In this document: positions 1 through 64,000 of the stretch, one piece after another
How positions within the stretch are numbered: position 1 is the first letter of the stretch
How the letters are laid out: every line of letters begins with the position of its first letter
Assembly (NCBI GenBank): GCA_028873125.1
Contig: JAGWMQ010000001.1
Location: 36,744 to 100,743 of the forward strand
DNA from: Verrucomicrobiota bacterium
Lineage (GTDB): Bacteria > Verrucomicrobiota > Verrucomicrobiia > Limisphaerales > UBA11358
Length of the DNA stretch: 64,000 nt
Direction: 5' to 3'
Program-made: the position numbers and the translations under genes
The notes under the pieces: model-generated
Told to the model about the DNA's origin: nothing
Database searches by the model: none
What the model saw: the letters and a program-made list of their open reading frames with translations, nothing else

Positions 1-595
1 GCTTTGCGCCGTGAAGGACGACCCGCCGGCGTCTTTCTTTCTGGCAACGGCCCGCTAGTGAAAATCGTCTCGGCTGCGATTGCACGCGACCACAAACGCC
101 GAGCGCGTGAGACCGGTGGCGAGCGGACTGTCGGAACATTCATCCAAAACGTGCATGTGTTCGTTCGTGAATCACTGGAGAAGGCCGACAAGCCGCCGGC
201 TGAAAAAGTCGTCGTATTCGATGAGGCGCAACGCGCGTGGAATGCTGACCAGAACCGGAAAAAGAATGGGCTGTAGGTTTCGGAACCGGAAACAATGCTT
301 TCAATCACGAATCGCCATCCAGACTGGGCGGTTCTTGTCGCGCTTGTTGGCGGTGGACAGGAAATCCACAACGGCGAAGCCGGGCTATCGGAATGGAGCA
401 AAGCTCTGCGCGAGAAATTCCCGAAGTGGAAAATCGCGGTTTCACCAAAGGCGCTCGAAAAAGATGCCAGCACTGCCGGGCATCGTCTTTTCGCGGACGG
501 CAAGGCTGGCTCCCTTGCGATACAACCCGCCGATGCCGCAAAACAAATCAATGAATGTCAGCCTGCGAGAAGGACCGTTGCGGTTGGTGCGGTAG
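1..595 (+). pseudogene. Disrupted 3' portion of a DUF2075-type (Schlafen-like) P-loop NTPase gene, running off the left edge
   Basis: Frame 1 encodes VVVFDEAQRAW (DEAQ Walker-B-like box). After an in-frame TAG at 277-279 the same frame continues with VALVGGGQEIHNGEAGLSEW, a signature I associate with DUF2075. Similarity then fades. A frame-2 ORF ends at 595, just before a hairpin terminator. Confidence 0.5.
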
Positions 596-626
596 ACGGG
601 GGAATCTTCGCGCAATTCGCTGGTAG

Positions 627-654
627 GGCGGCGCTGCTGCGCCGCCTCTTTTTT
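627..654 (+). terminator. Rho-independent terminator-like hairpin
   Basis: GGCGGCGC-tgct-GCGCCGCC perfect 8-bp stem followed by TCTTTTTT. Confidence 0.5.
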
Positions 655-698
655 CCGGCTGAGCGGCAGCGCAGCCCTACCGGCTTTTCGCTTTCCGC

Positions 699-926
699 TC
701 ACGCGTCCACTCCTTTGCACAGATCCGCCGTGGTGAGGCCAAGCGCCTTGGCAAGCCTGGCGACGTTTTTGATGCCGGGATTGCGCAGCCCGCGCTCGAT
801 GCCGCTGATGTAGGTGGCGTCGAGGCCGGCGCGTTCGGCGAGTTTTTCCTGGGTGAGTTCGCGGGCTTCGCGTCGTTGGCGGACGTTCAGCCCGAGCGTG
901 GAGAGGATTCCGTTGCGTTTCGGCAT
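699..926 (-). CDS. XRE (Cro/C1) family helix-turn-helix transcriptional regulator
   Basis: 75-aa ORF; LTQEKLAERAGLDATYISGIERGLRNPGIKNVARLAKALG is a canonical XRE HTH. Confidence 0.85.
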   Translation of the reverse strand: MPKRNGILSTLGLNVRQRREARELTQEKLAERAGLDATYISGIERGLRNPGIKNVARLAKALGLTTADLCKGVDA

Positions 927-998
927 GACTGATAGTCCATCCGAAACGCGGGGAAAGGTCTATGGACAATCAGCCAGGTCAGGAAAGCGGCGGGAGGC

Positions 999-1400
999 TC
1001 ATTTCAGCCAGTGGATTTTGATTTCCTTCCCGATTTCCTTGAATTCGGGGTCGCCGGTCACGAATTCGGCGTTTCTGATCTTGGCCAGCGCCGCGCCAAA
1101 GCAGTCGGCATAGGACATTTTCCGCGCGGCCTTGAATATGGCAGCCTGGTGGGTTTGCTGCAGGTCGGCGGGAACAATCTCAATGGGCATGGTGGCCATC
1201 TCCCGGACCTTTTGCCCGGCGGCTTCCTGTGAAACCTCGCGCATCGTGTTGTAACAGACTTCACCCCAGTTCACCACGCTCATCAACAGTTTGTGGCGTT
1301 CGGAGGTGGCCTGCGCCAGAATTTTTTCCACCGCTTCCGCTGCCGGCTCGTCTTCAAAGAACGCAACCAGCGCCCAACTGTCCAAAACCTTGGTCGCCAT
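999..1400 (-). CDS. vapC: PIN-domain toxin (VapC-like) of a type II TA pair
   Basis: 133 aa. N-terminal acidic residue in KVLDSWALVAF and C-terminal FVTGDPEF fit a PIN fold. The start lies 1 nt after the stop of the upstream AbrB-type antitoxin. Confidence 0.8.
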   Translation of the reverse strand: MATKVLDSWALVAFFEDEPAAEAVEKILAQATSERHKLLMSVVNWGEVCYNTMREVSQEAAGQKVREMATMPIEIVPADLQQTHQAAIFKAARKMSYADCFGAALAKIRNAEFVTGDPEFKEIGKEIKIHWLK

Positions 1401-1401
1401 G

Positions 1402-1647
1402 TCAGAGTTCCCGCTCCCGTTTGCGATCTTCCATCATCGCTTTCATCACCCCGGTTCCCTTGAGCGAACCGCGCAGGCTTCGGATGTAGGCGCGGGTGAT
1501 GGGTTTGAGCAGGATGCCCTCCGGCGTGGCGTGAACCGTGGCTTTCGTGCCTTCCTCAATCTCAAATTCCCGGCGCAGACGGCGCGGAATGACGACCTGC
1601 CCTTTCGTGCCGAAATTGACCAATTCCGTCTTTTGTGTCGCAATCAT
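1402..1647 (-). CDS. vapB: SpoVT/AbrB-type antitoxin (VapB/MazE-like)
   Basis: The internal ATG at 1647 gives 81 aa. KGQVVIPRRLRREFEIEEGTKATV is the AbrB swapped-hairpin motif. The gene lies directly upstream of the PIN gene. Confidence 0.8.
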   Translation of the reverse strand: MIATQKTELVNFGTKGQVVIPRRLRREFEIEEGTKATVHATPEGILLKPITRAYIRSLRGSLKGTGVMKAMMEDRKREREL

Positions 1648-1833
1648 GTAAAATGTTATACCACAATCTCGAATATGCCAATCGCCCTGGTCATCTTTGG
1701 TAATTGATATTTCAGTGGTTTGCGAAATGAGCTGCTCGTCGAGGGCATTGGAAATAACTTCTCGAATCGCATGTTCAACTTCCCAATTTTCCAGAACTTC
1801 TTCGATGTTCAGGTCAAAAGATCGGGTTGCCAT
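1648..1833 (-). pseudogene. N-terminal remnant of a GHKL-type ATPase, fused in frame to the vapB ORF
   Basis: The upstream extension of ORF 1402..1833 reads EEVLENWEVEHAIREVISNALDE...WHIRDCG. This resembles the N-box and first strand of HATPase_c_3-like ATP-binding proteins. The ATPase-like sequence ends abruptly at the vapB start. Confidence 0.4.
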
Positions 1834-1852
1834 AAATGTTATAGTTGTCTTT

Positions 1853-3253
1853 TTACGAAAGCTGTCTCCGCCACCGCGCCAATTGCTTCGCGACTTCTTT
1901 CGTTCCTGGCGCGCCGGTGAGGTTGCGTTTGGCCATTGCGATCTTCAAATCGAACACGCCCAGCGCGTCGCGGCCAAAGGTTTTGTCCACGGACTGCAAA
2001 TCCTCAAGCTTCAGTTCCCGGAGCGTGGCGTGCTTTTTTTCCGCGAGCGCCACGACCGCGCCGACGACGTGGTGCGCCTGCCGGAAGGGCATTCCTTTCT
2101 TCACCAAATAATCCGCGAGGTCGGTCGCCAGTAACGCCGGGTCGCTCGCGGCGCGTTCACACGCGCCACGATTCGCCCGCGTGTTGCGCAGCATCGCGGC
2201 CAGCAGCCTCACGGTGGCGCGCACGGTGTCGGCGGTGTCGAACAACCGTTCCTTGTCCTCCTGCAAATCGCGGTTGTAGGTCATCGGCAGCCCCTTGAGC
2301 AGCGTGAGCAGCGCCACGAGGTTGCCGACGACGCGGCCGGTCTTGCCGCGCGCCAGTTCGGCGACGTCGGGATTTTTCTTCTGCGGCATCAGCGACGAGC
2401 CGGTGGTGTAGGCGTCGGCAATTTTGATGAAATTGAATTCCGCGCTCGCCCAGAGAATCAAATCCTCCGCCAGCCGCGAGCAATGCACCGCCAGCAGCGC
2501 GGCGGCGGCGCAAAACTCGACGGCGAAATCGCGGTCGCTCACGGCGTCCATGGAATTTTGGGTGAGCTGAAGCTTGCCGCTGGCGTCCACGAAACCGAGC
2601 AGCTTGGCGACGAGTTCGCGCTTGAGCGGGAGCGTGGAGCCGGCCAGCGCGCCGCCGCCGAGCGGGCAGACGTTCACGCGCGAGTGGCAGTCCCAAAGCC
2701 GCTCGCAATCCCGCTCCAGCATTTCGACGTAGGCGAGCAGATGGTGCGCGAGATAAACCGGCTGGGCGCGTTGCAAATGCGTGTAGCCAGGAATCAGCAC
2801 GTCGGCATTGTTTTCACCCAGCAGGACAAGCGCGCGCTGGAGGTCGGCGATCTCGCCTAGCAAGGCGGTGATTTCATCGCGCAGCCAGAGCCGCACGTCG
2901 AGGGCCACCTGGTCATTGCGCGAGCGGCCGGTGTGCAACTTGGCCCCGGCGGGAACCCGCCGGGTCAGATCGGCTTCGATGTTCATGTGAACATCTTCGA
3001 GTTCGACCCGCCACCTGAATTCCCCGGCCCTGACCTCCCGGCCGATGGCGTCGAGGCCCCGGACGACGGCGCGCAATTCCTTCCGGGTCAGCACGCCGAT
3101 TTTGTGGAGCATCTGGGCGTGGGCCATGGAACCAAGGATGTCGTGCCGCCACAGCCGGCGGTCAAACGAGATGGATTCGGCGAATCGCGCGACGTCCGCG
3201 GCGGGGCCGCGCGTGAACCGACCGCTGCGGGAGAGGGGAGATTTTCTCTTCAT
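1853..3253 (-). CDS. argH: Argininosuccinate lyase
   Basis: Lyase-1 signatures TGRSRNDQVALD and GSSLMPQKKNPD. The start is set at the internal ATG (MKRKSPLSRSGRF), because the ORF's upstream 94 aa are low-complexity and not lyase-like. Confidence 0.95.
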   Translation of the reverse strand: MKRKSPLSRSGRFTRGPAADVARFAESISFDRRLWRHDILGSMAHAQMLHKIGVLTRKELRAVVRGLDAIGREVRAGEFRWRVELEDVHMNIEADLTRRVPAGAKLHTGRSRNDQVALDVRLWLRDEITALLGEIADLQRALVLLGENNADVLIPGYTHLQRAQPVYLAHHLLAYVEMLERDCERLWDCHSRVNVCPLGGGALAGSTLPLKRELVAKLLGFVDASGKLQLTQNSMDAVSDRDFAVEFCAAAALLAVHCSRLAEDLILWASAEFNFIKIADAYTTGSSLMPQKKNPDVAELARGKTGRVVGNLVALLTLLKGLPMTYNRDLQEDKERLFDTADTVRATVRLLAAMLRNTRANRGACERAASDPALLATDLADYLVKKGMPFRQAHHVVGAVVALAEKKHATLRELKLEDLQSVDKTFGRDALGVFDLKIAMAKRNLTGAPGTKEVAKQLARWRRQLS

Positions 3254-3727
3254 GCGTCGGCCTGTTTGTAACGCAAAGAAACTCGAAGGCAAAGGGATTT
3301 TCGGCGCGCCATTTGCGGCGGAAAAGCGCGCGCGGTTGTCAACTGCTGAATTTCGACCGCGGCCCCACGTGATTCGCGTCGTGGCCGGCGGCTCCCCGGC
3401 CGGGCTGCCGGAACTGTCCGGTGAGGCAAAACGGAAATCCCAACCAAACCCCGGCGTGTTTGTCTCCCTTGGCAAAGATTCACCCGGCATATTCGGGCTT
3501 GGTTCCGCGACCCGCGACGGACGGCGTTGCGTCATGAAGCGGCCGCTGGACGGTTTGGCCGGCAGCCATGATTCCCCTCAAGCGCAGAGGAAGGGTTCAG
3601 CCCCCCGCCTCCCGTGGTTTCAGGAACAAATCCGGAGGTGGAACCTCTCATTCCAGGCGCAATTGGGCTGACATGGAGTTCACCCAAAGCAATGAGCCAA
3701 AACCGAACGAAGAAAGGAAAACGAATT

Positions 3728-4895
3728 ATGAACATCGGAAAAAATCAAACAAAACAAGCCAGACAGAACCGATTCCCCGACGAGGGTAAAAATAGGACGG
3801 CAAAGGCCGGGCCGCCGGAAAGCTCGATCAGCCGTCGTTCGTTTTTGCACCAGGGGATTGCTGCCGGCGCAGGCGCGGTTGCGCTGGGGCTGTTGCCCGA
3901 CAGCGCGGCAGCCGACAACGGACTTACGCGCGGAGACGCCGCTATCCTGCGATTCCTGTCGGCGATCGAAATCCTGGAGACCGATGCCTGGCAGCAATAC
4001 AACGAGCTGGGCGGCATCCAGGACAGCGAAGTTCCCGGCGGCAGTGGGAACGCGCCGTACACGGCTGCCCTGGCGGTGCTGGATTCCGATATGGCCCAGT
4101 ATATCCATGACAACACCGAAGATGAATATACCCACTTTGAGTTCCTCAATGCCTATCTGGTTGCGCACAGCGCGGCCCCGGCCAATCTGGGCCGCTTTCG
4201 CACCTTGCCGAGCAGTCTGGCGACCGGCGCGCAGCAAATCGGCCGGCTCACCAACCTCATGCGACTGACTGTGGACACCAGTTGGTGGACGCGCTACCGC
4301 AGCCGGACCCAAAACCCGGATTTCGGCGACACCTTTCCCCATGCCGTGCCCGGCTTGAGCCAGGGGCAATTCCCGGGCATCCCCAGATCCGATGCCGACC
4401 TCATGCCGGCCGATCACCTGCAGGCCATCGCCAATACGGCGGGCTTTCATTTTGCCATCATCGAGCAGGGCGGCACCAGTCTTTACCCGTCGCTCACAAC
4501 GGGTTACCCATCGGGAGGCGTTGCGCATTTTGTTGAGCATCGGCCCCACCGAGACGATGCACTTTCAGACCTGGCAGGACAAGGCAGGCAATGCCCCTCC
4601 GCTGACCGATCCGACAAACGGGTTGGTGTTTCCAGATCTGAATGCCGCCCCACTGGGAGGCGAGGACTTCTCGACCAATCTCATCATGCCTGAGCCCACT
4701 ATATTTCTGAACAGAAAATTCCCGGTCTGTTCGATCATCCGGCCGACAGAAACCCATGGGGCGGCAATGGGCGTGGTGAAGTTCCTCACGGACACAGGAC
4801 TGTTCCGCGGTCAATCCCCCGAGTTCTTTGCGGTCCTCATGGAATTGGCCGACGCGGCGGATGCGGCGCGAGGCGAGGGGAGGGAAATCCGTTGA
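3728..4895 (+). pseudogene. Tat-signal Ferritin_2-like (di-iron) protein gene interrupted by a +1 frameshift near 4493-4497
   Basis: Twin-arginine leader SRRSFLHQGIAAGAGA and ferritin-like motifs DAAILRFLSAIEILETDAWQQY and EDEYTHFEFLNAYL in frame 2. The homology (QRVTHREALRILLSIGPTETMHFQTWQ...) continues in frame 0 (ORF 4392..4895). Confidence 0.7.
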
Positions 4896-5032
4896 CATTG
4901 ACAGTCAGCGGGGCGCGCTTTGTCAATTCGGCAGGGCGCGCTCTCATCTCCATCCAATTTTGCGCATTTCAAACAACTGGTTTTTTCTTGGCGCGTGACT
5001 TCTGGAGCCGCTTGGACTCGGTCCGACGCTAT

Positions 5033-6859
5033 CTATCTGGGATGGGAGCGAAAGGGGATGGGGCCGCCAAACGGCTGTGCCGGCGCACCAAGACCAACGA
5101 AGGGTGTCGGATTGGCTGAACGCCAAGAGGATGCGCGCGGGGCAGGCAACGAACGAGTAATTCTCCGGGGAGGCAGACGAGCCGGCGCGGGTCGCAAGGA
5201 ATTATTCAGATGAAAACCCGGCGCCGGCGCCCGACGCATTTCCTGTGGACGCGGATTCATTCGCCAAACCGGCAGGGCAACCTCGGGCTGGCGTGGGAAG
5301 ACTCGCGGCGAAAAAGCCGGGAGTTGCCGCGGCAGCGCGCCCTGAAAATCGGGACGAGAAAACCTGCGCGGCGACGGGTTGTAATCGGGCTTCATCGAAC
5401 GAGCCGGCGGTTGCGAAACTGGCAACCGCATTGCGCCTTCCTTCCATCTGGTTCCCGAGGGTCGCCCTGCCGGCGCCGTGAGTGTCAGCGACTTCGGCGC
5501 CGAGGCCTGGTGCGGCCAAAACACCCAGGAACCCGTTGAACTTTGACCCGTGAACGGGCGCGTCATCACTAAATCACGAGGCTTGATCCGGATCGGTCGC
5601 CGGCCAGTCGCAACCGGCAAAAATAGACTCCGGGGCGCCGGGCCATGGGGATCGGGCCGATAAATCACCCAAGCATGACCGAGCCTTTCCAGCCGGTCGG
5701 GCATCGAGAAGCGGCCCGTCCCGCGGGACATTTTGCGGATCGCCACCGGACGAAGCGGCGTGTGCGTCGCGGCTTCCACGCGCTTTAGATCAATACCTTG
5801 ATTAAAAAGGTGATGCTGTGAGTCCACCAGGAAACCCCTGTGCGGTCTGGTCCGATGGAAGATATCATCCGCGTCGCCATCGGGTCGGAAATGCCGGAAC
5901 GGATGCCGGTCGCAGAAGTGGACAATGTCAATGAACGTGAAAAAGATTGGTCTGAGGCCAAAATCGAAATTGAAACTGACCGCGAAGCCGTGGAACGTCC
6001 AGCCAATTCCGGGAACGAAGCAGGCCCCTGGGGGCAACGGCGCCCAGCCACAATAAAACGGTGACGCCCTCCAGCACACCCACGCCGGGCCCCACACCCG
6101 ATCCGGACACCAGACCCAACCGTAACGCGGATGGTTGCACCACCGGCCATAATGAAACGGCGCCCAGCCCCAAGAATAATACGAGTTCCAGTACCAGCCG
6201 CAGTCCGTCCACAGCCAGTAACCGCCGTTGCGGTAAGGCCGCCAACCTCGATCCGTCACGACCACCGCCGGTTGCCAGCACCAACCGTAGCCGGGCAGGT
6301 CCAGCCACGTTCCATAAGGGGCCAGCGCGTCGTGGAAATAATTGGCGGACGGCGGCGGCGATTCGGGCGCTTCCGCCATTGTGGGCGGTCGCACGACGGA
6401 GTTTTCGGCCGGCGCGCCCGTTTCCGGCGGCGGTGTGGTTGCCGGCGCCGCGGACACCGCCATTTGACTTGAGCCGGCGGAAGTGCGCTGGACCAAAGCC
6501 TGAAGCACGGAAGACGAGATGCCCAGGTCCCGCAGATATACGATTTGATCCGCTGTAAGCGGAGGCGAAGCCGGCGAGTTTTGAACATAAGCAATAATCA
6601 CGCTGTCCCTGACGCCGGATTGCGCCATGCGGAGGATTTGGGCCAAGTGGGGCGGCAAATTGATGCGGGCGGGCTGGACTTCCGTGGCCGGCGCAACATT
6701 TGTGTCCGCTGGAGCGGCGGCGGGAGGCGCGCCGGGTCCACTGCCGGCCGCGGCGGAGTCCGTTTTGTCCGCCGCAATGAGGGACAGCAAAGACACTGCT
6801 CCTACCGCCCCGGCGGTCATCATCATCATCATTTTCCAATTCGGCGTTTTCATTCTCAC
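5033..6859 (-). CDS. Secreted Trp-rich protein (YGW/HYGRW repeat core, DUF6600-like) with Pro/Arg-rich tail
   Basis: 608 aa with an N-terminal signal-like segment. The core YGWCWQP...[23 protein letters not shown] is typical of W-rich HYGRW proteins. No competing ORF on the other strand looks real. Confidence 0.7.
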
Positions 6860-7070
6860 CGCGTCTGCCGGGTTCTGTTTAATGAGACGTAAGCGCGCAA
6901 GAAACCATTTTCAAGGTAAGAGGCACTGGGACGGGCCAGGTTCCCAAAAAATTATTGGTTGTCCGGTGCGCTCCCCATCCGTTCCAGGACATTTGCAATT
7001 CGTTTCAACACCAGCGATAATTTCTCTGCGTCGCGTGCCTGTCGTAAACGATCCGCCAGTTGCCCGGAAT

Positions 7071-7925
7071 ATGCATTGCCAGCTTGCCAGGCCGGTTTCA
7101 GGGAAGTTTTCCCGTGATGAGGCGGCGGGCTTCACCCTCCTCGAGTTGCTGGTGGTGATCGCCATCATCGCCATTCTGGCGGCGCTCCTGCTGCCGGCGC
7201 TGTCGCGGGCGCGGATGCGGACGCAGGGCATCGCGTGTCTGAACAATACGCGGCAGTTGGTCCTGGCCTGGCAGCTCTATGCGGGCGATCACGACGACCG
7301 GCTGCCCTACAATCTGGGCATGGCCGGCTCGTCGCTGCGCACCAACCTCAACTGGGTCAACAACGTCATGACCTGGGGAACCGATCCCGACAACACCAAT
7401 CCGGCCACGCTCACCGAGGCGAGCCTGGGCCCGTACGTGGCCGGCAACACGGCCACGTACCATTGCCCTTCCGACCACGCCTTGAGCGCGTCGCAGCGCG
7501 CCGCCGGCTGGAGCGTCCGCATCCGCAGCTATTCGATGAACGCGCTGGTGGGCGACGCCGGTGAACTCTCGGCCAGGGGCTTCAACGTCAACGATCCCGA
7601 CTACCTCCAGTTTTTCAAACTGGCACGAATCCCGCAGCCGGCGGAGATCTTCGTGTTCCTCGACGAACACCCCGACAGCATTGACGACGGGTATTTCGTC
7701 AACCGCGCCTACGAGCCAGAGTGGATTGATTTACCGGCGTCGTATCACGACGAGGCGGCTGCGTTTTCCTTTGCCGACGGCCACAGCGCATTGCATCGCT
7801 GGACGCAAGCCGGCACGCGCCCTCCGGCGCAACCCGACGCCGCGCATCTGCCCATCCCGCTTTCCAGCGGCGACCACGCGGATTTCGACTGGGTCACCGC
7901 CCACATGAGCGTCGAACACAACTAA
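7071..7925 (+). CDS. Prepilin-type N-terminal cleavage/methylation domain protein of the H-X9-DG class
   Basis: [25 protein letters not shown] prepilin motif, and C-terminal [14 protein letters not shown], which is H-X9-DG (TIGR04294-like). The start is set at the ATG at 7071 just upstream of the pilin motif. Confidence 0.85.
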
Positions 7926-7939
7926 CGGAACAACTTGCA

Positions 7940-8695
7940 TCAAAGGAATTGCCGGAGCGCCCGTTCGTCGCCAATCGTGCCCAGCAGGTAGAGTTTGCCG
8001 CCTTCTGTCCAGGCGGCGGTGAACAGACGGTTGACGCCGGCCAGTTGCGGCGGGGCCGCGACGGGCGCGTCTTTCACCGCCGCCCGCTCCACCACAAAGA
8101 GCCACAAATCACTCCGTTGGCCGGGTGGGAGCGGTCTTGCGGTCCGGAAACAAATCATGGAAACCGCCGCCCCCTGCCAGCGTTCAATCGCACAGCCGGT
8201 GAGCGTCGTCTTTTGCAGCGGCGCGGGCAGCACGTAATCTGCCGGCGCGCCGTGCCGCGCGAGGTAGGCGCGGATCTGGGTCGGGTCGTTCGTCGTCAAA
8301 TCCATCGCGTAACCGCGCAGCGCGATGCCCGACATCCGGCTCCGGTAAATGGCAAAGGTGTTGTCGCCCCCGCCCGAGCGGAACCAGAGCGTGGTCAGGG
8401 CGAGCAACGCCACCACGGACGCCGCCGCCGCGAGAATGAGGCGGGGCTGCCGGAAAATGGCTTTCCTCCGTGCGGTCTCTTCGGAAATGATCTGTTCCTT
8501 CAATCCGGCTGGGGCGGCGATCTGCCGGAACCGGTCGCGGAGCGTGTTTTGCCGCGCGTCATGATCCTCCAGCCAGCGCCCGAGCGCCGGGTCGTTCCGG
8601 GCCAGCGCCAGCACCGCGGCAATTTGCGGGTCGTCCGCGTCCACCGTGCCGGGGCGGTAGAGCAGCAAAATGGTTTTGATTTCGTCTTGATTCAC
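7940..8695 (-). CDS. Putative membrane anti-sigma factor
   Basis: 251 aa with a single central TM (LILAAAASVVALLALTTLWF). Its start overlaps the stop of the upstream ECF sigma gene by 4 nt. Confidence 0.6.
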   Translation of the reverse strand: MNQDEIKTILLLYRPGTVDADDPQIAAVLALARNDPALGRWLEDHDARQNTLRDRFRQIAAPAGLKEQIISEETARRKAIFRQPRLILAAAASVVALLALTTLWFRSGGGDNTFAIYRSRMSGIALRGYAMDLTTNDPTQIRAYLARHGAPADYVLPAPLQKTTLTGCAIERWQGAAVSMICFRTARPLPPGQRSDLWLFVVERAAVKDAPVAAPPQLAGVNRLFTAAWTEGGKLYLLGTIGDERALRQFL

Positions 8696-9216
8696 AGATT
8701 CGTGGGTTTGGAGCGCGCACCGGTGGTCCGGCCGATCAGCAATTGGTGCAGCCGGCCCAGGCCGCGCGTCAGGCGCGATTTGACGGTGCCCAGCGGTACG
8801 CCGAGAATTTCGGCGATCTCGTTGTAGGAACAGTCCTGCAAATAGAACAGCGCGACCGGCGCTTGGTAAAGGTCCTCAAGCTGGGCCAGGGCTTGAAGCG
8901 CCTGCGCGGCGTCGAGGCCGCCGCCCACGTCCGGGGAAACGGCTGGCAGGTCCGCGCCCGCGTGTTCAAGTTCGACGTGCGGAAAGCGGGTTTGCCGGCG
9001 CCTCGCGCCCAGGAATTCGCGGTGCAGCGTGGTGAACAACCAGGTCTTCACTTTGGAGGCGTCGCGCAATTGATGGCCTTTGGCCGCCCAGACGCAAAAC
9101 GTCTGCTGGGTGAGGTCGCAGGCTTCCGCCTCGTTGCGGGTCAGGCTGAAGGCGAATTGATAAAGCGCCTCGTAGTATCGGGTCACCAGACTTTCGAAGT
9201 CAGCGGTTTCAGCCAT
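8692..9216 (-). CDS. ECF-type RNA polymerase sigma-70 family factor
   Basis: Region 2 (YEALYQFAFSLTRNEAEACDLTQQTF) and region 4 HTH (YNEIAEILGVPLGTVKSRLTRG). Confidence 0.9.
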   Translation of the reverse strand: MAETADFESLVTRYYEALYQFAFSLTRNEAEACDLTQQTFCVWAAKGHQLRDASKVKTWLFTTLHREFLGARRRQTRFPHVELEHAGADLPAVSPDVGGGLDAAQALQALAQLEDLYQAPVALFYLQDCSYNEIAEILGVPLGTVKSRLTRGLGRLHQLLIGRTTGARSKPTNL

Positions 9217-9232
9217 GGCGCGGCGTCCAAGT

Positions 9233-9315
9233 TAAGAGCGGTCGGCGCTGGAAATGTTCCCGTCGAATTTGACGGAAACTTGTTTCGGGAACAAATTGTG
9301 TCTCCATTCATCTCA
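9233..9315. promoter_or_regulatory. Divergent pair of ECF-like promoter motifs (GGAAC-N18-TCTYA on each strand)
   Basis: Plus strand: GGAAC 9288-9292, 18-nt spacer, TCTCA 9311-9315, facing the PEP-CTERM gene. Minus strand: GGAAC (complement of 9256-9260), 18-nt spacer, TCTTA (complement of 9233-9237), 16 nt before the sigma gene ATG. An inverted repeat GTTCCCGTC/GACGGAAAC lies at 9256-9279. Confidence 0.35.
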
Positions 9316-9454
9316 ATTGGCAAGGGCGCTGCCAATTGCGGGTGGTGAATAGGTTCCCAATGGAAGGACTGGAAGTCCTTTACCACACGTGATATTAAAG
9401 TGATAAATAAGGCTTCGTTGCTCGCGGGGGCGCGCCAAGCGAAAGGAGAATGCC

Positions 9455-10054
9455 ATGAAAATAACATCAAGAACGACGGTCAGCCATCAGATTTTGAGCC
9501 TTTTGTTCGCGTTGGGGGCGGCGTCTGCCGCCTTTGGGCAAAATGGACCCGAACGCGCCACCGCCACGCTCAACGGCGTGCAAAACGGCGGTTTGTATGA
9601 TTACACCATCAGCCTCGACAACACCGGCACTGTTCCCATCGGGACTTTCTGGTATGCCTGGATACCGGGTCAATTTTACCTCCCGTCCGCTCCGGCCAGC
9701 GAGGCGCCGCCGACCGGTTGGACGGCCAGCACCCCTTCACTTGGTGGAAATTATTCCATTGAATACTCGGCCAGTTCGTCGGCTGACTATTTGCAACCGG
9801 GATCGTCGCTGAATTTCGACTTCACCAGTTCAGACACCCCGGCCACCTTGGCCGGGGATTCCTCCAGCTATCCCGGAACGCCGATTGGAACCTCTTATCT
9901 CTATGAAGGCGCCGCCTTTTCCGACCAAGGCTACCAATTTGTCGTGCAGTCCATCCCGGAACCTTCGGTGGCGGGTTTGTTGACGGCGGGTTTTCTCGGC
10001 TTGGCGTCCGCCCGGCGGTGGAAGTTGCGAAGGCCGGGCGCCACCACCGTTTGA
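9455..10054 (+). CDS. PEP-CTERM sorting-domain secreted protein
   Basis: Signal peptide, then C-terminal IPEPSVAGLLTAGFLGLASARRWKLRR (PEP motif, TM and basic tail). AGGAGA lies upstream of the ATG. Confidence 0.85.
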   Translation: MKITSRTTVSHQILSLLFALGAASAAFGQNGPERATATLNGVQNGGLYDYTISLDNTGTVPIGTFWYAWIPGQFYLPSAPASEAPPTGWTASTPSLGGNYSIEYSASSSADYLQPGSSLNFDFTSSDTPATLAGDSSSYPGTPIGTSYLYEGAAFSDQGYQFVVQSIPEPSVAGLLTAGFLGLASARRWKLRRPGATTV

Positions 10055-10092
10055 GGAAATATCGGGGCACGATGGTTCGGTTCGGGAAACCA

Positions 10093-10124
10093 ACGGACGG
10101 CAAAAGAAGCCGTCCGTGAATTTT
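10093..10124 (+). terminator. Terminator-like hairpin after the PEP-CTERM gene
   Basis: ACGGACGGC-aaaagaa-GCCGTCCGT followed by GAATTTT. Confidence 0.45.
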
Positions 10125-10636
10125 CCGCACATTTTGACCGGTGCTCGGGGATGGCAGACGGATTTCTGCTCTGGGGACGAGGGGGCGGTGAACGATGATG
10201 CTGCGCCAGGAGCGCTGCTGGAGTTGGCGTCAGGAGGCACTGTGGTCGGTCAAAAAATTCCCGGCAGAGTTGACAGAAGCCCGGCTCAAGGGCACGTCGA
10301 GACGGCTCGTTCCAAAGACAAGGATGTTTTTGTCCAAAGTCTCTCTGGCCGTCGCCGAGGTTTTCCTATTTTCCTTCGGATTTTGGCCTTCGGCTTCGGC
10401 CGCAACCAATTAACGTTGCCTTCGAAAATTTCTACTTTCTCCGGGAACTTTTTCTTCCCTCGTTCGTCACACTGTTCTGAATGGCTGAGGAAGGGTTTGA
10501 AGACGCGGCGCCAAGAAACCTGCGCGGTACGAATCGTTATGGCGTGCTCCAAAATTTTTGGGTCGTGCGGGAGAAATACGTTGGCGGCGGGGAAAAAACA
10601 GTGCAACACCAGTCCGCCGCGCGAGGAAAGGACGGC

Positions 10637-12526
10637 ATGAGAACATTGAGAAACATTGGAACAACGAGAGGATTGCAGACAACCTTTTGCCTCTTGGGCG
10701 CTTGGGCGTTTGCTGGCGCGGCGTGCCTTGTCCGCGCTCAAAGCGCCTACACCCAACACAACCTGGTTTCCGACGTGCCGGGCCTGGCGGACATCACCGA
10801 CACGAATCTCTTGAACCCATGGGGCATCGCGTTCAGCGCGACGGGGCCGTTTCGGATTTCCGACAATCACAGCGGATTGTCCACGGTTTACGATGGCACG
10901 GGCACGCCGCAGTCGCTCGTCGTCGCCATTCCGCCGCCGGCTGGCGGCGCGCCACCCGCCGCGCCGACGGGAATTGTTTTCAACAACACCACCAACTTTA
11001 TTGTTGCGTCCAATGCGGCCGCGAAATTTATTTTCGCTACGGAAGACGGTACCCTCTCGGCCTGGGCCAGCGGAACCGATGCCGTGCTGAAGGTGGACAA
11101 TTCCGCATCGAGCGCCATTTACAAAGGCCTGGCCCTGGGCAGCGCCAACGGCAGCAACTACCTTTACGCCACCGATTTTCACGATGGCAAGGTGGACGTG
11201 TTTGATGAAGAATTTAATCCCGTCGCCTGGCCGGGCGCCTTCACCGACACGAACATTCCGGCGGGGTTTGCACCCTTCGGCATCCAGACCATCGGGACGA
11301 ACGTGTTTGTGACTTACGCGAAGCAGGATGCCAACGCGGAAGACGACGTGGCCGGGCCGGGCTACGGTTACGTGGACATCTATGACACCGGCGGAAACTT
11401 GGTGAAGCGATTCATCTCGAACGGTGCGCTGAATTCGCCCTGGGGCATGGCGGTGGCGCCGGCGAACTTCGGGCTGTTCGCCGGGCAACTGCTGATTGGA
11501 AACTTTGGCGACGGAACGATCAACGCCTTTGATCCGGCGAGCGGCACACTGGTGAGCACGCTGAAGGACACCAACGGCGCGCCGATTGCGATTGACGGTC
11601 TTTGGGGCTTGAAGTTCGGCAACGGCGGTAGCGGCGGCGATACGAACACGCTTTATTTCACCGCCGGCATCGCCGCGGGCGGAGCGGTCGAGGACCATGG
11701 TTTGTTCGGCAGCCTTTCAGTGGCCGTCCCGTCGCGGAACCCCACCGCAGCCAATGTCAGTGTCCTGAACTATCAGTTCAATCCAGCGACCGCCAACATC
11801 AATGTCAATGACACGGTTATTTGGACTTGGCCCAGCGGCTCCTTTGACCACAACGTCACCAGCACGAGCAATCCCCAGTCATGGCCAGCCTCGCTCACCG
11901 AGAATGGCCCGTATTCCTTTACCAACACTTTCACGGCTGCGGGCACCTATCCGTATGAATGCACAATTCATGCTGTCAGTTTCGGGATGAAGGGCACGAT
12001 CATCGTCGCCGCGCCGGACGTGCCGCCTGCGGCTTTGCTCTTCAGTCCGGGTTCCGGCGCCGTCTTCGCCGCTCCCGCCAACGTCACGCTGCGCGCCGCG
12101 GCCGGAGACACCGACGGGTCGGTGACCAATGTGCAATTCCGGGTCGGCGCGACCGTGCTGACCAACCAAACGACCGTTCCGTTTTCGGCGGTCGCCGCCA
12201 ATCTGGCCGCGGGCAATTACACGCTTACGGCCATCGCCGCCGACAACGGCGGGTTGACGGCGACCAATTCCGTGGACATCAGCGTGGTTACGCCGACCGC
12301 GGTGACGCTGACGAATCTGGCGGCGACTTCCGGATCGAATTTTCAATTCAGTTATTTGGTCAACACGGGCTTGACTTACATCGTGCAAATGTCCACCAAT
12401 CTGGCTGCGGGCAATTGGATTCCCGTGGCCACCAACACGGCCGCCAGCAATCCCGCCGTATTTGTGGACCTCCACGCCACGAACAATCCGGCCTTTTACC
12501 GCGTCGGCCGGCTCCCCAATCCCTAG
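10637..12526 (+). CDS. Secreted TIGR03118-like beta-propeller fused to a cupredoxin (type-1 copper) domain, Ig-like domains and a C-terminal FYRV module
   Basis: N-terminal half matches TIGR03118 from memory (YTQHNLVSDVPGLA, NPWGIAFS, LIGNFGDGTINAFDP, GLWGLKFGNG). The cupredoxin part has FDHNVTS and YPYECTIHAVSFGMKG (His, Cys, His, Met ligands). The start is at ATG 10637 with an AGGAAAGGA upstream. Confidence 0.85.
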   Translation: MRTLRNIGTTRGLQTTFCLLGAWAFAGAACLVRAQSAYTQHNLVSDVPGLADITDTNLLNPWGIAFSATGPFRISDNHSGLSTVYDGTGTPQSLVVAIPPPAGGAPPAAPTGIVFNNTTNFIVASNAAAKFIFATEDGTLSAWASGTDAVLKVDNSASSAIYKGLALGSANGSNYLYATDFHDGKVDVFDEEFNPVAWPGAFTDTNIPAGFAPFGIQTIGTNVFVTYAKQDANAEDDVAGPGYGYVDIYDTGGNLVKRFISNGALNSPWGMAVAPANFGLFAGQLLIGNFGDGTINAFDPASGTLVSTLKDTNGAPIAIDGLWGLKFGNGGSGGDTNTLYFTAGIAAGGAVEDHGLFGSLSVAVPSRNPTAANVSVLNYQFNPATANINVNDTVIWTWPSGSFDHNVTSTSNPQSWPASLTENGPYSFTNTFTAAGTYPYECTIHAVSFGMKGTIIVAAPDVPPAALLFSPGSGAVFAAPANVTLRAAAGDTDGSVTNVQFRVGATVLTNQTTVPFSAVAANLAAGNYTLTAIAADNGGLTATNSVDISVVTPTAVTLTNLAATSGSNFQFSYLVNTGLTYIVQMSTNLAAGNWIPVATNTAASNPAVFVDLHATNNPAFYRVGRLPNP

Positions 12527-12547
12527 GCCGACGCGCAGTCTTTTCGC

Positions 12548-13477
12548 ATGCGATCGCCTCGAATGATCCCGGGCGTGCTGGCACTGGGCCTGTTGCTTTC
12601 GTGGCCGGCGAAATCGGGGAAAAATTTATTGCCGCCGCCGGGGGGCAACGCGCCGGTTCGTGTGTTCGCCGCCACGGGCGTGGTTGAATCGCTCCAGCTG
12701 GACGACAAGACCGCGGTCATCCGCAACGACGCCATCTCCAATTTCATGGCCGCCATGACCATGCCGTTCCAGGTCAAGGACGCCGGAGCCCTGGCCGGCC
12801 TGAAACGCGGCGACAAAATTTCGTTTCGACTTCACGTGACCCGGACGGAAAGCTGGATTGACCGGATCGTGAAAATCGGAGCGGCGGAGCCGGCGGCAAG
12901 TCCAAAGGCTGCGGAGGCCTCCCCGGCCGCGGCGCCACCCCCGCAGCGGGCCGATTCCATACTGGACTACGCCTTCACCAACGAGCTTGGGCGGCCGGTC
13001 CGTTTGAATGATTTCCACGGGCAGGCGCTGGCGGTCACCTTCTTCTACACGCGCTGCCCGCTGCCGGACTACTGTCCGCGGCTCTCGAAAAATTTTCAGG
13101 AGGCCTCGCAAAAACTCGAAGCGATGGCTCAAGCGCCCACCAACTGGCATTTTATTTCCGTTTCGTTCGACCCGGCATTTGACACTCCGTCCGTGCTGAA
13201 GGCCTACGGCCAGAGCTACGATTACGATCCGAAACACTGGAGTTTTCTGACCGGGCCGCCGGACAAAATCGCCGAACTGGCGCGCGCGGCGGGGGTGGCA
13301 TACGAAGCGGAGGGCGGCACGATCAAACATAATTTCCGCACGCTTATCGTTGACGCCACCGGCCATTTGCAGATGATTTTCCCGACCGGCGGCGACTTAT
13401 CGGGGGAAATCGTTTCGGAAATCCTCAAGGCCGCCGCGGTGACAAATCAGATGGTTTCGCAAAACCAAAACCGGTGA
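12548..13477 (+). CDS. CusF-like copper-binding domain fused to an SCO1/SenC thioredoxin-fold copper chaperone
   Basis: The N-terminal domain FMAAMTMPFQVKD...LKRGDKISFRL is CusF-like. The C-terminal domain FFYTRCPLPDYCPR...HNFRTLIVDATG is SCO1/SenC-like, but with CX5C instead of the usual CX3C. Confidence 0.8.
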   Translation: MRSPRMIPGVLALGLLLSWPAKSGKNLLPPPGGNAPVRVFAATGVVESLQLDDKTAVIRNDAISNFMAAMTMPFQVKDAGALAGLKRGDKISFRLHVTRTESWIDRIVKIGAAEPAASPKAAEASPAAAPPPQRADSILDYAFTNELGRPVRLNDFHGQALAVTFFYTRCPLPDYCPRLSKNFQEASQKLEAMAQAPTNWHFISVSFDPAFDTPSVLKAYGQSYDYDPKHWSFLTGPPDKIAELARAAGVAYEAEGGTIKHNFRTLIVDATGHLQMIFPTGGDLSGEIVSEILKAAAVTNQMVSQNQNR

Positions 13478-14256
13478 AACTGAAACGGACAGCCGCGGCG
13501 GCGCTGGCGTTTGCCCTTCCAGCCGGCGCCACGTTTATTTTCATTTCCTGTTCCACCACTTCGCACCCCATCGTCGCGCCGCTGGAAATACCCGGCGCGC
13601 ATGACGTCGGCAACCAGGTCTGCGCGCAGTGTCACGCGGACATTGTCCGCGAATTTCCCGCCAGCCCCCACGCGCACTTGGCGCTGGCCAACGCGGGCGC
13701 GCCCGGCGGCTCCGGCTGCGAATCCTGCCACGGTCCCGGCAGCAAACACGTCGAGTCCGGCGGCGCAGCCCGATTCATCATCAACCCCCGCCGCGACCCC
13801 GACGCCTGCTTCCGCTGCCACCTCCAGGTCCGCGCCGCATTTGAATTGCCCGACCATCACCCCGTCATCGAGGGCCGGATGAGTTGCATGCAATGCCACG
13901 ACCCGCACGGCGGCGACATCTACAAGACCTCCGGCGGCCTGGCGATGGCGCGGCGGAATGAGACCTGCGCCCAGTGCCACCGCGAACAGACGCGCCCGTT
14001 TGTCTTCGAGCATCCGGCCGTGCGCGAAGGCTGCACGACCTGCCACGACCCGCACGGCTCCGTCAACCGCATGTTGCTCACGCAGGCCGACGACAATTTG
14101 TGCCTCCGTTGCCACGCCCAGACGCAGGCGGCGCCCGGCCGGATTTACATCGGCAACGTGGACCACACGGCGCTCCTGCAAATCGGCACCTGCTGGTCCG
14201 CCGGCTGCCACACGGCCATTCACGGTTCGGACGTGGACCCGCGGCTGCGATACTGA
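13474..14256 (+). CDS. Lipoprotein multihaem c-type cytochrome (7 CXXCH + 1 CX4CH)
   Basis: Lipobox FISC. Haem motifs: CAQCH, CESCH, CFRCH, CMQCH, CAQCH, CTTCH, CLRCH and CWSAGCH. PFVFEHP and IHGS motifs are typical of paired-CXXCH MtrA/DmsE/NrfB-like proteins. The GTG start overlaps the SCO stop (GTGA). Confidence 0.9.
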   Translation: MKLKRTAAAALAFALPAGATFIFISCSTTSHPIVAPLEIPGAHDVGNQVCAQCHADIVREFPASPHAHLALANAGAPGGSGCESCHGPGSKHVESGGAARFIINPRRDPDACFRCHLQVRAAFELPDHHPVIEGRMSCMQCHDPHGGDIYKTSGGLAMARRNETCAQCHREQTRPFVFEHPAVREGCTTCHDPHGSVNRMLLTQADDNLCLRCHAQTQAAPGRIYIGNVDHTALLQIGTCWSAGCHTAIHGSDVDPRLRY

Positions 14257-16710
14257 ATGAATGAGAAGTTCCAAACTTCAAGTTCCGGGTTCCAAAAAGT
14301 GCCAAACTCCAAGCTCCAGTCCGGCTCCGGTTTGAAGTTTGGAACTTGGAACTTCTTTGGAATTTGGTGTTTGGAACTTGGAATTTTGTCTTCCGTTTCC
14401 GCCGCCGGGGTTGGTCCCACCAATCTCCCGCCGCCGGCGCCGGTCAAAATCAATTTCGATCGCGACGTGCGCCCGATTTTTGAAGGCAGTTGTTTCCGCT
14501 GCCACGGCCCGAGGGAACCGAAAAACGATTTCCGCCTCGATGTCCGCTCCCAGGCGGTGGAAGGCGGGGACGCCAACACGAACGACATCGTCCCGGGCCA
14601 CAGCGACCGGAGCGAACTCATCCGCTACGTGTCCGGGCTTGACAAACGGGTCCATATGCCGCCGCGCGACAGCGGATTGCCGGCGCTGACGCGTGAGCAG
14701 GTCGCCGTGCTGGAGGCGTGGATTGATCAAGGCGCGCCCTGGGGCACGAACGCCGGACCGCCGGCGCTCGTCTTCGCCCTCACACCGACGCTGCGCGGCT
14801 TCGACGCGCACGGCGACCGCGGAAAATTCCGCGAACTGGAAGGCGTTCCCGAAGGCTTTGGCGGCGGCGTGGAAAATTTTTTCAGCCGGCAACGGAACGC
14901 CGGCGCCGTCCTGACGGTGGAAGGCCGCGCCCTGCTCCCCGAACGCGACCTCAAGCTCGCGCTCAAGCTGGAAAAGGACGACATCGGTTTCGTGGACGGC
15001 GGTTTTGAAACGTGGCGGAAGTATTACGACGACACCGGCGGGTATTATCCGGGATTCACCCCGTCCACGTATTCCCCGGGTCGGGACCTCCACGTTGACA
15101 TGGGACGCGCCTGGATGGATTTCGGACTGACCCTGCCCCGCGCGCCGAAAGTGGTGCTCGGTTACGAATATCAATCGCGCCAAGGCAACGAATCCACGCT
15201 GGCGTGGGGAACGGTCCTCCAAACCAGCGGCGCCAAAAACATTTATCCCAATGTCCAAGGCGTGAGCGAACACACGCACCTTTTGAAACTTGAACTCACA
15301 GACGAATGGCTTGGCTGGAACATTGAGGACCGCGCGCGCGGGACATTTTACCGGCTCGGCGAATCGCGCAACGACACGCCCGCCATCCCGATCCTGTCCG
15401 GCGGCACGCAGCGCCTGGATCAAAAGGTGACCTACACGCGGGGCGCGAACACCTTCCGCGTCGAGAGGCAGGTCACGGACTGGTGGCGCGTCTCCGCCGG
15501 CAGCCTGTATTCTCGCTACGATGGCACGACGCTTTTCAATCTGACCGCCGCGGATGTCTCCTGCGCGCCGGTTCCGGGCGCCTATTGGCGGTCGGAAGGC
15601 GTCACTCTGGAACGCGATTCGCGCGTGGCCAGTCTCGCCAGCCTGTTCCTTCCGGTGAAGGGCTTTAGCCTCTCGGCCGCCGGCCAGGCCGAGTGGACGC
15701 ACGAGAAGGGGTTTGGCGACGTGGCGCTGGATTTTGGCGACCCCAATCCTGCGTTTCCCGGCACGGTGAGTGCGAACCAGAACCAGACCGAATTTTCGGA
15801 GAATCTCGACGCTCAATTCAACCGGCTGCCCCACACCGTGGTGTTCGCCGAGACGCGGCTGCAACAGGAGAGCATCGGACAATCCGACGAGGCGGACAAC
15901 GCCATCGCCTTCCTGGACGGCGCCGGGGCCATTGGCCAGCGCACCGACGCGCTCAATCATCTTTACGACACACGCGCCGGCTTCACCTCCTCGCCGTGGT
16001 CGTGGCTGGAATTTGGCGGCCACTACCGCCGCCGCGACAGCGACACCGGCTACGACCATTCCAGCGCGCAACCCGGCAATGGCTATCCGGGCTTCATCAA
16101 TCACCGCGACATCGCGATGGACGAGATCGCGGGGCGGCTGGCGCTGCGTCCGGCGTTCTGGTTGAGCGGGCGGCTGACCTACGCCTGGAACGTGTCGCGT
16201 TATTCCGCCGCAACCGCGGGAGCGACCAATTTTGACGGCAGCCTCGCCGCCCCCGGCGGCCCCCTTCTGGCCGGACGCACCGCATCGCACGTTGCCGGAC
16301 TGAATCTCATGATCACTCCCGCGCAAAGGTTTTACTTTTCCGGCGCGTTCACCTACAGCTTCTCCCGGACGACCACGGCGGACAACGGCGATGCCGCCGT
16401 CGTGCCCTATCGCGGCGACGTTTTTACCGTCAGCGCCGGCGCGGGTCTTGTGCTGGACGCCAGGACAGACTTGAACGCCACCTATGTATTTTCGCGGTCA
16501 GCCTACGGGCAAAACAATACGGCGGGGCTGCCCTTGGGCCTCGATTTCACGCGCCACGAACTGCTCGTGGGCGTCACGCGGCAACTGTCCAAATGCTGGT
16601 CCGGCGCGCTGCGTTACCGCTTTTCCCAATACGCCGAACCCAGTTCAGGCGGGGCGAACGACTTCACGGCCCACGGGATTTTCGCCACGCTCAATTATAA
16701 ATGGCCCTGA
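14257..16710 (+). CDS. PSCyt1-type monohaem cytochrome domain fused to a large putative outer-membrane beta-barrel
   Basis: DVRPIFEGSCFRCHGP...MPP...LEAWIDQGAPW matches the Planctomycete cytochrome C (PSCyt1) domain. The remaining ~650 aa show alternating hydrophobic strand patterns rich in Y/G/S/T, ending in GIFATLNYKWP (aromatic OMP-like terminus). The ATG abuts the stop of the multihaem gene. Confidence 0.7.
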   Translation: MNEKFQTSSSGFQKVPNSKLQSGSGLKFGTWNFFGIWCLELGILSSVSAAGVGPTNLPPPAPVKINFDRDVRPIFEGSCFRCHGPREPKNDFRLDVRSQAVEGGDANTNDIVPGHSDRSELIRYVSGLDKRVHMPPRDSGLPALTREQVAVLEAWIDQGAPWGTNAGPPALVFALTPTLRGFDAHGDRGKFRELEGVPEGFGGGVENFFSRQRNAGAVLTVEGRALLPERDLKLALKLEKDDIGFVDGGFETWRKYYDDTGGYYPGFTPSTYSPGRDLHVDMGRAWMDFGLTLPRAPKVVLGYEYQSRQGNESTLAWGTVLQTSGAKNIYPNVQGVSEHTHLLKLELTDEWLGWNIEDRARGTFYRLGESRNDTPAIPILSGGTQRLDQKVTYTRGANTFRVERQVTDWWRVSAGSLYSRYDGTTLFNLTAADVSCAPVPGAYWRSEGVTLERDSRVASLASLFLPVKGFSLSAAGQAEWTHEKGFGDVALDFGDPNPAFPGTVSANQNQTEFSENLDAQFNRLPHTVVFAETRLQQESIGQSDEADNAIAFLDGAGAIGQRTDALNHLYDTRAGFTSSPWSWLEFGGHYRRRDSDTGYDHSSAQPGNGYPGFINHRDIAMDEIAGRLALRPAFWLSGRLTYAWNVSRYSAATAGATNFDGSLAAPGGPLLAGRTASHVAGLNLMITPAQRFYFSGAFTYSFSRTTTADNGDAAVVPYRGDVFTVSAGAGLVLDARTDLNATYVFSRSAYGQNNTAGLPLGLDFTRHELLVGVTRQLSKCWSGALRYRFSQYAEPSSGGANDFTAHGIFATLNYKWP
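14267..14386. repeat. Heptamer-periodic palindromic repeat (CCAA-type arm then TTGG-type arm)
   Basis: Left arm gttccaaacttcaagttccgggttccaaaaag...ctccaagctccag. Right arm tttgaagtttggaacttggaacttctttggaatttggtgtttggaacttggaatt. The arms are mutually complementary in several registers. Confidence 0.85.
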
Positions 16711-16809
16711 TGATTCCATCAGAAACGGCACAAGGAAAATAAACCGTCCGGCATGAGGCAAAAACCGCATTGCCGCCGGGATGCGGCTGTGGAATGTTCT
16801 TCCGAAGTC

Positions 16810-17583
16810 ATGAGCGAGTTCAAATTCGCCTGTCCGGTGTGCGGCCAGCACATCCGCTGCGATTCGTCACAGAGCGGCTCGGCGATGGGATGTCCGACGT
16901 GCTTCCAGAAGATCATCGCTCCGAACGCCCCTGCGACCGACGCCTCCAAATACATCCTGACGGGCACCAAGGCCGGCGAACGGCCTTCCCTGAAAATGGC
17001 CGGCCAGGGCCCTGCTCCCGGCCCGGTCTCCCGGGGGGTTCCAGGCGCGGTCGTGGTCGTGGTCCTGCTGCTCGGCATCGCGGCGGCAGTGGCGTTTGTG
17101 TATCACGGAACCCTTTTCAAACCGGCACCGGCCGGCGACGTCAAATGGACGCTGAACCTGGGCGCCATGACCATTCCAGACGCGCCCGCCGCCGGACGGA
17201 TTCATGGAACGGATTTCACCTGCCGGCGGGCGGTGCTGGAAGGCGGCGGATTGACGCTGCGTCAGGGCGGGCACGGCGTGCCGGACCTCAGCGTGACCAT
17301 TTACCTGCACGCCAAGCGCAGCGCGGTCCTGGCGGGACAAAATATCCGCATCGCCGCCAATTTCGCCGACGCGCCGCCCGTCCGCTTGCGCTGCAAGGAA
17401 ATCCCGCCGCAAATGAAGACGGAGACGTTCGAAGGCGGCTACGCCCTGCGCCTGGAATTTGGCGCCTTGGCCGGCAAACGGCTGCCGGGAAGAATCTACC
17501 TGTCCACGCCGGACCCGATGAAAAGCTACGTGGCCGGAACGTTCAACGCCGAAATCCGCCAGCCCAAGCCAAAGCGGCCGTGA
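16810..17583 (+). CDS. Zinc-ribbon / single-TM protein of unknown function
   Basis: FACPVCGQHIRCDSSQSGSAMGCPTCFQKI (CxxC...CxxC), then TM VVVVVLLLGIAAAVAFV and a ~150-aa C-terminal domain. The start is set at ATG 16810. Confidence 0.6.
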   Translation: MSEFKFACPVCGQHIRCDSSQSGSAMGCPTCFQKIIAPNAPATDASKYILTGTKAGERPSLKMAGQGPAPGPVSRGVPGAVVVVVLLLGIAAAVAFVYHGTLFKPAPAGDVKWTLNLGAMTIPDAPAAGRIHGTDFTCRRAVLEGGGLTLRQGGHGVPDLSVTIYLHAKRSAVLAGQNIRIAANFADAPPVRLRCKEIPPQMKTETFEGGYALRLEFGALAGKRLPGRIYLSTPDPMKSYVAGTFNAEIRQPKPKRP

Positions 17584-17708
17584 CTTGTGGCCATCCTACA
17601 ATGACCGAGGAATTTCAAATGCCGAACTCCCAACAAAAATCCCCTTGGCCGCTCCGGCCTGGCCATTCGTGAGTCACCGGGATTTCGGAACCGTCATTCC
17701 ACAAGCCA

Positions 17709-18221
17709 ATGTCTAAAACGCATCGTCCGGCGGCCGCGATTATCAGTTTGCTGGCCGGGAGAGGGCAAACCCTGGCGCTCGCCGAATCCTGTACGGGCGG
17801 CTGCCTTGCGCACCGGCTGACCAACGTGCCGGGGGCCTCAACCATTTTTCTTGGCGGCGTGGTGGCTTACAGCAATGCCGCCAAGATGAAATTCCTGGGG
17901 GTGCGGCCGGCAACGTTGCGGCGCCACGGCGCGGTCAGCGCGGCGACCGCACGCGAAATGGCCGAGGGCGCGCGAAAAAGATTCGGCGCGGACTTTGCCG
18001 TCGCCGTCACCGGGGTGGCCGGCCCGGGCGGCGGATCCAAGGCCAAACCGGTGGGAACGGTTTTCCTGGCGTTCGCCGGGGCGTCCGGGGTCCGGGTGCG
18101 GCGCCAATTCAACCCCGGCACTCGCGGGGCGTTCAAGAGAATCACCACCAACCAGGCCTGGGAAATGTTGCGCTCGCGCCTGGCCGAGCCCGAGGCCGCC
18201 CGCCGCCGCGGGAAGCCTTGA
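17709..18221 (+). CDS. CinA C-terminal domain protein (nicotinamide-nucleotide amidohydrolase PncC-like)
   Basis: LALAESCTGGCLAHRLTNVPGAS, GGVVAYSN and AVAVTGVAGPGGG are CinA/PncC hallmarks. Confidence 0.85.
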   Translation: MSKTHRPAAAIISLLAGRGQTLALAESCTGGCLAHRLTNVPGASTIFLGGVVAYSNAAKMKFLGVRPATLRRHGAVSAATAREMAEGARKRFGADFAVAVTGVAGPGGGSKAKPVGTVFLAFAGASGVRVRRQFNPGTRGAFKRITTNQAWEMLRSRLAEPEAARRRGKP

Positions 18222-18315
18222 CTTCCGGAGCCGCCCCGCGGCGACGGCGGATCCAAACGCGCAACTTTGGCCCGACTCCGGAGTTCAACGGGTAAGACTC
18301 AACCCGGAAAATTTT

Positions 18316-18873
18316 ATGCGCCCGCTCTGCGTCACTTTCATCGTTGCCGGCTGCTGGTTTGCCTTGGCGTCCGGCGCCCAGGAGGCCACCAACGCGCCCA
18401 AAACCGAAATCGAGAACTTCGAGGCGCAGACCAACGCGGTCATCATCAAGGGCTTCGGCCAGGTCGGTTCGGTGACGACGGACGCGGGCGTCATTTCCGT
18501 GCGCTGCAAGGAATCCGACGATGTGAGCGCCGGTCGGAAGGCCTACGGCCTGACCGTGGTCTTCGATGGTAACCGCCGCGAGCACGAACGGGAGGTGGTG
18601 GACGATGACGAAATGGATTCCCTGCTAAACGGTCTGGATTATCTGGGCAAAATCACCTACGACGCGACGCCGTTGCCCGGTTTCGAGGCCACTTACACCA
18701 CCCGCTCCGGCCTGCGGATTGTGGCCTACAGCAGCCGGCGCCAGAGCGGCATCCAGAAATTTCTGGAATTTGGCGGCGACCCGCGAATTTCCCTCACCCC
18801 CGATCAACTGGCGCAATTTCAAAAATTGATCGAGCAGGCCAAAAAGACTCTGGATTCGCTGAAGGCGCGGTAA
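18316..18873 (+). CDS. Secreted hypothetical protein
   Basis: ATG at 18316 gives the signal peptide MRPLCVTFIVAGCWFALASGAQE. The upstream part of ORF 17995..18873 overlaps the CinA gene and is Arg/Pro-rich noise. Confidence 0.55.
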   Translation: MRPLCVTFIVAGCWFALASGAQEATNAPKTEIENFEAQTNAVIIKGFGQVGSVTTDAGVISVRCKESDDVSAGRKAYGLTVVFDGNRREHEREVVDDDEMDSLLNGLDYLGKITYDATPLPGFEATYTTRSGLRIVAYSSRRQSGIQKFLEFGGDPRISLTPDQLAQFQKLIEQAKKTLDSLKAR

Positions 18874-18875
18874 CT

Positions 18876-20528
18876 CTATTTCCGCAAAACGGTGTCGCGC
18901 TGTGCCCACTCGGGGCGGGCGTCGGGATAATCCAGATTGTAGTGCAGCCCGCGACTTTCGGGACGCTGCTGGGCGCAGCGAACAATCACCTCCGCCACCG
19001 TGGCGATGTTGCGCAATTCCAGCAGGTCGGCCGTCACGATGAAATTCCAGTAGTATTCCTGGATTTCCTCCTGCAGGTTGGCGATGCGCTTGGCCGCGCG
19101 CGCCAGGCGCTTGTTGGTCCGCACGATGCCCACGTAGTCCCACATGCAGCGGCGGATTTCGTCCCAGTTGTGCGAGACCACGACCAGTTCGTCGACGTTG
19201 GCCGCCTGCCCCGGCTGCCACAGGGGAATCGTCGCCTCGATCTTCGGCTCGGGATGGGAAAGAATCGTTCCGGCGGCGCGATGGGCGCACACCAACGCCT
19301 CCAACAGCGAATTGCTGGCCAGCCGGTTCGCGCCGTGCAGGCCCGTGCAGGCCACTTCGCCCACCGCAAAGAGCCCGGCGACGTCCGTCTGGCCGTCCAC
19401 GGTCGTCACCACGCCGCCGCACTGGTAATGCGCCGCAGGCACAATGGGAACCGGCTCCTTGGTGATGTCCAGGCCGTAACGCAGGCAGGTTTGATAAATG
19501 TTCGGAAAGCGGTCCATGATGAAGCGCGCCGGTTTGTGCGTGATGTCCAGCCACACGTGCTCAGCGCCGCTCCGTTTCATCTCGCTGTCAATCGCCCGCG
19601 CCACCACGTCGCGCGGCGCGAGCGATTTCAGGGGATGATACGCGTCCATGAACTCGCGGCCTTCAATGGTTTTGAGCACGCCGCCCTCGCCGCGGACCGC
19701 CTCGCTGATGAGGAAGGATTTCGCCCGCGGATGATACAGACAGGTCGGATGAAACTGGACGAACTCCATGTTGGCCAGGGTCGCCCCCGCGCGATACGCC
19801 ATGGCCACGCCGTCGCCGGTCGCAATGTCGGGATTGGTCGTGTAGAGATAGACCTTGCCGCAGCCGCCCGTGGCCAGCAGGGTGACCGGCGCGGTGAACG
19901 CCCAGACCCGCCCGTTTTTCTTGTCGAAGACGTAAGCGCCGAGGCAGCGATTGCCGTTTTTCTGCCCGATTTTCCGGCTGGTGATCAGATCAATCGCCAG
20001 GTGGTTTTCAAAAATCTGGATGTTCGGCTGCCTGGAAATCGCGTTGAGCAGCGCGCGCTCGATCTCCCGCCCGGTCACGTCCTTGGCGTGCAGGATGCGC
20101 CGCTTCGAATGGCCGCCCTCGCGCCCCAGGTCCAGTTCCCTGCCGCCGTCCCCGCCAGGGGCCTCGCGCTCGGAAAACTTCATCCCCAGTTCCATCAATT
20201 CCCGGATCCGCGCCGGGCCTTCCTCGACAATCGTGCGCACGACGGCTTCCTTGCACAGGCCCGCGCCCGCCGCGAGCGTGTCGCGCACGTGCAGATCAAA
20301 GGAGTCTTCCTTGCTGGTCACCGAGGCGATGCCGCCCTGGGCGTAGTTCGTGTTGGATTCGGCGCGGTCCTTTTTGGTGACGATGGCCACGCGCCCGCGC
20401 GGCGCGGCCTTGAGCGCGAAGGAAAGCCCGGCGATGCCGCTGCCCAGAACGAGAAAATCAAATGGTTTCACCAGACGGAAAATAAACGCAAAGGCCCAAA
20501 GGCGCGAAGAAATAATCGGTATTGTCAA
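18876..20528 (-). CDS. nadB: L-aspartate oxidase
   Basis: FAD fold [27 protein letters not shown] and [12 protein letters not shown]. The start is uncertain: TTG at 20528, or GTG at 20471 ([12 protein letters not shown]), which gives a more typical N-terminus. Confidence 0.92.
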
Positions 20529-20556
20529 ACCGGCGAGACGGTGTTACCAATAGGGG

Positions 20557-20814
20557 ATGCAAACATTGACGTTGAAAGTTCCCGACGACCTGGCGGAACG
20601 GCTGGACCGCCGGGCGCGTGACTTGAACCGCTCCAAATCCGAAATTGTCCGGCAGGCGCTGGCGGCGCAGCTCAATGGCGGAGGGAATTTTGAAAGCCTC
20701 CTCGACCGGGCCGGTGATTTGGTCGGCAAATATGCGGGCAGCAAACATTCGAGCGATAAACGCAATCTCAAGACCCTCGGGCTTAAAGGCCTCGGACGAT
20801 GGAAACGGTCCTGA
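20557..20814 (+). CDS. Ribbon-helix-helix (CopG-like) antitoxin
   Basis: MQTLTLKVPDDLAERLDRRARDLNRSKSEIVRQAL is an RHH motif. The gene overlaps the downstream PIN gene by 16 nt. Confidence 0.75.
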   Translation: MQTLTLKVPDDLAERLDRRARDLNRSKSEIVRQALAAQLNGGGNFESLLDRAGDLVGKYAGSKHSSDKRNLKTLGLKGLGRWKRS

Positions 20815-21215
20815 CCGATGCCTGCCCGCTCGTGGCTCTTCTCAACCATCGCGACGTATATCACGATTGGGCGCGCGAGCAATTCAAACACTTTTCAAGT
20901 CCGCTGCTCACGTGCGAAGGCGCAATTACCGAAGCGGCTCACATGCTTTACTTCGATGGCCTGCCGCCGTGGGGTGTCTTGGAATTGTTCAAACGAAAAA
21001 TCATTGTGGTTCACTTTGAACTCGAATCCCGCCTCGACCGCGTCCTCTGGCTGATGAAAAAACACGCCGACACGCCCATGGATTTCGTGGACGCCTGCCT
21101 GGTGGCGATGACCGAGGAAAAGCGCGATTGCAAATTGCTGACGCTGGACTCCGATTTCCGGATTTATCGCCGCTTTGAGCGGCAAACGATCCCGCTGATC
21201 GCGCCGGGCAGATAA
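20799..21215 (+). CDS. vapC: PIN-domain toxin (VapC-like)
   Basis: VLTDACPLVALL (first acidic residue), CEGAITEA, DFVDACLV and LLTLDSDF fit the four PIN acidic positions. Confidence 0.8.
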   Translation: METVLTDACPLVALLNHRDVYHDWAREQFKHFSSPLLTCEGAITEAAHMLYFDGLPPWGVLELFKRKIIVVHFELESRLDRVLWLMKKHADTPMDFVDACLVAMTEEKRDCKLLTLDSDFRIYRRFERQTIPLIAPGR

Positions 21216-22091
21216 TCAAATCCGCGCATTGTCAATCAACCGGGTTTTGCCGATGAACACGGCCAGCGCCATGCGCGTGCCCGCAGTCACCCTGGCAACG
21301 GGGTCGAGCGTGTCCGGCTCGAAAAATTCCACGTGATCCAGCCGCGCGTCCGGCTCCTGCCCGATGAACCGTTTCAAATTCGCCTTCAATTTTACAGCCG
21401 GAATCATCCCGGCTTCCTTGACGGTGTCCTGCGCCCTTCGAATCGCCCGCCAAAGCACCGTCGCCTGCCGCCGCAAATCGCCGGAGAGATAACGGTTGCG
21501 CGAACTCATCGCCAGCCCGTCCGGCTCCCGCACCGTGGGCGCGACGACGATCTTTGCCGGAAAATTCAGGTCGCGCGCCATGCGTCTGACGATGGCGGCC
21601 TGCTGAAAATCCTTGGCGCCGAAAACCGCCGCGTCCGGCGGCACGATGTTGAACAGCTTGGCCACCACCGTCGTCACCCCGCGGAAATGCGCCGGCCGCG
21701 ACGCGCCTTCCATCGTCCGCGACAGCTTTTCCTCGGCTACCAACGTGCTGAATTCCGCGCCGGGCGGGCGCGGATACATTTCGGCGTCGCCGGGCGCGAA
21801 GGCGGCGTCCACGCCCTCGGCGCGGCACAACTTCAAGTCGCGCTTCAAGTCGCGCGGATAGGTTGAAAAATCCTCCCGCAGCCCGAACTGCGTAGGATTG
21901 ACGTAAATGCTCACGACCACCTTGCCGCGCGGTCCGGCAATCTTCCGCGCGCGGCGGACGAGGCTCAAATGGCCTTCATGCAGCCAACCCATGGTTGGCA
22001 CGAGCACGATGCGCTGGCCGGCGCGGCGCCACTTCTGGGCGAGCCGTTGCATGGCGGCGACGGAAGCGACAATTCTCACGCCTTGAACCAT
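21216..22091 (-). CDS. panC: Pantoate--beta-alanine ligase
   Basis: VPTMGWLHEGHLSLV, YVNPTQF and FGAKDFQQ motifs. ATG 22091 is preferred over the TTG at 22115. Confidence 0.92.
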   Translation of the reverse strand: MVQGVRIVASVAAMQRLAQKWRRAGQRIVLVPTMGWLHEGHLSLVRRARKIAGPRGKVVVSIYVNPTQFGLREDFSTYPRDLKRDLKLCRAEGVDAAFAPGDAEMYPRPPGAEFSTLVAEEKLSRTMEGASRPAHFRGVTTVVAKLFNIVPPDAAVFGAKDFQQAAIVRRMARDLNFPAKIVVAPTVREPDGLAMSSRNRYLSGDLRRQATVLWRAIRRAQDTVKEAGMIPAVKLKANLKRFIGQEPDARLDHVEFFEPDTLDPVARVTAGTRMALAVFIGKTRLIDNARI

Positions 22092-22217
22092 GAAGCAGTC
22101 GAGACGGGCAATCAATTCAATTGTCGGCGGGCAACCCGGCGACGCCAGGCGCGGGTCCCGGGCAAACTCCGCCGCGCTGCGGCGGCTGGAAGGGAGGAAC
22201 GAGGGCGTGCTGCTCTT

Positions 22218-22263
22218 TAGAATTATTCCAATTATTGACAGCCGGTGGCGCGGTGGCTATGTT
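22218..22263 (+). promoter_or_regulatory. Sigma-70-like promoter with an AT-rich direct repeat (possible Fur-type operator)
   Basis: TTGACA 22235-22240, 17-nt spacer, TATGTT 22258-22263. AATTATT occurs twice (22221-22227 and 22230-22236), overlapping the -35. The ATG of the Fur-family gene follows only ~10 nt after the -10. Confidence 0.4.
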
Positions 22264-22272
22264 TCGAATATT

Positions 22273-22734
22273 ATGCAATGCGACCGGGAAAAGCCGGGCG
22301 GCGATCTGACCAACCGCCTGACGACCGGCGGTTTTCGCTTCACGCCGCAACGGCAGCACGTCTATGACGTGCTCCTGCGGAAGCGCGATCATCCGACGGC
22401 GGACGAGGTCTTCATCCGCGCCAAGCGGACGATGGCCGACATTTCCATGGCCACGGTTTATAATTGCCTGGACGCGCTGGTCCAGTGCGGCCTGGTCCGA
22501 CAGGTCACGCTCGACCGCGGCGCCACGCGGTTTTGTCTGAACATGCGCGAGCACGGCCATTTTTATTGCGACGAATGCGGCACGATTACGGACGTGGATT
22601 TGCCGGCCAAGGCGCCGGCCGCCGTCCCGCTGCCCAGAGGTTTTCTGGCGAGGCGGTTTGAAATCGCCATCCACGGCGTCTGCCCGGATTGCGCGAAGAG
22701 GAAGAAACGCCGCTTCGCCGCGGCCACAAATTAG
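22273..22734 (+). CDS. Fur-family metalloregulator
   Basis: [32 protein letters not shown] and the C-terminal HGVCPDC are typical of Fur/Zur/PerR proteins. It lies 23 nt upstream of sufB. Confidence 0.85.
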
Positions 22735-22757
22735 CTCTCAACCGATTCAACGAATCT

Positions 22758-24206
22758 ATGCCCACCGCAACCGACACCATCGAGAATCTGGTCAAACAGG
22801 AATACAAGTACGGTTTCTACACCGACGTGGAGACCGAGTCGGCCCCCCCGGGCTTGAGCGAGGACATCATCCGGTTGATTTCGACCAAGAAACAGGAACC
22901 CGGCTGGCTGACCGACTGGCGCCTCAAGGCTTATCGCCACTGGCTGACCATGACCGAGCCGGCGTGGCAGAAGGTCCATCACGGCCAAATCAATTACCAG
23001 GACATCACTTATTACAGCGCGCCCAAGCAGAAGAGCGGCGGCCCGAAGGGCCTCGACGAGGTGGACCCGAAGCTGCTGGAGACTTACGAGAAGCTGGGCA
23101 TTCCCTTGAAGGAACGCGAGCGGCTCGCCGGCGTGGCGGTGGACGCGGTGTTTGATTCCGTCTCGGTGGGCACGACGTTCCAAAAGCAACTGGCGGAAAA
23201 GGGGATCATTTTCTGCTCGATGAGCGAGGCGGTGCAAAAGCATCCGGATCTGGTGAAAAAATATCTGGGCATGGTCGTGCCCTACACCGACAATTTCTTC
23301 GCCGCGCTGAACTCGGCGGTCTTCACCGACGGCTCGTTTTGCTACATCCCCAGGGGCGTGCGCTGTCCGATGGAGCTTTCGACCTATTTCCGCATCAACG
23401 CCGCCAAGTCCGGCCAGTTCGAACGCACGCTCATCATTGCCGATGACGGCGCCCAGGTGAGCTACCTGGAAGGCTGCACCGCGCCCATGCGCGACGAAAA
23501 CCAGTTGCACGCCGCGGTGGTGGAACTGATCGCCCTCGACAACGCGCAGATCAAGTATTCCACGGTGCAGAACTGGTATCCGGGCGACGAGCAGGGCCGC
23601 GGCGGCATTTACAATTTCGTCACCAAGCGCGGCCTCTGCAAGGGCCGCAACTCAAAGATTTGCTGGACACAGGTCGAGACCGGCTCGGCCATCACCTGGA
23701 AGTATCCGAGCTGCGTCCTGCTGGGCGACAATTCCAAGGGCGAGTTTTATTCCGTCGCCGTCGTCAACAATTTCCAGCAGGCCGACACCGGCACGAAGAT
23801 GACGCACATCGGCCGGAACACCCGCAGCACCATCGTGTCCAAGGGCATCTCCGCCGGGCGCGGCCAGAACAGTTACCGCGGCCTGGTGAAGATCCAGAAG
23901 AGCGCGGCCAACGCCCGCAACTTCTCGCAATGCGACTCGATGCTCATCGGCGACAAATGCGGCGCGCACACGTTCCCCTACATCGAGGTGAAGAACACCT
24001 CCTCCTCCGTCGAGCACGAGGCGACCACCTCGAAGATCGGCGAGGACCAGATTTTTTACTGCAACCAGCGCGGCCTTTCGACGCAGGACGCCGTCAACAT
24101 GATCGTCAACGGCTTTTGCAAGGAGGTCTTCAAGGAGCTGCCGATGGAATTTGCCGTCGAAGCGCAGAAACTTTTGGGCGTGAGTCTGGAAGGAAGTGTC
24201 GGTTAA
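22758..24206 (+). CDS. sufB: Fe-S cluster assembly protein SufB
   Basis: Strong SufB-like sequence throughout ([38 protein letters not shown]). Confidence 0.95.
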
Positions 24207-24272
24207 GACACGAATTTCCGCGAATTCACACGAATTCAATTTTCATCGGTGAAAATTCGTGTAATTCGTGTC
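24207..24272. repeat. AATTCGYG-family palindromic element between sufB and sufC
   Basis: gacacgaatttccgcgaattcacacgaattcaattttcatcggtgaaaattcgtgtaattcgtgtc. The CACGAATT units on the left pair with the AATTCGTG units on the right. Confidence 0.85.
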
Positions 24273-24286
24273 AAAAAATTTAAACC

Positions 24287-25057
24287 ATGAGCAAACCAAT
24301 TCTTGAAATCAAAAACCTCTCGGCGGGCGTCGAGGACAAACAAATCCTCAAGGGCGTCAGCCTCACCGTCGGCGCGGGCGAAGTCCACGCCGTCATGGGA
24401 CCGAACGGCTCGGGCAAGAGCACGCTGGCCGCGGTGCTGGCCGGGCGCGCCGGTTACGACGTGACCGGCGGCGAGGTCCATTACAACGGCCACGACCTGC
24501 TGGACCTCGCCCCGGAAGAACGGGCGCGCGAAGGCCTGTTCCTCGCCTTTCAGTATCCGGTGGAGATTCCCGGGGTGAACAGCACCTATTTTCTCAAGGC
24601 CGCGCTCAATGAAATCCGCAAGGCCCAGGGCCAGCCGGAACTGGACGCCATGGAGTTTCTGCAACTGGTCCGGGACAAGATCAAGTTGCTCGACCTCAAC
24701 GAGGATTTGCTCAAACGCTCGGTCAACGAGGGCTTTTCCGGCGGCGAAAAGAAGCGCGCCGAAATTTTCCAGATGGCCGTGCTGGAGCCGAAGCTGGCGA
24801 TCCTGGACGAAACGGATTCCGGCCTGGACATTGACGCGCTCAAGGTCGTTTCCAGCGGCGTCAACAAGCTGAAGCGCGCCGACAACGCGCAACTGGTCAT
24901 CACGCATTACCAGCGCCTGCTGAACTACATCATTCCGGACTTCGTTCACGTCTTGGTGGACGGCCGCATCGTCCGCACCGGCGGCAAGGAATTGGCGCTG
25001 GAACTCGAGGAAAAGGGCTACGACTGGATTCTGAAGGCCGAGGCGGTCGCGGCCTGA
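24287..25057 (+). CDS. sufC: Fe-S cluster assembly ATPase SufC
   Basis: Walker A GPNGSGKSTL, signature FSGGEKKR, Walker B LAILDETDSGLD. Confidence 0.95.
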   Translation: MSKPILEIKNLSAGVEDKQILKGVSLTVGAGEVHAVMGPNGSGKSTLAAVLAGRAGYDVTGGEVHYNGHDLLDLAPEERAREGLFLAFQYPVEIPGVNSTYFLKAALNEIRKAQGQPELDAMEFLQLVRDKIKLLDLNEDLLKRSVNEGFSGGEKKRAEIFQMAVLEPKLAILDETDSGLDIDALKVVSSGVNKLKRADNAQLVITHYQRLLNYIIPDFVHVLVDGRIVRTGGKELALELEEKGYDWILKAEAVAA

Positions 25058-25314
25058 GGGCATGGCCGGCTTCACGGACGGGCTGCAGGGCAACTCACCA
25101 TCGCCTCCACCGCGCTTTCCACGCTGATGCCGGCCATCCAGCGGCAGTCCATCCGTCATCTTCGGCAATTTGATTGCGAGTCCGAACGATGACGTTCGCC
25201 GGGAAAACCATCGTCGTCGTCACGCTGCTGGCCAATCAGATTCGGCAGATCGTCTGCCGGGCCGATTCCTCGCAACCCGGGTCCTTCGTGAATTGGCGCT
25301 GGCTTCCCGCTGCA

Positions 25315-25348
25315 CTTTGGACTTTAGACTTTGGACTTTGGACTCTAG
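25315..25348. repeat. Heptamer repeat array (TTTGGAC-type), ending 11 nt before the murJ ATG
   Basis: ctttgga ctttaga ctttgga ctttgga ctctag, the reverse complement of the GTCCAAA units seen in uvrC. Confidence 0.8.
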
Positions 25349-25358
25349 CCTCCGCGCG

Positions 25359-26939
25359 ATGTCGCAAATGCTCAAATCCTCCGGCGCCATGGCCGGGGCC
25401 ACCCTGGCCAGCCGGATGTTTGGTCTGGTTCGCGAAATCGTCTATGCGCGTTTCATGGGGGTGGGCTGGGTCACGGACGCCTTCATGTTTGCCTTCACCA
25501 TCCCCAACCTTTTCCGAAGGTTGCTGGGCGAAGGCGCCCTCACGGCGGCGTTCATCCCCATCTTCAAGGAAAAGGAAAAAATACACGGCGAAGTCGCGAT
25601 GTGGCGCGCGGCCAACGCCGTGATTTCGGGCCTGGTCGTGGCCGCGGCGGTCATCATCGCGCTGGTCCTGGCGGGCATTTCCATCGCCCTGGCCGCGCAT
25701 CCCTTCGCCGCCAAGACGGAGCTCATGTTGCGGCTGCTGCGCGTGATGTTTCCCTACATGCTGCTGGTCTGTCTGGCGGCGGCGTTCATGGGCATGCTCA
25801 ATGCGCGCGGCCATTTCTTCATCCCGGCGATGGGCGCCACAACGCTCAACGTGGTGATGATCGCCTCCGTGCTCTGGCTGGCGCCGCGGTTGGGACTCCA
25901 ATTCCCCAGGGAGGAACGGTTGCCGCACCAGATCTTCGCGCTGGCCGTCGGCGTGCTGGCGGCGGGCGTGGCGCAGGCGGCCTTTCAACTGCCGTCCCTG
26001 TGGGGCGAAGGGTTCCGCTACCGCTGGGTTTCACCCTGGGGCGACGAGACGGTGCGGCGCGTGGTTACCAAGATGGTGCCCGGGGCGATCGGCGTGGCGG
26101 CCTTTCAAATCAACGTGCTGCTGGTCCAGTTCCTGGCCTTCTGGGTCGGAACCGGCATCCTGTCCTCGTTCACCTACGCCGTGCGGCTGATGGAATTTCC
26201 GCAGGGCATGTTCGGCATTTCGCTGGCGACGTATCTGCTGCCCACGCTCTCCGGGCTGGCGGCGGAAAAAAAGTATCCCGCATTCCGGGCCACCCTGCGG
26301 CACGGGCTGGGGACGCTGATTTTCCTGAACTGGATCGCCGCCGTGCTGCTGGTGGTGCTGGCCGTGCCGATTGTCCGCCTGCTGTTTGAACACGGCAAAT
26401 TCACCGCGTTGGCCACCGAGCAGGCCGCCTTCGCGCTGATGTGCCTGGCGCCGGGATTGGTGGCCTATTCGTCGGTCAACATCATGGCGCGCGCGTTCTA
26501 TGCCCTCGGCGACGTGCAAACGCCCATGAAAGTCAGCGTGGTCTGCCTGGTGCTTAATTTCCTGCTGGCCGCCCTGCTGATCGTGCCCCTCCAGCAAGGC
26601 GGCCTCGGTCTGGCAAACACGGCCACGTCCGCGGGCAATGTGGCCCTGCTGCTGTTCGCGCTGCGCAAAAAGCTGGCCCGGCTCGAAATGGAGCCGCTGC
26701 GCCGGACGCTCCTGCCGCTCGCGCTGGCCGGTGTTTCGGCCGGATGGGTGGCCTGGCTCGGCTGGCGGTATTGGGATCGGCACCTCGGCCACGGCACGCT
26801 CGCGCTGAAAATCGGCGCCGTGTTTGCGCCGGCGATCCTGGCCGGGGCCGTTTATGGAACCTTGGCGCTGGCGTTCAAAGTTCCGGCGGCCAGGGAGATG
26901 GCGGATCTGTTCCTGGCCAGGACCCGGCGGTCGGGTTGA
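25359..26939 (+). CDS. murJ: Lipid II flippase MurJ (MviN)
   Basis: SRMFGLVREIVYARFMG, DAFMFAFTIPNLFRRLLGEGALTAAFIP and a multi-TM body are MurJ hallmarks. The start is at ATG 25359. Confidence 0.9.
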   Translation: MSQMLKSSGAMAGATLASRMFGLVREIVYARFMGVGWVTDAFMFAFTIPNLFRRLLGEGALTAAFIPIFKEKEKIHGEVAMWRAANAVISGLVVAAAVIIALVLAGISIALAAHPFAAKTELMLRLLRVMFPYMLLVCLAAAFMGMLNARGHFFIPAMGATTLNVVMIASVLWLAPRLGLQFPREERLPHQIFALAVGVLAAGVAQAAFQLPSLWGEGFRYRWVSPWGDETVRRVVTKMVPGAIGVAAFQINVLLVQFLAFWVGTGILSSFTYAVRLMEFPQGMFGISLATYLLPTLSGLAAEKKYPAFRATLRHGLGTLIFLNWIAAVLLVVLAVPIVRLLFEHGKFTALATEQAAFALMCLAPGLVAYSSVNIMARAFYALGDVQTPMKVSVVCLVLNFLLAALLIVPLQQGGLGLANTATSAGNVALLLFALRKKLARLEMEPLRRTLLPLALAGVSAGWVAWLGWRYWDRHLGHGTLALKIGAVFAPAILAGAVYGTLALAFKVPAAREMADLFLARTRRSG

Positions 26940-27039
26940 CGCCCGCCGAAAGGCAAGGTCTCCCTGTCTCCGGCGTCTGCGTGCGACGGGGGCAAATCGG
27001 AATCAGAAAGTTGGCTTTGGCTTGGCGCCGTGTTAAATT

Positions 27040-27252
27040 ATGGGCGTGAGCTTCTTCAAGCCCAACCTTGACCATTATGGACGCCGGGCGCGGGGTGTCC
27101 TGGGTGCGCTCTGTCTCATCGCCGGAATCATCGTGGCCGGCGACTACTCCTTGTGGGGCTTGATTTTGGTGGGGGCCGGGCTTTTCGCCATATTTGAATC
27201 CATGCGCGGCTGGTGCCTCCTGCGCGCCTGCGGCTTCAAAACCAAAATCTGA
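27040..27252 (+). CDS. DUF2892 (YgaP-like) small membrane protein
   Basis: 70 aa with two TM segments and C-terminal MRGWCLLRACGFKT, typical of DUF2892. Confidence 0.65.
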   Translation: MGVSFFKPNLDHYGRRARGVLGALCLIAGIIVAGDYSLWGLILVGAGLFAIFESMRGWCLLRACGFKTKI

Positions 27253-27285
27253 CCGTTCACCCGGCGCCGCTCCCGCTTTTCCGCT

Positions 27286-28395
27286 TCAGCCCGATTGCGG
27301 CTCGACGACGATTTTCAACGAATCGTCCGCCGGCCGCGCCGCCAGCGCAATGGCCGCCGGCGCCTGTTCCAGCGGAAACCGGTGGGTGATCAAATGCCGC
27401 GCATTGAGTCGGCGGGAAAAAACCAGGCGTGCCGCCTCGGCCTGCAGGGTGAGGTCCGCCGAATAACTGCCCAGCAAATCCTTTTCCTCCATGCAGATGG
27501 CCGCCGGGTCAATGCCCAGGGTCCCGCCGTGCCGGGTGTGGGCGAACAACAAAACCTGTCCGCCGCCCCGCACGGCCCGGAGCGCCTGCCGCGTCGCTTC
27601 GTCGGAAGGAACAGCGATAATTGCCGCGTCCAACGTCCCTGGCCCAAAGCCCAATCTCCCCCCTGCGCCGCGTCGTTCCCCAAACTTGGGATTTGGCACT
27701 TCGAGCTTGGAACTTGGAACCAACTTCGTCCATTCCGCGCCCCATCGTCTGGCCAGCCGCAGACGCGACGCCAGCAAATCCGTCGCCAGGACCCGCGCGC
27801 CCCTTAATTTGAGCAGCCGCGTGAACATCAGACCAATCGGCCCCTGCCCCGCCACCAGCACGCGGTCGCCTCGCAAAAGGTTCAGGCGATGAATCGCCTT
27901 CAAGACGGTGTTGACCGGTTCGAGCAGCGCGCCCTCCTCAAAGGAATTCTTCGCCGGAATCTTCACCAGGCCCGGCAATGCGAAGTCCATCACCCGGACG
28001 TACTCGGCAAAGCCGCCGCCGGCCGGCTCGAATCCCGCCGTGATGCCCGTGCGCCGGTACTGCGGACACTGGGCGAAAGCGCGGTGCCGGCAAAAATGGC
28101 ACTGCAAACACGGCACGTGATGATGCAACGCCACCCGGTCGCCCGCTTTGAACCCCAACTTCGAACTTCCAACTCCCAGCTTCACAATTGTCCCGGCCGT
28201 TTCGTGCCCGAAAATGCGCGGTGGCGCCGGCGCGCCCGACTGGATTTTTTTGATGTCCGTCGGGCAGACACCGCACACGGCCACCCGGACCAGCAATTCG
28301 TTGGGGCCGATCCGCGGCACGGGCACCGACTCGACGCGCACGTCATTGACGCCGCGATACACCGCCGCCCGCATCGTTTTGGGAATGGCAAGCAC
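27286..28395 (-). CDS. Zinc-dependent medium-chain dehydrogenase/reductase, carrying repeat-derived in-frame segments
   Basis: VCGVCPTDIKK, GHETAGTIV, GDRVALHHHVPCLQCHFCR (structural Zn Cys cluster) and VAGQGPIGL (Rossmann fold). The segments LVPSSKLEVPNPKFGE and GVGSSKLG are encoded by heptamer-repeat DNA. Confidence 0.85.
   Translation of the reverse strand: MLAIPKTMRAAVYRGVNDVRVESVPVPRIGPNELLVRVAVCGVCPTDIKKIQSGAPAPPRIFGHETAGTIVKLGVGSSKLGFKAGDRVALHHHVPCLQCHFCRHRAFAQCPQYRRTGITAGFEPAGGGFAEYVRVMDFALPGLVKIPAKNSFEEGALLEPVNTVLKAIHRLNLLRGDRVLVAGQGPIGLMFTRLLKLRGARVLATDLLASRLRLARRWGAEWTKLVPSSKLEVPNPKFGERRGAGGRLGFGPGTLDAAIIAVPSDEATRQALRAVRGGGQVLLFAHTRHGGTLGIDPAAICMEEKDLLGSYSADLTLQAEAARLVFSRRLNARHLITHRFPLEQAPAAIALAARPADDSLKIVVEPQSG
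27682..27728. repeat. Heptamer repeat copy inside the dehydrogenase CDS
   Basis: aaacttgggatttggcacttcgagcttggaacttggaaccaacttcg, translated on the minus strand as VPSSKLEVPNPKF. Confidence 0.75.
28153..28183. repeat. Heptamer repeat copy inside the dehydrogenase CDS
   Basis: ccccaacttcgaacttccaactcccagcttc. It shares an identical 20-mer aacttccaactcccagcttc (28164-28183) with uvrC positions 45432-45451. Confidence 0.75.
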
Positions 28396-28491
28396 CGGAA
28401 GAGCTTAACCACGGAAGGCCCGGAACTCACGAACTCTTTCCAATGCCGGCGGGAAAATTCCCCGCGTTGACGCCCGGCGATTGGCCATTTT

Positions 28492-28522
28492 AAAATTCGT
28501 GCCCATTCGTGAAATTCGTGTC
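28492..28522. repeat. AATTCGYG-family repeat copy
   Basis: aaaattcgtgcccattcgtgaaattcgtgtc. Confidence 0.7.
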
Positions 28523-28662
28523 TGAAGACCGGCTGGACACCCATTCCACCAATTTTCACCAACCGGACTCGAAATTTTTCACTTTTTCATCACCTCCTCG
28601 CCCGGCGGCGGCTCAATTCGGGCCTCGCTGAAGTTGCAATGCGCTGATTTACAGACATTTGA

Positions 28663-28691
28663 GATTCGTCCCAATTCGTGCAATTCGCGTC
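28663..28691. repeat. AATTCGYG-family repeat copy
   Basis: gattcgtcccaattcgtgcaattcgcgtc. Confidence 0.7.
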
Positions 28692-28722
28692 TAAAAAACG
28701 TTCAAAATTTTTCAAAAAAGTG

Positions 28723-28751
28723 TTGACAGCCCTCTGGACTTTTGGGATATT
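28723..28751 (+). promoter_or_regulatory. Sigma-70-like promoter upstream of the secreted-protein gene
   Basis: TTGACA 28723-28728, 17-nt spacer, GATATT 28746-28751, about 30 nt before ATG 28783, in an AT-rich stretch. Confidence 0.4.
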
Positions 28752-28782
28752 GGGCGCACACACGGTAACATAAACAACGAAT

Positions 28783-29415
28783 ATGAGAACTAAAACACTA
28801 CTCTGCGCGGCCGGAGCCTTGGCCGCGAGCCTCGCCGTCTCCTCGGCGCAAACCGTCTATTCGGCCAACGTGGTCGGATATGTCAATGTGCCAATCACAG
28901 GGGGCCAGTATGCCCTGCTCGCCAATCCGTTGGATAACGGTACCAACACTCTATCCAGCCTTTTTCCCAATGCACCTGTTGGGAGCACGATTCTAGTGTG
29001 GACCGGAACGGGCTACCAGAGTTCTGGCATGGGATTTGGAGGCACGTGGTCAACTAATTTGGTCATTACCCCGGGCGAGGGGTTTTTCGCGAATATGGCC
29101 TCGACCATAACCAATACGTTTGTCGGTAATGTCGCCGTGGCCCCTGGCTCGAGCGTAACCACTCCTTTCAGTGCGGGCGTTTATGCGCTCGTCGGCTCGC
29201 CAATTCCGTATTCTGATACTTTGTCGGGAACCAACCTAAACTTGCAGCTCGGTACCGGAAGCACGATTCTGGTATGGACGGGCAGTGGGTTTCAGAGTTC
29301 TGGCGTGGGCTTCGGAGGCACATGGTCAACCAACTTGACCATCACTCCGGGTGAAGGTTTCTTTGTGAATTCAGCAACTGCCACCAACTGGGTTCAAACC
29401 TTCCAAACACAATAA
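28783..29415 (+). CDS. Secreted protein with an internal tandem duplication
   Basis: Signal peptide MRTKTLLCAAGALAASLAVSSAQ. Two copies of GSTILVWTG(T/S)G(Y/F)QSSG(M/V)GFGGTWSTNL(V/T)ITPGEGFF. Confidence 0.7.
   Translation: MRTKTLLCAAGALAASLAVSSAQTVYSANVVGYVNVPITGGQYALLANPLDNGTNTLSSLFPNAPVGSTILVWTGTGYQSSGMGFGGTWSTNLVITPGEGFFANMASTITNTFVGNVAVAPGSSVTTPFSAGVYALVGSPIPYSDTLSGTNLNLQLGTGSTILVWTGSGFQSSGVGFGGTWSTNLTITPGEGFFVNSATATNWVQTFQTQ
28981..29370 (+). repeat. Intragenic duplication (114-nt units at 28981-29094 and 29257-29370)
   Basis: The two units encode near-identical 38-aa segments. The DNA copies differ mostly at third codon positions. Confidence 0.8.
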
Positions 29416-29475
29416 ACACCTGCACAATTGTAAAAATAAAATAACGAATAATCAAACCTGAATAGCAAATAAATT

Positions 29476-30099
29476 ATGAAAAAAGTTATCACAGCATCTG
29501 TGTTGGGGATGGGAGCTTCCTTGGCGATGGTCATCCCATCGTATGGGCAAGGAACCGTCTTCTTTGGAAACTATGCCCCGGGAAGCGGTGTCAATGCGCC
29601 AGTGACATTTGCTGTTGCCGGAACTGCAAATGGCAACGCCGTTACGGCTGGTGAAGCCGTTGGCTCGGAGTTCATGGCAGGCCTTCTTTACTCCCTAGAC
29701 GGAGGCACAACGTGGAAGACTGACACCGCCGCCAACTCTGGTGCGTATCCGGCTCCGTTCTACTCAACCGATGGGAATGCGGGTGGTGGGGCGGGATACT
29801 TTGGTATTGGTTCAACCGTTACGCTCCCGAGTTGGACGTCGGGCTCTGTGGAGTTCATAGTGCAGGCTTGGTTCGGAGGCGCGACGTATGCTGCTTCACA
29901 ATCGAATCCAGCGGGCTGGTTCGGGGCATCGGCTCCGGTTACGGTTCCTGGAACTTCGATTGGTTCGGGAACAACGCCGCCAGGATACCTGACAGGTTTG
30001 TCCGGATTCACCGTTTCACCCGTTCCCGAGCCGACGAGCTTGGCGTTGGCGGGCTTGGGCGGTTTGTCGCTGCTGGCCTTCCGCCGCCGCAAAGCGTAA
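29476..30099 (+). CDS. PEP-CTERM sorting-domain secreted protein
   Basis: Signal peptide, then C-terminal VPEPTSLALAGLGGLSLLAFRRRKA. Confidence 0.85.
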   Translation: MKKVITASVLGMGASLAMVIPSYGQGTVFFGNYAPGSGVNAPVTFAVAGTANGNAVTAGEAVGSEFMAGLLYSLDGGTTWKTDTAANSGAYPAPFYSTDGNAGGGAGYFGIGSTVTLPSWTSGSVEFIVQAWFGGATYAASQSNPAGWFGASAPVTVPGTSIGSGTTPPGYLTGLSGFTVSPVPEPTSLALAGLGGLSLLAFRRRKA

Positions 30100-30142
30100 T
30101 TCTATAATCCTGCGGTAAAAACCAGAGTGTTTTTCCATCACG

Positions 30143-30174
30143 CCAGCCACGGCAAACCCGTGGCTGGTTTTTTA
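30143..30174 (+). terminator. Rho-independent terminator
   Basis: CCAGCCACGG-caaac-CCGTGGCTGG perfect 10-bp stem followed by TTTTTTA. Confidence 0.7.
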
Positions 30175-30222
30175 TTCGGCCCGGTTGTTGCAGTCGGAAG
30201 GGGAGCCTGTATTGTATAAAGG

Positions 30223-30495
30223 ATGAAAACAGTCACCATCAATATTTCGCTCAATTCCGAATTAGCCGAGTTCGCCCAGGCCGACGCCCGGGCGGAAGCC
30301 TTCGATTCCCTGAACGAATACATGCGCCAACTGATTCGCCAACGACGCCAGAAAAAAATCGAAGAGGACATGAAATTTCTGGAACGAGCCATCGCCGGCG
30401 CGCCGCCCGGCGACCCGTCGGATGAAGAAATGCGGGAAATCGTAAGCACACAAAAGGCGGTCAGGCAAAGAATGCGCCATGCGCGTGGTATTTGA
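30223..30495 (+). CDS. RHH/ParD-like antitoxin
   Basis: 90 aa. TINISLNSELAEFAQADARAEAFDSLNEYMRQLIRQ resembles ParD/CopG-type antitoxins. The 3' end overlaps the PIN reading frame that starts at 30479. Confidence 0.65.
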   Translation: MKTVTINISLNSELAEFAQADARAEAFDSLNEYMRQLIRQRRQKKIEEDMKFLERAIAGAPPGDPSDEEMREIVSTQKAVRQRMRHARGI

Positions 30496-30890
30496 CGCCA
30501 ACGTGGTGTTCGCGGGCACCGGTTTGGCGCGGGGAAGCGCATCGTTGTTTGATTGCCTTGGCACGACGCCGTGTGCAGGCTTTTGCCACGGACGAAATGT
30601 TGGAAGAATTGCGTGGGCTGACGAGGGAACGCCAATTTAAGTGTCCGCATCCGCCACAGACAATGGTGGATTGGTATTGCGAGCGGGTCAGGCGGGTGGA
30701 CCCCGCGCCATTAGGCAAACAACGCAGCCGCGACGCCAAGGACGATCCGTATCTGGCGTGCGCCTTGGCGGCGGGCGCAAAAATCGTCGTTTCGCGTGAT
30801 GATGATTTATTGACATTGGAAAAACCTTTTGGAATTGAAATCATCACGCCGCGGGAATTGCTGGCGAGACTGGCCAAAGCGCCGGCTTGA
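30479..30890 (+). pseudogene. PIN-family toxin (TIGR00305-like) with a +1 frameshift near 30515-30525
   Basis: ATG 30479 encodes MRVVFDANVVFAGTG, the canonical PIN N-terminus with the first Asp. The rest of the domain (WRGEAHRCLIALARRRVQAFATDEMLEEL...KDDPYLACALAAGAKIVVSRDDDLL) is in the next frame (ORF 30492..30890, TTG start). Confidence 0.6.
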
Positions 30891-30974
30891 ATCAAGCAAG
30901 GCGCGAGGTCAAGATCACAAAAAAACGCGAGGAGAAATATGAAACTGAAATTCGCGAATCCATTTGGAGTTGAC

Positions 30975-31052
30975 ATGAGACTGCCAGGCTTACGTTGGCG
31001 GGCTTGGGCGGTTTGTCGCTGCCGGCCTTCCGCCGTGAAAAGCGTAATTGAA
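30975..31052 (+). pseudogene. Orphan PEP-CTERM tail remnant
   Basis: Encodes ...LAGLGGLSLPAFRREKRN-stop. Positions 30992-31049 are a ~58-nt near-copy of 30043-30101, the 3' end of the PEP-CTERM gene. Confidence 0.45.
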
Positions 31053-31300
31053 AATTTATCCCTTCACGCCCCGCTCTGGCGCGCAAGCTCGGTTATCGAA
31101 GAGCCGCAGTCCGCCTGAAAAAATTAAAAAACAAGAGATGAGGCGATGGGGAAATATGCCGAGGGCCTCCATGCGCCGCACTTTTTTTGCTTGCGCCGCC
31201 CCGGAAACCTGCTTTATTCTTCAGTTAACGAGAATGAATCCCGCCGTGCGGGAGTGTTAATGCGCCAATTCAGTTTCATGCCACAACCGACGAGGGTGTC

Positions 31301-32026
31301 TTGAGCCGCCCTTTCCCTCCACGTCATTCCTTTTCCGGTTCGTTTGTCAGGGTCAATGGCAAAATCCGCGCCCGTGAAGTGCGGGTCATTGACGGACATG
31401 ACAAGAATCTCGGGGTCCTGTCCTTGAACGACGCGCTGGGGCTGGCGCGGCAACAAGGGGTGGACTTGGTGGAAATTTCGCCCAACGCCACGCCGCCGGT
31501 CTGCCGGTTGGTGGACTACGGCAAGTTCCGCTACGAACAGGCTAAAAAGGAAAAGGAATCCAAGAAACGCCAGCACGCCTCCACCGTCAAGGAGATACAG
31601 CTCAGCCCGCGCATTGACCCGCACGACCTGAGCGTCAAGGTCGCGCACGCGGTTGATTTCCTCTGCCAGGACATGAAGGTGAAGGTGGCGCTCCGGTTCC
31701 GCGGCCGCGAGATGGCCCACCAGGAGATCGGCTTCGAGGTGGTGCGGAAATTTCTGGGCGAAATCGCCGCCTACGGGCATCCCGATTTTGAACCCAAGCT
31801 GTTGGGCCGCGGCATCCACGTGATGGTCAGTCCGTTGCCGCGCAACAAACGCGCCAAGAACTCCCGACAGCCCGAAGACGCGTCGGTGCCTGCGCCGGCG
31901 AACGCCTCGGCTCCGCCCGACGTGCCGTCGCCGCAAACGGTCGCGGTGCGCGCCGCCGGCGCGCCGCCGCCAGGCGGCTTTGCGAACAATCCCTTCGCCA
32001 ATCTCGAAGTCGCCCGCGACAAGTGA
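31301..32026 (+). CDS. infC: Translation initiation factor IF-3
   Basis: RVNGKIRAREVRVIDGHDKNLGVLSL, LVEISPNATPPVCRLVDYGKFRYE, VKEIQLSPRIDPHD and LRFRGREMAH. There is no in-frame ATG. TTG 31301 is the only candidate start I see, and non-ATG starts are normal for infC. Confidence 0.9.
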   Translation: MSRPFPPRHSFSGSFVRVNGKIRAREVRVIDGHDKNLGVLSLNDALGLARQQGVDLVEISPNATPPVCRLVDYGKFRYEQAKKEKESKKRQHASTVKEIQLSPRIDPHDLSVKVAHAVDFLCQDMKVKVALRFRGREMAHQEIGFEVVRKFLGEIAAYGHPDFEPKLLGRGIHVMVSPLPRNKRAKNSRQPEDASVPAPANASAPPDVPSPQTVAVRAAGAPPPGGFANNPFANLEVARDK

Positions 32027-32029
32027 CGG

Positions 32030-32340
32030 GTTGGGCGCTCTCCATGAACCGGAACGCCAAACACCGGCTCGGCACATGGGTTGGACCGTCGAAACACGCC
32101 GAGCGGGTGCTCGGCGCTCCGAAGGCGCGGTTCATGGCTCCGTTGCGCGATTCGAGAATCGTGGAGGCTCTCCACGAACCATTCCAGCGGGGCGCCCAGT
32201 CCTCCGCGCGCCGCGGTTGGGAAAGGAGAAGCTTGGATCCCGGAGGGCGCGCATGGAGTGACGCGCCCTGCCAATCTCGGGTTCAAGATTCCGATGCGTG
32301 TCCATTCTTGGCGGTCGAAACTTTCCAAGTCGTTCCGCCT
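32030..32340. repeat. GC-rich repeat/hairpin block filling the infC-efflux intergenic region
   Basis: CTCTCCA(T/C)GAACC motif in direct copies (32036-32050, 32167-32180) and an inverted copy (cggttcatgg, 32128-32137). Perfect 8-bp hairpin AGGGCGCG/CGCGCCCT at 32244-32269. Confidence 0.55.
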
Positions 32341-32347
32341 TGGACCA

Positions 32348-33778
32348 TCACTGCCGGCTGGTTTCTTCCCGCCAGCCGCCGCCCAGGGCCTGGTACAGGT
32401 TGATTAAATTGAACAGGCGCGAGTATTGGGATTGAATGAGGTTTTGCCGCGCAGTGTCGAGGGTTTGCCGGGCGGCGAGCACGTCCAGAGCGCTGTCCAC
32501 GCCGTTGTGGAAGCGGGCGAGGGCCAGTTGGTAATTTTGTCGGTCGGCCTTGAAGAGCGCCTGGTTGGCGGCCAGTTGCGTCCGGACGGCGGCTTGCGCC
32601 GCCAGAGAGTCGGCCGCTTCCCGGAAGGCGGTTTGAATGGTCTTTTGGTAATTGGCGGCTTCGATCATTTTGCCGGCCTCGACGGCCTTCAGTTCATTCC
32701 AGGCGGTCCCGGCGGCGAAAATGGGCCACACGAGTTGCGGCGAAAAGCCCCAGGTTTGCGAACCGGGCGCGAACAAGCCTTCCAAGGTTGTGCTGGCCGT
32801 GCCCGCCGAACCGGTGAGGGTGATGGTCGGGAAAAAGGCGGCCCGGGCGGCGCCGATGTTGGCGTTGGCGGCCTTGAGTTGATGCTCGGCGGCGAGAATG
32901 TCCGGACGGCGTTCCAAAAGGTCCGACGGCAACCCGGCCGGGATGCTGGACAGGCAAATGCGGGGATTGAACGGCCGGGGCGGCGGCAGGTCCGCGGGCA
33001 GGGGCCGGCCCACCAGGAGCACCAAATAATCCCGGGCTTGGGCGAGCAGTTGCTCGTAGCCGGCCACGGCGGCGCGCGCGGTTTGCGTCTGGATTTCGGC
33101 GGCGTTCAAATCCAGCCGGGAACGGACGCCGGCCTCGTAGCTTTCTTGGGTCAACTCGTAGGCCTGCTGTGCCGATTTGAAAGTTTGTTGCGCCACGGCG
33201 AGCTGTTCGGTCAACTCCCGTTCCGTCAGGTAGGCGGCGCCCACCTCGGCCACCAGCGCGATCTGGGCGCTCCTGCGGGCTTCTGCGCTGGCAAAATAAG
33301 TTTCCAACGCCTGCCTTTTGAGGCTGCGCACGCGCCCGAACAAGTCCAGCTCATACGCGGCGACCCCCAGGCCCACGTTGTACTGGCTGTAGGTTGTCCC
33401 CTCGCCTTTGCCGGCAAAGCCGTAGGCAATGCGCTGGCGCGTGCCGTTGGCGTCCACGTTCACGGTGGGAATCAAGGCGTTCCGCTGGACGTGGTAGAGG
33501 TCCCGCGCCTGTTCGACGTTCAGCATCGCCACGCGCAGGTCGGGGTTGTTGGTCAAGGCCAGGCCGATCAGGGCCCGCAGGCGCGGGTCCCGGAAAAATT
33601 CGCGCCAGCCGACGTCCGCCGCCGGGACCGCTGCCGCCTTGGCCGGATTCCCGGACTGTCCGGGCGCCTGGGGCCAGGTCGGCGCGATGGCTGCGGCGGG
33701 ACGTTTGTACCTGGGAGCGAGGGTGCAGCCGGCCAGAACGACGGCGCCCAATGTCAGGATGAAAACCGTTTTTTTCAT
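32348..33778 (-). CDS. RND efflux outer-membrane factor lipoprotein (NodT/OprM family)
   Basis: Lipobox LAGC and a two-repeat OMF architecture. Overlaps the RND pump gene by 4 nt. Confidence 0.9.
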
Positions 33779-36700
33779 GGCTCTTGCGCGGGTTCAACAG
33801 GTGCGGGCGCACCCGGCCGGCGGGTCCGGCCCTTGAATATCCGCCGGATGATGACAAAGAACACCGGCACGAAAAGGATGCCCAAAAACACCGCCGCCGC
33901 CATGCCGCCGATGACGCCGGTGCCGATGGCGTTCTGGCTGGCGGAGCCGGCGCCGGTGTTGACGGCCAGCGGGAGCACGCCGAGAATGAAGGCCAGCGAC
34001 GTCATCAGAATCGGGCGCAACCGGATTTTTGACGCTTCCAGAGTGGCCTCGATCAAGCCCTTGCCCTCGGCCAGCAGGTTTTGCGCAAATTGGACGATCA
34101 GAATGGCGTTCTTGGTCGCCAGGCCGATGGTGGTGATGAGGCCCACCTTGAAGAAGACATCGTTGGGCAGGCCGCGCAGCGTCGCCGCCAACAACGCCCC
34201 CAGCACGCCCACCGGCACCGCCAGAATGATGCTCAAGGGAATGGACCAGCTTTCGTAAAGGGCGGCCAGGCACAAAAACACCACCGTGACCGAAATGGAA
34301 TACAGCGCCGGCGCCTGCGCCCCGGACAGGCGTTCCTGGTAGGACTGGCCGGTCCATTCGTAGCCGATGCCGGCGGGCAGTTTTTGGGCCATCGCTTCCA
34401 TGGCTTGCATGGCCATGCCTGAACTCTTGCCGGGGGCGGCGGCGCCGACAATTTCCACGGCGGGAAATCCGTTGTAATGCTCCAGCCGCGGCGAGCCGTA
34501 GGTCCATTGCAAGGCGGTGAAGGACGAGAGCGGCACCATGGCGCCGCTGCTGTTGCGCACGAACACCTTGCCGATGTCCTGCGGCAACATGCGATGCGCC
34601 GCAGCCAGTTGAACGATCACCTGCTGCACGCGATTGCCGTTCACGAAATTGTTCACGAAGGTCGAGCCGAAATCCGCCTGCAACGTGGAGTTGATGTCCG
34701 CCAGCCCCACGCCCAGGGCGCTGGCCTTGTCCCGGTCCACCTGGATTTTCAATTCCGCCGTGTCTTCCATGCCTTGCGGACGCACACTGGCCACGTCGGC
34801 GTTGGTCGCGGCCATGGCCAGCAATTCGTTGCGTGCGGCCATGAGTTGGGCGTGGCCGAGGCCGCCCTGGTCCTCCAGCTCAAAGTCGAATCCGGCGACG
34901 GTGCCCAGTTCGGGGATCGGCGGCGGATTGAACGGGAAAATGACGGCGTCCTTGATGGCGGAAAATGCCCCGAAGGCCCGGGTGATGATGGCCTGCACGT
35001 GGTGGGCCGCGCCGTGGCGCCGGCTCCAGTCCTTCAGATGCACAAACGCGATGGCCGCGTTCTGTCCGCTGCCGCTGAAGCTGAAGCCGGCCACGTCAAT
35101 CACGTCCTGCACCTCCGGCTGTTTCAGGTAGTAGTTTTCCATCTGTTTGAGCACCGCCAGGGTGCGGGCTTGTGTCGCGCCCACCGGCAATTGAATGCTG
35201 GTGATGAAATAACCCTGGTCCTCGAGGGGCAGGAAGGACGTGGGCAACCGGTGATACAGCCAGCCGACCGCCAGCAGAATGGCCGCGTAGGCCAAGAGCC
35301 ACCGCGGCGCATGGGCCAGCATGCGCGAGACCATGGCTTGATAGTCCCGGGCGCCCGCCGTGTAAAAGCGGTTGAACCAGCCGAACACGCCCTTCCTGGC
35401 CAGGTGATGTCCCTGCTCCACCGGCTTGAGCATCGAGGCGCACAGCGCCGGCGTGAAGGACATCGCCAGAAAAATCGAGAACAGCATGGACGAAACCATC
35501 GCCAGCGAAAATTGCCGGTAAATGGCCCCGACCGACCCGCCAAAAAGGGCCATGGGGATGAACACCGCCGTCAACACCAGGGCGATGCCGATCAGCGCGC
35601 CCGTGATCTGCCCCATGGACTTGCGCGTCGCCTCGCGCGGCGACAGCCCCTCCTCGCTCATGATGCGTTCGACGTTCTCCACCACCACGATCGCGTCGTC
35701 CACCAGCAGCCCGATGGCCAGCACCATGCCGAACATCGTCAGCACGTTGATCGAAAAACCCGCCAGCCGCATGATGGAGAACGTCCCCATCAATGCCACC
35801 GGCACCACGATGGTCGGGATGAAGGCGGCGCGCAGGTTTTGCAGGAAAAGGTAGATCACCAGGAACACCAGCCCGAAGGCCTCCAACAGCGTGTACACCA
35901 CCTGCTCGATGGAGGTGTGGACGAAGGCCGAGCTGTCGTAGGGGAAATCCACCGCGACGCCCGGCGGGAAGAATTTGGAAAGCTGCGCGACCTTGGCGCG
36001 CACGGCGTCGGCCACGGCCAGGGCGTTGGCCGTGGGGGTCAACTTGATGCCCACCGCCGCCGCCGGCCGGCCGTTGACGCGCGCCTGGACGCTGTAATTC
36101 TGCCCGCCCAGGGCCACCCGGGCCACGTCGCGCAGGTAAACCCGCGAGCCGTCGGGATTGACGCGCAGGACGATGTTCTCAAATTGCTCGGGGGTCCGCA
36201 GCAGGCTTTGCCCCTGCAACACCACGTTCAGTTCCTGGCCATTGACCGCCGGCAACGCGCCCAACTGTCCGGCGGCGACCTGGACGTTCTGCGCGCGGAC
36301 GGCCTGGACCACGTCATCCGCCGTCAGGCCAAAGCTGTCCAGTTTGGCCGGATTGAGCCAGATGCGCATGGCAAACTCGCTGCCGAACAAATCCGCCTCG
36401 CCCACGCCGGGGAGGCGGCGGATGGCGTCGAGGACTTTCGAGGCGATGAAATTTCCCAGCTCGACCTGATTCATGCTGCCGTTCTCGGACGACAGGGTGA
36501 AGAACATCAGGAAGTTATGGGTGGCTTTGGCGACGACGACGCCCTGCAACTGCACCGCCGCCGGCAGGTTCGGCATGGCCAGTTGCAATTTGTTTTGCAC
36601 CTGCACCTGGGCGATGTCCGGGTTCGTGCCCGGCTCGAAATAAAGAATGATCTGCGCCTGCCCCGAGGACTGGCTGACCGACGACATGTAGAGCAGGCCG

Positions 36701-36918
36701 TCAATGCCGTTCAACTGCTGCTCGATCACCGAGGTCACCGTGTTCTGCAAGGTCTCGGCGGAGGCGCCCGGGTACGTGGCGGTGATGGACACCGACGGCG
36801 GGGCGATGCTGGGATACTCGGCGACGGGCAGCTTGGTCAAGGACAACGCGCCCGACAACAGAATCAGCAGCGAGATCACCCAGGCAAAAATCGGGCGGTC
36901 AATGAAAAACCTTGGCAT
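33775..36918 (-). CDS. RND multidrug efflux permease (AcrB/MexB-like, HAE1)
   Basis: 1047 aa. [24 protein letters not shown]-terminus and typical 12-TM AcrB-family sequence throughout. Confidence 0.95.
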
Positions 36919-36929
36919 GACGACTTTCC

Positions 36930-38111
36930 TTAATTGGCCGCGTTGGTGGGCGATTCAAACGGCACCGGCTTGACCGTGACTCCCGGCCGGACTTTTTGCA
37001 GCCCGGCCAGAATCACCCGGTCGCCCACCTTCAACCCGCCGGTGATGATCCATTTGCCGTCCACCGCCGATCCCACCGTCACCGGCCTCTCCTCCACCTT
37101 GTTGTCGGGGGTCACGACCATGACCGACGGTTTGCCGTCCGGGCCATAGGTCACGCCGCGCTGCGACACGGTGATCGCCTTCGCATCCACCGCCTGCTCC
37201 AGCCGGGCGCGCGCGAACATTCCGGGCATCAGCAGGTGGTCGGGATTCGGAAAAAGGGCGCGCAACGTCACCATGCCGGTCGTCGGGTCCACGGTGATGT
37301 CCGAGAACAGCAGCCTGCCCGGATGCGCATAGGTCGTGCCGTCCTCCAACAACAAGGTCACCTTCGCCTCTCCCGGCGCCAGGCTCTTGAGTTGGCCGCT
37401 TTCAAATTCGCGCCGCAATTTCAAGACCTCCGTGCTGGATTCCGTGAAGTCAAAGTAAATGGGATCCAGTTGTTGAATCACCGCCAGCTCCGTCGCCGAG
37501 TTCTGGCCGACCAACGCGCCCTCCGTCACCAGCGCCGGCCCGATGCGCCCGGATATGGGCGCGGTGACGGTGCAGTAACCGAGGTTCAACGACGCCGTTT
37601 CCAGCGCCGCCTTGGCCGCCAGCACGTCCGCCCGGCCCTGCGCCGCCGCCGCCACCGCGTTGTCGTAATCCTGCTTGCTGACGGCCGCAATTTTGACGAG
37701 TTTTGTGTAGCGCCGGGCCAGGGCTTGATTTTGCCGGTTGTTGGCCGCGGCCTTCGCCAGGGCCGCCTTGGCGCTGTCGTACGCCGCCTGGAATGGCGCC
37801 GGATCAATGCGAAAGAGCACCTCGCCCTCCTTTACGTCCGAGCCCTCCTCAAAGACCCGCTTGAGCAGAATGCCCGCCACCCGCGCGCGGACCTGGGCGG
37901 TGCGCACCGGGTCAATCCGCCCGGGCAGGTCGGTGGTGATCGGCAGGGATTCAGTGGTGATGGTGACGACGCCGACCTCCGGAGGCAGGGTGGCGTGAGG
38001 CGGCGGTTGGCGGCCGCAACCGCTCAAGAGGGCCAGCGCCAGAATCGCCGGCGCAATCCCCGGGACGCCTGCCGGAACGAGGAGGCGGCGCGGCATGAAA
38101 TGTATGTTCAT
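36930..38111 (-). CDS. RND efflux periplasmic adaptor (AcrA/MexA-like membrane fusion protein)
   Basis: Lipobox LSGC, with hairpin, lipoyl and beta-barrel regions typical of MFPs. The start is at ATG 38111 to avoid overlap with the TetR gene. Confidence 0.9.
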
Positions 38112-38154
38112 ATCCTTGAGTGAGTGTTCACTAACCTTGAAAAAGCCGGGCCGC

Positions 38155-38847
38155 CTAGTTTTCACCGAAGAACAAGGCGAGCGCCTTCGGATTGTAGTAC
38201 GTGGCGATGGCCTTGTCCGTCAGACCCATCCCGCGGAGCGCAAACCAGACGGCCTGGTTCCGCAATTCCTCCCGCGAGACGCCGTAGTCAATTACCGGCC
38301 TGCGCGGCAGATGCGCCGACGCCAGCCAGGCGGCCACGTGATGCGCAAACCGGGCGTGGTTGCCCCTGGAAATCGGGCCTTTGACGGCGTCACCGGCGGC
38401 GATGGCCGCCTTCAAGCAGGCCTCCATGCGGGCGCAAAAGCAGTCAAAACGATTCCGGTAAAGGAGCCGCGCGAACACACCGTCCTCCAGCAAGCTGTTG
38501 ACCATCAAGCGGTGATAGGTTTCGGGGGGAATCGCTCCCGCGGGCCGGCCCAACACGATCACCGAGGTCAGATAATAAATCAAATGAACCAAGGTGGAGG
38601 TGGAGGCCTCCAAACCCCTCAGTTTTTCAACGACCGGACTGGATTCCCGGCAACTGAAGTTGTGGATTTCGCCGTAAAGCGCCTCCTTGCCGGGGAAATG
38701 CTTGTAGAGCAGCGGCTCCGAAACGCCGGCCGCCCGGGCCAGCTCCCGCGTGGTGGTCGCCGCGAAGCCCTTGCGCGCAAACAGCGGCAAGGCGGCCTTC
38801 ACGATGGCCCGTTTGCGATCTTCGGCGGACATGCGCCCCTTTTTCAC
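38155..38847 (-). CDS. TetR-family transcriptional regulator
   Basis: FARKGFAATTTRELARAAGVSEPLLYKHFPGKEAL is the TetR HTH. It heads the efflux operon. Confidence 0.9.
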   Translation of the reverse strand: MKKGRMSAEDRKRAIVKAALPLFARKGFAATTTRELARAAGVSEPLLYKHFPGKEALYGEIHNFSCRESSPVVEKLRGLEASTSTLVHLIYYLTSVIVLGRPAGAIPPETYHRLMVNSLLEDGVFARLLYRNRFDCFCARMEACLKAAIAAGDAVKGPISRGNHARFAHHVAAWLASAHLPRRPVIDYGVSREELRNQAVWFALRGMGLTDKAIATYYNPKALALFFGEN

Positions 38848-39054
38848 GCGCGCAAGTTAGTAACCGCTTACCTTCCTGTCAAAGGAAATTCTCCCGCGCC
38901 CTTTCCAGCGCCCGGACGACGCGGAATGCCGGAGGTGAGGCCGCCGGCTGAGGCGAACCCGGATTCAGGCACTGTCACATCCTCGCACGAGCGATGGAGC
39001 AAACACGGGCCGGGCGCAGCGAGCGGCCTCTTTCAGGATTGGCCTCGCGCCCGT

Positions 39055-40152
39055 TCAAAATGTCCAGTTGATGCCGGCGGAGATATAGACCTGGCCGCCG
39101 AGGTCCAGGTGTCCCTCGCGGCCCGCGCCGCTGAGGGTCACGCCGGTCATGGGCATGTATTGCGCGCCCAGGTAGATGTCGCCATTGGCCACGGGGTGAT
39201 AGACCAGCGTGGCGTTGACGTAGCCGCCAAAGACAGCGTCGGTGCCGCCGATCTGGCCGTGATTCTGCGCCACGCTGCCCCCCGACGCGGTGATCGCCTC
39301 GTCCCATTTAAGGTCGCCGGTTACGAGGCCGGCGGCGGGGCCGGCGCCGACATACAAGCCGATTTGCCGGCCGACATCCCAATACAACGTCGGCCCCAGT
39401 CGGAAGCTGAACAGGGTCACGTCGAGCGAACGGGTTCCCGTGACCGTGCTGGAAACGGCGGGGAGATGGTTCGTTGCCGTGGGCAGGTCGGAAATGGTCG
39501 GGCCGAGGCCGCCGGGGCCGCCGTGGTAGGGCGCGGCCGGCAGGAGGATGTTGCCGACGTCGAACGAATAAAGCGAGCGCGTGACCGAAGCCGACATGGG
39601 CTGATTATCGCTGATATGAATGGGCAGCAGACCGAAGCCAAATTCCCAGCCGACTTTCGCCCTCCCCAACCTCCAGTAACTGTCGCCGTAGGCCAGGTCG
39701 AAGCCCAGATACGGCGCGTCGTCGCCGCTGCCGCCGCCGGTGGCGGTGAAGGATTGGGTGCGGGTCAGGCGCAACGCGCGCGTCGCGGGATCATACTGCG
39801 AGGCATTGTCGTAGCCCCAATAGGACGTTTGGTTGCCCGCATCGCCGGTTTGATCCACCCGCACGTAGCCGTCGTCATAAACGCCCGGTGTGCCGCTGCC
39901 GGAGACGGCAAAATTGCCGCTCATGCCGAATTGGGCGCGAATGTTCAGGCCGGTCAGCAGGCCGAGCCGGAAATGACGCGTCCAGTTGTCGGGGTTGTTG
40001 TACCCCTCGGTGCCCAGGACGCGCGACAACGCCTGTTCGGGGGAAAGACGTTGCGCCGGGACCGCCGGCACAAGTGCCGCGAGGCAACAGAGCACCCCGA
40101 GGCCGCGGCGCAGGCGCGCAGGACCGGAAATTTTCTGGCGGAGGGGGCGCAT
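39055..40152 (-). CDS. Putative outer-membrane beta-barrel protein
   Basis: Signal peptide, Gly/Tyr/Thr-rich alternating strands, and a C-terminal YISAGINWTF ending in Phe. Confidence 0.55.
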   Translation of the reverse strand: MRPLRQKISGPARLRRGLGVLCCLAALVPAVPAQRLSPEQALSRVLGTEGYNNPDNWTRHFRLGLLTGLNIRAQFGMSGNFAVSGSGTPGVYDDGYVRVDQTGDAGNQTSYWGYDNASQYDPATRALRLTRTQSFTATGGGSGDDAPYLGFDLAYGDSYWRLGRAKVGWEFGFGLLPIHISDNQPMSASVTRSLYSFDVGNILLPAAPYHGGPGGLGPTISDLPTATNHLPAVSSTVTGTRSLDVTLFSFRLGPTLYWDVGRQIGLYVGAGPAAGLVTGDLKWDEAITASGGSVAQNHGQIGGTDAVFGGYVNATLVYHPVANGDIYLGAQYMPMTGVTLSGAGREGHLDLGGQVYISAGINWTF

Positions 40153-40155
40153 GGT

Positions 40156-41547
40156 TCACGGATTCTGGAAGACGCGATAGAACCGCGAGCCGGTGTTGGT
40201 CGGCGCGCTGATCGTGGTCGGCGGTCCGTAGTCAATCCACTGTGTCCGGTCCGCCGGCGCCACGACGGCCGGCGGCGCGATCCGGGCGTTGGTGAAGGTG
40301 GCGGTGTCGCTGTAAACCACCGTGTAACTGCGCCCTTGGGTGGAAGGAAATTCCAGCAGCACCGCGCCGTCGGGCAATGGGACGAGGCGCGTGATGTTCA
40401 GGTTGGTGCTCGTCGTCGTCGCCTTGGGGGCGGACCAATCGGGCGGCGAGACGCCCAGGGCGGTGTAATTGGAATTGGCCACGGTGACGGGCAGCCGCGT
40501 GGGCACAAAATACTTCAGGAGCAGGTCCACACTCCGATTCGTCTCCAGCGTGTTCGCATAAACCACGAACGGTTGGCCGTCGTTGGTGCCGACGGCGTTG
40601 AACAGGACGTTGGTCAGGCCGGACACGATGACCCGCGCCGACGGGACCGCGTTTGTGCCGCGGTTCGACAACCGGACGGTTTGATTCATCAGACCGGTCT
40701 GCGGATCGTAGGTCATGGCCGAGACGTTGGTGGCGATCAAATTGGTGGAAAGATAATTCGCCACCACGATGTTGGTGCCGGCCGAATTATTGGCGGGGTT
40801 GGCATCCAGCAAACCCGGTGCGATCAGCGTCGAGGAAAATGGGAACACGCCGGCGTTGGCCGGCTGAACGGTCAATTGGAAATTTTGGGAACCGCCGTTG
40901 GTCACCCTGCCCAGGCTGAACAGCAGCGCGTTGTTGGTGAACGTATAGGCGGCGGGCGAAGCGCGGATCAGCATTGCCCCGGCGGGCAGGGTGTTGCTCA
41001 GCATGACGCCGGGCACAGTGTCCGGCCCGGCGTTGGTAACGGTCACCCCAAGCGTCATCCAGTCGTTGACGAAGACGCTTTGGGCGGGGCCGGCGAGTCG
41101 CACGCCCAGATCGGCCTGCGCGCTGACTACCTGGACGACAACGTTGGTCGAAAGGGTGTTGGTGGTGTTGACCTGGACCGTGTTGGTGAGGAAGCCGTAC
41201 GCCGTCGGTTCGAGGGTCAAAGTCATCTGCGCGTTGGTGCCGGCGGGCACTGGGCCAAGCAGAAAGATGATGTGGTTGGCGGTGTTGGTGACGCTGCCCA
41301 GGCTGGAGCTGGCAACCTGCACCAAAACCGTCTCCGAAGGCGAGTTGGTCACGGAAACGTTCGGCAAAGGACTGCCCGTGGAGTTGGTGACGGTGAGGGT
41401 GTAGGTCACGAAACTGTTGGTCGTCACCACGAGGTTGGTTGAAGCGACCACCGAGAGGCCGAGGCTCTGCGCGCCCGACTTGGCCGCAAGAAGGACCAGC
41501 GCCGGCGCGAGCAGCAACATGGTCTTGAAATGGCCGGGACGGTTCAC
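40156..41547 (-). CDS. Secreted DUF11-repeat (conserved repeat domain) protein with a C-terminal FYRV module
   Basis: Signal peptide. Repeated YTLTVTNSTGSPL / LGVTVTNAGPDTVPGV motifs typical of DUF11. Ends in GSRFYRVFQNP. Its stop is 3 nt from the start of the barrel gene. Confidence 0.65.
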   Translation of the reverse strand: MNRPGHFKTMLLLAPALVLLAAKSGAQSLGLSVVASTNLVVTTNSFVTYTLTVTNSTGSPLPNVSVTNSPSETVLVQVASSSLGSVTNTANHIIFLLGPVPAGTNAQMTLTLEPTAYGFLTNTVQVNTTNTLSTNVVVQVVSAQADLGVRLAGPAQSVFVNDWMTLGVTVTNAGPDTVPGVMLSNTLPAGAMLIRASPAAYTFTNNALLFSLGRVTNGGSQNFQLTVQPANAGVFPFSSTLIAPGLLDANPANNSAGTNIVVANYLSTNLIATNVSAMTYDPQTGLMNQTVRLSNRGTNAVPSARVIVSGLTNVLFNAVGTNDGQPFVVYANTLETNRSVDLLLKYFVPTRLPVTVANSNYTALGVSPPDWSAPKATTTSTNLNITRLVPLPDGAVLLEFPSTQGRSYTVVYSDTATFTNARIAPPAVVAPADRTQWIDYGPPTTISAPTNTGSRFYRVFQNP

Positions 41548-41676
41548 GCTGGAACAACCGAATCTCTCTTACATCACCGGCAGGATGCGAAAGTTCCGCG
41601 AGTTGGGCAATCCCCCGTTCGGCGCCCTTGATATTTTGGGCTTTCCGCCGGCGACTCCTTTTGCCAGTTTCAGGTT

Positions 41677-42003
41677 ATGGACTCGGATGAACGCGAAATC
41701 CTCAGTTTTCTGAAATCCTGGGGAAGCAACTTTGTGGCTGCCCGCGAAATCAGCCGGCGCGCCGGCGGCAAGCGACGTTTTCACGACGACCCCGAATGGG
41801 CCAAACCCGCCTTGTTGCGGCTGGCCGCGCGCGGCATTCTCGAAATGGATGCCATGGGTCATTTCCGCCTCATTCCCAAATTCAGAAGGGGCAAGATGGC
41901 GCGGCGGACCCCATCCGAAGAGGCTGAATCGGCCGAGGAAGGCAGCGCGGACACCGAGGACGCCGGTGATGTCTTCCGGGGCGAAGATTACGACGAACCG
42001 TAA
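41677..42003 (+). CDS. Small hypothetical protein (possible winged-helix) with an acidic tail
   Basis: 108-aa ORF with coding-like composition; no recognisable family. Confidence 0.45.
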   Translation: MDSDEREILSFLKSWGSNFVAAREISRRAGGKRRFHDDPEWAKPALLRLAARGILEMDAMGHFRLIPKFRRGKMARRTPSEEAESAEEGSADTEDAGDVFRGEDYDEP

Positions 42004-42017
42004 TCGCCCGCGCGTCC

Positions 42018-42938
42018 ATGCCCGCCGCGCTCCTCACCACGCTGCTGTTTGCCATCTCGGCGCTCTGCGCCTATCGCACCGCCCGGCAAATCGGGGGCGT
42101 CGAGGCGAACTTCTGGCGCATCTGCACGGCGACGGTCTTCCTGGGACTGTGGGCCAATCTGTTCGGCGACGGACTCGGGGGCGCGGCGTTTCCCATTTTT
42201 GTGTTGAGCGGTGTGCTGGGCATCGGCGTGGGCGACAGCGGCTATTTTCAAGCCTTGCCGCGGTTGGGCAGCCGCCGGACGGTCCTGCTGACGCAATGTC
42301 TCACCGCGCCCGTCGCCGCCCTGGTGGAATGGCTCTGGCTGGGCACGCGGCTGAACGTCCCTGAAATCCTCTGCATCGCCGTGATTCTGATCGGCGTGGT
42401 GATCGCGCTGGCGCCGGAGGAGCATTTGAAAATTCCGGCGCGCGATTTGCGGACCGGCATTTTGTTCAGCCTCGTGTCCGCGCTGGGCGGGTCGCTGGGC
42501 GCGGTGCTCATCCGCAAGGCCTATGCCGTCGCCGAGGCGGCGGGCGAACATCCCGACGCGGGCACGACCGGCTATCAGCGCGTGCTGGGCGGGTTGTTCA
42601 TTCCGGGACTGATCCTGCTGGCGGTCAAATGGCGCGCGGCCCGCGGGCGGCGCAGTTTTTTCGAGGTCGAATCCTTGCGCGCCACCCGCGACAAATGGCG
42701 GCGGCTCTGGCCGTGGCTGCTGGCCAACAGCCTGGCCGGCCAGACGCTCGGCGTGACCTGCATGCAATGGGCGCTCAAAACCACGCCCACCGGCATCGTC
42801 ACCGCCGTCATCGCCACCACGCCGCTGGCGCTGTTGCCGCTGACGCGGTTTGTGGAGGGGGAAAAAATCGGACTCCGCCCGCTGCTGGGCGCGCTCATCG
42901 CGGTTACGGGCGTGATTGGCCTGGCGCTATGGTACTGA
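42018..42938 (+). CDS. EamA/DMT-family transporter
   Basis: About 10 TM segments with duplicated EamA-like halves. Confidence 0.75.
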   Translation: MPAALLTTLLFAISALCAYRTARQIGGVEANFWRICTATVFLGLWANLFGDGLGGAAFPIFVLSGVLGIGVGDSGYFQALPRLGSRRTVLLTQCLTAPVAALVEWLWLGTRLNVPEILCIAVILIGVVIALAPEEHLKIPARDLRTGILFSLVSALGGSLGAVLIRKAYAVAEAAGEHPDAGTTGYQRVLGGLFIPGLILLAVKWRAARGRRSFFEVESLRATRDKWRRLWPWLLANSLAGQTLGVTCMQWALKTTPTGIVTAVIATTPLALLPLTRFVEGEKIGLRPLLGALIAVTGVIGLALWY

Positions 42939-42948
42939 ATCAACTTTT

Positions 42949-42981
42949 CAATTCGCGGCAATTCGCGTACTTAGCGGATTC
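42949..42981. repeat. AATTCGYG-family repeat copy downstream of the EamA gene
   Basis: caattcgcggcaattcgcgtacttagcggattc. Confidence 0.65.
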
Positions 42982-42994
42982 ATTTTAACATCCG

Positions 42995-43672
42995 ATGCTT
43001 AAATCCGTTTTCCAGCCGCTCGCTGCCTGGTACCTGGGCGCGCTCAAGACCGGCGGCTACCCGCTCATCGTGCTGTTGATGACCCTGGAAAGCTCCTTTC
43101 TGCCGATCCCGGCCGAAGTCATCATCCCGCCGGCGGCACACCTGGCGTGGGCGGGCGACGGCCTGCGCCTTTTCGCGTTTCACTTGTCCGGCTGGCCCGC
43201 GCAAATCGCCATCGTGGCGGCCGGCGTGCTTGGCTCGTGGCTGGGCACGACGCTGATGTATGGCCTGGCGCGGATGGCGGGCCGCCCGCTGGTGTTGCGC
43301 TATGGAAAACTCGTCTTGTTTCCGCCGGAAAAACTGGAGAAGGCCGAGCGCTGGATGTCGCACTACGGCCCGATGGGCGTGCTCATTGCGCGGCTGCTGC
43401 CGGGCGCCCGCCAACTCGTGGGCATTCCCACCGGCATCGCGCGGATGGATTACAAGCTGTTTTCCATCTTCACCCTGCTGGGCGCGGCCATCTGGTGTTC
43501 AGTGCTCTGCTGGCTGGGCGTCCGGATCGGCGCCGACGTCAGCAAAGGCGAGATGCACCGCGTCATGTTCTGGGTCGGCGGCGTCGCCCTGGCGCTGGGC
43601 GCGCTGTATTATTTTTTCGTCCACCGGCACCTGACCGGGAAGACCGGCGGCCGGATGCCCAGGGCGGAATAA
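42995..43672 (+). CDS. DedA-family (SNARE-associated) membrane protein
   Basis: LESSFLPIPAEVIIPPA, GRPLVLRYGK and GIPTGIARMDYKLF are DedA motifs. Confidence 0.88.
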   Translation: MLKSVFQPLAAWYLGALKTGGYPLIVLLMTLESSFLPIPAEVIIPPAAHLAWAGDGLRLFAFHLSGWPAQIAIVAAGVLGSWLGTTLMYGLARMAGRPLVLRYGKLVLFPPEKLEKAERWMSHYGPMGVLIARLLPGARQLVGIPTGIARMDYKLFSIFTLLGAAIWCSVLCWLGVRIGADVSKGEMHRVMFWVGGVALALGALYYFFVHRHLTGKTGGRMPRAE

Positions 43673-43688
43673 AGATCCGTCCCCGCCG

Positions 43689-44093
43689 TCATTTGACGAA
43701 CTGAACGCTCCAGGGATACTTGTAATCCTCGCCGTTGTTGGCCTTGACGCCGGCGATCACGGCAAAGACCAGCCCGGCCAGGCCGATCAAAATGACCATG
43801 GGAACGAGCAAATAGCCGATGCAAAAGAACGAAAGCAGAATCGCCGCGAAGGCCCCTGCAAACGCGGCGAGGGTCACGGTGATCTGAAAATTCAACGCGG
43901 CCTTGCCGTGAACGTCCACGGACGGAAAGTCGTTTTTCTTGATCTGCCAGAAGATGAGCGGACCCAGAATGTTTCCGAAGGGAACGAACAAGCCGGCCAG
44001 GGCGCCCAGATGGCAGAGCATGTTCCAGGCGCGGGCGGGCTTGTCATCCGGCGGCGGGACCGGCGGCGGGGTCGCGGTTTGAGGTTCAGACAT
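43689..44093 (-). CDS. DUF4870-like membrane protein
   Basis: WNMLCHLGALAGLFVPFGNILGPLIFW...HGKAALNFQIT matches the DUF4870 pattern from memory. Confidence 0.75.
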   Translation of the reverse strand: MSEPQTATPPPVPPPDDKPARAWNMLCHLGALAGLFVPFGNILGPLIFWQIKKNDFPSVDVHGKAALNFQITVTLAAFAGAFAAILLSFFCIGYLLVPMVILIGLAGLVFAVIAGVKANNGEDYKYPWSVQFVK

Positions 44094-44244
44094 GGGTATC
44101 GTTTCTTAAGTTCAGTTGTTCTATATGCCGGTTTAATTCATCGCGCAACCCCCAAAACGACATTTTTTTGGAGGCGCCCGTCCGCGCGCCGCACGGATCG
44201 GAAATTCCTTTGCGCCCCCGCGCCTTTGGATAAACTGCCGGGTT

Positions 44245-45924
44245 GTGACCGAGACCATCCGCAAGAAGCTGGGAACGCTCCCGCACAAGCCGGGCATCTA
44301 CCTGATGAAGGACCGGTTCGGCACGGTCATTTACGTCGGCAAGGCGCGCGACCTGCGCAAACGCGTCAGCCAGTATTTCCATCCGTCGCGGCGGATGGGC
44401 TGGGACCTGAAGTTCAACGCCCTGGTCGAGGCGATTTGCGATTTTGATTTCCACGTCGTCCGCAGCGAACCGGAGGCGTATCTGCTCGAAGGCAGGCTCA
44501 TCAAGGAGTTTCATCCGCGCTACAACGTGAGCTTTCGCGACGACAAGCGGTTTCTGCTGCTCAAGGTCAATTTGAACGACCCGATCCCGAACTTCACTCT
44601 GACGCGGCTCAAGAAGGACGACGGCGCGCGTTACTTCGGACCCTTCTCGAATTCCGGCGCGTTGCGCAACACGCTGGCGCTGGTGCGGCGGCAGTTCAAT
44701 CTCCGCGGCTGCCGCGCCTTCACGCCCGGCGGGGGCGATTACAAGCACTGCCTCTACGCGCACCTCAAATACTGCACCGCGCCCTGCATCGGCAACGTGA
44801 CGCGCGAACAATACCTGGAGCAGGTCAAGGCCGCGTGCGATTTCATCGAAGGCCAATGCGCCGAGATGAAGGATCAACTGGAAACCGAGATGAAAAAGGC
44901 CGCCGCGGCGCAGGATTTCGAGAAGGCGGCCGCGCTGCGCGACCTGCTCCGCGACCTGAAGGAGACGACGCGCAAGGAGCAGAAATTCGAGCGCGTGCCC
45001 TACACCCTGCCGCTGGCGGTGGATCCGGGACGCGACCTGGCCGAACTGGCGGCGGCGCTGGGCCTGCCCGCGCCGCCGCGGCGCATCGAAGGCTTCGACA
45101 TCTCCAACATCAGCGGCACCTTCGCCGTCGCCTCGCTGGTCAGTTTCAAGACCGGCCGGCCCGACCGCGCCAACTACCGGCGGTTCAAGATCAAAACGGT
45201 CGAGGGCCAGGACGATTTTGCGAGCATGGCCGAGGTGGTGCGGCGGCGTTACACGCGGCTGCTGAACGAGTCCAAAGTCCAAAGTCCAAAGTCCGGAAGC
45301 GAACACGGCGAAGCCATTCCGGAGGAATTGCAGAAGCTCGTGGACGTGACCAGCAGGAAGGTGCGGCGCCAGAGTTGGAAACCCAAAGCGGCAACACCCG
45401 AAGCTCTAACGGGCGGAATTTCCCAACCTCCAACTTCCAACTCCCAGCTTCGAACTCCCGGCCCCCAACTGCCCGACTTGATTCTGATTGACGGCGGCAA
45501 GGGGCAATTGAGCGCCGCGTGCGAGGAACTCAAAAAGCTTGGCCTCGAAAGAATTCCCGTCATCGGGCTGGCCAAGGAATTCGAGGAGATTTACCGGCCC
45601 GGCGCAAGTCAGCCGCTCCGGTTGGGCTTGGACCATCCGGCGGTGAAATTGCTTCAGCGCATTCGCGACGAGTGCCATCGCGTGGCCAATTCCTACAACG
45701 CGCAACTGCGGCTCAAGCGCATTTCGGAAAGCGTGCTGGACGAATTTCCCGGCATCGGCGAAGCGCGCAAGCAGGCCCTGCTGAAGAAATTCGGCTCGGT
45801 GCGCCGCCTGCAATTGGCGACGGTGGAGCAGATCAGGGAAGTAGCCGGCTTTGGCGGCCAGACGGCGGCGGAATTGAAGAAGTTCCTGGAGGCGCGGTCG
45901 GTGATCACTCCAAACGCCGCCTGA
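44245..45924 (+). CDS. uvrC: Excinuclease ABC subunit C, with a ~50-60-aa repeat-bounded insertion
   Basis: GIY-YIG motifs (PGIYLMKD, VIYVGKARDLRKRV), UVR domain, RNase-H-like LPDLILIDGGKGQL and C-terminal HhH. The extra segment lies between RRYTRLLNE and LPDLILIDGG. Confidence 0.95.
   Translation: MTETIRKKLGTLPHKPGIYLMKDRFGTVIYVGKARDLRKRVSQYFHPSRRMGWDLKFNALVEAICDFDFHVVRSEPEAYLLEGRLIKEFHPRYNVSFRDDKRFLLLKVNLNDPIPNFTLTRLKKDDGARYFGPFSNSGALRNTLALVRRQFNLRGCRAFTPGGGDYKHCLYAHLKYCTAPCIGNVTREQYLEQVKAACDFIEGQCAEMKDQLETEMKKAAAAQDFEKAAALRDLLRDLKETTRKEQKFERVPYTLPLAVDPGRDLAELAAALGLPAPPRRIEGFDISNISGTFAVASLVSFKTGRPDRANYRRFKIKTVEGQDDFASMAEVVRRRYTRLLNESKVQSPKSGSEHGEAIPEELQKLVDVTSRKVRRQSWKPKAATPEALTGGISQPPTSNSQLRTPGPQLPDLILIDGGKGQLSAACEELKKLGLERIPVIGLAKEFEEIYRPGASQPLRLGLDHPAVKLLQRIRDECHRVANSYNAQLRLKRISESVLDEFPGIGEARKQALLKKFGSVRRLQLATVEQIREVAGFGGQTAAELKKFLEARSVITPNAA
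45270..45294. repeat. Heptamer repeat (GTCCAAA x3.5) inside uvrC
   Basis: gtccaaagtccaaagtccaaagtcc, translated as KVQSPKS. Confidence 0.85.
45421..45459. repeat. Heptamer repeat (TTCCAAC-type) inside uvrC
   Basis: tcccaacctccaacttccaactcccagcttcgaactccc, translated as QPPTSNSQLRTP. Confidence 0.85.
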
Positions 45925-46198
45925 TCCATTTTGGATCGCGGCGCAAGTCCAACACGGCGCGGACAAGAACGGTGTTTTCTTCCACACGATAGTAAATGCC
46001 GTATGGAAATCGTTTCGATAAGAGGCGATGATATTTACCGAAGTGAATGATGTGGATACCGGCGTAAAGTTGGAGCGAATCAATGTCCGAATACGATGAA
46101 TTCAGAAAGTAACCGCCCAATCCAGGTTCGATGCGCTCGTAGAAATCAAATCCGTCAGCCAGGTCTCCGAGCGCGGACGACTGGATGACGATTTTCAC
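45905..46198 (-). CDS. RelE/ParE-family toxin
   Basis: The GTG start at 46198 overlaps the antitoxin stop (GTGA). YRLLSKRFPYGIYYRVEENTVLVRAVLDLRRDP is typical of ParE/RelE toxins. The 3' end overlaps the uvrC stop region by 20 nt (convergent). Confidence 0.75.
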   Translation of the reverse strand: MKIVIQSSALGDLADGFDFYERIEPGLGGYFLNSSYSDIDSLQLYAGIHIIHFGKYHRLLSKRFPYGIYYRVEENTVLVRAVLDLRRDPKWIRRRLE

Positions 46199-46413
46199 TG
46201 AAGTTTGGCGCGCAGTTGATGCTTGGCGGCTTCCCAGTCCAGCAATGTGTCTTCGCCGGTGGCGAGCTTGCGTTCCCGTTCGGCCAGGACGGCGCCGTGC
46301 CATTCCGGAGAAGGAACATCACGCTCATTTTGGGAGAGCTCGCTCCAAAGGTCTTCCATCAGCCGGAGTTTTTCCGGCAAGGACATCTGCCGCAAGTCCA
46401 CCGTCGCATTCAT
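46195..46413 (-). CDS. Addiction-module antitoxin component (TIGR02574-like)
   Basis: MSLPEKLRLMEDLWSEL...PEWH matches the putative addiction module component pattern. It lies immediately upstream of the toxin. Confidence 0.7.
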   Translation of the reverse strand: MNATVDLRQMSLPEKLRLMEDLWSELSQNERDVPSPEWHGAVLAERERKLATGEDTLLDWEAAKHQLRAKLQ

Positions 46414-46509
46414 GGTGGAAATTTACGCTGCGAATGGAATTCGGCAAGCCCGCTTTTTTCAAGAGGTTCCGTCCAGCAGTAAGGCGGCGGCGGAACTGAA
46501 CGTTCAAGT

Positions 46510-47040
46510 TCAACCCGGCGAAGCCGTTTCGATTTCTTCAGCCGGTCGTTTAGGCCGAATCAGATTTCTGAAAAAGAAAATCCAATAAATCGGCGCGAAA
46601 AAAGTGTAGGCGCTCAAGGAGATCAACAAATACCCGGCAATGACGAGCGGACTTGCGCGTAGCTTGCCTTCCACGCCGTTTCTCAGGACTTCACCTTCAG
46701 AAAAGAGGCAGACGAAGGGCATCAAATTGTTATAGGATCCAACAGCGCTGCCGCAATGTTCGCAAAACCACCCATCGGTCGTTCGCGGGTCAAAACAGTG
46801 GTGGCAGACCTCGACGGCGTCCGGCTCATGCAGTTTTCTTTCAAGGTTGGCGTCCCACGGATCAGGCGTCCATGGCGCTTGCCGAACCCACATGAGGAGA
46901 CGCCAAAGCGCGCCGAGCGCCAGGCCGACCAAGCCCAGTTGACCCACGAGGAGGTTCGGGTCGCTCACGTCCGCCATAGGAAGCTGTTTCAACTTCCCAT
47001 TGGGGATTCTCAATGTCAAGAGCGCGACGAAGACGTTCAC
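46510..47040 (-). CDS. Membrane protein with a central zinc-ribbon, translationally coupled to uvrB
   Basis: TM ([23 protein letters not shown]), CHHCF...FCEHCG, then TM ([26 protein letters not shown]). GTG 47040 overlaps the uvrB TGA. An alternative ATG is at 46977. Confidence 0.5.
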
Positions 47041-49157
47041 TTTCGCATTTGTTTCAATTTCCTGTAATGGACACGTTTCGATTGAAATCTTTCGCCACCG
47101 ACCATTCCTTTGAGTTCCTTGATCTGGTCGCGCAGCAGGGCGGCCTTTTCAAACTGCAATTCCCCGGCGGCGGCGAGCATTTCCTTTTCCAGTTCGCCGA
47201 TGGTTTCGGTCAGGTCCACATCCATCTTCGCGTCACGCAAAACTCCGTGGGCTTCCTCGCGTCGGGATTCATAGACGACGAGGCTTTCTTCGACGGCACG
47301 GCTGACGCTGCGCGGGGTGATGTGGTGCTCGGCGTTGTAGGCCAGTTGCTTCTCGCGGCGATACTTCGAGACGGCCAGGAATTTCTTGATGCTCTCGGTC
47401 ATCACGTCGGCATACAGAATTACTTCGCCGTGGAGATGGCGCGCGGCGCGGCCGGCGGTCTGGATCAAACTGGTTTCGCTGCGCAGAAACCCCTCCTTGT
47501 CCGCGTCCAAAATCGCCACCAGCGACACCTCGGGCAGGTCCAGCCCCTCGCGGAGCAGGTTGATGCCGACGAGCACGTCGAACTCGCCCTTGCGCAGCGC
47601 GCGCAACACCTCCACGCGCTCGATGGCGTCAATCTCGCTGTGCAGATACTGGACGCGGACGCCGATGTCGCGCAGGTAATCGGTGAGTTCCTCGGCGGTG
47701 CGCTTGGTCAGGGTGGTGACCAGGACGCGCTCCTTCTGGTCGGCGCGCTTGCGGCATTCCTCGATGAGGTCGTCAATCTGGCCCTGGAGCGGCTTGAGCG
47801 TGACTTGCGGATCCACCAGTCCGGTCGGGCGCACCACCAATTCGACCACGCCGGGCCTCCTTTGGTAGGGTGAACCGTCCTCCGCGCGCCGTTCGGATCG
47901 CGTGCTGGAGGCGGCGGGCAAGGGACTGCCCGCCCTGCCTAAACCGTTTTGCCGCGCCCATTCCAATTCCCGCGCGGCCGGGGTGGCGCTCACGTAAATG
48001 GTCTGGCCCTGCATGGCCTGAAATTCCGTGAACTTGAGCGGCCGATTGTCCAGCGCGCTGGGCAGGCGGAATCCGTATTCCACCAGGACGGTCTTGCGCG
48101 ACCGGTCGCCTTCATACATGGCGCCGATTTGCGGCACGGTGGCGTGCGATTCGTCAATCACCACCAGATAATCCTTCGGGAAAAAATCAATGACCGTGGC
48201 CGGCCGCGAGCCGGGCGGCCGGCCGGCAATGTGGCGCGAATAGTTCTCGATGCCGGAGCAGACGCCCATTTCCTCCATCATCTCCAGGTCGAATTCCGTC
48301 CGCTGTTTGATGCGCTGGGCTTCGAGCAGCTTGCCGTTTTTCTCGAACCAGGCGATGCGCTCGCCGAGTTCCTCGCGGATGGTCAGGATCGCCCGCTTCA
48401 TCTTTTCGCCGGTGGTCACGAATTGTTTGGCGGGAAAGACCGTGGCGGCGTCCAGGCCCTCGGTTTTGTTTCCCGTGAGGGGCTCGAAACGCGTGAGACG
48501 CTCGATTTCGTCGCCGAAAAATTCGACGCGCAGACCGTCCTCGCGTCCGGCGGGGCGGACCTCCACCGTGTCGCCGCGCACGCGGAAGTGACCGCGCTCG
48601 AAGGCGATGTCGTTGCGCTCGTATTGCAAGTCCACCAGGCGCGCCAGGAATTGCTCGCGGGACGGGCCGCCGCCGACGCGGATGGGAATGACCATGGCCT
48701 CGTAATCCTCCTTGCTGCCAATGCCGTAGATGCAGGAGACGCTGGCCACCACCACCACGTCGCGCCGCGAAAACAGCGAGCTCATCGTCGAGAGCCGCAG
48801 CCGCTCGATCTCCTCGTTGCGGCTGGAATCCTTCTCGATGAAGGTGTCGGTGCGCGGGATGTAGGCTTCGGGCTGGTAGTAGTCGAAGTAGCTGACGAAG
48901 TATTCGACGGCGTTGTTCGGGAAAAAGCCCTTGAACTCGGCGTAGAGCTGCGCGGCCAGGGTTTTGTTGTGGGAAATGACCAGGGTGGGTTTGTCCACCT
49001 TTTGGATGACGTTGGCGACGGTGAACGTCTTGCCGGAGCCGGTGACGCCGAGCAGCACCTGGTGTTGGGCGCCGGACACGATGCCTTCCGCCAGCTTCGC
49101 AATGGCTTGCGGCTGGTCGCCGGCGGGCTGGTAGGGCGCGACGAGGTCGAACATCAA
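47037..49157 (-). CDS. uvrB: Excinuclease ABC subunit B, with a ~32-aa GC-rich in-frame insertion
   Basis: [51 protein letters not shown] and the C-terminal UVR motif. Confidence 0.95.
47856..47950. repeat. GC-rich hairpin-containing element inserted in frame in uvrB
   Basis: Encodes [34 protein letters not shown] between the conserved ELE and [11 protein letters not shown]. Contains the perfect hairpin GGCGGGCA-agggac-TGCCCGCC at 47913-47934. Confidence 0.6.
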
Positions 49158-49266
49158 AACAGTTTAGGACGGATCCGCCCACAGTCAACGAGGCGCGGAT
49201 TTGAAACTTGCGCCAGGCGGATGGCTCAATGAAGATTTGCCGGAATTCACTGCGCGCCGTCGAATT

Positions 49267-50265
49267 ATGATCCGGTCGTTTGCCTTTACGACGCAAGGGA
49301 AGCTGCATACCGAGGACGTTGATCTGTTCCTCATGCCGACGCTGTTGGCGGACACGAACCTGTTTCTGTGGGTGGATTTGGAGAATCCGACGCCGGAGGA
49401 GGTGCAGTCCGTCCTGGCCGGGGTGTTTCATTTCCATCCCCTGTCCATCGAAGACTGCGTCACCGTCAGCTCCTCGCCCAAGGTCGAGGAATACACGCCG
49501 AAGGAGGGCGACCTGTTCACGCCCTATCTGTTCCTGGTGATTCACGCGGTGGATTACAGCCGGCAGGACGAAAAGTTCGCCACCAGCGAGCTGGATTTTT
49601 TTCTCGGCAAAAATTTTCTCGTCACCTATCACCAAAAACCGCTGCGAACCGTGTCGTTGATTGAAGAGCGCTGCGCGAAAGGCGCAATGCAGATTGCGCG
49701 CGCGCCGGACCGGGTCGCGCATTCGCTGCTCGACGCGCTCGTGGACGGTTACAAACCGGCGCTGGACGAACTGGCGCTGGATATCGCCGACGTGGAGCAA
49801 ACGGTCTTGCAGCATCCCGGCAAGGAGATGTTCCACCGTGTTCTGCAAATCAAGAAAAAAGTGCTGCATCTGCGGCAGATCATCGGGCCGCAGAGCGAGG
49901 TGCTGGCGCGGTTCGCCGCCGGGGAATTCAAACTCATCCGCCCGCATCTGGTGCCGTATTTTCGCGACGTTTATGATGCCTTGCACCGCATCGGCGAACA
50001 GGCGCAGACCTACACCGATTCGCTCACCGGCATCCTGCAGGTGTATCTCAACATGTCGTCCAACCAGACCGGGGAGGTCGTCAAGCTGCTGACGCTGATC
50101 ACCGTTATCACGACGCCGCTGATGATGATCGGCACCTGGTATGGAATGAATTTCCATGACATGCCCGAATTAAGCTGGAAACATGGCTATACCGTTGCGG
50201 GCGGGGTCACGCTGCTCTCCACGCTCGCGACCTATTTGTATTTCAAAAAGAAAAAATGGTTCTGA
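49267..50265 (+). CDS. corA: Magnesium/cobalt transporter CorA
   Basis: C-terminal YGMNFHDMPEL (GMN motif) with two TM segments. The start is at ATG 49267. Confidence 0.9.
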   Translation: MIRSFAFTTQGKLHTEDVDLFLMPTLLADTNLFLWVDLENPTPEEVQSVLAGVFHFHPLSIEDCVTVSSSPKVEEYTPKEGDLFTPYLFLVIHAVDYSRQDEKFATSELDFFLGKNFLVTYHQKPLRTVSLIEERCAKGAMQIARAPDRVAHSLLDALVDGYKPALDELALDIADVEQTVLQHPGKEMFHRVLQIKKKVLHLRQIIGPQSEVLARFAAGEFKLIRPHLVPYFRDVYDALHRIGEQAQTYTDSLTGILQVYLNMSSNQTGEVVKLLTLITVITTPLMMIGTWYGMNFHDMPELSWKHGYTVAGGVTLLSTLATYLYFKKKKWF

Positions 50266-50274
50266 ATCGTTGAA

Positions 50275-51153
50275 ATGAAAACCGGTTTCGCCTCGGCAAT
50301 TTTGCTTTTGTCGCTCATGCTCTCCCGCGCCGAAATGCAAGCCCCCATCCCGCTCTGGCCCAACGGCGCGCCCGGCGCGCTGGGCACCAACGCCTGGGAC
50401 ATCCCCACCCTCACGCCGTATCTGCCCGACCCGGCCGGGGCCGGCGGCGCGGCGATGGTGATCTGCCCGGGCGGCGGTTATGCGCACCTGGCGCCGCACG
50501 AGGGCCGGGATTACGCCCTTTGGCTCAACCAGCATGGCGTCACCGGCTTCGTGCTCAAATACCGGCTCGGCTCGCACGGCTACCGTTATCCGGCCGAGTT
50601 CGAGGACGTGACGCGCGCGATGCGCTGGGTGCGGGCGCATGCGGCGGATTACCGGATTGACCCGCAGCGCATCGGCATCATGGGGTCCTCGGCGGGGGGC
50701 CACCTGGCGGCGACGCTGCTGACGCATTTCGATGCCGGCAACCCGGAGGCGGACGATCCCGTGGCGCGGCAAAGCTCGCGGCCGGATTTGGGCATTTTGT
50801 GTTACGCCGTCATCACCATGGGCAAATACACCCATCAAGGCTCCAAGGAGAATCTGCTGGGCAAGCATCCGTCGCCAAGACTGGTGAAACTGCTTTCCGA
50901 CGAACTCCAGGTGACGGGCGACACCCCGCAATGTTTCATCTGGTGCACCTACGAGGACAAGACCGTGCCGATGGAAAACAGCCTGATGTTTGCCGAGGCC
51001 CTGCGGAAACATCACGTGCCGTTTGCCCTGCACATTTATCAAAACGGCGGCCACGGCATGGGACTGGCGGACAAGCCGCCGTTCGCGCATCCGCATCCGT
51101 GGGCGAATGATTGCCTGGTGTGGCTCAAACACCACGACTTTCTGAACGACTGA
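50275..51153 (+). CDS. Secreted alpha/beta-hydrolase (esterase/lipase-like)
   Basis: Signal peptide, oxyanion-region CPGGGY, nucleophile elbow GSSAGGH, late D and H (NGGHGMG). Confidence 0.85.
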   Translation: MKTGFASAILLLSLMLSRAEMQAPIPLWPNGAPGALGTNAWDIPTLTPYLPDPAGAGGAAMVICPGGGYAHLAPHEGRDYALWLNQHGVTGFVLKYRLGSHGYRYPAEFEDVTRAMRWVRAHAADYRIDPQRIGIMGSSAGGHLAATLLTHFDAGNPEADDPVARQSSRPDLGILCYAVITMGKYTHQGSKENLLGKHPSPRLVKLLSDELQVTGDTPQCFIWCTYEDKTVPMENSLMFAEALRKHHVPFALHIYQNGGHGMGLADKPPFAHPHPWANDCLVWLKHHDFLND

Positions 51154-51159
51154 GCGGCC

Positions 51160-52710
51160 CTATGGTTTTGATGCCGCGGCTGGCGGCGCGTTGGTCGGGG
51201 CGGGCGTGGTGGCCGGGGGCGGGGCGTTGGTTTCCGCCGGCAGTCCCAGTTGCGTGCGCAAAACGGCGCGCGCGGCGTAGGACAACATGGGTTGTTGCGG
51301 ACTCAACAGGCGGTTCACAACCATGCGGTTGATCTGGTCGAAGGGCGGCAGGGGGATGCGCTCGCGCGTCGCGGCCAACGGGCCGATGTTGGCGTTGTAA
51401 TTCTGATAAACCTTGATCGCCAACCGTTTGAATCCATCGGCGCGGGCGTCCTGCCCGATGGCCAGGTTATAGTACGACCGGGCGAGCAGTCCCTGGACGG
51501 CGGCGGTCACCTCGTCCTGCGAGGTTTGGTTGATGTTTTCCTGGACGCAGGCGACGGCGTACTGGTCCAAGGTCAGGTTGCGCGGCAAGGAGTTGGGGTC
51601 GCCGTCAATGATGGGCTTGTCGGGAAATTTTTGGGCGAGGTATTGAAACCATTTTTGCGCCTGGGCGATCCGGTTGTCCTGGTAAAGATAATAAACGGCG
51701 TCGCGCAGGAAATTCCGTTGGGCCGTGAGGATGCCATTCTTCTGGCCCGGATCGGATTCCTGGGCATACATGGTCTCGTAGGCCTCGTTGACCTTGGGGA
51801 TGATGTCCAGGTTGGGCGCCAGGGCATAGGTGTGCTCGAAGGGATCGGCGATGATGTGCCCGTGATGGAAAGTCTGGAGCATGGACTGGAAGATGACGCG
51901 CCGAAGCGACATCACGTCGAACGCCTTGTTCATGCCGGGATGCGCCTCGGCCTGTTCCAGACCCTTGGCGGCCCAGTAGATGGCGCTCGCCTCCGGCAGC
52001 CGCCAGTCGAACGGCCCCCATTCTTCGTCCACGTGCTTCACGTATTGCGGGTCCAACTTGAATTCTTCGTGGAGGCGCAGCGCGTTGGTTCTGGCCTCGG
52101 CGGTTTGCGGATGGATCAACTGCTCATAATTCGTTCCGTGGGGGCCGAAAAACGGCGTCATTTCCTCGGCCCATTCCTTTTTGTAATACATGTCCGCGTC
52201 GTCCATGTTCTGCCCCAGCTTGCTTTGGAAAATCCAGGCCAGTTGTTGGTAAAGGAGCGCGTTGTCGGGGTTGTACTTCAGGGCCTTGTCGCGCAACAAC
52301 CGCATGCCCGCCTGCACCCAGCGCCAGCGGTCGGAATAATCGCCGGGACCGTTCTCCTTGAACTTGACCGAGATGTTCCAGGCCATGTTCCAGGCTTCAA
52401 ACGCCCAGACCTGGGCGAAATGCGGCTCCAGGTCGGTGATCCAGTCGGCCAGTTGCACCATCTCGAAATACTTGTCCTCCAGTTGCAGATCATTGGCGCG
52501 GATCCAGAGGAAATTGGAAATCAATCCCCGGAACCCGCCCAGCGCGACGGTGGTGAAGGCCAGCAGCGGCGGGGCGTCCTTCAACGGCGCCGCGCGCGTC
52601 AGCCCCAGTTGCTGTCGGTCGGAGTTGAGGGACTTTTGGACCTGGCTGCCGCCGGCGAGCAGAACGGCGGCCAGCAGCAGCAGGATGAATTTCCTGGCGC
52701 GCCCGGTCAT
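51160..52710 (-). CDS. Membrane-anchored helical protein of unknown function (third gene of the ABC operon)
   Basis: ATG 52710 gives MTGRARKFILLLLAAVLLAGG, then a second TM, then ~450 aa of helical-repeat-like sequence and a Pro/Ala tail. The ORF's upstream 19 codons are heptamer-repeat DNA. Confidence 0.65.
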   Translation of the reverse strand: MTGRARKFILLLLAAVLLAGGSQVQKSLNSDRQQLGLTRAAPLKDAPPLLAFTTVALGGFRGLISNFLWIRANDLQLEDKYFEMVQLADWITDLEPHFAQVWAFEAWNMAWNISVKFKENGPGDYSDRWRWVQAGMRLLRDKALKYNPDNALLYQQLAWIFQSKLGQNMDDADMYYKKEWAEEMTPFFGPHGTNYEQLIHPQTAEARTNALRLHEEFKLDPQYVKHVDEEWGPFDWRLPEASAIYWAAKGLEQAEAHPGMNKAFDVMSLRRVIFQSMLQTFHHGHIIADPFEHTYALAPNLDIIPKVNEAYETMYAQESDPGQKNGILTAQRNFLRDAVYYLYQDNRIAQAQKWFQYLAQKFPDKPIIDGDPNSLPRNLTLDQYAVACVQENINQTSQDEVTAAVQGLLARSYYNLAIGQDARADGFKRLAIKVYQNYNANIGPLAATRERIPLPPFDQINRMVVNRLLSPQQPMLSYAARAVLRTQLGLPAETNAPPPATTPAPTNAPPAAASKP

Positions 52711-52721
52711 GGTCGAGGCAA

Positions 52722-52851
52722 CCTCCAAGTTCCAGGTTCCAAAGAAGCGCCAAGTTCCAAGTTCCAAGTTCCAAACCGCGCCGCGCGATGGCGGCTTTGG
52801 GAGTTTGGAATTTGAGACTTCCTTGGAACTTGGAATTTGGAGCTTGGAACC
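52722..52851. repeat. Heptamer-periodic palindromic repeat between the ABC permease gene and the downstream gene
   Basis: Left arm ctccaagttccaggttccaaagaagcgccaagttccaagttccaagttccaaa; ~20-nt GC-rich loop; right arm ctttgggagtttggaatttgagacttccttggaacttggaatttggagcttggaacc. Confidence 0.9.
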
Positions 52852-52852
52852 T

Positions 52853-54241
52853 TCATTGATTCGATGGCGCCGTGGCCAGTTCGCGCCGGCTGAACAGGAC
52901 GATGCCGATGAGCGCGATGATGCCGCCCAACAGCAGTACGATCTGCCCGAAGGCCGACACCAGGTCGCTCCACGGAATGCTTCGCCCGCCGCTCAACGAG
53001 TCAATCGGCGAGAAATTCTTCACCAGTCCGACGACGGCCAGGATGCCGCGGAAGGCCGGGAGCAGCACCGCGTCCGCGGCCGAATGCCCGCCTTCCGCGC
53101 CGGCGATGCCCACCGTGCCGTTGGACACCGCCTCGGCCAGTGTCCCGCTGGACGCCACCACCACCAGCAGCGCCAGCGAAAAGAACGCGGCGACCGGAAA
53201 GGACAGGAAGCTCGCCGCCATCAGACCGATGGCCGCCAGCAGTGCCATCCAGCAAAAAATGATGCCCAGCCCGCGCGCATAATTCAGCGCGAATCCGCCC
53301 TCGGGATAGAGCACCTCCATGCCGTCTTTGATTGGAAACAACAGCGTGGTGTCATTGGCATTCACAAACTGCACCGTCAGGACGCCGTCTTGGTCGAACA
53401 GGTCCGCCGGGATTTGAAATTCGTGGTAGGTGTCGGGCGCCAGGCTCATCGGCTCGCTGCGCCAGACGTTGGCCGTGCCCGGCACGCCCACCTGCCACAG
53501 GCCGACGAACGTGCCGGAGGGGCTTTTGCTGGCCGCGTTGAACTTCACGCGCAGTTGCAGCGGCTTGCCGCGCAGAAAATTCTTCTCCAGGCCCAGATCA
53601 ATCCGCCACCGGCGCTGGTAGGCCGGCGGCACGTCCTGAAGTTCGGCCTGGACTTCGTCGCGGATGGCCTTGAGCGCCGCCATTTTGTCCGCGTTCGACA
53701 GGTTGGCCAGTTTGGGATTTTGTTTCAGACGCGCCTGGAATATCTGCCGGGTCTGCGCCTCGATCTCGGCTTCCGGATTTTGCGGCTTGGCCGAGCCGCG
53801 CGCCACGAGCACCTGGGTGCGCAGAATTTCCCGCTCGGCCGCCGGCAGCGAGTGGGCGCGCCACTGCAGGAGGCCATAGACCCCGCCGCCGGACAAGGCC
53901 AGCAACGCGGCGTCCAGGGTCACGATGCCCAGCCATTTGCCCAGCCAGATCTGCCAGCGCGCCACGGGCTTGGTCACCACGACCTGTATCTGGCATTCCT
54001 CGACGTCGCGCGCCAGCGTGCCGCAGGAGAGCCACAGCGTGGACAGTCCCAGCAACGCGCTGATGACGCTCAGCGTGTAGGTGATCAAAATCTGCGTGAA
54101 CCCGCGCGCCGTGCCGTCGTCCTTGAGCAGCAACGGCAGGGCGACGACCGACGCCAGCAGCAACACGGCCACGACCAGGAACAGCCGGAATCGGAGCGCG
54201 GCCTTCCAGGTCAGTCCGGCGATGGCAAGAGTCCTTTGCAT
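52853..54241 (-). CDS. ABC-2-type permease-like membrane protein with a large extracytoplasmic domain
   Basis: ATG 54241 (MQRTLAIAGLTWKAALRFRLFLVV). N-terminal TM cluster, ~200-aa soluble insert, C-terminal TM cluster. Follows the ABC ATPase gene. Confidence 0.65.
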   Translation of the reverse strand: MQRTLAIAGLTWKAALRFRLFLVVAVLLLASVVALPLLLKDDGTARGFTQILITYTLSVISALLGLSTLWLSCGTLARDVEECQIQVVVTKPVARWQIWLGKWLGIVTLDAALLALSGGGVYGLLQWRAHSLPAAEREILRTQVLVARGSAKPQNPEAEIEAQTRQIFQARLKQNPKLANLSNADKMAALKAIRDEVQAELQDVPPAYQRRWRIDLGLEKNFLRGKPLQLRVKFNAASKSPSGTFVGLWQVGVPGTANVWRSEPMSLAPDTYHEFQIPADLFDQDGVLTVQFVNANDTTLLFPIKDGMEVLYPEGGFALNYARGLGIIFCWMALLAAIGLMAASFLSFPVAAFFSLALLVVVASSGTLAEAVSNGTVGIAGAEGGHSAADAVLLPAFRGILAVVGLVKNFSPIDSLSGGRSIPWSDLVSAFGQIVLLLGGIIALIGIVLFSRRELATAPSNQ

Positions 54242-54243
54242 CA

Positions 54244-54324
54244 GAATTTCAATCCGCTGATTCCGCGAATTTTCGCTGATTCTTTGTTTCCAAAAACGTC
54301 GCGTCAATTCGCGCAATCCGCGGG
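54244..54324. repeat. AATTCGYG-family palindromic element between the ABC ATPase and permease genes
   Basis: ...ttccgcgaattttcgctgattc...gtcgcgtcaattcgcgcaatccgcggg. CGCGAATT is on the left and AATTCGCG on the right. Confidence 0.7.
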
Positions 54325-54330
54325 TAAAAA

Positions 54331-55551
54331 TCACTTCTTGTTTCCCAGCAGCGACGACAGCTTTTCATCGGCTTTAGACAGGCCTGCCGCCGTTTCCTGC
54401 TCAACGTCCGGCGCGGGCGCGGCGGGCGGCGCCGCGGGCGCGGCGGCCTTGGCCAGCGCCTCCAGCCTTTTTTCATCCACGCGCGGGCTGGCGGCCGGAG
54501 CAGAGGGCTTGGGTTCAACCGGCGGACGGGCGGTTTGCGGGAGCGCCAGGCGTTCCAGGATTTTTTCCGTGGGCGGCTTTTCCTCGGCGCCCGCGCGCAG
54601 GTATTCGGCCACGCGCGCGCCGGAAATGGCGCCGGAGGTTTCGTGCGCCTCGCGCGCCTTTTCCACCACCTCCAGAAAGTAGCTCTCCAGATTTTGCGTC
54701 GGATTGTCCACGCGGACCTGGTCGGTGGCCGCGTCGTGATGGATGATTTCCAGGACGCGTTCCAGCGTCGGGCGCGGCAGCACCGGCGTGGTGATGCGCA
54801 GCGTGTCCGGCTCGGCGAGCAGTTCCCGGAGCGCGCCGGCCGCCTGGATTCGGCCGCCGTAATAAATCACCACGCGGTCGCAAACGTCCTCCACGTCCGC
54901 CAGCAGATGGCTGCTGAGAACCACGGTCTTGCCGCGGCGGGCCAGCGCCAGGATCAGATCCTTCACCTCCCGGCAGCCGATGGGGTCCAGTCCGGATGTC
55001 GGCTCGTCCAGGATCACCAGGTCGGGGTCGTTGATGAGCGCCTGGGCCAGGCCGATCCGGCGCTGCATGCCCTTGGAGAATTCGCCGACGGCGCGCGTGC
55101 GGACCTGGTTGAGGCCCACCATTTCCAGCAGTTGCTCGGCGCGGTTGGCGCGCTCGCCTTTTCCGAGATGAAACAGGTTGCCGAAAAAGTCAAGCGTCTC
55201 GCGCGAGTCGAGGTAGCGATACAGATACGACTCCTCCGGCAGATAGCCGATGCGCGCCTTGGTCTGGACGTGCCGCGGCGAATGGCCGAAGACCTGGATG
55301 TGCCCGCGCGTCGGGTACAGCAGCCCCAGCAGCAGCTTGACGGTGGTGGACTTGCCCGAGCCGTTGGGGCCGAGCAGCCCGAAGACCTCGCCGCGGCGCA
55401 CGTCGAAATCCACGTTGTCCACCGCCCGCGCCTTGGGGCGGTTCCAGAAGTCCTTGAAAACCTTCGTCAATCCGCGCACGGAGACGACAACTTCGGCGTT
55501 TGACTGCGGATCGCGAGTTGCGGATCGCGGTTTCAATTCGGCAACTGGCAT
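54331..55551 (-). CDS. ABC transporter ATP-binding protein with a ~170-aa C-terminal extension
   Basis: Walker A GPNGSGKST, signature FSKGMQRRIG, Walker B LVILDEPTSGLD, H-loop SSHLL. Ala/Pro/Glu-rich tail. Confidence 0.9.
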   Translation of the reverse strand: MPVAELKPRSATRDPQSNAEVVVSVRGLTKVFKDFWNRPKARAVDNVDFDVRRGEVFGLLGPNGSGKSTTVKLLLGLLYPTRGHIQVFGHSPRHVQTKARIGYLPEESYLYRYLDSRETLDFFGNLFHLGKGERANRAEQLLEMVGLNQVRTRAVGEFSKGMQRRIGLAQALINDPDLVILDEPTSGLDPIGCREVKDLILALARRGKTVVLSSHLLADVEDVCDRVVIYYGGRIQAAGALRELLAEPDTLRITTPVLPRPTLERVLEIIHHDAATDQVRVDNPTQNLESYFLEVVEKAREAHETSGAISGARVAEYLRAGAEEKPPTEKILERLALPQTARPPVEPKPSAPAASPRVDEKRLEALAKAAAPAAPPAAPAPDVEQETAAGLSKADEKLSSLLGNKK

Positions 55552-55926
55552 GGTTCTTTCAATTTTGCTTGTCGGCCGATTGTGTTAAGACAGCGGGGGG
55601 CCCGTTTTTGTCCAATCTTTTCGCGGCCATTTCAACCGGGACCCCCTGCGCCGGGCCGCCGTTTTTGGAAGGTGCGCAACATTTTTGCGCTTAGCAAGGC
55701 AATTGCCACGGCACCGCCTGCTGGCCGTCGGCCGAAAAAGCCGATCCTCCGGCGCCATCGAGCGCACGAGCCATGGCGGTCTTGAGGCATTCGACGGACT
55801 TGCTCCAAAGAAGATCGCCGCGGCGCCGGGAGCAGACACAAACAATCCTCGTTCCACCGCCCGCCGGCGACTTGTCAAACGCATCCGCAGGTTCGGCGAA
55901 CAACGGAAATTTCGGCTTCCCCAAGC

Positions 55927-56094
55927 TCACTGGGCGAACTTGCGAACCGGCTTGTCCACGGGCGTGAACACCTCGCTGGCGAGCCGTTTGAATTCCTCGC
56001 TGACCTCGCCGCACGTTTCCACAGCGTGAAGGTATGCAGCCACTTTCCGCTGCTCTTCACGTGGAAGCTGCTTGATTTCCTCAATGACTTCCAT
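55927..56094 (-). CDS. Small (55-aa) antitoxin-like ORF, not in the supplied ORF track
   Basis: Hand translation: MEVIEEIKQLPREEQRKVAAYLHAVETCGEVSEEFKRLASEVFTPVDKPVRKFAQ. The N-terminal EEIKQLPREEQ pattern resembles addiction-module antitoxin components. No intact toxin follows. Confidence 0.35.
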   Translation of the reverse strand: MEVIEEIKQLPREEQRKVAAYLHAVETCGEVSEEFKRLASEVFTPVDKPVRKFAQ

Positions 56095-56244
56095 CGCGCT
56101 CACGCGGTAAAACTAACCCGCCTTGGCCGCCGCGGCAAGCCGCGAGTGGGATTGCGTTGGGGGATGGCATCCTCTCGCTGCGTGGCGCTGCGCCGCCTCA
56201 ATCCAGGATCCTCAAATGAACGCGCCGCCATCTGAATGCGGCAT

Positions 56245-56273
56245 TTGACAGCGCAGGCTTATTGCATTCAAAT
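56245..56273 (+). promoter_or_regulatory. Sigma-70-like promoter upstream of the GH2 gene
   Basis: TTGACA 56245-56250, 17-nt spacer, TCAAAT 56268-56273, about 20 nt before ATG 56295. Confidence 0.35.
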
Positions 56274-56294
56274 AGGCCGCAAAGAAAGGCTCCT

Positions 56295-59036
56295 ATGTTC
56301 ATCTCAGGTTTGCAGAAATGGTTTCCGGGGCGGGCGGCGGCCGTTGACGAGCCGCGCCCTTCAGGGTTCCGACCTCGCCCCGCCCTGCGGCTGCTGGGGG
56401 CGCTGGCGCTTGGAATCGCCGGCGTCGCGTGCGCCCGGGAAACAGCCTTCCAACTGGGTTCGGGCTGGGAATTGCAGGACGCGGCCAAGGTCGCGGACCC
56501 GGGCGACCAGATCTCACGGACGGATTATCATCCCGCCGGCTGGCTTCAGGCCACGGTGCCCGGGACGGTCCTGACCAGTCTGGTGAACGACGACGTTTAT
56601 CCCGAACCGCTTTACGGGGAAAACAACCTGAAGATTCCCGACAGCCTCTGCCGCTCGTCGTATTGGTATCGCACGACCTTCACCGTGCCGGCATCCTGGC
56701 GCGGCCGGCACGTGTGGCTGCATTTTGACGGCATCAACTATATCGCCGAGGTCTGGGTCAACGGCCATGACGTGGGGGCGATCAAAGGCGCTTTTGCCCG
56801 CGGCATTTTTGATGTCACCGCCGACGTGGTCGCCGGAAAACCGGCGGCGCTGGCGGTGCACATCCTGCCGCAGCCGCATCCGGGCGAGCCGCACCAGAAA
56901 ACCCTGGCCACCGGCACCGGCCGCAACGGCGGCGTCACGGCCGAGGACGGCCCGACCTTTTTGTGCAGCATCGGCTGGGACTGGATTCCAACGATTCGCG
57001 ACCGGGACATGGGCATCTGGCAAAAGGTCGCCGTGTCGGCCAGCGGCCCGGTGGTATTGCAGGACCCGTACGTGACTTCGGACCTGCCGCTGCCGCGGAC
57101 GGACCCGGCGGACTTGACGGTGCGGGTGACGGTGCATAACGCGACGGAGGCGGCGCAATCCGGCACGCTGACCGGCAAGGGCGGCGGAGGCATTCATTTC
57201 CGCCAGAAAATTTCGCTCCAACCGGGCGAGACGCGCACCATCGTTTTTTCGCCGGCCACGACGCCCTCACTGCGTCTGGAGCATCCCCGGCTCTGGTGGC
57301 CGAACGGTTACGGGCCGCAAAATCTCTACAAGCTGCGTCTGAAATTCACCGCGGACGGCGCGGTTTCGGACGAGCGGGTCGTGACCTTTGGCGTCCGCCA
57401 AATCACCTATTCGGTTCCCGGCTCGGACAACCTGACCTTGTCAGTCAACGGCGTGCCCGTGGCGGCCAAGGGCGGCGACTGGGGAATGGACGAGGCGATG
57501 AAGCGGATTCCGCGCGCGCGGCTGGACGCCATGGTGCGGATGCACCAACTGGCCAACTACACGATCATCCGCAACTGGGTCGGCCAGAGCACCAGCGAGG
57601 ATTTTTACGAGATGTGCGACAAATACGGCCTCCTGGTCTGGGACGAATTCTTCCAGCCCAACCCCGCCGACGGCCCCAATCCGGACGACCCGAAATTGTA
57701 TCTGGCCAACGTGCGGGAAAAGATTCTGCGTTTCCGCAACCATCCGTGCATCGCGCTTTGGTGCGCGCGCAACGAAGGCAACCCGCCGCCGGAAATCGGG
57801 GAAGGCATCCAAAAGTTGATCAACACCCTCGATCCGGGCCGGCTCTATCAACCCAGTTCCACCTCCGGCCGCGGCGTCCACTCGGGTGGGCCGTATCACT
57901 GGCGCACGCCGCGGGAATTTTATTCCTTCCCGGAAAGCGAAGCCTTCAAAACCGAGATTGGCTCGATGTCTGTTCCGACGCTGGAAGCGATTCATGGCAT
58001 GATGCCGTCCAAGGATTGGAACGTCATCAACGACGACTGGGCCGAGCACGATTTCTGCAAGGGCGCGCAGCAGGGCGACCGGTATCCGGGCATCCTGGGC
58101 CGCCGTTACGGGCCGATTCTGAGCCTGGCCGATTTCGTGCGCAAGGCCCAGCTCGCCAACTACGAGGCCTTTCGCGCGATGTACGAAGGGCGGTTTGCGA
58201 AGCTGTTTCATCCGGTCACGGGGGTCATCACTTGGATGAGCGACCCGGCCCAGCCGAGTTTCGTCTGGCAGCTTTACAGCCATGATCTGGAGCCAAACGC
58301 CTCGCTGTTCGCCGTGCGCAAGGCGTGCGAGCCGGTGCACGTGATGATGAACCAGGCCAATTGGCACGTGATGGTCGTCAACAACACGCCGCGCGCACTG
58401 GCCGGCCTGACCGCCAGGACGCGGGTGTTCGACCTGAACGGGACGTTGCAATACACCCACACCGCCGCGCTCACGGCCGCGCCCAGCGCGGCCACCGACG
58501 TTGGAGACATTGCGTTTCCGGAAAACCTTTCACCGGTTCATTTCGTCAAATTGGAATTGCGCGATGCGCAGGGCAAACTGATCTCCGACAATTTTTACTG
58601 GCGCGCCGCGACCAACCAGCCGGATGACTTTCAGGCCTTGAACCGGTTGCCGTTGGTGGCGCTGGACTTCCGGGCGACCCGCCACGAGAAACATGGGAAA
58701 TGCCTCCTGGACGTCACGGTGCACAATCCGACTCATTCGGTGGCCCTCCTGGCGCATCTGCAATTGCGCCGGGCACATTCAGGCCGGCGCGTCCTGCCGG
58801 TGTTCGACAGCGACAACTACTTTTCGCTGTTACCCGACGAAACCAGAACGCTCACCATCGAGGCCGCGGCCGCAGATTTGCGCGGCCAGGCGCCGCTACT
58901 GGCCGTGGACGGTTGGAATGTGACGGCAAAGCCCGTTCCCGCGTCCGGCAGACAGGTGGCGGTCGCCCCCAACAGCGAAGCGCTGGTCATTGGCCGGCAC
59001 CATCCGCCGCTGGACCTGAGCCAGATTGAAAAATAA
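56295..59036 (+). CDS. Glycoside hydrolase family 2 (exo-beta-glucosaminidase / beta-mannosidase-like)
   Basis: VWLHFDGINYIAEVWVNGHDVG (GH2 sugar-binding domain), NHPCIALWCARNEGNPP (acid/base NE motif), FKTEIGS (nucleophile region), plus C-terminal Ig-like domains. Confidence 0.9.
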   Translation: MFISGLQKWFPGRAAAVDEPRPSGFRPRPALRLLGALALGIAGVACARETAFQLGSGWELQDAAKVADPGDQISRTDYHPAGWLQATVPGTVLTSLVNDDVYPEPLYGENNLKIPDSLCRSSYWYRTTFTVPASWRGRHVWLHFDGINYIAEVWVNGHDVGAIKGAFARGIFDVTADVVAGKPAALAVHILPQPHPGEPHQKTLATGTGRNGGVTAEDGPTFLCSIGWDWIPTIRDRDMGIWQKVAVSASGPVVLQDPYVTSDLPLPRTDPADLTVRVTVHNATEAAQSGTLTGKGGGGIHFRQKISLQPGETRTIVFSPATTPSLRLEHPRLWWPNGYGPQNLYKLRLKFTADGAVSDERVVTFGVRQITYSVPGSDNLTLSVNGVPVAAKGGDWGMDEAMKRIPRARLDAMVRMHQLANYTIIRNWVGQSTSEDFYEMCDKYGLLVWDEFFQPNPADGPNPDDPKLYLANVREKILRFRNHPCIALWCARNEGNPPPEIGEGIQKLINTLDPGRLYQPSSTSGRGVHSGGPYHWRTPREFYSFPESEAFKTEIGSMSVPTLEAIHGMMPSKDWNVINDDWAEHDFCKGAQQGDRYPGILGRRYGPILSLADFVRKAQLANYEAFRAMYEGRFAKLFHPVTGVITWMSDPAQPSFVWQLYSHDLEPNASLFAVRKACEPVHVMMNQANWHVMVVNNTPRALAGLTARTRVFDLNGTLQYTHTAALTAAPSAATDVGDIAFPENLSPVHFVKLELRDAQGKLISDNFYWRAATNQPDDFQALNRLPLVALDFRATRHEKHGKCLLDVTVHNPTHSVALLAHLQLRRAHSGRRVLPVFDSDNYFSLLPDETRTLTIEAAAADLRGQAPLLAVDGWNVTAKPVPASGRQVAVAPNSEALVIGRHHPPLDLSQIEK

Positions 59037-59094
59037 GGCCTTGTCTCGCGGACGTTGAAGACGACGTTTTCACCGCATTACCAGCCTGAAATCG

Positions 59095-60879
59095 TCACGT
59101 TGCCGGCGGGTGGGCCGAGAGCCAGAACCGGATCTCCGTCGCCTTGGGATTGTCCGGGTCCAGGGCCAGCACCTTCAAATAATGTGTCCGCGCGCGCTCC
59201 GGGTCGTCCAATTTTTGCGCGTATAAATTGCCCAGCTCCAGATGTACGCGCGCCTGGTCGGGATGAGTGGCCAGGATTTTTTCCAGCTCATTCCTCGCGT
59301 CCAGCACGTAACCCGAGGCCGTGAGCGCCAGGGCGAAAATGTAGCGCGCGTCCGGCGAATCGGGCCGGATTGCCAGGGCCATCTCGTCGGCCTCCAGCGC
59401 CTGCCGGTAGTGGTGCAGCCGATACGCCAGCACGCCATAATTGTATTGCGCCTCGAACCAGCTCGGGTCCTTCTGCGCCGCGCTGCGATAGGATTGCATG
59501 GCCAGTTCGGTTTGGAATCCCTGTTCAAATTGCTGGGCCATGGTGAAATCCCGCTCGGCCTTCGGCCGGTCGCCCGCCGCCGGCTTGGGTGGCGCCGGGT
59601 AGGAATAGCGCGGGAACGTGGGAGGCGCCGGCCGGGCGGGACGGGGAGCCGGTGCGACGACCAGCACGCGGTCCGCCGGCGGCAGTTGCGAGGCGCTGTT
59701 GGCGGAGGTTTTGGCCTGGCCCTTTTCCGGGGCGGAGGAACCAAACCAACGGAGTGGATTCAGATGACCGGCGAAACTTTTTTTCTCTGGCGCCTTGTCC
59801 TCCGGCGGCGGCTCGATGGCGGGAGACTCGGCGGAGGCCTGGGTTTGGGGAGCGACATTAAGGACCGGTTCGGGTCGGACCTGCACAACCTGCGGGCTGG
59901 CCGCGGTCTCCGGCGGCGGATGGGACGGGGCGGCGGCCACGCGGGACGGTCTGGAGGGTTGCGGCACGGGGCGCGATTCTTTCGGTGTTTGCGATTCCTC
60001 CGTTTCCGGTCTGTGGCGCGGTTGGATCGGCGCGGGGACGACGGCGGCTTCCGTCTGGAATTTGGGCGCCGAGGATTGAGATGGCGCGGCGGGCGGCGGT
60101 TGGGACGGGGCGGGGGTCGGCTGTGCCGGCGGTTTTTCCTGCCGCGACTGGAGGAGGGTGCGGACGGCCTCCCAATCAGCCGGACGCGGTTTGAGCGCCA
60201 GATAGGCGAGGTATTCCCGACTGGCCAGCGCGCGGTTGCGCAGGAATTCGTCTTCCACGACCGCCAGGTTCAGCAGCGCGGGCGCGTAGTCGGGATGGGC
60301 GCGCACGGCGGTGGCGAAGTATTGCACGGCCTCCTGTGGAAGGCCCCGCTCCAGCCGCGCCAACCCCAAACCGTTGAGGGCCTCGGCATGGTTCGGATTC
60401 AACAGCAGCGCGGTGCTGAATTTTTTTTCCGCCTCGGCCAGGTCGTGCCGCCGCAACTGCGCCAGGCCGAGTTTGACCCAGCCCTTCGCGTCGTTGGGGC
60501 GGCGGAGGGTGTAGGCGGTGAACTCATCCCGGGCGGCGCCGGGATTGTTCTGCTCCAGCCACAGACAACCCAGGTTGTAATGCGCTTCCACCAGGTCGCG
60601 GTCCAGGGTCAGCGCGCGTTGATACGCCAGGGCGGCGTCGGCGGGCCGCCCGGCGCGCTGCTCGGCCACGCCCAGATAATTCCACGCCTGCGCGTTGGTG
60701 GCCAGCAACGACGTGGCAATCTTGAATACGTCCACGGCCGCCGCGGCCTTTCCGCGATCCAGCAATTCTTTGCCGCGCAGCAACGCCCGCGGTCCGGGTG
60801 GGGCGCAACCGGCCACGATAACGGCCAGGGCGATGAACGCCAAGCCGCCGCGGCGAATGCGATTTTTTTTGGCCGACAT
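59095..60879 (-). CDS. TPR-repeat lipoprotein with a central Pro-rich linker
   Basis: Lipobox VAGC. Multiple TPR units at both ends (AWNYLGVAEQRAG..., AEALNGLGLARLE..., YNYGVLAYRLHHYRQALE...). Confidence 0.8.
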   Translation of the reverse strand: MSAKKNRIRRGGLAFIALAVIVAGCAPPGPRALLRGKELLDRGKAAAAVDVFKIATSLLATNAQAWNYLGVAEQRAGRPADAALAYQRALTLDRDLVEAHYNLGCLWLEQNNPGAARDEFTAYTLRRPNDAKGWVKLGLAQLRRHDLAEAEKKFSTALLLNPNHAEALNGLGLARLERGLPQEAVQYFATAVRAHPDYAPALLNLAVVEDEFLRNRALASREYLAYLALKPRPADWEAVRTLLQSRQEKPPAQPTPAPSQPPPAAPSQSSAPKFQTEAAVVPAPIQPRHRPETEESQTPKESRPVPQPSRPSRVAAAPSHPPPETAASPQVVQVRPEPVLNVAPQTQASAESPAIEPPPEDKAPEKKSFAGHLNPLRWFGSSAPEKGQAKTSANSASQLPPADRVLVVAPAPRPARPAPPTFPRYSYPAPPKPAAGDRPKAERDFTMAQQFEQGFQTELAMQSYRSAAQKDPSWFEAQYNYGVLAYRLHHYRQALEADEMALAIRPDSPDARYIFALALTASGYVLDARNELEKILATHPDQARVHLELGNLYAQKLDDPERARTHYLKVLALDPDNPKATEIRFWLSAHPPAT

Positions 60880-60909
60880 CCGCGGGGGTGGTAGCATTCA
60901 GGCTCTGGA

Positions 60910-61992
60910 GTGTCAAGAAACGCGCAGAGCCTGTGGCGGTCCTGGTTGACCACCGTCGTCGTCGGGTTTTCCGTTGCGCAAACCCGCGCCGCCGGCGCGT
61001 TCGCCTTCGGCGGGCCCGGGGGCGCGACGGCGCGCGTGGTGGTCGTGCAAGACCCCCGCGCCACGGTTGCCTTCCAGCCGGACACCAACCGTGTCCAGGC
61101 CATGGTCAACCGCGGCATCATGGAGTTCACCGGCCGTCCGACGCCGGCCGGGGCTTGGCGCAGCGTGGTCTCCACGAACGACGTGGTCGGCATCAAGGTC
61201 TTTTCCGCCGCCGGCGCCATCAGCGGCACCCGCCCGGCCGTCGTCGCCGCGGTCGTCCGCGGACTGCTCGACGCGGGATTGCCGCCGCGGCACATCATCA
61301 TCTGGGACAAGCGCGCGGACGATTTGCGCGCCGCCGGATTTTTCGCGCTGGCGGCGCAACTGGGCGTCCGCGCGGCGGGCGCGGTGGAGACGGGCTACGA
61401 CCCGACGAATTTCTACCTGCCGGACAGCCCGGTAATTGGCCAGCTCCTTTGGGGCGACTTGGAATTTGGCAAAAAAGGCCCCGACGTCGGCAAGCGCTCC
61501 TTCGTCACCAAGCTCCTCAGCCGGGAAATCACCAGGGTCATCAGCATCGCGCCGCTGTTGAACCAGAATGATGCGGGGGTTTGCGGCCAGCTTTACAGCC
61601 TGGCGATGGGCAGCGTGGACAACACCCTCCGGTTTCAGGACGACCCCGGCCGGCTGGCGGTGGCCGTGCCGGAAATCTATGCGCTGCCGTCCGTCGGCGA
61701 CAAGGTGGCGCTCAACATCACCGACGCCCTCCTCGGCCAGTATGAGGGCGGCGACAGCGTCCTGCTGCATTACGCCACGGCGCTGAACCAGCTCTGGTTC
61801 AGCCGCGACCCCGTGGCGCTCGATACGCTGGCGCTCCGGGAACTGGACCGCGAACGCCGCGCCGCCGGCGCGCCCGAGTTCAAACCCGACACGCAAATCT
61901 ACACCAACGCCGTCCTGCTCCAACTGGGCGTGGGCGACCCGGCGAAAATCAAGATGGAGAAAATCATTGCCGGGCGGGGCTCTCCAGGATAA
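60910..61992 (+). CDS. DUF362-domain protein
   Basis: VGIKV...NDAGVCGQLYSLAMGSVDN...SRDPVALDTLALRE pattern resembles DUF362. GTG start and an N-terminal signal-like segment. Confidence 0.65.
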   Translation: MSRNAQSLWRSWLTTVVVGFSVAQTRAAGAFAFGGPGGATARVVVVQDPRATVAFQPDTNRVQAMVNRGIMEFTGRPTPAGAWRSVVSTNDVVGIKVFSAAGAISGTRPAVVAAVVRGLLDAGLPPRHIIIWDKRADDLRAAGFFALAAQLGVRAAGAVETGYDPTNFYLPDSPVIGQLLWGDLEFGKKGPDVGKRSFVTKLLSREITRVISIAPLLNQNDAGVCGQLYSLAMGSVDNTLRFQDDPGRLAVAVPEIYALPSVGDKVALNITDALLGQYEGGDSVLLHYATALNQLWFSRDPVALDTLALRELDRERRAAGAPEFKPDTQIYTNAVLLQLGVGDPAKIKMEKIIAGRGSPG

Positions 61993-62006
61993 AGGATTTT
62001 TCGGCC

Positions 62007-62618
62007 ATGAAACCCCGCCTCCTGCTCCTGCTGCCGCTGGCTGTGAGTCTCTTGTCCGCCGGCTGCGCTTCCAACCGCCCGCTGGTCAGCGCCTGGCGCG
62101 ATCCTCATTTCTCACCGACCCCGGCGGATACAATCGCCCTGACCTCCCGACCGCTGCCCGGTCCCGGCGACGCCGAACTCCAGCACGCCCTGGTGGCCGA
62201 GTTGCAACACGCCGGATTCCGCCTGGCCCCGCCCGACCAGGCCGATTACACGCTGGCTTTCGCCGTCGAAGACGAGGGAGGCGAAATTATCGTGCCCGCG
62301 TCGAGAATTGTGCCCCAATCTGTGCCGCCAACGCGAATCCTTGCCGTTCCCGGCGCGGCCTTTGAAGTGCCTGGAAGTTCAGCGGAAGGGCCGCAACAAT
62401 TGCCTGCGCCGCCGGCAGCGACAGATTACGTTGACAAAGGCATCCGCCTGTTTCTTTACGCCAATCCCAAGACCCATCCGGGCGGCCTTCAAACCGCGTG
62501 GGAAGGTTGCATTGACGCCGGACATAAAATCTCCACGGAGCGCGAGCCTGTCCTCCTCCGGACGTTGCTCGCCTATTTCGGGCGCGACTACACCGGCCGT
62601 GTCAGCCTGGCGAAATGA
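62007..62618 (+). CDS. Hypothetical lipoprotein
   Basis: MKPRLLLLLPLAVSLLSAGC lipobox; 14 nt downstream of the DUF362 gene. Confidence 0.6.
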   Translation: MKPRLLLLLPLAVSLLSAGCASNRPLVSAWRDPHFSPTPADTIALTSRPLPGPGDAELQHALVAELQHAGFRLAPPDQADYTLAFAVEDEGGEIIVPASRIVPQSVPPTRILAVPGAAFEVPGSSAEGPQQLPAPPAATDYVDKGIRLFLYANPKTHPGGLQTAWEGCIDAGHKISTEREPVLLRTLLAYFGRDYTGRVSLAK

Positions 62619-62692
62619 TCCGCCCTGGTCGGAATTTTCCAAAACCACCCCGTGTCCCGGGCGCTGACTTTGATTCTCCCCCGGCCTTGAGT

Positions 62693-63340
62693 TCACGGCG
62701 CCGGCGCCGAAAGCAGTTCGGCGCGGTAGGCTTGAATCGCGTTGAGCATGAATTGCACGGCCACCGCCGCCAGCAGCAGGCCCATGACGCGGATGGCGAT
62801 GCTCATGGCGATCGGGTTGAGCCAGCGCGCCCCGCGCACCGCCAGCCGGAAGATGAGATAACACACCAGCGCCACCACCACGATGCAGCCGTAGAGCGCG
62901 ACGTGTTGCGGGATGGTCTTGGCCTCGTTCTGGAGCAGGATGGTCGTGGAAATCGCGCCCGGCCCGGCCAGCATGGGGATGGCCAGCGGCGTGACGGCGA
63001 TGTCCGGCTTCTCGATGCCGGCCCGCTTTTCCTCGTGCGTCTCCTGCACGCGCGACCGCTGCACGCGCAGCATGTCCAGCGCGATGATGAGCAGCACGAT
63101 GCTCGCGGCGATTTGAAACGCCGGCATGGTGATGCCGAAGATTTTGAAAATGGACGTTCCCGCGGCGGAAAAGGCCAGCAGCACCACGGCCGTCGTGCAA
63201 CAGGCGATGCGCGCCGTGCGCAGACGCTGGGCGGGCGTGTCGTTCGGCGTCATGGCCAGAAACGCCGGCGCCGTCGCCAGCGGGTCCACAATCACGAACA
63301 GTGAACTGGCCGCCAGCACGATGTATTCGGGCAAACTCAT
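62693..63340 (-). CDS. MarC-family (UPF0056) integral membrane protein
   Basis: LFVIVDPLATAPAFLAM and TPLAIPMLAGPGAIST are MarC signatures. Confidence 0.9.
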   Translation of the reverse strand: MSLPEYIVLAASSLFVIVDPLATAPAFLAMTPNDTPAQRLRTARIACCTTAVVLLAFSAAGTSIFKIFGITMPAFQIAASIVLLIIALDMLRVQRSRVQETHEEKRAGIEKPDIAVTPLAIPMLAGPGAISTTILLQNEAKTIPQHVALYGCIVVVALVCYLIFRLAVRGARWLNPIAMSIAIRVMGLLLAAVAVQFMLNAIQAYRAELLSAPAP

Positions 63341-63508
63341 TCCGACCGTATTAGAAACGGATTCCGGCGAAAGTCAAACCGCGGATCGAGACGAATAAGC
63401 GCCGGTTGAAAATCCATTGGCGCAAAATGAAATCGTCCTGGGAAGAATCCGGCTTGGCGGCGAAGTTCCGTTGTTTTCTTCCGGCCCGGCGCAAGGTAAC
63501 GTCCTCTC

Positions 63509-64000
63509 ATGCGCGCCGTCACGTTGACCACCGACTTCGGCACACGCGACTGGTTCGTCGGCACGATGAAGGGCGTCATCCTGGCGATTGAGCCGCGCGC
63601 CGTCGTGGTGGACCTGACGCACGAGGTGCCGCCGGGGGACCCGCGCGCCGGGGCGTTCGCGTTGATGGCCGGCTGCCGGTTTTTCCCGAAAGGCACGGTG
63701 CACGTGGCCGTCGTTGATCCCGGCGTCGGGGGTCCGCGCCGGGCCATCGCGGCGCAGACGGCCGATTACTGGTTTGTCGGCCCGGACAACGGCGTGCTGT
63801 CCTGGGCGCTGGCGCGCGAACGCGTCAAAACCGTCCGGCAGTTGGAGGCGCGGAAGTATTTTCTGGAGCCGGTCAGCCGGACGTTTCATGGACGCGACAT
63901 TTTCGCGCCGGTGGCGGCGCACCTCTGCCGCGGCCTGCCGGCCCGACAACTGGGACGCGAGTTGAAGGACTGGGTCCGCCTTCCCTGGCCGGAGCCGGTA
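63509..64000 (+). CDS. SAM hydrolase / SAM-dependent halogenase family protein (DUF62), 3'-partial at the window edge
   Basis: Hand translation from ATG 63509: MRAVTLTTDFGTRDWFVGTMKGVI...VHVAVVDPGVGGPRR...FVGPDNGVLSW...FHGRDIFAP. Open to the last base of the window; not in the supplied ORF track. Confidence 0.85.
   Translation, partial: MRAVTLTTDFGTRDWFVGTMKGVILAIEPRAVVVDLTHEVPPGDPRAGAFALMAGCRFFPKGTVHVAVVDPGVGGPRRAIAAQTADYWFVGPDNGVLSWALARERVKTVRQLEARKYFLEPVSRTFHGRDIFAPVAAHLCRGLPARQLGRELKDWVRLPWPEPV

Follow-up and report, generated by a model that had tools for sequence, protein, structure and literature searches.

A four-gene cluster in a bacterium of the phylum Verrucomicrobiota raises the question of whether it encodes a conduit for electrons across the outer membrane, how such a conduit would relate to the known systems, and in which direction electrons would pass. 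The cluster lies in a stretch of 64,000 nucleotides (hereafter, the window), which had been examined earlier from its letters without database searches; that sequence-only reading had proposed an undescribed conduit. Here, we examined the four genes with domain profiles, predicted structures, database searches and the gene order of 80 related loci.

Layout of the operon

According to the ORF list, genes 1-4 are all on the plus strand. The genes, their domains and one repeat copy are as follows.

10637..12526, +, gene 1: signal peptide, propeller, cupredoxin, Big_7 and Ig-like C-terminal domain (CTD)
10748-11719, +, gene 1, signal peptide and TIGR03118 propeller (TIGR03118, E = 2.6e-108, residues 38-361)
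11768-12007, +, gene 1, type-1 cupredoxin (Copper-bind, E = 9.4e-06, residues 379-457; predicted ligands H405, C442, H445 and M451)
12038-12232, +, gene 1, Big_7 Ig domain (domain profile)
12293-12523, +, gene 1, Ig-like CTD, last residues FYRVGRLPNP
12548..13477, +, gene 2: fusion of CusF-like and SCO1/SenC domains, putative periplasmic Cu(I) chaperone
12668-12868, +, gene 2, CusF-like domain (CusF_Ec, 7e-13; M-x2-M-T-M-P-F)
12965-13363, +, gene 2, SCO1/SenC domain (SCO1-SenC, 5e-19; C170-x5-C176 and H261)
13474..14256, +, gene 3: MtrA-family octahaem lipoprotein (lipobox Cys26; seven CXXCH and one CX4CH)
14257..16710, +, gene 4: signal peptide, PSCyt1 monohaem domain and predicted MtrB-like barrel
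14263..14390, +, copy of a dispersed palindromic repeat with the heptad TTGGAAC, a long hairpin that overlaps the start and the signal-peptide codons of gene 4
14491-14670, +, gene 4, PSCyt1 domain (PSCyt1, 5e-13, residues 79-138; C79, C82, H83 and M134-P-P invariant)
14770-16704, +, gene 4, predicted MtrB-like barrel of 26 strands (AF2 model)

The ORF of gene 1 is nested in a maximal ORF at 10481-12526. Genes 1 and 2 are 21 nt apart (TAG at 12524-12526, ATG at 12548), genes 2 and 3 overlap in a GTGA at 13474-13477, and genes 3 and 4 abut as TGA-ATG at 14254-14259. A motif check found FDHNVTS, YECTIHAVSFGM, MTMPF and CFRCHG in the proteins of the operon, and together with the ORFs and the domain profiles it agreed with the four co-directional genes, the junctions, the motifs and the domains of the sequence-only reading. 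The junctions behind the further claim that the genes are almost certainly co-translated were borne out, but for genes 3 and 4 the claim itself is less secure. The start of gene 4 is covered by the repeat hairpin (-57.1 kcal/mol, z = -5.2; 16 matches to the heptad repeat against 1.15 expected), the first 43 codons of the ORF fall within the repeat copy, and the gene call in the database (P0001, 774 aa) begins 43 codons further downstream, so that both the true start of gene 4 and its co-translation with gene 3 are uncertain. A homologue of gene 4, P0114, has a similar repeat-encoded signal peptide. Looking up the gene 4 product of the window itself gave no record.

An MtrA homologue next to a predicted MtrB-like barrel

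The haem motifs of gene 3 are CXXCH at residues 50, 82, 112, 138, 165, 187 and 210 and CWSAGCH at residue 240, and the protein matched the profile Paired_CXXCH_1. In a phmmer search it aligned with residues 174-324 of the MtrA chain 6r2q_A (E = 1.1e-26). Its best NCBIfam match was NF041028 (GSU2203 family; E = 4.7e-51, 173.9 bits, cutoff 325), and it also matched TIGR03508 (DmsE family; E = 4.4e-48, 164 bits, below the cutoff of 192.2). Judged by these alignments, gene 3 is a true MtrA homologue. The octahaem pattern was present in 69 of the 80 loci, with the lipobox conserved.

In 40 gene 4 sequences, C79, C82 and H83 and the residues M134-P135-P136 were invariant, and the N-terminus of gene 4 is strongly predicted to be a class-I-like His/Met monohaem domain. 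The AF2 model of gene 4 has 26 long strands in residues 172-816, most strand blocks with pLDDT >90, and no plug domain; the haem domain was modelled with low confidence (pLDDT <50 at residues 80-116). The best PDB match of the model in Foldseek was MtrB (6r2q_B; E = 4.7e-13, TM 0.70). With the Pfam profile MtrB_PioB (PF11854), the window protein gave no match at E <0.1; weak matches were obtained for 6 of 40 relatives (best 8e-4), and the contig-truncated relative P0292 scored 25.3 bits against a gathering score of 23. The score with NF041027 (GSU2204 family) was 14.4 bits, for a cutoff of 350. Sequence and profile searches of the PDB with gene 4 returned matches to the haem domain only (hydrazine synthase alpha, a monohaem cytochrome and FoxE) and none to MtrB, and the link to MtrB therefore rests on the predicted fold and the weak Pfam matches. 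The prediction is thus in line with the earlier suggestion that the C-terminal approximately 650 residues form an outer-membrane barrel and not a soluble fold, and gene 4 is strongly predicted to be a 26-strand MtrB-like barrel with a fused monohaem domain.

Two relatives, P0291 and P0312, are barrels without the haem domain, and the same octahaem lipoprotein gene precedes them. P0292 was set aside as a further candidate of this kind, its sequence being cut by the contig end.

Conservation of the gene order

Gene 3 was directly upstream of gene 4 and co-directional with it in all 80 related loci, confirming the expected synteny in relatives. A cupredoxin gene was close by in 62 of these loci, a CusF-SCO1 gene in 46, and an ECF sigma/anti-sigma pair was syntenic in 57, while a DUF1559/pseudopilin-like gene was a neighbour in 42 and a PEP-CTERM ORF was near only two. 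We found no gene for an inner-membrane partner or an oxidase within the conserved neighbourhood, and the flanks consist of housekeeping genes. Searches for the family gave 464 matches that tblastn confirmed among species-representative genomes, together with over 850 protein clusters; versions of the conduit operon are spread through hundreds of Verrucomicrobial species of soil and peat.

The copper proteins

The cupredoxin domain of gene 1 scored 26.4 bits with Pfam Copper-bind (cutoff 21.2), and H405, C442, H445 and M451 line up with the ligands of plastocyanin, bearing out the His/Cys/His/Met site that had been thought plausible. Among 47 homologues, the Cys and the second His were invariant and the first His was conserved in at least 90%; the axial Met, present in gene 1 of the window, was missing from about half of them. 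The C-terminal half of gene 1 was modelled with a pLDDT of 93 (AF2), and the predicted structure of the cupredoxin domain resembled amicyanin and plastocyanin (TM approximately 0.7). Gene 1 thus has the cupredoxin fold and the His/Cys/His and axial Met ligands of a type-1 (blue) copper protein, with a predicted copper site.

The usual form of this protein in the relatives is a cupredoxin-Ig-CTD protein of approximately 285 aa without the propeller, and we saw the propeller-cupredoxin fusion nowhere but in the window and at locus L002. The TIGR03118 propeller, which the sequence-only reading had counted as part of the system, is therefore a lineage-specific add-on that most relatives do without. 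TIGR03118 takes its family name from its association with PEP-CTERM. Searching the PDB with the propeller itself gave no informative match.

In the 80 loci, the FYRVGRLPNP domain was found in 51 ORFs like gene 1 and in 8 others. It was nearly restricted to genes of this cluster, and for that reason we dropped the possibility that the CTD is a general sorting tag. A database query with the CTD by itself retrieved seven small unannotated proteins, and in the Foldseek search with the C-terminal half of gene 1 the CTD gave generic Ig/Fn3 matches only. We identified no export signal or anchor for gene 1 (no lipobox and no PEP-CTERM). According to the AF2 model and Foldseek, gene 1 has an adhesin-like architecture of three sandwiches, and its beads-on-a-string Ig domains, together with the propeller of the window, resemble surface proteins; this surface-like look would suit an outward flow of electrons.

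Gene 2 matched CusF_Ec with 48.7 bits (cutoff 27), and M-x-A-M-T-M-P-F was kept in its homologues. Its N-terminal part thus has, by profile and motif, the CusF fold with a Met-rich predicted Cu(I) site, while the His and Trp of Escherichia coli CusF appear, reading the sequence by eye, to be replaced. The SCO1-SenC match had 69 bits (cutoff 22.8), and the distal His H261 was conserved. The two Cys, which 44 sequences share, are spaced as C170-x5-C176 (TRCPxPxxCP), whereas the canonical SCO1 pair is CXXXC; we counted this spacing against the model preferred below.

Putative ECF regulation

The region upstream of gene 1 contains the following features.

7071..7925, +, DUF1559/prepilin-type N-methylation (pseudopilin-like) protein (N_methyl domain, weak DUF1559), convergent with the anti-sigma gene
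7940..8695, -, membrane anti-sigma factor (weak DUF3379/anti-sigmaE matches; periplasmic domain with two conserved Cys)
8692..9216, -, ECF sigma factor (Sigma70_r2 and r4_2; TIGR02937, 68 bits, cutoff 42.9)
9233..9260, -, ECF-type promoter motif facing the sigma gene, 44 nt 5' of its ATG (putative autoregulation)
9288..9315, +, ECF-type promoter motif GGAACAAATTGTGTCTCCATTCATCTCA, facing the PEP-CTERM ORF and genes 1-4
9455..10054, +, PEP-CTERM protein ORF between the ECF promoter and gene 1 (TIGR02595, 17.7 bits, cutoff 16)

Domain profiles confirmed the sigma/anti-sigma pair that had been noticed just upstream of the operon (7940-9216). The two genes overlap by 4 nt, and C168, C182 and DLWLFV of the anti-sigma factor were each at least 90% conserved (n = 52). 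The motif has the form GGGAACAA-N17-TCTYA and occurs in both directions, toward the sigma gene and toward the operon; GGAAC-N18-TCTYA had four matches in the window, for 0.08 expected. The motif was found 5' of the operon in 42 of the 80 related loci and in its strict form at 39 of 57 sigma genes, and the 44-nt spacing was repeated in relatives. The locus thus has a group-4 sigma factor, a co-transcribed membrane anti-sigma factor and a putatively autoregulated promoter of the AAC type (GGGAAC(A)-N17-TCTYA), as judged from the sequence, pointing to a putative regulation of the operon by its own sigma factor. Apart from the operon, the putative regulon in the window includes genes for a ferritin-like and a DUF6600 protein and no copper genes. 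Scans for sigma-70 promoters and terminators gave background levels only, with no convincing terminator between the PEP-CTERM ORF and gene 1, and Rfam at gathering thresholds had no match within the window.

Relationship to known systems

As in MtrAB, MtoAB and PioAB, a multihaem gene homologous to MtrA is directly 5' of a gene for a predicted 26-strand MtrB-like barrel. The operon also resembles MtoAB and PioAB in being without a surface decahaem cytochrome of the MtrC type, and mto and pio in having a small high-potential carrier alongside (monohaem MtoD/PmcA in mto and the HiPIP PioC in pio, against the PSCyt1 haem and cupredoxin of our operon). Gene 3 differs from MtrA in having eight haems, not ten, with a shortened N-terminal pentahaem module and CX4CH as the last motif. 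In contrast to MtrAB, the cytochrome is a lipoprotein, a monohaem domain is fused onto the barrel, a copper protein with a chaperone for its Cu serves as partner, a dedicated ECF sigma factor is the putative regulator, and the window proteins score under the NCBIfam/Pfam thresholds for DmsE/MtrA and MtrB_PioB. The earlier proposal that the locus keeps the logic of MtrAB holds for the conduit, but the likeness goes beyond mere analogy, since genes 3 and 4 are homologous to the Mtr proteins (6r2q_A, E = 1e-26; weak MtrB_PioB matches in 6 of 40 relatives).

In Acidithiobacillus, the rus operon links Cyc2 with the blue-copper protein rusticyanin. Cyc2 is a known cytochrome-porin fusion with an N-terminal single-CXXCH domain on an outer-membrane barrel (PMC8406198), and gene 4 is similarly built, with a single-CXXCH domain (residues 79-138) fused to a barrel from residue 172. 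However, the barrel of Cyc2 has 16 strands and is too small for a multihaem protein, its own haem being the sole redox centre (PMC8406198), whereas the barrel of gene 4 has 26 predicted strands and an obligatory octahaem partner. We detected no sequence similarity of gene 4 to Cyc2 in the libraries used.

We know of no copper genes at the Geobacter locus GSU2203/GSU2204. This locus resembles the operon in having a decahaem cytochrome (GSU2203, OmcK) beside a CXXCH-containing barrel of the MtrB/PioB family, and the NCBIfam GSU2204 family consists of such barrels (PMC13188914); the operon, however, scores far under the cutoffs of both families (174 against 325 and 14 against 350 bits), and the haem count differs. 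In Sideroxydans, the cluster Slit_1812-1818 encodes together cupredoxin-domain proteins with adhesin-like extra domains, SCO1/SenC and cytochrome, and it is induced on oxidation of magnetite (solid Fe(II)) (PMC11429942). It differs from our operon in being proteobacterial, in having two multicopper oxidases and in being without a barrel or a multihaem wire.

Among Verrucomicrobia, He et al. (2017) described a porin with at least 20 predicted strands beside a periplasmic cytochrome with eight haem sites, from humic and soil habitats, and stated that their clusters are non-homologous to Mtr (PMC5615132). Matched by description, the haem-less barrels P0291 and P0312 with their octahaem lipoprotein are probably these clusters. 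He et al. mention neither a haem domain on their porin nor a cupredoxin, a chaperone for copper or an ECF regulator (PMC5615132). A 2026 paper on Limisphaera, from the same order-level lineage (Limisphaerales), described Fe(III)-respiring strains in which multihaem cytochromes accompany a porin that bears one haem motif at its N-terminus (PMC13608581). In a comparison by description only, this porin shares the single N-terminal haem motif with gene 4 but was said to have no relation to MtrB, and neither a regulator nor a copper partner was noted (PMC13608581). If it belongs to the same family, these Fe(III) reducers would favour outward flow. The core of the composition, which the sequence-only reading had taken to be undescribed, had thus already been reported (He et al. 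2017, PMC5615132; Limisphaera, PMC13608581; GSU2204, PMC13188914; Cyc2, PMC8406198). What we rate as new is the hybrid of a Cyc2-style fusion and MtrAB with a copper partner.

Proposed mechanism and direction of electron flow

Our preferred reading, held tentatively and at somewhat less than an even chance, is that the locus encodes an ECF-sigma-controlled porin-cytochrome conduit of the MtrAB type with copper accessories, used for electron uptake. The octahaem chain would thread the barrel of gene 4, as MtrA does in MtrB, and the lipid anchor of gene 3 would sit in the inner leaflet of the outer membrane. The 26 predicted strands put both termini in the periplasm, and therefore the fused haem domain would be at the periplasmic mouth, where it may be a built-in port joining the octahaem wire and soluble carriers and may make up for the two haems fewer than in MtrA. 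The CusF-SCO1 protein would take periplasmic Cu(I) and load the type-1 site of gene 1, which may dock on the complex via the system-specific FYRVGRLPNP CTD. The conduit would oxidise extracellular Fe(II), Fe(II) minerals or reduced humics, and the electrons would pass from the octahaem protein to the His/Met haem, to the cupredoxin or a soluble cytochrome c and on to a terminal oxidase. Several observations weigh against this reading: the missing axial Met in about half of the cupredoxin homologues, a conserved neighbourhood with no gene for an inner-membrane partner or an oxidase, the low-confidence model of the haem domain and the CX5C spacing in gene 2.

The direction is the least certain step of this mechanism: on analogy we favour uptake, with outward reduction nearly as likely. 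Uptake is favoured because the added centres are of high-potential types and the composition parallels oxidative systems. Such parallels are Cyc2 with rusticyanin and PioAB with the HiPIP PioC. Type-1 copper and His/Met haem are usually of high potential, His/Met ligation being no guarantee of it. Likewise, MtoAB is accompanied by the monohaem MtoD/PmcA, the mto clusters encoding periplasmic monohaem cytochromes, and MtoD (+155 mV) has been proposed to feed a terminal oxidase (PMC13390432). The induction on magnetite of the Sideroxydans cluster with its cupredoxin, SCO1 and cytochrome genes (PMC11429942) is a further analogy for uptake.

In the opposite direction, essentially the model of the sequence-only reading, electrons from menaquinol would cross the periplasm and run along the octahaem wire to the blue-copper protein on the surface, which would stand in for MtrC as the terminal reductase of extracellular acceptors such as Fe(III) chelates, Mn(IV) or humic quinones. 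We consider this outward conduit doubtful, but a serious competitor. The homology to MtrAB (gene 3 with MtrA, the fold of gene 4 with MtrB) suits it, as does the electron transfer to humics that He et al. proposed for a Verrucomicrobial porin-octahaem cluster (PMC5615132), and Limisphaera, which respires ferric citrate and ferrihydrite, has porin-associated multihaem cytochromes, one of the porins with a single N-terminal haem motif (PMC13608581); by its description, this porin is a possible member of the family. The adhesin-like form of gene 1, the propeller of the window and the PEP-CTERM ORF on the same promoter also point outward. However, from general cupredoxin and cytochrome chemistry, a centre at +200 to +400 mV on either end of a low-potential wire would reduce ferrihydrite or humics poorly and would trap menaquinol electrons, and a surface position of gene 1 is at odds with its lack of an identifiable export signal or anchor and with a CTD specific to the cluster. 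Rather unlikely, in our estimate, is a copper-terminated conduit, in which the MtrAB-like wire would end at a surface type-1 copper protein docked by the FYRVGRLPNP domain. The heads on this one docking domain would be interchangeable (cupredoxin, propeller-cupredoxin or an unknown domain of approximately 150 aa), and a dedicated ECF sigma factor would turn the conduit on in several hundred Verrucomicrobial species of soil and peat.

Copper proteins account for two of the four genes, porins paired with periplasmic copper proteins (PcoAB) are an established theme (PMC5566968), and the two periplasmic Cys of the anti-sigma factor, at least 90% conserved (n = 52), could sense metal or redox state. 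The operon might therefore serve copper handling, the ECF pair sensing copper or redox stress, CusF-SCO1 buffering or trafficking Cu(I), loosely like the PcoAB/CopAB and CusF systems, and the conduit together with the cupredoxin oxidising toxic periplasmic Cu(I) or reducing external Cu(II) for uptake. This is improbable, since the invariant core is the MtrA/MtrB-like pair (80 of 80 loci) whereas the copper genes are missing from 18-34 of the 80; moreover, the locus lacks a multicopper-oxidase motif, any RND or P-type ATPase gene and a barrel like CopB/PcoB, the fold match being to MtrB, and the other putative regulon members in the window are the ferritin-like and DUF6600 proteins, not copper genes. 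Still less credible, and in our view very improbable indeed, is an ordinary role for gene 4 in transport or secretion, for example as a receptor resembling the TonB-dependent ones or as a pore exporting the gene 1 product, with the neighbouring cytochrome not forming a wire across the membrane. The Foldseek list also contains many TonB-dependent receptors of 22 strands, among them the copper transporter OprC (E approximately 1e-7 to 1e-9), but with TM values of 0.33-0.48 against 0.70 for MtrB. We rejected this possibility on strand number (26 in the model), the lack of a plug and the low TM; furthermore, the barrel carries a fused motif for covalent haem, and in all 80 loci its gene lies beside that of the MtrA homologue.

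Implications

Verrucomicrobia are among the most abundant bacteria of soil and peat. To our knowledge, however, their respiratory ties to the redox cycling of iron and humics are almost unknown. Reduction of Fe(III) in Verrucomicrobia was first demonstrated only in 2026 (PMC13608581). The conduit family is a concrete and widespread candidate link from these bacteria to that cycling, and the identifiable regulator and promoter of the operon could act as expression markers. Fusion as in Cyc2 and a wire within a barrel as in MtrAB, two designs hitherto regarded as alternatives, come together in this operon, which also supplies a copper centre and the chaperone dedicated to it; if the preferred reading is true, the known chemistry of extracellular electron transfer would be widened, and the direction of flow and the tuning of potentials would be directly testable. 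If instead the wire ends in copper, this would be the first copper-terminated conduit for extracellular electron transfer, with no multihaem cytochrome at its end.

Organization of the operon

At 10637-16710 the window carries four ORFs on one strand, and the 21-nt gap, GTGA overlap and TGA-ATG abutment that an earlier, sequence-only reading had described are all present. The four ORF calls and a repeat at the junction of the last two genes are as follows:

10637-12526, plus strand, gene 1, propeller-cupredoxin; start at codon 53 (Met) of the maximal ORF 10481-12526
12548-13477, plus strand, gene 2, CusF-SCO1 protein
13474-14256, plus strand, gene 3, octahaem lipoprotein
14257-16710, plus strand, gene 4, haem-barrel fusion
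14263-14390, copy of a palindromic TTGGAAC-heptad repeat overlapping the gene 4 start

Profile searches bore out all the proposed domains: TIGR03118 (E 2.6e-108), Copper-bind and Big_7 in gene 1, CusF_Ec and SCO1-SenC in gene 2, Paired_CXXCH_1 with seven CXXCH motifs and one CWSAGCH in gene 3, and PSCyt1 at residues 79-138 of gene 4, the remaining ~650 residues of which had no Pfam match. The start chosen for gene 1 gives a plausible signal peptide.

The repeat copy at 14263-14390 folds as a hairpin (-57 kcal/mol, z = -5.2), and repeat sequence makes up the gene 4 ORF over its first ~43 codons. There are 16 repeat matches in the window against 1.15 expected; the dispersed units are TTGGAAC/TTGGAGC heptads, with other copies at 27700-27719, 28160-28172, 45428-45440, 52723-52849 and 61459-61471. 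The repeat-encoded stretch (…FFGIWCLELGILSSVSA/AG) has to act as the gene 4 signal peptide. Most gene 4 homologues have ordinary signal peptides ending in SAAETN, and one homologue (P0114) has a similar repeat-encoded one. The database gene call starts 43 codons downstream of the abutting ATG, which would leave no signal peptide; translation may begin at the ATG that abuts the gene 3 stop, or it may not.

Genes 3 and 4, a pair of the MtrAB type

An AlphaFold2 model of gene 4, built with 40 homologues as input (mean pLDDT 75.7, most strand blocks above 90), shows an N-terminal helical domain followed by 26 long antiparallel strands at residues 172-816. The top match to the model in a Foldseek search of the PDB was MtrB (6r2q_B; E 4.7e-13, TM 0.70 normalised to MtrB), and every other match was a 22-strand TonB-dependent receptor (TM 0.33-0.48), in agreement with the earlier suggestion that the C-terminal ~650 residues form an outer-membrane barrel. 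Twenty-six is the strand number of MtrB-type barrels, against 16 in Cyc2 (PMC8406198). The link between gene 4 and MtrB is faint in sequence: the Pfam profile MtrB_PioB did not match the gene 4 protein of the window, and it was weakly matched by six of 40 relatives.

All 40 of these relatives matched PSCyt1, and 34 also matched the Geobacter monohaem protein PccH. C79, C82, H83 and M134-P-P are invariant in the alignment of the haem domain, which marks it as carrying a c-type haem of the His/Met, class-I-like kind. In outer-membrane barrels an even number of strands places both termini in the periplasm, and a linker of only ~13 residues joins the haem domain to strand 1; from this general topology, the haem domain should therefore lie at the periplasmic mouth of the barrel.

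Gene 3 aligned with residues 174-324 of the MtrA chain in the solved MtrCAB structure (6r2q_A, for which the depositor's label is wrong) with an E value of 1e-26. The matched stretch is the C-terminal pentahaem half of MtrA, and the N-terminal part of gene 3 aligned more weakly with the first half. Among NCBIfam families, the protein is near the DmsE/MtrA decahaem family (164 bits vs a cutoff of 192) and the Geobacter GSU2203 family (174 bits vs 325). Gene 3 is therefore a shortened, eight-haem relative, and exactly seven CXXCH and one CX4CH were found in 69 of the 80 family loci. The family keeps a lipobox, L-x-S-C-S/A-T, followed by PLEIPGAHYVGN, so that the cytochrome, unlike MtrA, is a lipoprotein.

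Distribution and the wider barrel family

The best matches come from soils, peat, bogs and tundra, in MAGs assigned to Verrucomicrobiota of the Limisphaerales/Pedosphaera type. More than 850 relatives of gene 4 were found in the protein collection, together with 464 matches, confirmed by tblastn, among species-representative genomes. The genes of the quartet proved syntenic in relatives to different degrees: in the best 80 loci, a gene 3 homologue lies directly upstream of the gene 4 homologue in every case, with the C-terminal half of gene 1 nearby in 62, sigma and anti-sigma genes in 57, gene 2 in 46 and a DUF1559 pseudopilin-like gene in 42. The remaining neighbours are housekeeping genes (leuS, coaX, birA, nadC).

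The typically Verrucomicrobial cluster also occurs in MAGs whose record titles name Bifidobacteriaceae, Akkermansia muciniphila, Methylomirabilota, Acidoferrum, Dongiaceae or Pseudomonadales (loci L003, L009, L013, L036, L041, L044, L048, L050, L058, L065, L066 and L074); these are probably mis-binned or mislabelled contigs.

A barrel-only search of 1.84 billion representatives gave 769 relatives in two size classes, one of ~800 aa with the N-terminal domain and one of ~660-710 aa without it. Two proteins of the short class (P0291 and P0312) have the same octahaem lipoprotein directly upstream, which makes the fused form of the window one variant in a wider family that pairs an octahaem protein with a barrel. 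Loci L083 (293-3142) and L084 (97-2894) carry sister barrels of ~665 aa, 28-33% identical and without the fused haem domain, with this lipoprotein upstream; in L083 two radical-SAM/SPASM genes follow the barrel. The short form, matched by description, probably corresponds to the "novel porin-multihaem cytochrome" clusters reported in bog Verrucomicrobia (He et al. 2017, PMC5615132).

Copper proteins

The usual relative of gene 1 is a secreted protein of ~285 aa, consisting of a cupredoxin, one or two Big_7 Ig domains and a C-terminal domain (CTD) of ~70 aa ending in FYRVGRLPNP; more than 1,195 such proteins were found. The propeller, which the sequence-only reading had made part of the system, is a recurrent but lineage-specific accessory: among the loci examined, only the window and L002 have the TIGR03118 propeller-cupredoxin fusion. 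A separate propeller gene takes the first operon position in L080 (6941-8101), and a stand-alone TIGR03118 gene in L022 (16578-17803) has its own ECF motif directly upstream; this makes the propeller a recurring accessory of the regulon, not the product of a chance fusion.

The predicted His/Cys/His/Met copper ligands are present in the window, including the axial Met (CTIHAVSFGM). The Cys and the second His do not vary across 47 aligned homologues, at least 90% of which also keep the first His. About half of the homologues of positions 11729-12526 have a shortened loop without the Met (CTxH-GFTG), and such loops may form type-1 sites that are three-coordinate and differ in potential. Modelling of the C-terminal half of gene 1 gave, with confidence (pLDDT 93), three beta-sandwiches in tandem, the first of which resembles amicyanin, plastocyanin and pseudoazurin (TM ~0.7).

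The CTD gave only generic Ig/Fn3 fold matches. Across the 80 loci nearly all of its carriers are cluster genes (51 cupredoxin-type ORFs and eight others), which disfavours a general sorting signal; we infer that it is a system-specific docking module. A second CTD family has a ~150-aa head (TVWTGPLITYNQPSPDPTQ..NQDRIT..VWLTR) in place of the cupredoxin (L061 7260-7997, L067 7275-8039, L074 5338-6066, L078 6901-7734 and L030 6569-8221), and in L061, L067 and L074 the ORF starts at or just past an ECF motif. Outside the cluster, a 470-aa ORF with DUF11 repeats (40156-41568, minus strand) ends in SRFYRVFQNP, a looser FYRV...NP version of the CTD.

Gene 2 keeps the Met-rich CusF site M-x-A-M-T-M-P-F and the SCO1 His, and has a conserved C-x5-C (TRCPxPxxCP, residues 170-176) rather than the canonical CXXXC. 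The simplest reading of these motifs is a periplasmic Cu(I) chaperone for the type-1 site.

Probable ECF regulation

The ECF sigma (8692-9216) and membrane anti-sigma (7940-8695, minus strand) genes noted earlier upstream of the operon are present, with a 4-nt overlap. The sigma-operon intergenic regions of relatives share the motif GGGAACAA(A/T)-N~17-(C/A)TCT(T/C)A in both orientations, and in most loci the sigma-facing copy lies 44 nt before the sigma start. The strict form GGAAC-N18-TCTYA occurs four times in the 64-kb window against 0.08 expected. The ECF-type motifs in the window are:

3623-3650, plus strand, before a Tat-signal, weakly ferritin-like ORF
6917-6944, minus strand, before a DUF6600 ORF (GGAACC-N17-CTCTTA)
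9233-9260, minus strand, 44 nt before the sigma ATG
9288-9315, plus strand, facing a PEP-CTERM ORF and then genes 1-4

The strict pattern was found upstream of the operon in 42 of 80 loci and upstream of the sigma genes in 39 of 57. Very probably this autoregulated ECF sigma has the operon as its main target. In at least 90% of 52 sequences the periplasmic domain of the anti-sigma keeps two Cys (residues 168 and 182; GC..., M.CF) and the motif DLWLFV, and this domain could be a thiol or metal-based sensor.

The DUF6600 ORF (5033-6859, minus strand, 608 aa, E 1e-30), with its motif ~60-85 nt upstream, may belong to the same regulon. The ORF behind the motif at 3623-3650 (ORFs 3614-4693 and 4392-4895, plus strand) begins with a signal of the Tat type (SRRSFLHQG) and matches Ferritin_2 weakly (E 0.002); its reading frame seems to shift near 4400-4690, which may reflect a frameshift, a pseudogene or a fault in the assembly. 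The PEP-CTERM ORF (9455-10054, plus strand) between the promoter and gene 1 is nearby in only two of 80 relatives, and no convincing gene, terminator or Rfam match was found in the ~580 nt that follow (10055-10636).

Novelty and proposed function

The claim of an undescribed conduit holds in part. The Verrucomicrobial barrel and octahaem core has been noticed before; the fusion, copper partners and ECF sigma are undescribed in the literature searched. At the annotation level, a fused cytochrome-porin (Cyc2) and a CXXCH-bearing MtrB-family barrel (GSU2204) are known. Our literature search found no description of PSCyt1 on a 26-strand MtrB-like barrel paired with an MtrA-like octahaem lipoprotein, of a conserved operon with a cupredoxin-Ig-CTD protein and a CusF-SCO1 fusion, or of a dedicated ECF sigma with a recognisable promoter for such an operon.

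The homologies, 26-strand barrel, His/Met haem motif, strict gene pairing, copper ligands and ECF promoter are demonstrated or strongly predicted. In the mechanism that we propose, the octahaem protein would sit inside the gene 4 barrel as MtrA does in MtrB, the fused haem would be the periplasmic port, and gene 1, supplied with copper by gene 2, would dock through its CTD.

As to the direction of flow, we tentatively favour electron uptake, because the MtrAB core has here gained centres of normally high-potential kinds (a His/Met haem and a type-1 copper), which would trap menaquinol electrons and would give a downhill path from a low-potential wire to the terminal oxidase. The gene content also mirrors oxidative systems, and Cyc2 with rusticyanin and PioAB with PioC are of like make-up. 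Further oxidative counterparts are MtoAB with MtoD/PmcA (PMC13390432) and the cupredoxin, SCO1 and cytochrome cluster that is magnetite-induced in Sideroxydans (PMC11429942). Nearly as likely is outward reduction through the same conduit: humic reduction is what He et al. proposed for the clusters in Verrucomicrobia, Limisphaera is an Fe(III) reducer (PMC13608581) and gene 1 has the look of a surface protein. Compared with either direction of flow, a mainly copper-homeostatic role for these genes is improbable and a plain transporter much more so. The function of the system, for which uptake is our preferred reading, is putative; that the system is real and widespread is well supported.

Follow-up and report, generated by a model that had tools for sequence, protein, structure and literature searches.

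A PSCyt1 haem domain fused to an MtrB-like outer-membrane barrel in a predicted porin-cytochrome module of Verrucomicrobiota

In a 64,000-nucleotide stretch of a Verrucomicrobiota genome (GenBank assembly GCA_028873125.1, contig JAGWMQ010000001.1, positions 36,744 to 100,743; hereafter the window), we found an open reading frame (ORF) whose product joins a monohaem c-type cytochrome domain of the PSCyt1 type to a predicted 26-stranded beta-barrel (Table 1). By analogy with MtrAB, we read this protein, with a probability of roughly 0.6, as the sheath of a two-gene outer-membrane porin-cytochrome conduit, in which the PSCyt1 haem would serve as a tethered periplasmic relay. Porin-cytochrome conduits are a Gram-negative route for electron exchange with minerals, humics, and electrodes, and to our knowledge almost all mechanistic understanding of them rests on work in Shewanella, Geobacter, and a handful of iron oxidisers. 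Public annotation of the PSCyt1-barrel proteins goes no further than "c-type cytochrome domain-containing protein" or "hypothetical protein."

Table 1. Features of the predicted conduit locus (positions are those of the window)
Feature	Position	Strand	Remarks
ECF sigma factor (8692-9216) and putative anti-sigma factor (7940-8695)	7940..9216	-	divergently oriented
TIGR03118 + cupredoxin + Big_7 + C-terminal FYRVGRLPNP tail	10481..12526	+	accessory gene
CusF-Sco1/SenC fusion, periplasmic copper chaperone type	12548..13477	+	directly upstream of the multihaem cytochrome (MHC) gene in ~24/58 loci
Lipoprotein octahaem cytochrome, MtrA/DmsE homologue, 260 aa	13474..14256	+	7 CXXCH + conserved CX4CH (CWSAGCH)
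Haem-barrel ORF, 817 aa	14257..16710	+	signal peptide, PSCyt1 monohaem domain, linker, 26-strand barrel
Palindromic AT-richer repeat element (TTCCAAA.../...TTTGGAA)	14262..14388		inverted repeats
Probable signal peptide, residues 26-50, MKFGTWNFFGIWCLELGILSSVSAA	14332..14406	+	assumes in-frame TTG start
Monohaem c-type cytochrome domain, residues 63-162	14443..14742	+	Pfam, alignment, AlphaFold2
Haem-binding motif CFRCH, residues 79-83	14491..14505	+	C79, C82, and H83 invariant in 68 homologues
Met134, invariant M-P-P motif	14656..14658	+	68-sequence alignment
Short linker, residues 163-170, haem domain to strand 1	14743..14766	+	pLDDT dip
26-stranded outer-membrane beta-barrel, MtrB-like fold, residues 171-817	14767..16707	+	AlphaFold2, Foldseek

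A word-indexed search returned more than 852 homologues of about 800 residues with the same PSCyt1-barrel architecture, and the ORF is therefore a real conserved gene rather than a chance ORF. An antisense ORF of 682 aa (14278-16326 on the minus strand) was taken as a high-GC artefact. The protein was modelled by AlphaFold2 from a 68-sequence alignment, the same one used for haem-ligand conservation, with a mean pLDDT of 79.9 and a pTM of 0.73. In this model residues 67-157 are helical and residues 171-817 form 26 long beta-strands; together with the Pfam match given below, these strands bear out the proposal of the first-pass annotation that a PSCyt1 haem domain and a very large beta-barrel are combined in one polypeptide. 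That annotation had suggested barrel modelling as a check, and had named absent beta-strands and a soluble-family match of the C-terminal region as evidence to the contrary, neither of which was found. The four strand-like segments that it had quoted (residues 742-754, 769-777, 784-793, and 807-817) fall on the final four strands of the model (residues 737-749, 763-776, 781-793, and 803-816). Its description of an aromatic terminus did not hold: the protein ends in ...YKWP, with the aromatic residue in the penultimate position, whereas the barrels of unfused relatives end in a terminal Phe.

Comparison of the model with the PDB by Foldseek gave as the best match MtrB of the Shewanella Mtr complex (6r2q_B; E = 2.8e-13, TM score 0.65), followed by TonB-dependent transporters, in agreement with a barrel of the outer-membrane type, as had been supposed from the sequence. 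The window protein had no match at E ≤ 0.1 to the Pfam and NCBIfam MtrB/PioB models (PF11854 and TIGR03509), and HMMER searches of all PDB sequences with the full protein and with a barrel-only profile gave no relevant match. When 12 family members were searched with Pfam MtrB_PioB, sub-threshold matches were obtained for 2 (best E = 0.11), while the fused homologue P0376 passed the gathering score of this model (27 bits against 23, E = 2.2e-6); an NCBIfam search with seven unfused barrels gave zero matches. As HMMER gave nothing significant for the barrel of the window protein against MtrB_PioB, the PDB chains, or the NCBIfam models, its link to MtrB rests on the fold and on P0376 as a bridging homologue.

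The TonB-dependent transporters next in rank among the fold matches, and the lack of a sequence-level match of the window protein to MtrB, would suit an ordinary solute channel or transporter barrel, in which the PSCyt1 domain would have a local role in redox sensing or substrate reduction and the octahaem cytochrome would not be inserted. We regard this explanation as very improbable, given that the window protein has neither a plug domain nor a TonB-receptor Pfam match, that its strands number 26 as in MtrB and not 22, and that, in both the fused and the unfused clades described below, the barrel gene is always found closely coupled to a gene for an MtrA homologue.

The Pfam PSCyt1 core of the haem domain spans residues 79-138 (14491-14670) and covers the full model with E = 5.3e-13 and 49.8 bits against a cut-off of 22. 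M134, P135, and P136 are invariant in the 68-sequence alignment, and the pattern CXXCH...MP[PA] is kept in 57 of the 58 fused representatives; on the basis of class I cytochrome c chemistry, Met134 is probably the sixth haem ligand. AlphaFold2 modelled this domain with moderate confidence only (pLDDT 44-85). Marginal matches of the domain alone to hydrazine synthase alpha (E = 0.015) and PccH (E = 0.44) in the PDB were set aside, as was a Pfam PccH match of the window protein below threshold (E = 0.028). The linker that joins the domain to the barrel is short throughout, with a median of 6 residues and a range of 2-18 in the 47 of 58 fused representatives that have a recognisable WIxxGA helix, and in all solved outer-membrane proteins known to us an even strand number places both termini in the periplasm. 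Because of the short linker and the even strand number, the haem domain would be held close to the barrel opening on the periplasmic side, as the first-pass annotation had envisaged.

The octahaem cytochrome gene lies immediately upstream of the barrel gene, its stop codon abutting ATG 14257, and the same arrangement on the same strand was found in 58 of 58 related loci, with the pairing holding down to 29% barrel identity. Its product matched MtrA (6r2q_A; E = 1.1e-26, residues 103-253 against MtrA 174-324) and the DmsE family TIGR03508 (E = 4.4e-48, below cut-off); all eight haem sites are conserved, and the lipobox Cys is invariant. Since an octahaem MtrA/DmsE homologue stands directly upstream in every one of these loci, we class the pair as a porin-cytochrome module of the MtrAB/MtoAB type. 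The earlier picture of a barrel with a built-in electron entry point keeps its built-in haem domain but changes in two respects: the barrel is not a stand-alone device, and the haem, accessory to the octahaem cytochrome as the likely wire, may equally be an exit. It tells against the analogy with MtrAB that the cytochrome, unlike MtrA, is a predicted lipoprotein, so that its topology could differ, e.g., by being surface-exposed.

Barrel homologues without PSCyt1, which the first-pass annotation had recommended looking for, do exist and constitute a whole sister clade: they account for 35 of the 96 full-length representatives and separate cleanly from the fused barrels in a neighbour-joining tree. 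P0030, P0059, P0061, P0137, and P0178 were discounted as PSCyt1-less close homologues, being truncated gene calls that start inside the haem domain or, for P0178, at the very start of the barrel, and not cases of domain loss. Because the entire sister clade is devoid of PSCyt1, the haem domain is best seen as an add-on to a pre-existing module. The depth of the fused clade, whose mean pairwise identity is 34%, indicates an old fusion that has been kept over time. An exhaustive barrel-profile search put the family, fused and unfused together, at 1028 representative clusters. Its carriers are uncultured Verrucomicrobiota of soil, peat, lakes, and mine drainage, and the fused clade is verrucomicrobial; DNA of the window was found in mine-drainage and soil metagenomes and in no RNA-seq run.

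The same octahaem partner was present in all four independent contexts checked in the unfused clade, and the neighbourhoods of these relatives contain large additional multihaem cytochromes and a Rieske/cytochrome b unit. No other multihaem ORF was found within ±10 kb in 51 fused loci; fused genome loci were located by a genome scan with patterns from the PSCyt1 domain. The two clades offer a natural experiment, with a bare MtrAB-like module accompanied by extra multihaem cytochromes on one side and, on the other, a sister clade that appears to have lost those and gained a barrel-fused haem.

Several accessory genes accompany the pair. A cupredoxin/Big_7 homologue occurs in approximately 36 of the 58 fused loci, with a type-1 Cu motif (C-T-I-H-x5-M in the window product) in 19 of 33; CusF-Sco1 occurs in approximately 24 of the 58, and the ECF sigma/anti-sigma pair in approximately 38. 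The cupredoxin, CusF-Sco1, and ECF sigma genes were absent from all unfused loci examined. As the cupredoxin and Sco1 genes are missing from some 40-60% of the fused loci, the copper link is not obligatory for the fused module. A downstream gene for a 276-aa protein (16753-17583) was excluded as a member of the system, not being conserved in other loci. The recurrence of these accessory genes, and the finding of the organism in mine drainage, would be consistent with a copper-handling device, i.e., envelope redox chemistry of copper or another metal under ECF-sigma control, with CusF-Sco1 and the cupredoxin protein taking part. This is highly improbable in our view, since the accessory genes are missing from many fused and all examined unfused loci while the MHC-barrel pair is invariant, and a chaperone role of Sco1 and CusF in loading the cupredoxin is the simpler explanation.

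For the porin-cytochrome conduit that we favour, the crystal structure of MtrAB serves as the analogue: the octahaem cytochrome would pass through the lumen of the barrel and form an insulated wire of haems, with its lipidated N-terminus and first haem at the periplasmic rim. Held a few residues from strand 1 at this rim, the PSCyt1 haem may act as a ninth haem that is always docked and passes electrons between this wire and the soluble carriers of the periplasm. The direction of flow is the weakest step. We lean tentatively, at somewhat short of even odds, toward inward flow, with uptake from soluble or colloidal extracellular donors, e.g., Fe(II) or reduced humics, because the fused clade has no nearby extracellular multihaem partner, because a His/Met class-I-type haem is normally high-potential, and because genes for a blue-copper protein and a Cu chaperone recur in linkage with the cluster. 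Electron uptake is also the direction proposed for MtoAB and PioAB.

The same conduit might instead run outward, as a respiratory exit to soluble or colloidal acceptors, e.g., humic quinones or chelated Fe(III), with the PSCyt1 haem as the periplasmic entry that the first-pass annotation had proposed, which we consider possible but rather unlikely. By established cytochrome chemistry, a His/Met monohaem at the periplasmic entry would normally have a high potential and would then donate poorly to a bis-His chain of low potential; genes for a cupredoxin and a Cu chaperone are more usual neighbours of oxidative chains, e.g., that of the A. ferrooxidans rus operon; and in the fused clade specifically, no extracellular multihaem partner lies within 10 kb. 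Outward flow draws support from the unfused relatives, which adjoin the large extra multihaem cytochromes and the Rieske/cytochrome b unit, and from the literature: transfer to humics was proposed for related verrucomicrobial clusters by He et al. 2017 (PMC5615132), and Fiorito et al. 2026 (bioRxiv 10.64898/2026.05.27.727921) read verrucomicrobial porin-MHC clusters likewise.

Inward flow could be extended to a verrucomicrobial extracellular electron-uptake pathway made up of the fused barrel, octahaem cytochrome, cupredoxin, and CusF-Sco1, a proposal that as a whole is distinctly unlikely. Fe(II) or reduced humics would then supply electrons that move inward along the wire to the tethered high-potential haem, and from there through the blue-copper carrier to a terminal oxidase. 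If true, this would reveal an unrecognised lithotrophic or "electrotrophic" capacity in abundant Verrucomicrobia of soil, peat, and mine drainage, and would bring together in one pathway the principles of MtoAB and of the Cyc2/rusticyanin chain.

Predicted unfused verrucomicrobial porin-cytochrome clusters, the fused Cyc2, and the CXXCH-bearing GSU2204-type barrel are already known; what is most likely new here is a verrucomicrobial porin-cytochrome variant with a PSCyt1 haem fused to an MtrB-like barrel. The window pair resembles MtrAB, MtoAB, and PioAB (Shewanella baltica MtrCAB, PDB 6R2Q) in its 26-strand barrel, for which this is the best fold match, and in having a true MtrA/DmsE homologue as the adjacent partner; a two-gene arrangement without an extracellular cytochrome is shared with MtoAB and PioAB. 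It differs in that the partner has 8 haems rather than 10, with CX4CH as the last site, and is a predicted lipoprotein, in that the order is cytochrome to barrel with abutting stop and start codons, and in that a monohaem domain is fused N-terminally to the barrel, which has no significant MtrB_PioB HMM match.

The verrucomicrobial porin-MHC clusters of He et al. 2017 (PMC5615132) comprise a porin of at least 20 predicted strands and an eight-haem periplasmic cytochrome. The window, from the same phylum, likewise has a porin of at least 20 strands next to an eight-haem cytochrome, and these clusters, matched by description, correspond to the unfused sister clade; EET3 and EET4 of the Fiorito et al. 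2026 preprint are probably also novel verrucomicrobial porin-MHC clusters. Extra extracellular MHCs are described in both reports, and a cytochrome domain on the porin is mentioned in neither, whereas the window clade, again compared by description with the clusters of He et al., is separate, PSCyt1-fused, and devoid of an extra MHC.

No sequence relationship of the window protein to Cyc2 was detected. The haem domain of Cyc2 probably lies inside the pore, and Cyc2 is not known to need a multihaem partner. Both proteins place an N-terminal single-CXXCH haem domain and an outer-membrane barrel in one polypeptide (Keffer et al. 2021, PMC8406198; PMC6344600), but Cyc2 has a barrel of about 16 strands in a protein of about 400-450 aa (PMC8406198), and the window protein has a barrel of 26 strands and about 650 aa, a PSCyt1 module, and an obligatory octahaem partner. 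The GSU2204 family of Geobacter is an uncharacterised, CXXCH-bearing MtrB-type barrel that is not described with a PSCyt1 domain. The window cytochrome matches the model of its partner GSU2203 (NF041028) with E = 4.7e-51, although the scores are far below the cut-offs both for the cytochrome (173.9 bits against 325) and for the barrel, which the GSU2204 model (NF041027) matches over residues 674-707 only (14.4 bits against 350, E = 0.012). With the PSCyt1-PSD1/DUF1553 "Planctomycete cytochrome c" proteins, the window protein shares the same PSCyt1 module, including the WIxxGA helix that follows it, but it bears this module on a membrane barrel and not on soluble domains, and no PSD1, DUF1549, or DUF1553 domain was detected in the window protein by Pfam at E ≤ 0.1.

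The start of the barrel gene was also considered. The gene caller's start at 14386 would leave the protein without a signal peptide; in homologues, ordinary signal peptides that end in ...SAA before ET are found at this position of the alignment. Translation may in fact begin at the in-frame TTG codon 14332 and not at ATG 14257, giving the signal peptide MKFGTWNFFGIWCLELGILSSVSAA followed by G. The palindromic repeat element sits between the MHC stop codon and the mature N-terminus of the barrel protein and overlaps the first ~43 codons of the ORF. As RNA it folds into a hairpin of -54.9 kcal/mol (z -5.3), and other copies of the repeat are present at approximately 52725-52850 and at 27706 of the window.

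In the product of the barrel gene in the window, Pfam recognises a PSCyt1 domain over its full length (residues 79-138, E = 5.3e-13), and an AlphaFold2 model computed from a 68-sequence alignment (mean pLDDT 79.9, pTM 0.73) is helical over residues 67-157, passes through a low-confidence linker (161-170), and forms 26 long beta-strands from residue 171 to 817. The proposal of the first-pass annotation that a PSCyt1 haem domain is joined to a very large barrel in a single polypeptide was thus confirmed, and the four strand-like segments it had singled out are the last four strands of the model. An antisense ORF of 682 aa across the same gene is rich in Arg, Gly, and Ala, a common feature of antisense frames in high-GC DNA, and was taken as non-coding. 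With the window protein as query, a word-indexed search across 5.8 billion proteins returned more than 852 homologues; among the matches listed, lengths were about 770-860 aa and nearly all contained PSCyt1. A few fused homologues of 955-994 aa (protein P0062; loci L038 and L049) have two PSCyt1 domains in tandem ahead of the barrel. Across the 68-sequence alignment, neither the CFRCH residues C79, C82, and H83 nor the M134-P135-P136 motif varies, so the c-type haem site is retained, with His/Met as the probable ligand pair.

Features of the cluster and its relatives (window coordinates unless a locus is named)
Feature	Coordinates	Strand	Remarks
ECF sigma/anti-sigma pair	7940-9216		
Cupredoxin/Big_7 protein, window version	10481-12526		extra TIGR03118 domain
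TIGR03118 extension	10481-11740		N-terminal, E 3e-108
Conserved cupredoxin/Big_7 tail	12497-12526		...(F/Y)YRVG(R/L)LPNP
CusF-Sco1 fusion	12548-13477		
Octahaem partner gene	13474-14256	+	260 aa; seven CXXCH plus CWSAGCH
Eighth haem site of the partner	14191-14211		CWSAGCH (CX4CH)
Barrel gene	14257-16710	+	ORF of 817 aa
Barrel C-terminus	16699-16707		...KWP
Antisense ORF	14278-16326	-	682 aa
Dispersed palindromic repeat	14262-14388; also about 52725-52850 and 27706-27719		TTCCAAA.../...TTTGGAACTTGGAA
RND efflux pump and membrane-fusion protein	33775-38165	-	AcrB-type, 1047 aa; CusB/HlyD-type
Free-standing PSCyt1 protein	L086, 2892-3281		129 aa; signal peptide, CLQCH...MPPP, WIRQG helix

No significant sequence match to the window barrel was found in Pfam, NCBIfam, or, barrel-only profile included, PDB sequences. 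By fold, the top PDB match in Foldseek was MtrB (6r2q_B; E 2.8e-13, target-normalised TM 0.65), which forms a 26-strand sheath in the Shewanella Mtr complex; 22-strand TonB-dependent transporters followed at E 5e-10 or weaker. One fused member, P0376, passes the gathering score of Pfam MtrB_PioB (27 bits, E 2.2e-6), with sub-threshold matches in 2 of 12 other family members. Because MtrB ranks first by fold, the window barrel itself matches no family by sequence, and P0376 does, we call the barrel MtrB-like in fold; it is probably a very remote MtrB/PioB relative and is not filed as a demonstrated member. In barrels of the fused clade, the last residue but one is typically hydrophobic or aromatic (...KWP, ...LP), and unfused barrels close with the classical terminal Phe; the beta-signal of the fused barrels seems displaced by one residue.

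The octahaem gene ends one base ahead of the barrel ATG. Its product matches the DmsE (E 4.4e-48) and GSU2203 (E 4.7e-51) decahaem families of NCBIfam, both under the curated cut-offs, and its best PDB sequence match is 6R2Q chain A (E 1.1e-26), which we take to be MtrA, residues 103-253 aligning with MtrA 174-324, i.e., the last five haem sites. When one genome per species was scanned, 58 loci encoding a barrel relative (barrel identity 68% down to 29%) were obtained, all labelled Verrucomicrobiota except a few obviously mis-binned MAGs, and an octahaem homologue lies directly upstream on the same strand in every one. The partner sequence was near full length in 56 cases, from 55 loci and the window; of these, 52 have CX4CH as the eighth haem site and 4 a canonical CXXCH at the same position, a reversion. 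CX4CH also occurs in 5/5 partners of unfused barrels examined. A lipobox-like ...L(N/S/I/V)SC(S/A/G)T with an invariant Cys is present in all partners but one fragmented copy (in the window, ...FISC followed by STT). This predicts a lipoprotein, which MtrA itself is not, and the partner could be anchored differently, even with a different topology.

Homologues lacking PSCyt1, a check that the first-pass annotation had suggested, were sought by exhaustive search of 1.84 billion representative proteins with the barrel-only profile, giving 1028 matches at E<=0.001. The best 150 of these comprised 58 full-length fused and 35 full-length unfused proteins, the remainder being mostly fragments. The unfused proteins (660-725 aa) have a normal signal peptide, then strand 1, and a terminal aromatic residue; they are also verrucomicrobial and annotated only as "hypothetical protein." Three seeming PSCyt1-less exceptions are explained by truncated gene calls or, for P0132 (729 aa), perhaps by secondary loss: this protein lies inside the fused clade yet has only a 70-residue N-terminal leader without CXXCH, and either has lost its haem domain secondarily or is a miscalled gene. 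A neighbour-joining tree of barrel regions resolved two clean clades, fused and unfused, with the fused proteins averaging only 34% identity to one another. On this evidence, fusion looks to have happened once, long ago, and to have been maintained since. Four unfused contexts, independent of one another, were examined at five loci, two of which are near-identical. In each, the same octahaem gene of ~250-270 aa lies directly upstream of the barrel; three also encode additional multihaem cytochromes (809, 549, 498, and 217 aa), a Rieske/cytochrome b unit is present in one, and cytochrome c biogenesis genes are present in one. At locus L086, a free-standing PSCyt1 gene lies 5 kb upstream of an octahaem-barrel pair that is followed by Rieske/cytochrome b genes; in this single, suggestive case the free-standing protein may correspond to the domain that is fused elsewhere.

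In 51 near-complete fused loci, no further ORF with at least three CXXCH motifs was found within +/-10 kb; a nearby gene for an MtrC/OmcB-like outer partner is therefore lacking. Three kinds of gene often accompany the cluster: of the 58 fused loci, about 38 have an ECF sigma/anti-sigma pair, about 36 encode a secreted cupredoxin/Big_7 protein, and about 24 a CusF-Sco1 fusion. Of 33 cupredoxin/Big_7 proteins, 19 show a recognisable type-1 copper motif; relatives of the window version are ~290 aa and lack the TIGR03118 domain, an extension that the cluster's cupredoxin protein has only in the window. Almost all of these cluster-linked proteins (loci L001-L056) share a conserved C-terminal tail that resembles a sorting or anchoring signal. 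The window sequence occurs in mine-drainage and soil metagenomes. Elsewhere, the window encodes an RND efflux system and otherwise housekeeping functions (ArgH, NadB, PanC, SufB, MurJ, UvrB, UvrC, and a GH2 glycosidase).

By analogy with the MtrAB structure (PMC7198977), the octahaem cytochrome would thread through the barrel as an insulated wire. An even strand number places both termini of an outer membrane protein in the periplasm; given this topology and a linker of 2-18 residues, the PSCyt1 haem would sit at the periplasmic mouth of the barrel, beside the partner's lipid-anchored N-terminus and its first haem, where it could act as a fixed relay toward soluble carriers. The interpretation of the first-pass annotation is partly supported: it was correct about the fusion, the barrel, and the periplasmic tether; its reading of the domain as a stand-alone, built-in electron entry point does not hold, because the obligatory MtrA-like partner, present at all 58 loci, was overlooked. 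As to direction, we lean toward electron uptake of the MtoAB/PioAB type, because there is no outer multihaem partner, because His/Met monohaems are usually high-potential, and because a link to blue copper is reminiscent of oxidative chains, Cyc2-rusticyanin among them. Published work on related clusters in Verrucomicrobia sees the transfer as outward, to humics (He et al. 2017, PMC5615132; Fiorito et al. 2026, bioRxiv 10.64898/2026.05.27.727921).

The former study described a "novel porin-MHC" in Verrucomicrobia, an eight-haem periplasmic cytochrome with a porin of at least 20 strands, and the 2026 preprint porin-MHC clusters EET3 and EET4 in Verrucomicrobiota; neither mentions a cytochrome domain on the porin, and a full-text literature search for "Planctomycete cytochrome C" with "beta-barrel" found nothing. 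Fused cytochrome-porins are already known from Cyc2 (PMC6344600), and the Geobacter GSU2204/GSU2203 pair, a "CXXCH-containing MtrB/PioB family barrel" beside a decahaem cytochrome, is already recognised in NCBIfam. All this makes the window protein a new and widespread, though uncharacterised, variant within an already known system type.

A copy of the dispersed palindromic repeat, which folds as a long hairpin (-54.9 kcal/mol, z -5.3), sits precisely at the junction of the two genes, after the octahaem stop codon and before the signal-peptide region of the barrel. The hydrophobic core FFGIWCLELGI seems to be encoded by the 3' arm of this repeat. Since the homologues P0002 and P0114 show the same unusual N-terminal translation, other genomes have a similar element at this junction, and the repeat may influence the relative expression of the octahaem and barrel cistrons.

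Follow-up and report, generated by a model that had tools for sequence, protein, structure and literature searches.

How does one family of 7-nt tandem repeats come to lie both between genes and in frame inside conserved enzymes? The window, that is, the whole 64-kb stretch of DNA analysed here, belongs to the chromosome of a Limisphaerales-like Verrucomicrobia from soil. It carries TTGGANN arrays with a 7-nt periodicity, grouped at seven sites. A previous sequence-only reading had recognized a dispersed repeat family, which is real, but had not assigned it to a known class, the heptanucleotide simple-sequence repeats (PMC4679880, PMC4692102).

Heptamer arrays in the window

We searched for the family with the pattern TTGGANNTTGGANNTTGGA at ≤2 mismatches and compared the result with shuffled sequence. 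There were 19 matches versus 0.17 expected, all within the seven sites, and none of the shuffles reached 19. Tandem Repeats Finder gave nine period-7 intervals (14339-14386, 25314-25344, 27683-27720, 28155-28183, 45269-45294, 45423-45456, 52724-52742, 52750-52774, and 52822-52850), three of which are 100% perfect. The units are contiguous and arranged head-to-tail. When the sequence was read directly, the copies listed earlier were found in place, except for a degenerate copy at 17611-17640, which gave no match at ≤2 mismatches and no convincing periodicity. Both units named before, TTGGAAC and GTCCAAA, are present, and CTTCCAA exists as a third type. GTTCCAA, GTCCAAA, and CTTCCAA, with their complements, all occur in the window.

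The family takes two forms. Some arrays stand alone, with 3-5 units each, and others are built into composite palindromes of ~100-140 nt. In these, a CCAA-type and a TTGG-type array pair into a long hairpin around a G+C-rich loop. The sampled loci held 134 solo arrays versus 17 paired ones. One solo array, (TTTGGAC) × 4.4 with one unit TTTAGAC, lies in the sufC-murJ spacer (25314..25344, plus strand) and ends 16 nt upstream of the murJ ATG (25361). In loci from many phyla, 195 arrays had period 7, versus at most 22 for any other period. In an unselected sample, 17 arrays had period 7, two had period 6, five had period 8, and none had period 9 or longer. TTGGANN arrays were found in many phyla and in viral contigs.

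A predominantly intergenic location, as expected of heptanucleotide simple-sequence repeats, was not observed in the window: four of the seven sites are in ORFs, and one more extends into an ORF at its 5′ end. Inside ORFs, the arrays occur in both orientations. The CCAA strands encode hydrophilic peptides rich in Ser, Pro, Lys, and Gln (VQSPKSK, VPSSKFQ, LPTSNFQ), and the TTGG strands encode hydrophobic ones (LELGTWN, FGLWTLD). The units had been singled out as stop-free in all six frames. The arithmetic is right for TTGGAAC and GTCCAAA, but the property is not special, as it is shared by 50.4% of all heptamers (68% when weighted by the base composition of the window, 37% for heptamers with three G+C). 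Related intergenic arrays of CGTGATG, GAATGAC, and GTTGAGG do carry stops. Because successive units of a tandem heptamer fall in each of the three frames, only stop-free units can persist in ORFs. Stop-freeness is a survival filter for the copies in ORFs and not a special design.

Among the 40 window ORFs scanned, there were no mobility or defence genes (transposase, Cas, RAYT, Y1 transposase). The earlier statement that CRISPR-like spacers and transposases are missing was borne out within the window, and the repeats had no match in Rfam. The window also contains a separate GTAG-tagged palindrome at 619-684 and a gene for an ECF-type sigma factor at 8692-9216.

Copies inside uvrC and an alcohol dehydrogenase gene

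uvrC: The gene (44245..45924, plus strand) carries an array-rich insert of 62 residues in the RNase H-like endonuclease domain. The insert (residues 344-405) is flanked by RRRYTRLL and PDLILIDGG and has no counterpart in the solved UvrC structure 3c65. It starts with a perfect array, (GTCCAAA) × 3.7, which encodes ESKVQSPKS in frame (45269..45296, plus strand). At its end is a degenerate CTTCCAA-type array with the units CCTCCAA, CTTCCAA, CTCCCAG, CTTCGAA, CTCCCGG, and others, which encodes QPPTSNSQLRTPGPQ, also in frame (45421..45470, plus strand). The uvrC of relative L121 has a perfect GTCCAAA array at the same site with 4.3 units versus 3.7 in the window, and the two genes differ by a 21-nt (3-unit) indel in the downstream CTTCCAA-type array. 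In relative L325, there are in-frame arrays in two further genes.

ADH: The second host gene encodes a Zn-dependent alcohol/sorbitol dehydrogenase family protein (ADH; 27286..28395, minus strand). The copy listed at 27682-27728 is real, but it forms just one arm, the TTGG one, of a third and decayed palindrome; the CCAA arm at 27630-27660 had been overlooked. This element C (27630..27728, minus strand) is in frame. On the sense strand, a GTTCCAA-type arm (27728-27682, peptide KLVPSSKLEVPNPKFG) is followed by a loop and a degenerate TTGG-type arm (27660-27630, peptide LGFGPGTLD), and its fold is marginal (z −1.8). The encoded insert, residues ~219-247, has no secondary structure in the predicted model and lies between strands 215-218 and 248-253, with pLDDT <50 at residues 224-239. 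Hence, element C is predicted to encode an unstructured loop between two beta strands, which would be compatible with the fold. The ADH orthologues of L202 and L203 carry an in-frame (GTCCAAA)4-loop-(TTTGGAC)3, and that of L204 is without it.

Another copy in this gene, at 28153..28183 (minus strand), is present as reported but has two mismatches and lies in a part of the ADH fold of normal length. It is a three-unit array (sense AGTTGGA, AGTTCGA, AGTTGGG) between HETAG and GDRV, and the same position holds (AATCGGA) × 4 in L202 and (CATTCGC) × 4 in L203. The ADH segment lengths are 25, 27, and 29 residues, and each has a +7 class (32, 34, and 36), seven residues being three units or 21 nt.

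Peptide 5-mers derived from GTCCAAA were found in 20 of 120 ADH and 28 of 120 UvrC orthologues and in 0 of 120 members of a control family. GTCCAAA arrays are also present in the relatives L121, L202, L203, and L325, so the family is not restricted to the window. Nor are the peptide segments conserved sequence: some orthologues have them and others do not. Both points agree with the sequence-only reading, and the presence/absence comparison it had proposed for orthologous loci found sites empty in some relatives and filled in others.

Palindromic elements at two gene junctions

Element A: The two largest copies had been called palindromic, and RNA folding indeed gives long hairpins for both. 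Element A (14266..14389, 124 nt) has an RNA MFE of −56.1 kcal mol−1 and a z of −6.0 (folded region 14257-14395). Its CCAA-type arm (~14266-14322) consists of the units GTTCCAA, ACTTCAA, GTTCCGG, and ACTCCAA plus the irregular unit GTTCCAAAAAGTGCCAA. After a short loop (~14323-14330), the TTGG-type arm (14331-14389) follows, with the irregular unit TTGGAACTTCTTTGGAA at 14346-14362. The element starts 10 nt downstream of the stop codon (14254-14256) of a multihaem cytochrome c gene and has no clear target-site duplication at its flanks. The next gene encodes a PSCyt1-domain protein (14257..16710, plus strand), and its ORF is open through element A, which takes up the first ~43 codons; TTG at 14332 is an alternative start. 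The ancestral start of this gene is probably ATGAATGAGAAG, just before the element. Relatives have an ordinary signal peptide at this place; here, the TTGG arm encodes FGTWNFFGIWCLELGIL and SSVSAAG comes next. The repeat may now supply the hydrophobic core of a signal peptide.

Element A is missing from eight relatives with conserved gene order. In L132 and L133, heptamer hairpins with other units are found at the same cytochrome/PSCyt1 junction. Three lineages with differing hairpin units at one junction could reflect a function of the site rather than chance.

Element B: This element (52722..52851, 130 nt) folds with an RNA MFE of −64.9 kcal mol−1 and a z of −6.3 (folded region 52712-52856). 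The CCAA-type arm (52722-52776) contains a perfect (CCAAGTT) × 3.6 and an irregular unit at 52737-52753, the loop (~52777-52797) is G+C-rich, and the TTGG-type arm (52798-52851) has its irregular unit at 52812-52828. Element B makes up the entire spacer between two minus-strand genes, the upstream one ending with its stop codon at 52853-52855 and the downstream one starting with ATG at 52710-52708. A GGAGG at the end of the element is 11 nt ahead of this new ATG, and the database protein for the gene begins at a TTG within the repeat. In three relatives (63-66% identity), site B is repeat-free, and the flanking genes overlap by ATGA or are 19 nt apart. ATGA is present on both flanks of element B, and there is nothing comparable at element A.

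The loops of A and B are unrelated, the lengths vary, and the termini are neither defined nor conserved. As both arms of A and of B contain the irregular 11-nt unit, the two are copies of one composite element. TTGRNNCTTCYTTGGAA has three matches in the window (right arm of A, both arms of B) versus 0.01 expected and zero in 327 other loci.

Origin of the repeats and relation to known systems

The repeats are typical of a Limisphaerales-like Verrucomicrobia clade, with the units GTTCCAA, GTCCAAA, and CTTCCAA. We consider it probable that the arrays belong to a known class, STRR-like heptanucleotide simple-sequence repeats, and are clade-typical and mainly passengers. Comparison with relatives shows that the palindromes turn up at sites that are empty there. 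A copy-and-paste or templated process, not encoded in the window, would seed the repeats at new sites. Once in place, arrays would change length in 7-nt steps by slipped-strand mispairing. In coding regions, changes should survive only when their net length preserves the frame, which typically means three units, i.e., 21 nt or seven codons, and the hydrophilic CCAA-strand peptides would be tolerated in linkers and surface loops. We infer that the repeats are, for the most part, neutral or selfish passengers. Their side effects likely include new start sites, insertions of low-complexity peptides, and, between cistrons, long RNA hairpins that disrupt translational coupling. Slippage alone cannot make a 141-nt family-specific palindrome where relatives have ATGA, and neither a transposase nor a clear target-site duplication nor conserved termini were found for the palindromes in the window. 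Furthermore, at least five genomes keep GTCCAAA perfect, at different loci, although the flanks have diverged by ~20-35%. A purely neutral model does not account for this, which hints at selection or at sequence-specific maintenance. There is some chance that arrays and palindromes were left by a sequence-specific process, hitherto undescribed, of copy-and-paste or templated repair in this clade. Such a process could extend beyond the Verrucomicrobia, given the TTGGANN arrays in many phyla and viral contigs. A trans-acting factor would then recognize the 7-nt unit, keep GTCCAAA-like units perfect at unlinked loci, and seed new arrays, with a preference for permissive loops and for positions shortly after a gene start.

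For the palindromes, a function as intercistronic RNA hairpins of the REP/BIME kind is unlikely. They would protect upstream mRNA against 3′-exonucleases or set cistron ratios by uncoupling translation and by masking or exposing the start of the next gene. In favour, A and B both occupy the spacer of a co-directional gene pair and are very stable (z −6.0 and −6.3), the GGAGG of B precedes a new ATG by 11 nt, and L132 and L133 have hairpins of other units at the junction of A. However, most relatives are hairpin-free at both junctions, with the genes overlapping by ATGA at site B. The family also lies within ORFs and as solo arrays unable to fold, and neither a terminator-like tail nor an Rfam family was found. 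Quite unlikely, too, is an origin as classical MITEs, derived from an IS and moved in trans by a transposase elsewhere, with the arms as terminal inverted repeats. Filled and empty sites, palindromic form, a length of ~130 nt, the irregular unit common to A and B, and the ATGA on both sides of B would fit. Nevertheless, A has no clear target duplication, and the ATGA at B is required anyway as start codon. The arms, being inverted arrays, have no fixed ends, the loops are unrelated, and the lengths vary. Solo arrays dominate in the sampled loci (134 versus 17), and the 40 ORFs scanned contain no transposase.

We regard it as very unlikely that the arrays are contingency (phase-variation) loci, in which a change of one unit would switch the frame of uvrC or ADH or the expression of murJ. 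In favour, seven is not divisible by three, relatives differ in copy number, and arrays lie within coding regions and, in one case, 16 nt ahead of a start codon. Yet all observed orthologues are in frame, the length classes step by whole 21 nt, arrays of just 3-5 units are short for high slippage rates, and the hosts are housekeeping genes. Regulatory DNA, either ECF sigma −35 boxes (GGAAC), as suggested earlier, or binding sites of a heptamer-repeat protein, is hardly plausible. There is the ECF-type sigma gene at 8692-9216, and a GGAAC-N16-CGTT match at 14373-14397 abuts element A, but a start site there would delete the signal peptide of the downstream gene, and the promoter-like pattern GGAAC-N15-18-CGTY is not enriched (six occurrences versus 7.7 expected). 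Arrays in both orientations, copies inside ORFs, and GTCCAAA and CTTCCAA units without GGAAC also speak against it. That no repeat element exists, only chance similarity or ordinary conserved coding sequence, has a negligible probability. It draws on the 28153-28183 copy, a two-mismatch match that aligns to a normal stretch of the ADH fold, and on the 17611 copy, which is not real; the 19 matches versus 0.17 expected, tandem units free of mismatches, copies between genes, and orthologous sites that are filled in some genomes and empty in others rule it out for six of the seven sites.

As clade-typical heptanucleotide repeats, the arrays bear on a question open since 2007, namely why 7 nt is favoured for long bacterial microsatellites and by what route a single unit becomes dispersed in a genome. 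The Verrucomicrobia clade is a tractable case, with junctions defined precisely enough to tell filled from empty sites, arrays in the universal proteins UvrC and ADH that can be traced across hundreds of orthologues, and a composite palindrome recognizable by its diagnostic irregular unit. Gene callers are misled by the repeats, as in the ORF from 14257 through the hairpin and the in-repeat start at 52.7 kb. The repeats also add low-complexity peptides to enzymes and can split translationally coupled gene pairs. If the signal peptide core is repeat-derived, as it may be, this would be a small example of coding sequence arising from a repeat.

Heptanucleotide repeats are described as the most abundant class of long simple-sequence repeats in bacteria (Mrazek et al. 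2007, summarized in PMC4679880 and PMC4692102), and units of a length divisible by three as the likeliest inside coding regions (PMC4679880). The window arrays share with them the head-to-tail 7-nt units in a few to several copies, the many dispersed arrays per genome, the preference for period 7 over its neighbours, and a length that varies between relatives in whole units. They differ in that about half of the window sites are in frame in conserved genes and some arrays form composite palindromes. The cyanobacterial STRR units are CCCCAGT, TTGGTCA, and CAACAGT; the window units are other than these STRR1-3 and come from a G+C-rich host of another phylum. Arrays of (TTGGATT)n, which fit the TTGGANN pattern, are present in the genomes of Nostoc, Nodularia, and Dolichospermum. 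STRR heptamers, as described for Calothrix PCC 7601 (PMC4692102), are likewise genome-characteristic tandem heptamers, although that description, as far as it goes, is without in-frame residence in genes or hairpin pairs.

GGGAATC of Xanthomonas and TAACTGA of Beggiatoaceae are lineage-specific heptamer arrays, often near start codons, that keep their positions among close relatives but differ in length there, the GGGAATC family occasionally with inverted pairs able to form stem-loops (PMC4692102, PMC4679880). The window family resembles them in all these features. However, GGGAATC is G-quadruplex-prone, TAACTGA carries forward stops, and both are overwhelmingly intergenic, whereas the window units are stop-free on both strands and translated. 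REP sequences are extragenic, 20-40 nt long, tagged with GTAG or CGTC, and tied to RAYT transposases (PMC3733652). Like REP/BIME, the window palindromes are abundant hairpin-forming repeats often between co-directional genes, but they are 100-140 nt long, untagged, and in part intragenic, and the window has no Y1 transposase. Unlike CRISPR, the units are contiguous without unique spacers, and the window has no Cas domains. Rickettsia palindromic elements are described as ~100-150 nt long and in frame in unrelated housekeeping genes (Ogata et al. 2000, reviewed in PMC10969869). They are complex conserved sequences and not tandem heptamers, whereas the window belongs to another clade and has solo arrays and slippage. 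Sequence homology to an RPE family would not be expected of heptamer arrays from this host phylum. The similarities are the size (124 nt for A, 130 nt for B), the in-frame housekeeping inserts, the absence of a linked transposase, surface inserts compatible with the fold (a predicted loop in ADH, a UvrC insert not in 3c65), and the variable presence (ADH hairpin in the window, L202, and L203, not in L204). Survival inside coding regions, for which these elements had been named as the precedent, is supported by the filled and empty sites in ADH, UvrC, and the two gene junctions.

Period-7 arrays and composite palindromes

The window (G+C about 62%) is an ordinary chromosomal stretch. Its genes include argH, an ECF sigma factor, SCO1, a multihaem cytochrome c, a PSCyt1 protein, cinA, nadB, panC, fur, sufBC, murJ, a Zn-dependent alcohol dehydrogenase (ADH), infC, an RND efflux pump, uvrC, uvrB and corA, and the closest homologues carry the names Verrucomicrobiae, Verrucomicrobiia or Limisphaerales. 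With Tandem Repeats Finder, period-7 arrays were found at nine intervals, three of them perfect: 14339-14386, 25314-25344, 27683-27720, 28155-28183, 45269-45294, 45423-45456, 52724-52742, 52750-52774 and 52822-52850. A search of the window with the TTGGANNTTGGANNTTGGA pattern (up to two mismatches; expectation from dinucleotide-preserving shuffles) gave 19 matches versus 0.17 expected, all in seven clusters. Hence, the dispersed 7-nt repeat family proposed in a sequence-only reading is real; a degenerate copy which that reading placed near 17611-17640 found support neither on direct reading nor in the pattern search.

The two largest copies are palindromic, as had been claimed: elements A (14266-14389) and B (52722-52851) are inverted arrays which fold as long hairpins. 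The hairpin of B reaches −64.9 kcal/mol (z −6.3) and that of A −56.1 kcal/mol (z −6.0), and no shuffle equalled either. The ADH gene holds a third palindrome, now decayed, with the copy at 27682-27728 as one arm and 27630-27660 as the other; as a stable RNA structure, this hairpin was dismissed because its z of just −1.8 is marginal against shuffles. A strict order of CCAA arm followed by TTGG arm was likewise abandoned, as the sampled loci show only a bias (13 versus 4).

Element A starts 10 nt past the cytochrome stop codon, directly behind ATGAATGAGAAG, and the PSCyt1 ORF stays open throughout it. Element B occupies the spacer between two minus-strand genes, and the murJ ATG follows 16 nt after the TTTGGAC array at 25314-25344. 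The remaining four sites lie in frame within genes, two each in uvrC and the ADH gene, which bears out the proposed survival of the repeats in coding regions.

The loops of elements A and B are unrelated. An irregular 11-nt unit, TTGRNNCTTCYTTGGAA, is common to the right arm of A and the two arms of B (3 matches versus 0.01 expected in the window), and a degenerate version occurs in the left arm of A and in the ADH hairpin. Because of this shared unit, we read the palindromes as copies of one composite element. The unit is absent from 327 other loci and thus marks the element of the source genome only.

Two other repeat types were noticed. One consists of AATTCGTG/CACGAATT units at 9-10 nt spacing (24208-24271, 28493-28520, 28664-28687 and 54246-54331); every copy lies in a spacer or gene end, and some form hairpins, e.g., GACACGAATTTCCGCGAATTCACACGAATTC...GAAAATTCGTGTAATTCGTGTC between sufB and sufC. 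The other, at 619-684, is a 28-nt inverted repeat (GCTGGTAGGGCGGCGCTGCTGCGCCGCC / GGCTGAGCGGCAGCGCAGCCCTACCGGC) with a GTAGGGC...GCCCTAC tag; it is unrelated to the heptamer family and resembles the GTAG-tagged REP superfamily.

Filled and empty sites in relatives

Comparison of orthologous loci, which had been recommended as a check, revealed filled and empty sites at both gene junctions and in ADH. Three relatives with conserved gene order (63-66% identity) lack the repeat at site B, and their genes overlap by ATGA or lie 19 nt apart. In the window, the ancestral ...AATCAATGAAG is kept, followed by a 141-nt spacer filled by element B and a new ATG at 52710. Site A is empty in eight relatives that keep the cytochrome-PSCyt1 order: their spacer is short and their signal peptide normal. 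A metagenome scan with the PSCyt1 protein returned relatives of at most 56% identity, which suffices for presence or absence but is too distant for exact insertion boundaries.

Hairpins of other heptamers occur at the same junction in two loci from relatives: (CGTGATG)n/(ATCACGC)n in L132 (1409-1540; RNA MFE −68 kcal/mol) and (TCCGAAA)n/(TTTCGGA)n in L133 (1-130; −64 kcal/mol). In both, the sole in-frame start codons of the downstream gene lie inside or beside the hairpin. A third locus, L130, has a different insert at about 3040-3260 with GCAGATTGGGAAATCTGCGTTACGG-type sequence and the peptide RSADWKSAIRQIGKSALR, which suggests that this junction takes up repeats repeatedly.

CCAA strands encode hydrophilic peptides (VQSPKSK, VPSSKFQ, LPTSNFQ) and TTGG strands hydrophobic ones (FGLWTLD, LELGTWN, LEVGSWK). 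Where relatives have a signal peptide in the PSCyt1 protein, the window's TTGG arm encodes FGTWNFFGIWCLELGIL, with SSVSAAG after it; FGTWNFFGIWCLELGIL may now be the hydrophobic core of the PSCyt1 signal peptide. For the gene downstream of element B, the database lists a product of 522 residues, 6 more than from the ATG at 52710, so the gene caller began at a TTG within the last repeat unit (52708-52728). This start call and the 817-residue ORF at 14257 show how stop-free repeats mislead start-site prediction.

The solved structure 3c65 has nothing that corresponds to residues 344-405 of the window UvrC. Among 120 orthologues, this linker varies from 40 to 102 residues, and 28 of them carry GTCCAAA-derived peptides. 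A perfect GTCCAAA array sits at the equivalent uvrC position in the window and in a relative with 84% identity (L121), with 3.7 versus 4.3 units; further downstream, the two genes differ by a 21-nt indel. In ADH, the position of the window's decayed GTTCCAA-type hairpin holds an in-frame (GTCCAAA)4-loop-(TTTGGAC)3 in the relatives L202 and L203 and a short segment free of the array in L204. In an AlphaFold model, this segment lies between two strands and forms an unstructured loop of low confidence. The second ADH site is occupied in orthologues by differing heptamer arrays at the equivalent position, with length classes of 25, 27 and 29 residues, each with a +7 partner (32, 34 and 36); the step equals three heptamer units. 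Another locus, L325, has in-frame arrays in two additional genes. Thus, the peptide segments, which vary in presence and length among ADH and UvrC orthologues, are variable insertions rather than conserved sequence, and the family extends beyond the window, as GTCCAAA arrays also occur in L121, L202, L203 and L325. In this Verrucomicrobia clade, the permissive ADH and UvrC loops act as general sinks for hairpin repeats.

Other repeat-derived peptides were seen at the ADH site (segment RLxLAxxFGA to AVPS, proteins P0122-P0240) and in the UvrC linker (P0002-P0120). The families at these permissive sites include GQASRLS...GDRRDACPT, GRAELPLRP...AEHRRP, HPMGEGGRRPGEG, EDGGLKMEDG...SSILHPPSS and GRARSPSEP...RRAGDSAPYQ. 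The ADH gene of L203 terminates within a (CCTGAAG)n array (11135-11156), the source of its TGA stop codon, and the spacer downstream contains further arrays (CAACCCT and AACACTA).

Origin and possible roles

The six-frame stop-freeness noted earlier is true, but it is no special property, as tandem copies of 50.4% of all heptamers lack stop codons on both strands (68% if weighted by window composition, 37% among those with three G+C). A tandem heptamer is read in each of the three frames once per 21 nt; stop-freeness is therefore a necessary filter for arrays in ORFs, not a design feature. Stop codons are present in the relatives' intergenic arrays CGTGATG, GAATGAC and GTTGAGG. The suggested ECF-promoter role was rejected, as the pattern is not enriched (6 observed versus 7.7 expected), and neither hairpin A nor B has an intrinsic terminator. 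Separately, GGAACTTTTTCTTCCCTCGTTCGTC at 10444-10468, about 1.2 kb away from the ECF sigma gene (8692-9216) and just upstream of the ORF at 10481, is plausibly a real ECF-type promoter unrelated to the heptamer repeats.

The repeats are most likely passengers shaped by slippage and reading-frame selection. A family-specific 141-nt palindrome where relatives read ATGA is more than slippage alone can account for, and a dedicated sequence-specific spreading process may act on the repeats. Regarding such a process, the palindrome ends are not fixed and no clear target duplication is seen: ATGA flanks B, and nothing comparable stands beside A. No spreading enzyme is in view within the window; its 40 ORFs include no transposase, RAYT, reverse transcriptase, integrase or Cas domain, in agreement with the earlier statement that CRISPR and transposase are lacking, and Rfam families and tRNAs gave no match in the window. 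The intercistronic hairpins may have a functional role.

Comparison with known repeat classes

A scan for TTGGANN arrays (four units, one genome per species) found, among the matches listed, TTGGATT arrays in the Cyanobacteria Nostoc, Nodularia and Dolichospermum, and further matches in Acidobacteriota, Chloroflexota, Verrucomicrobiota, Planctomycetota, Patescibacteria, Bacteroidota and others. Such arrays were also common among the matches listed from viral contigs. The matching loci listed contain 195 period-7 arrays versus at most 22 for any single one of the other periods between 4 and 12; numerous further heptamer units co-occur in them. In a repeat-unselected sample (82 sequences, 455 kb), there were 17 arrays of period 7, 2 of period 6, 5 of period 8 and none of period 9 or more. 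This excess agrees with the published dominance of heptanucleotide repeats, the most abundant long simple-sequence repeat class in many bacteria (PMC4679880, PMC4692102). Known examples are the STRR heptamers of Calothrix, TAACTGA arrays close to start codons in Beggiatoaceae, and Xanthomonas GGGAATC arrays, which are sometimes inverted pairs and differ in length between relatives (PMC4679880, PMC4692102). A literature search for the units TTGGAAC, TTGGATT and GTCCAAA yielded no relevant paper. The repeats described here are a real family of heptanucleotide microsatellites, a known class; distinctive are the composite palindromes and the in-frame residence in housekeeping genes of a Verrucomicrobia clade. 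In the latter, they resemble the Rickettsia palindromic elements, which also reside in frame within such genes (PMC10969869).
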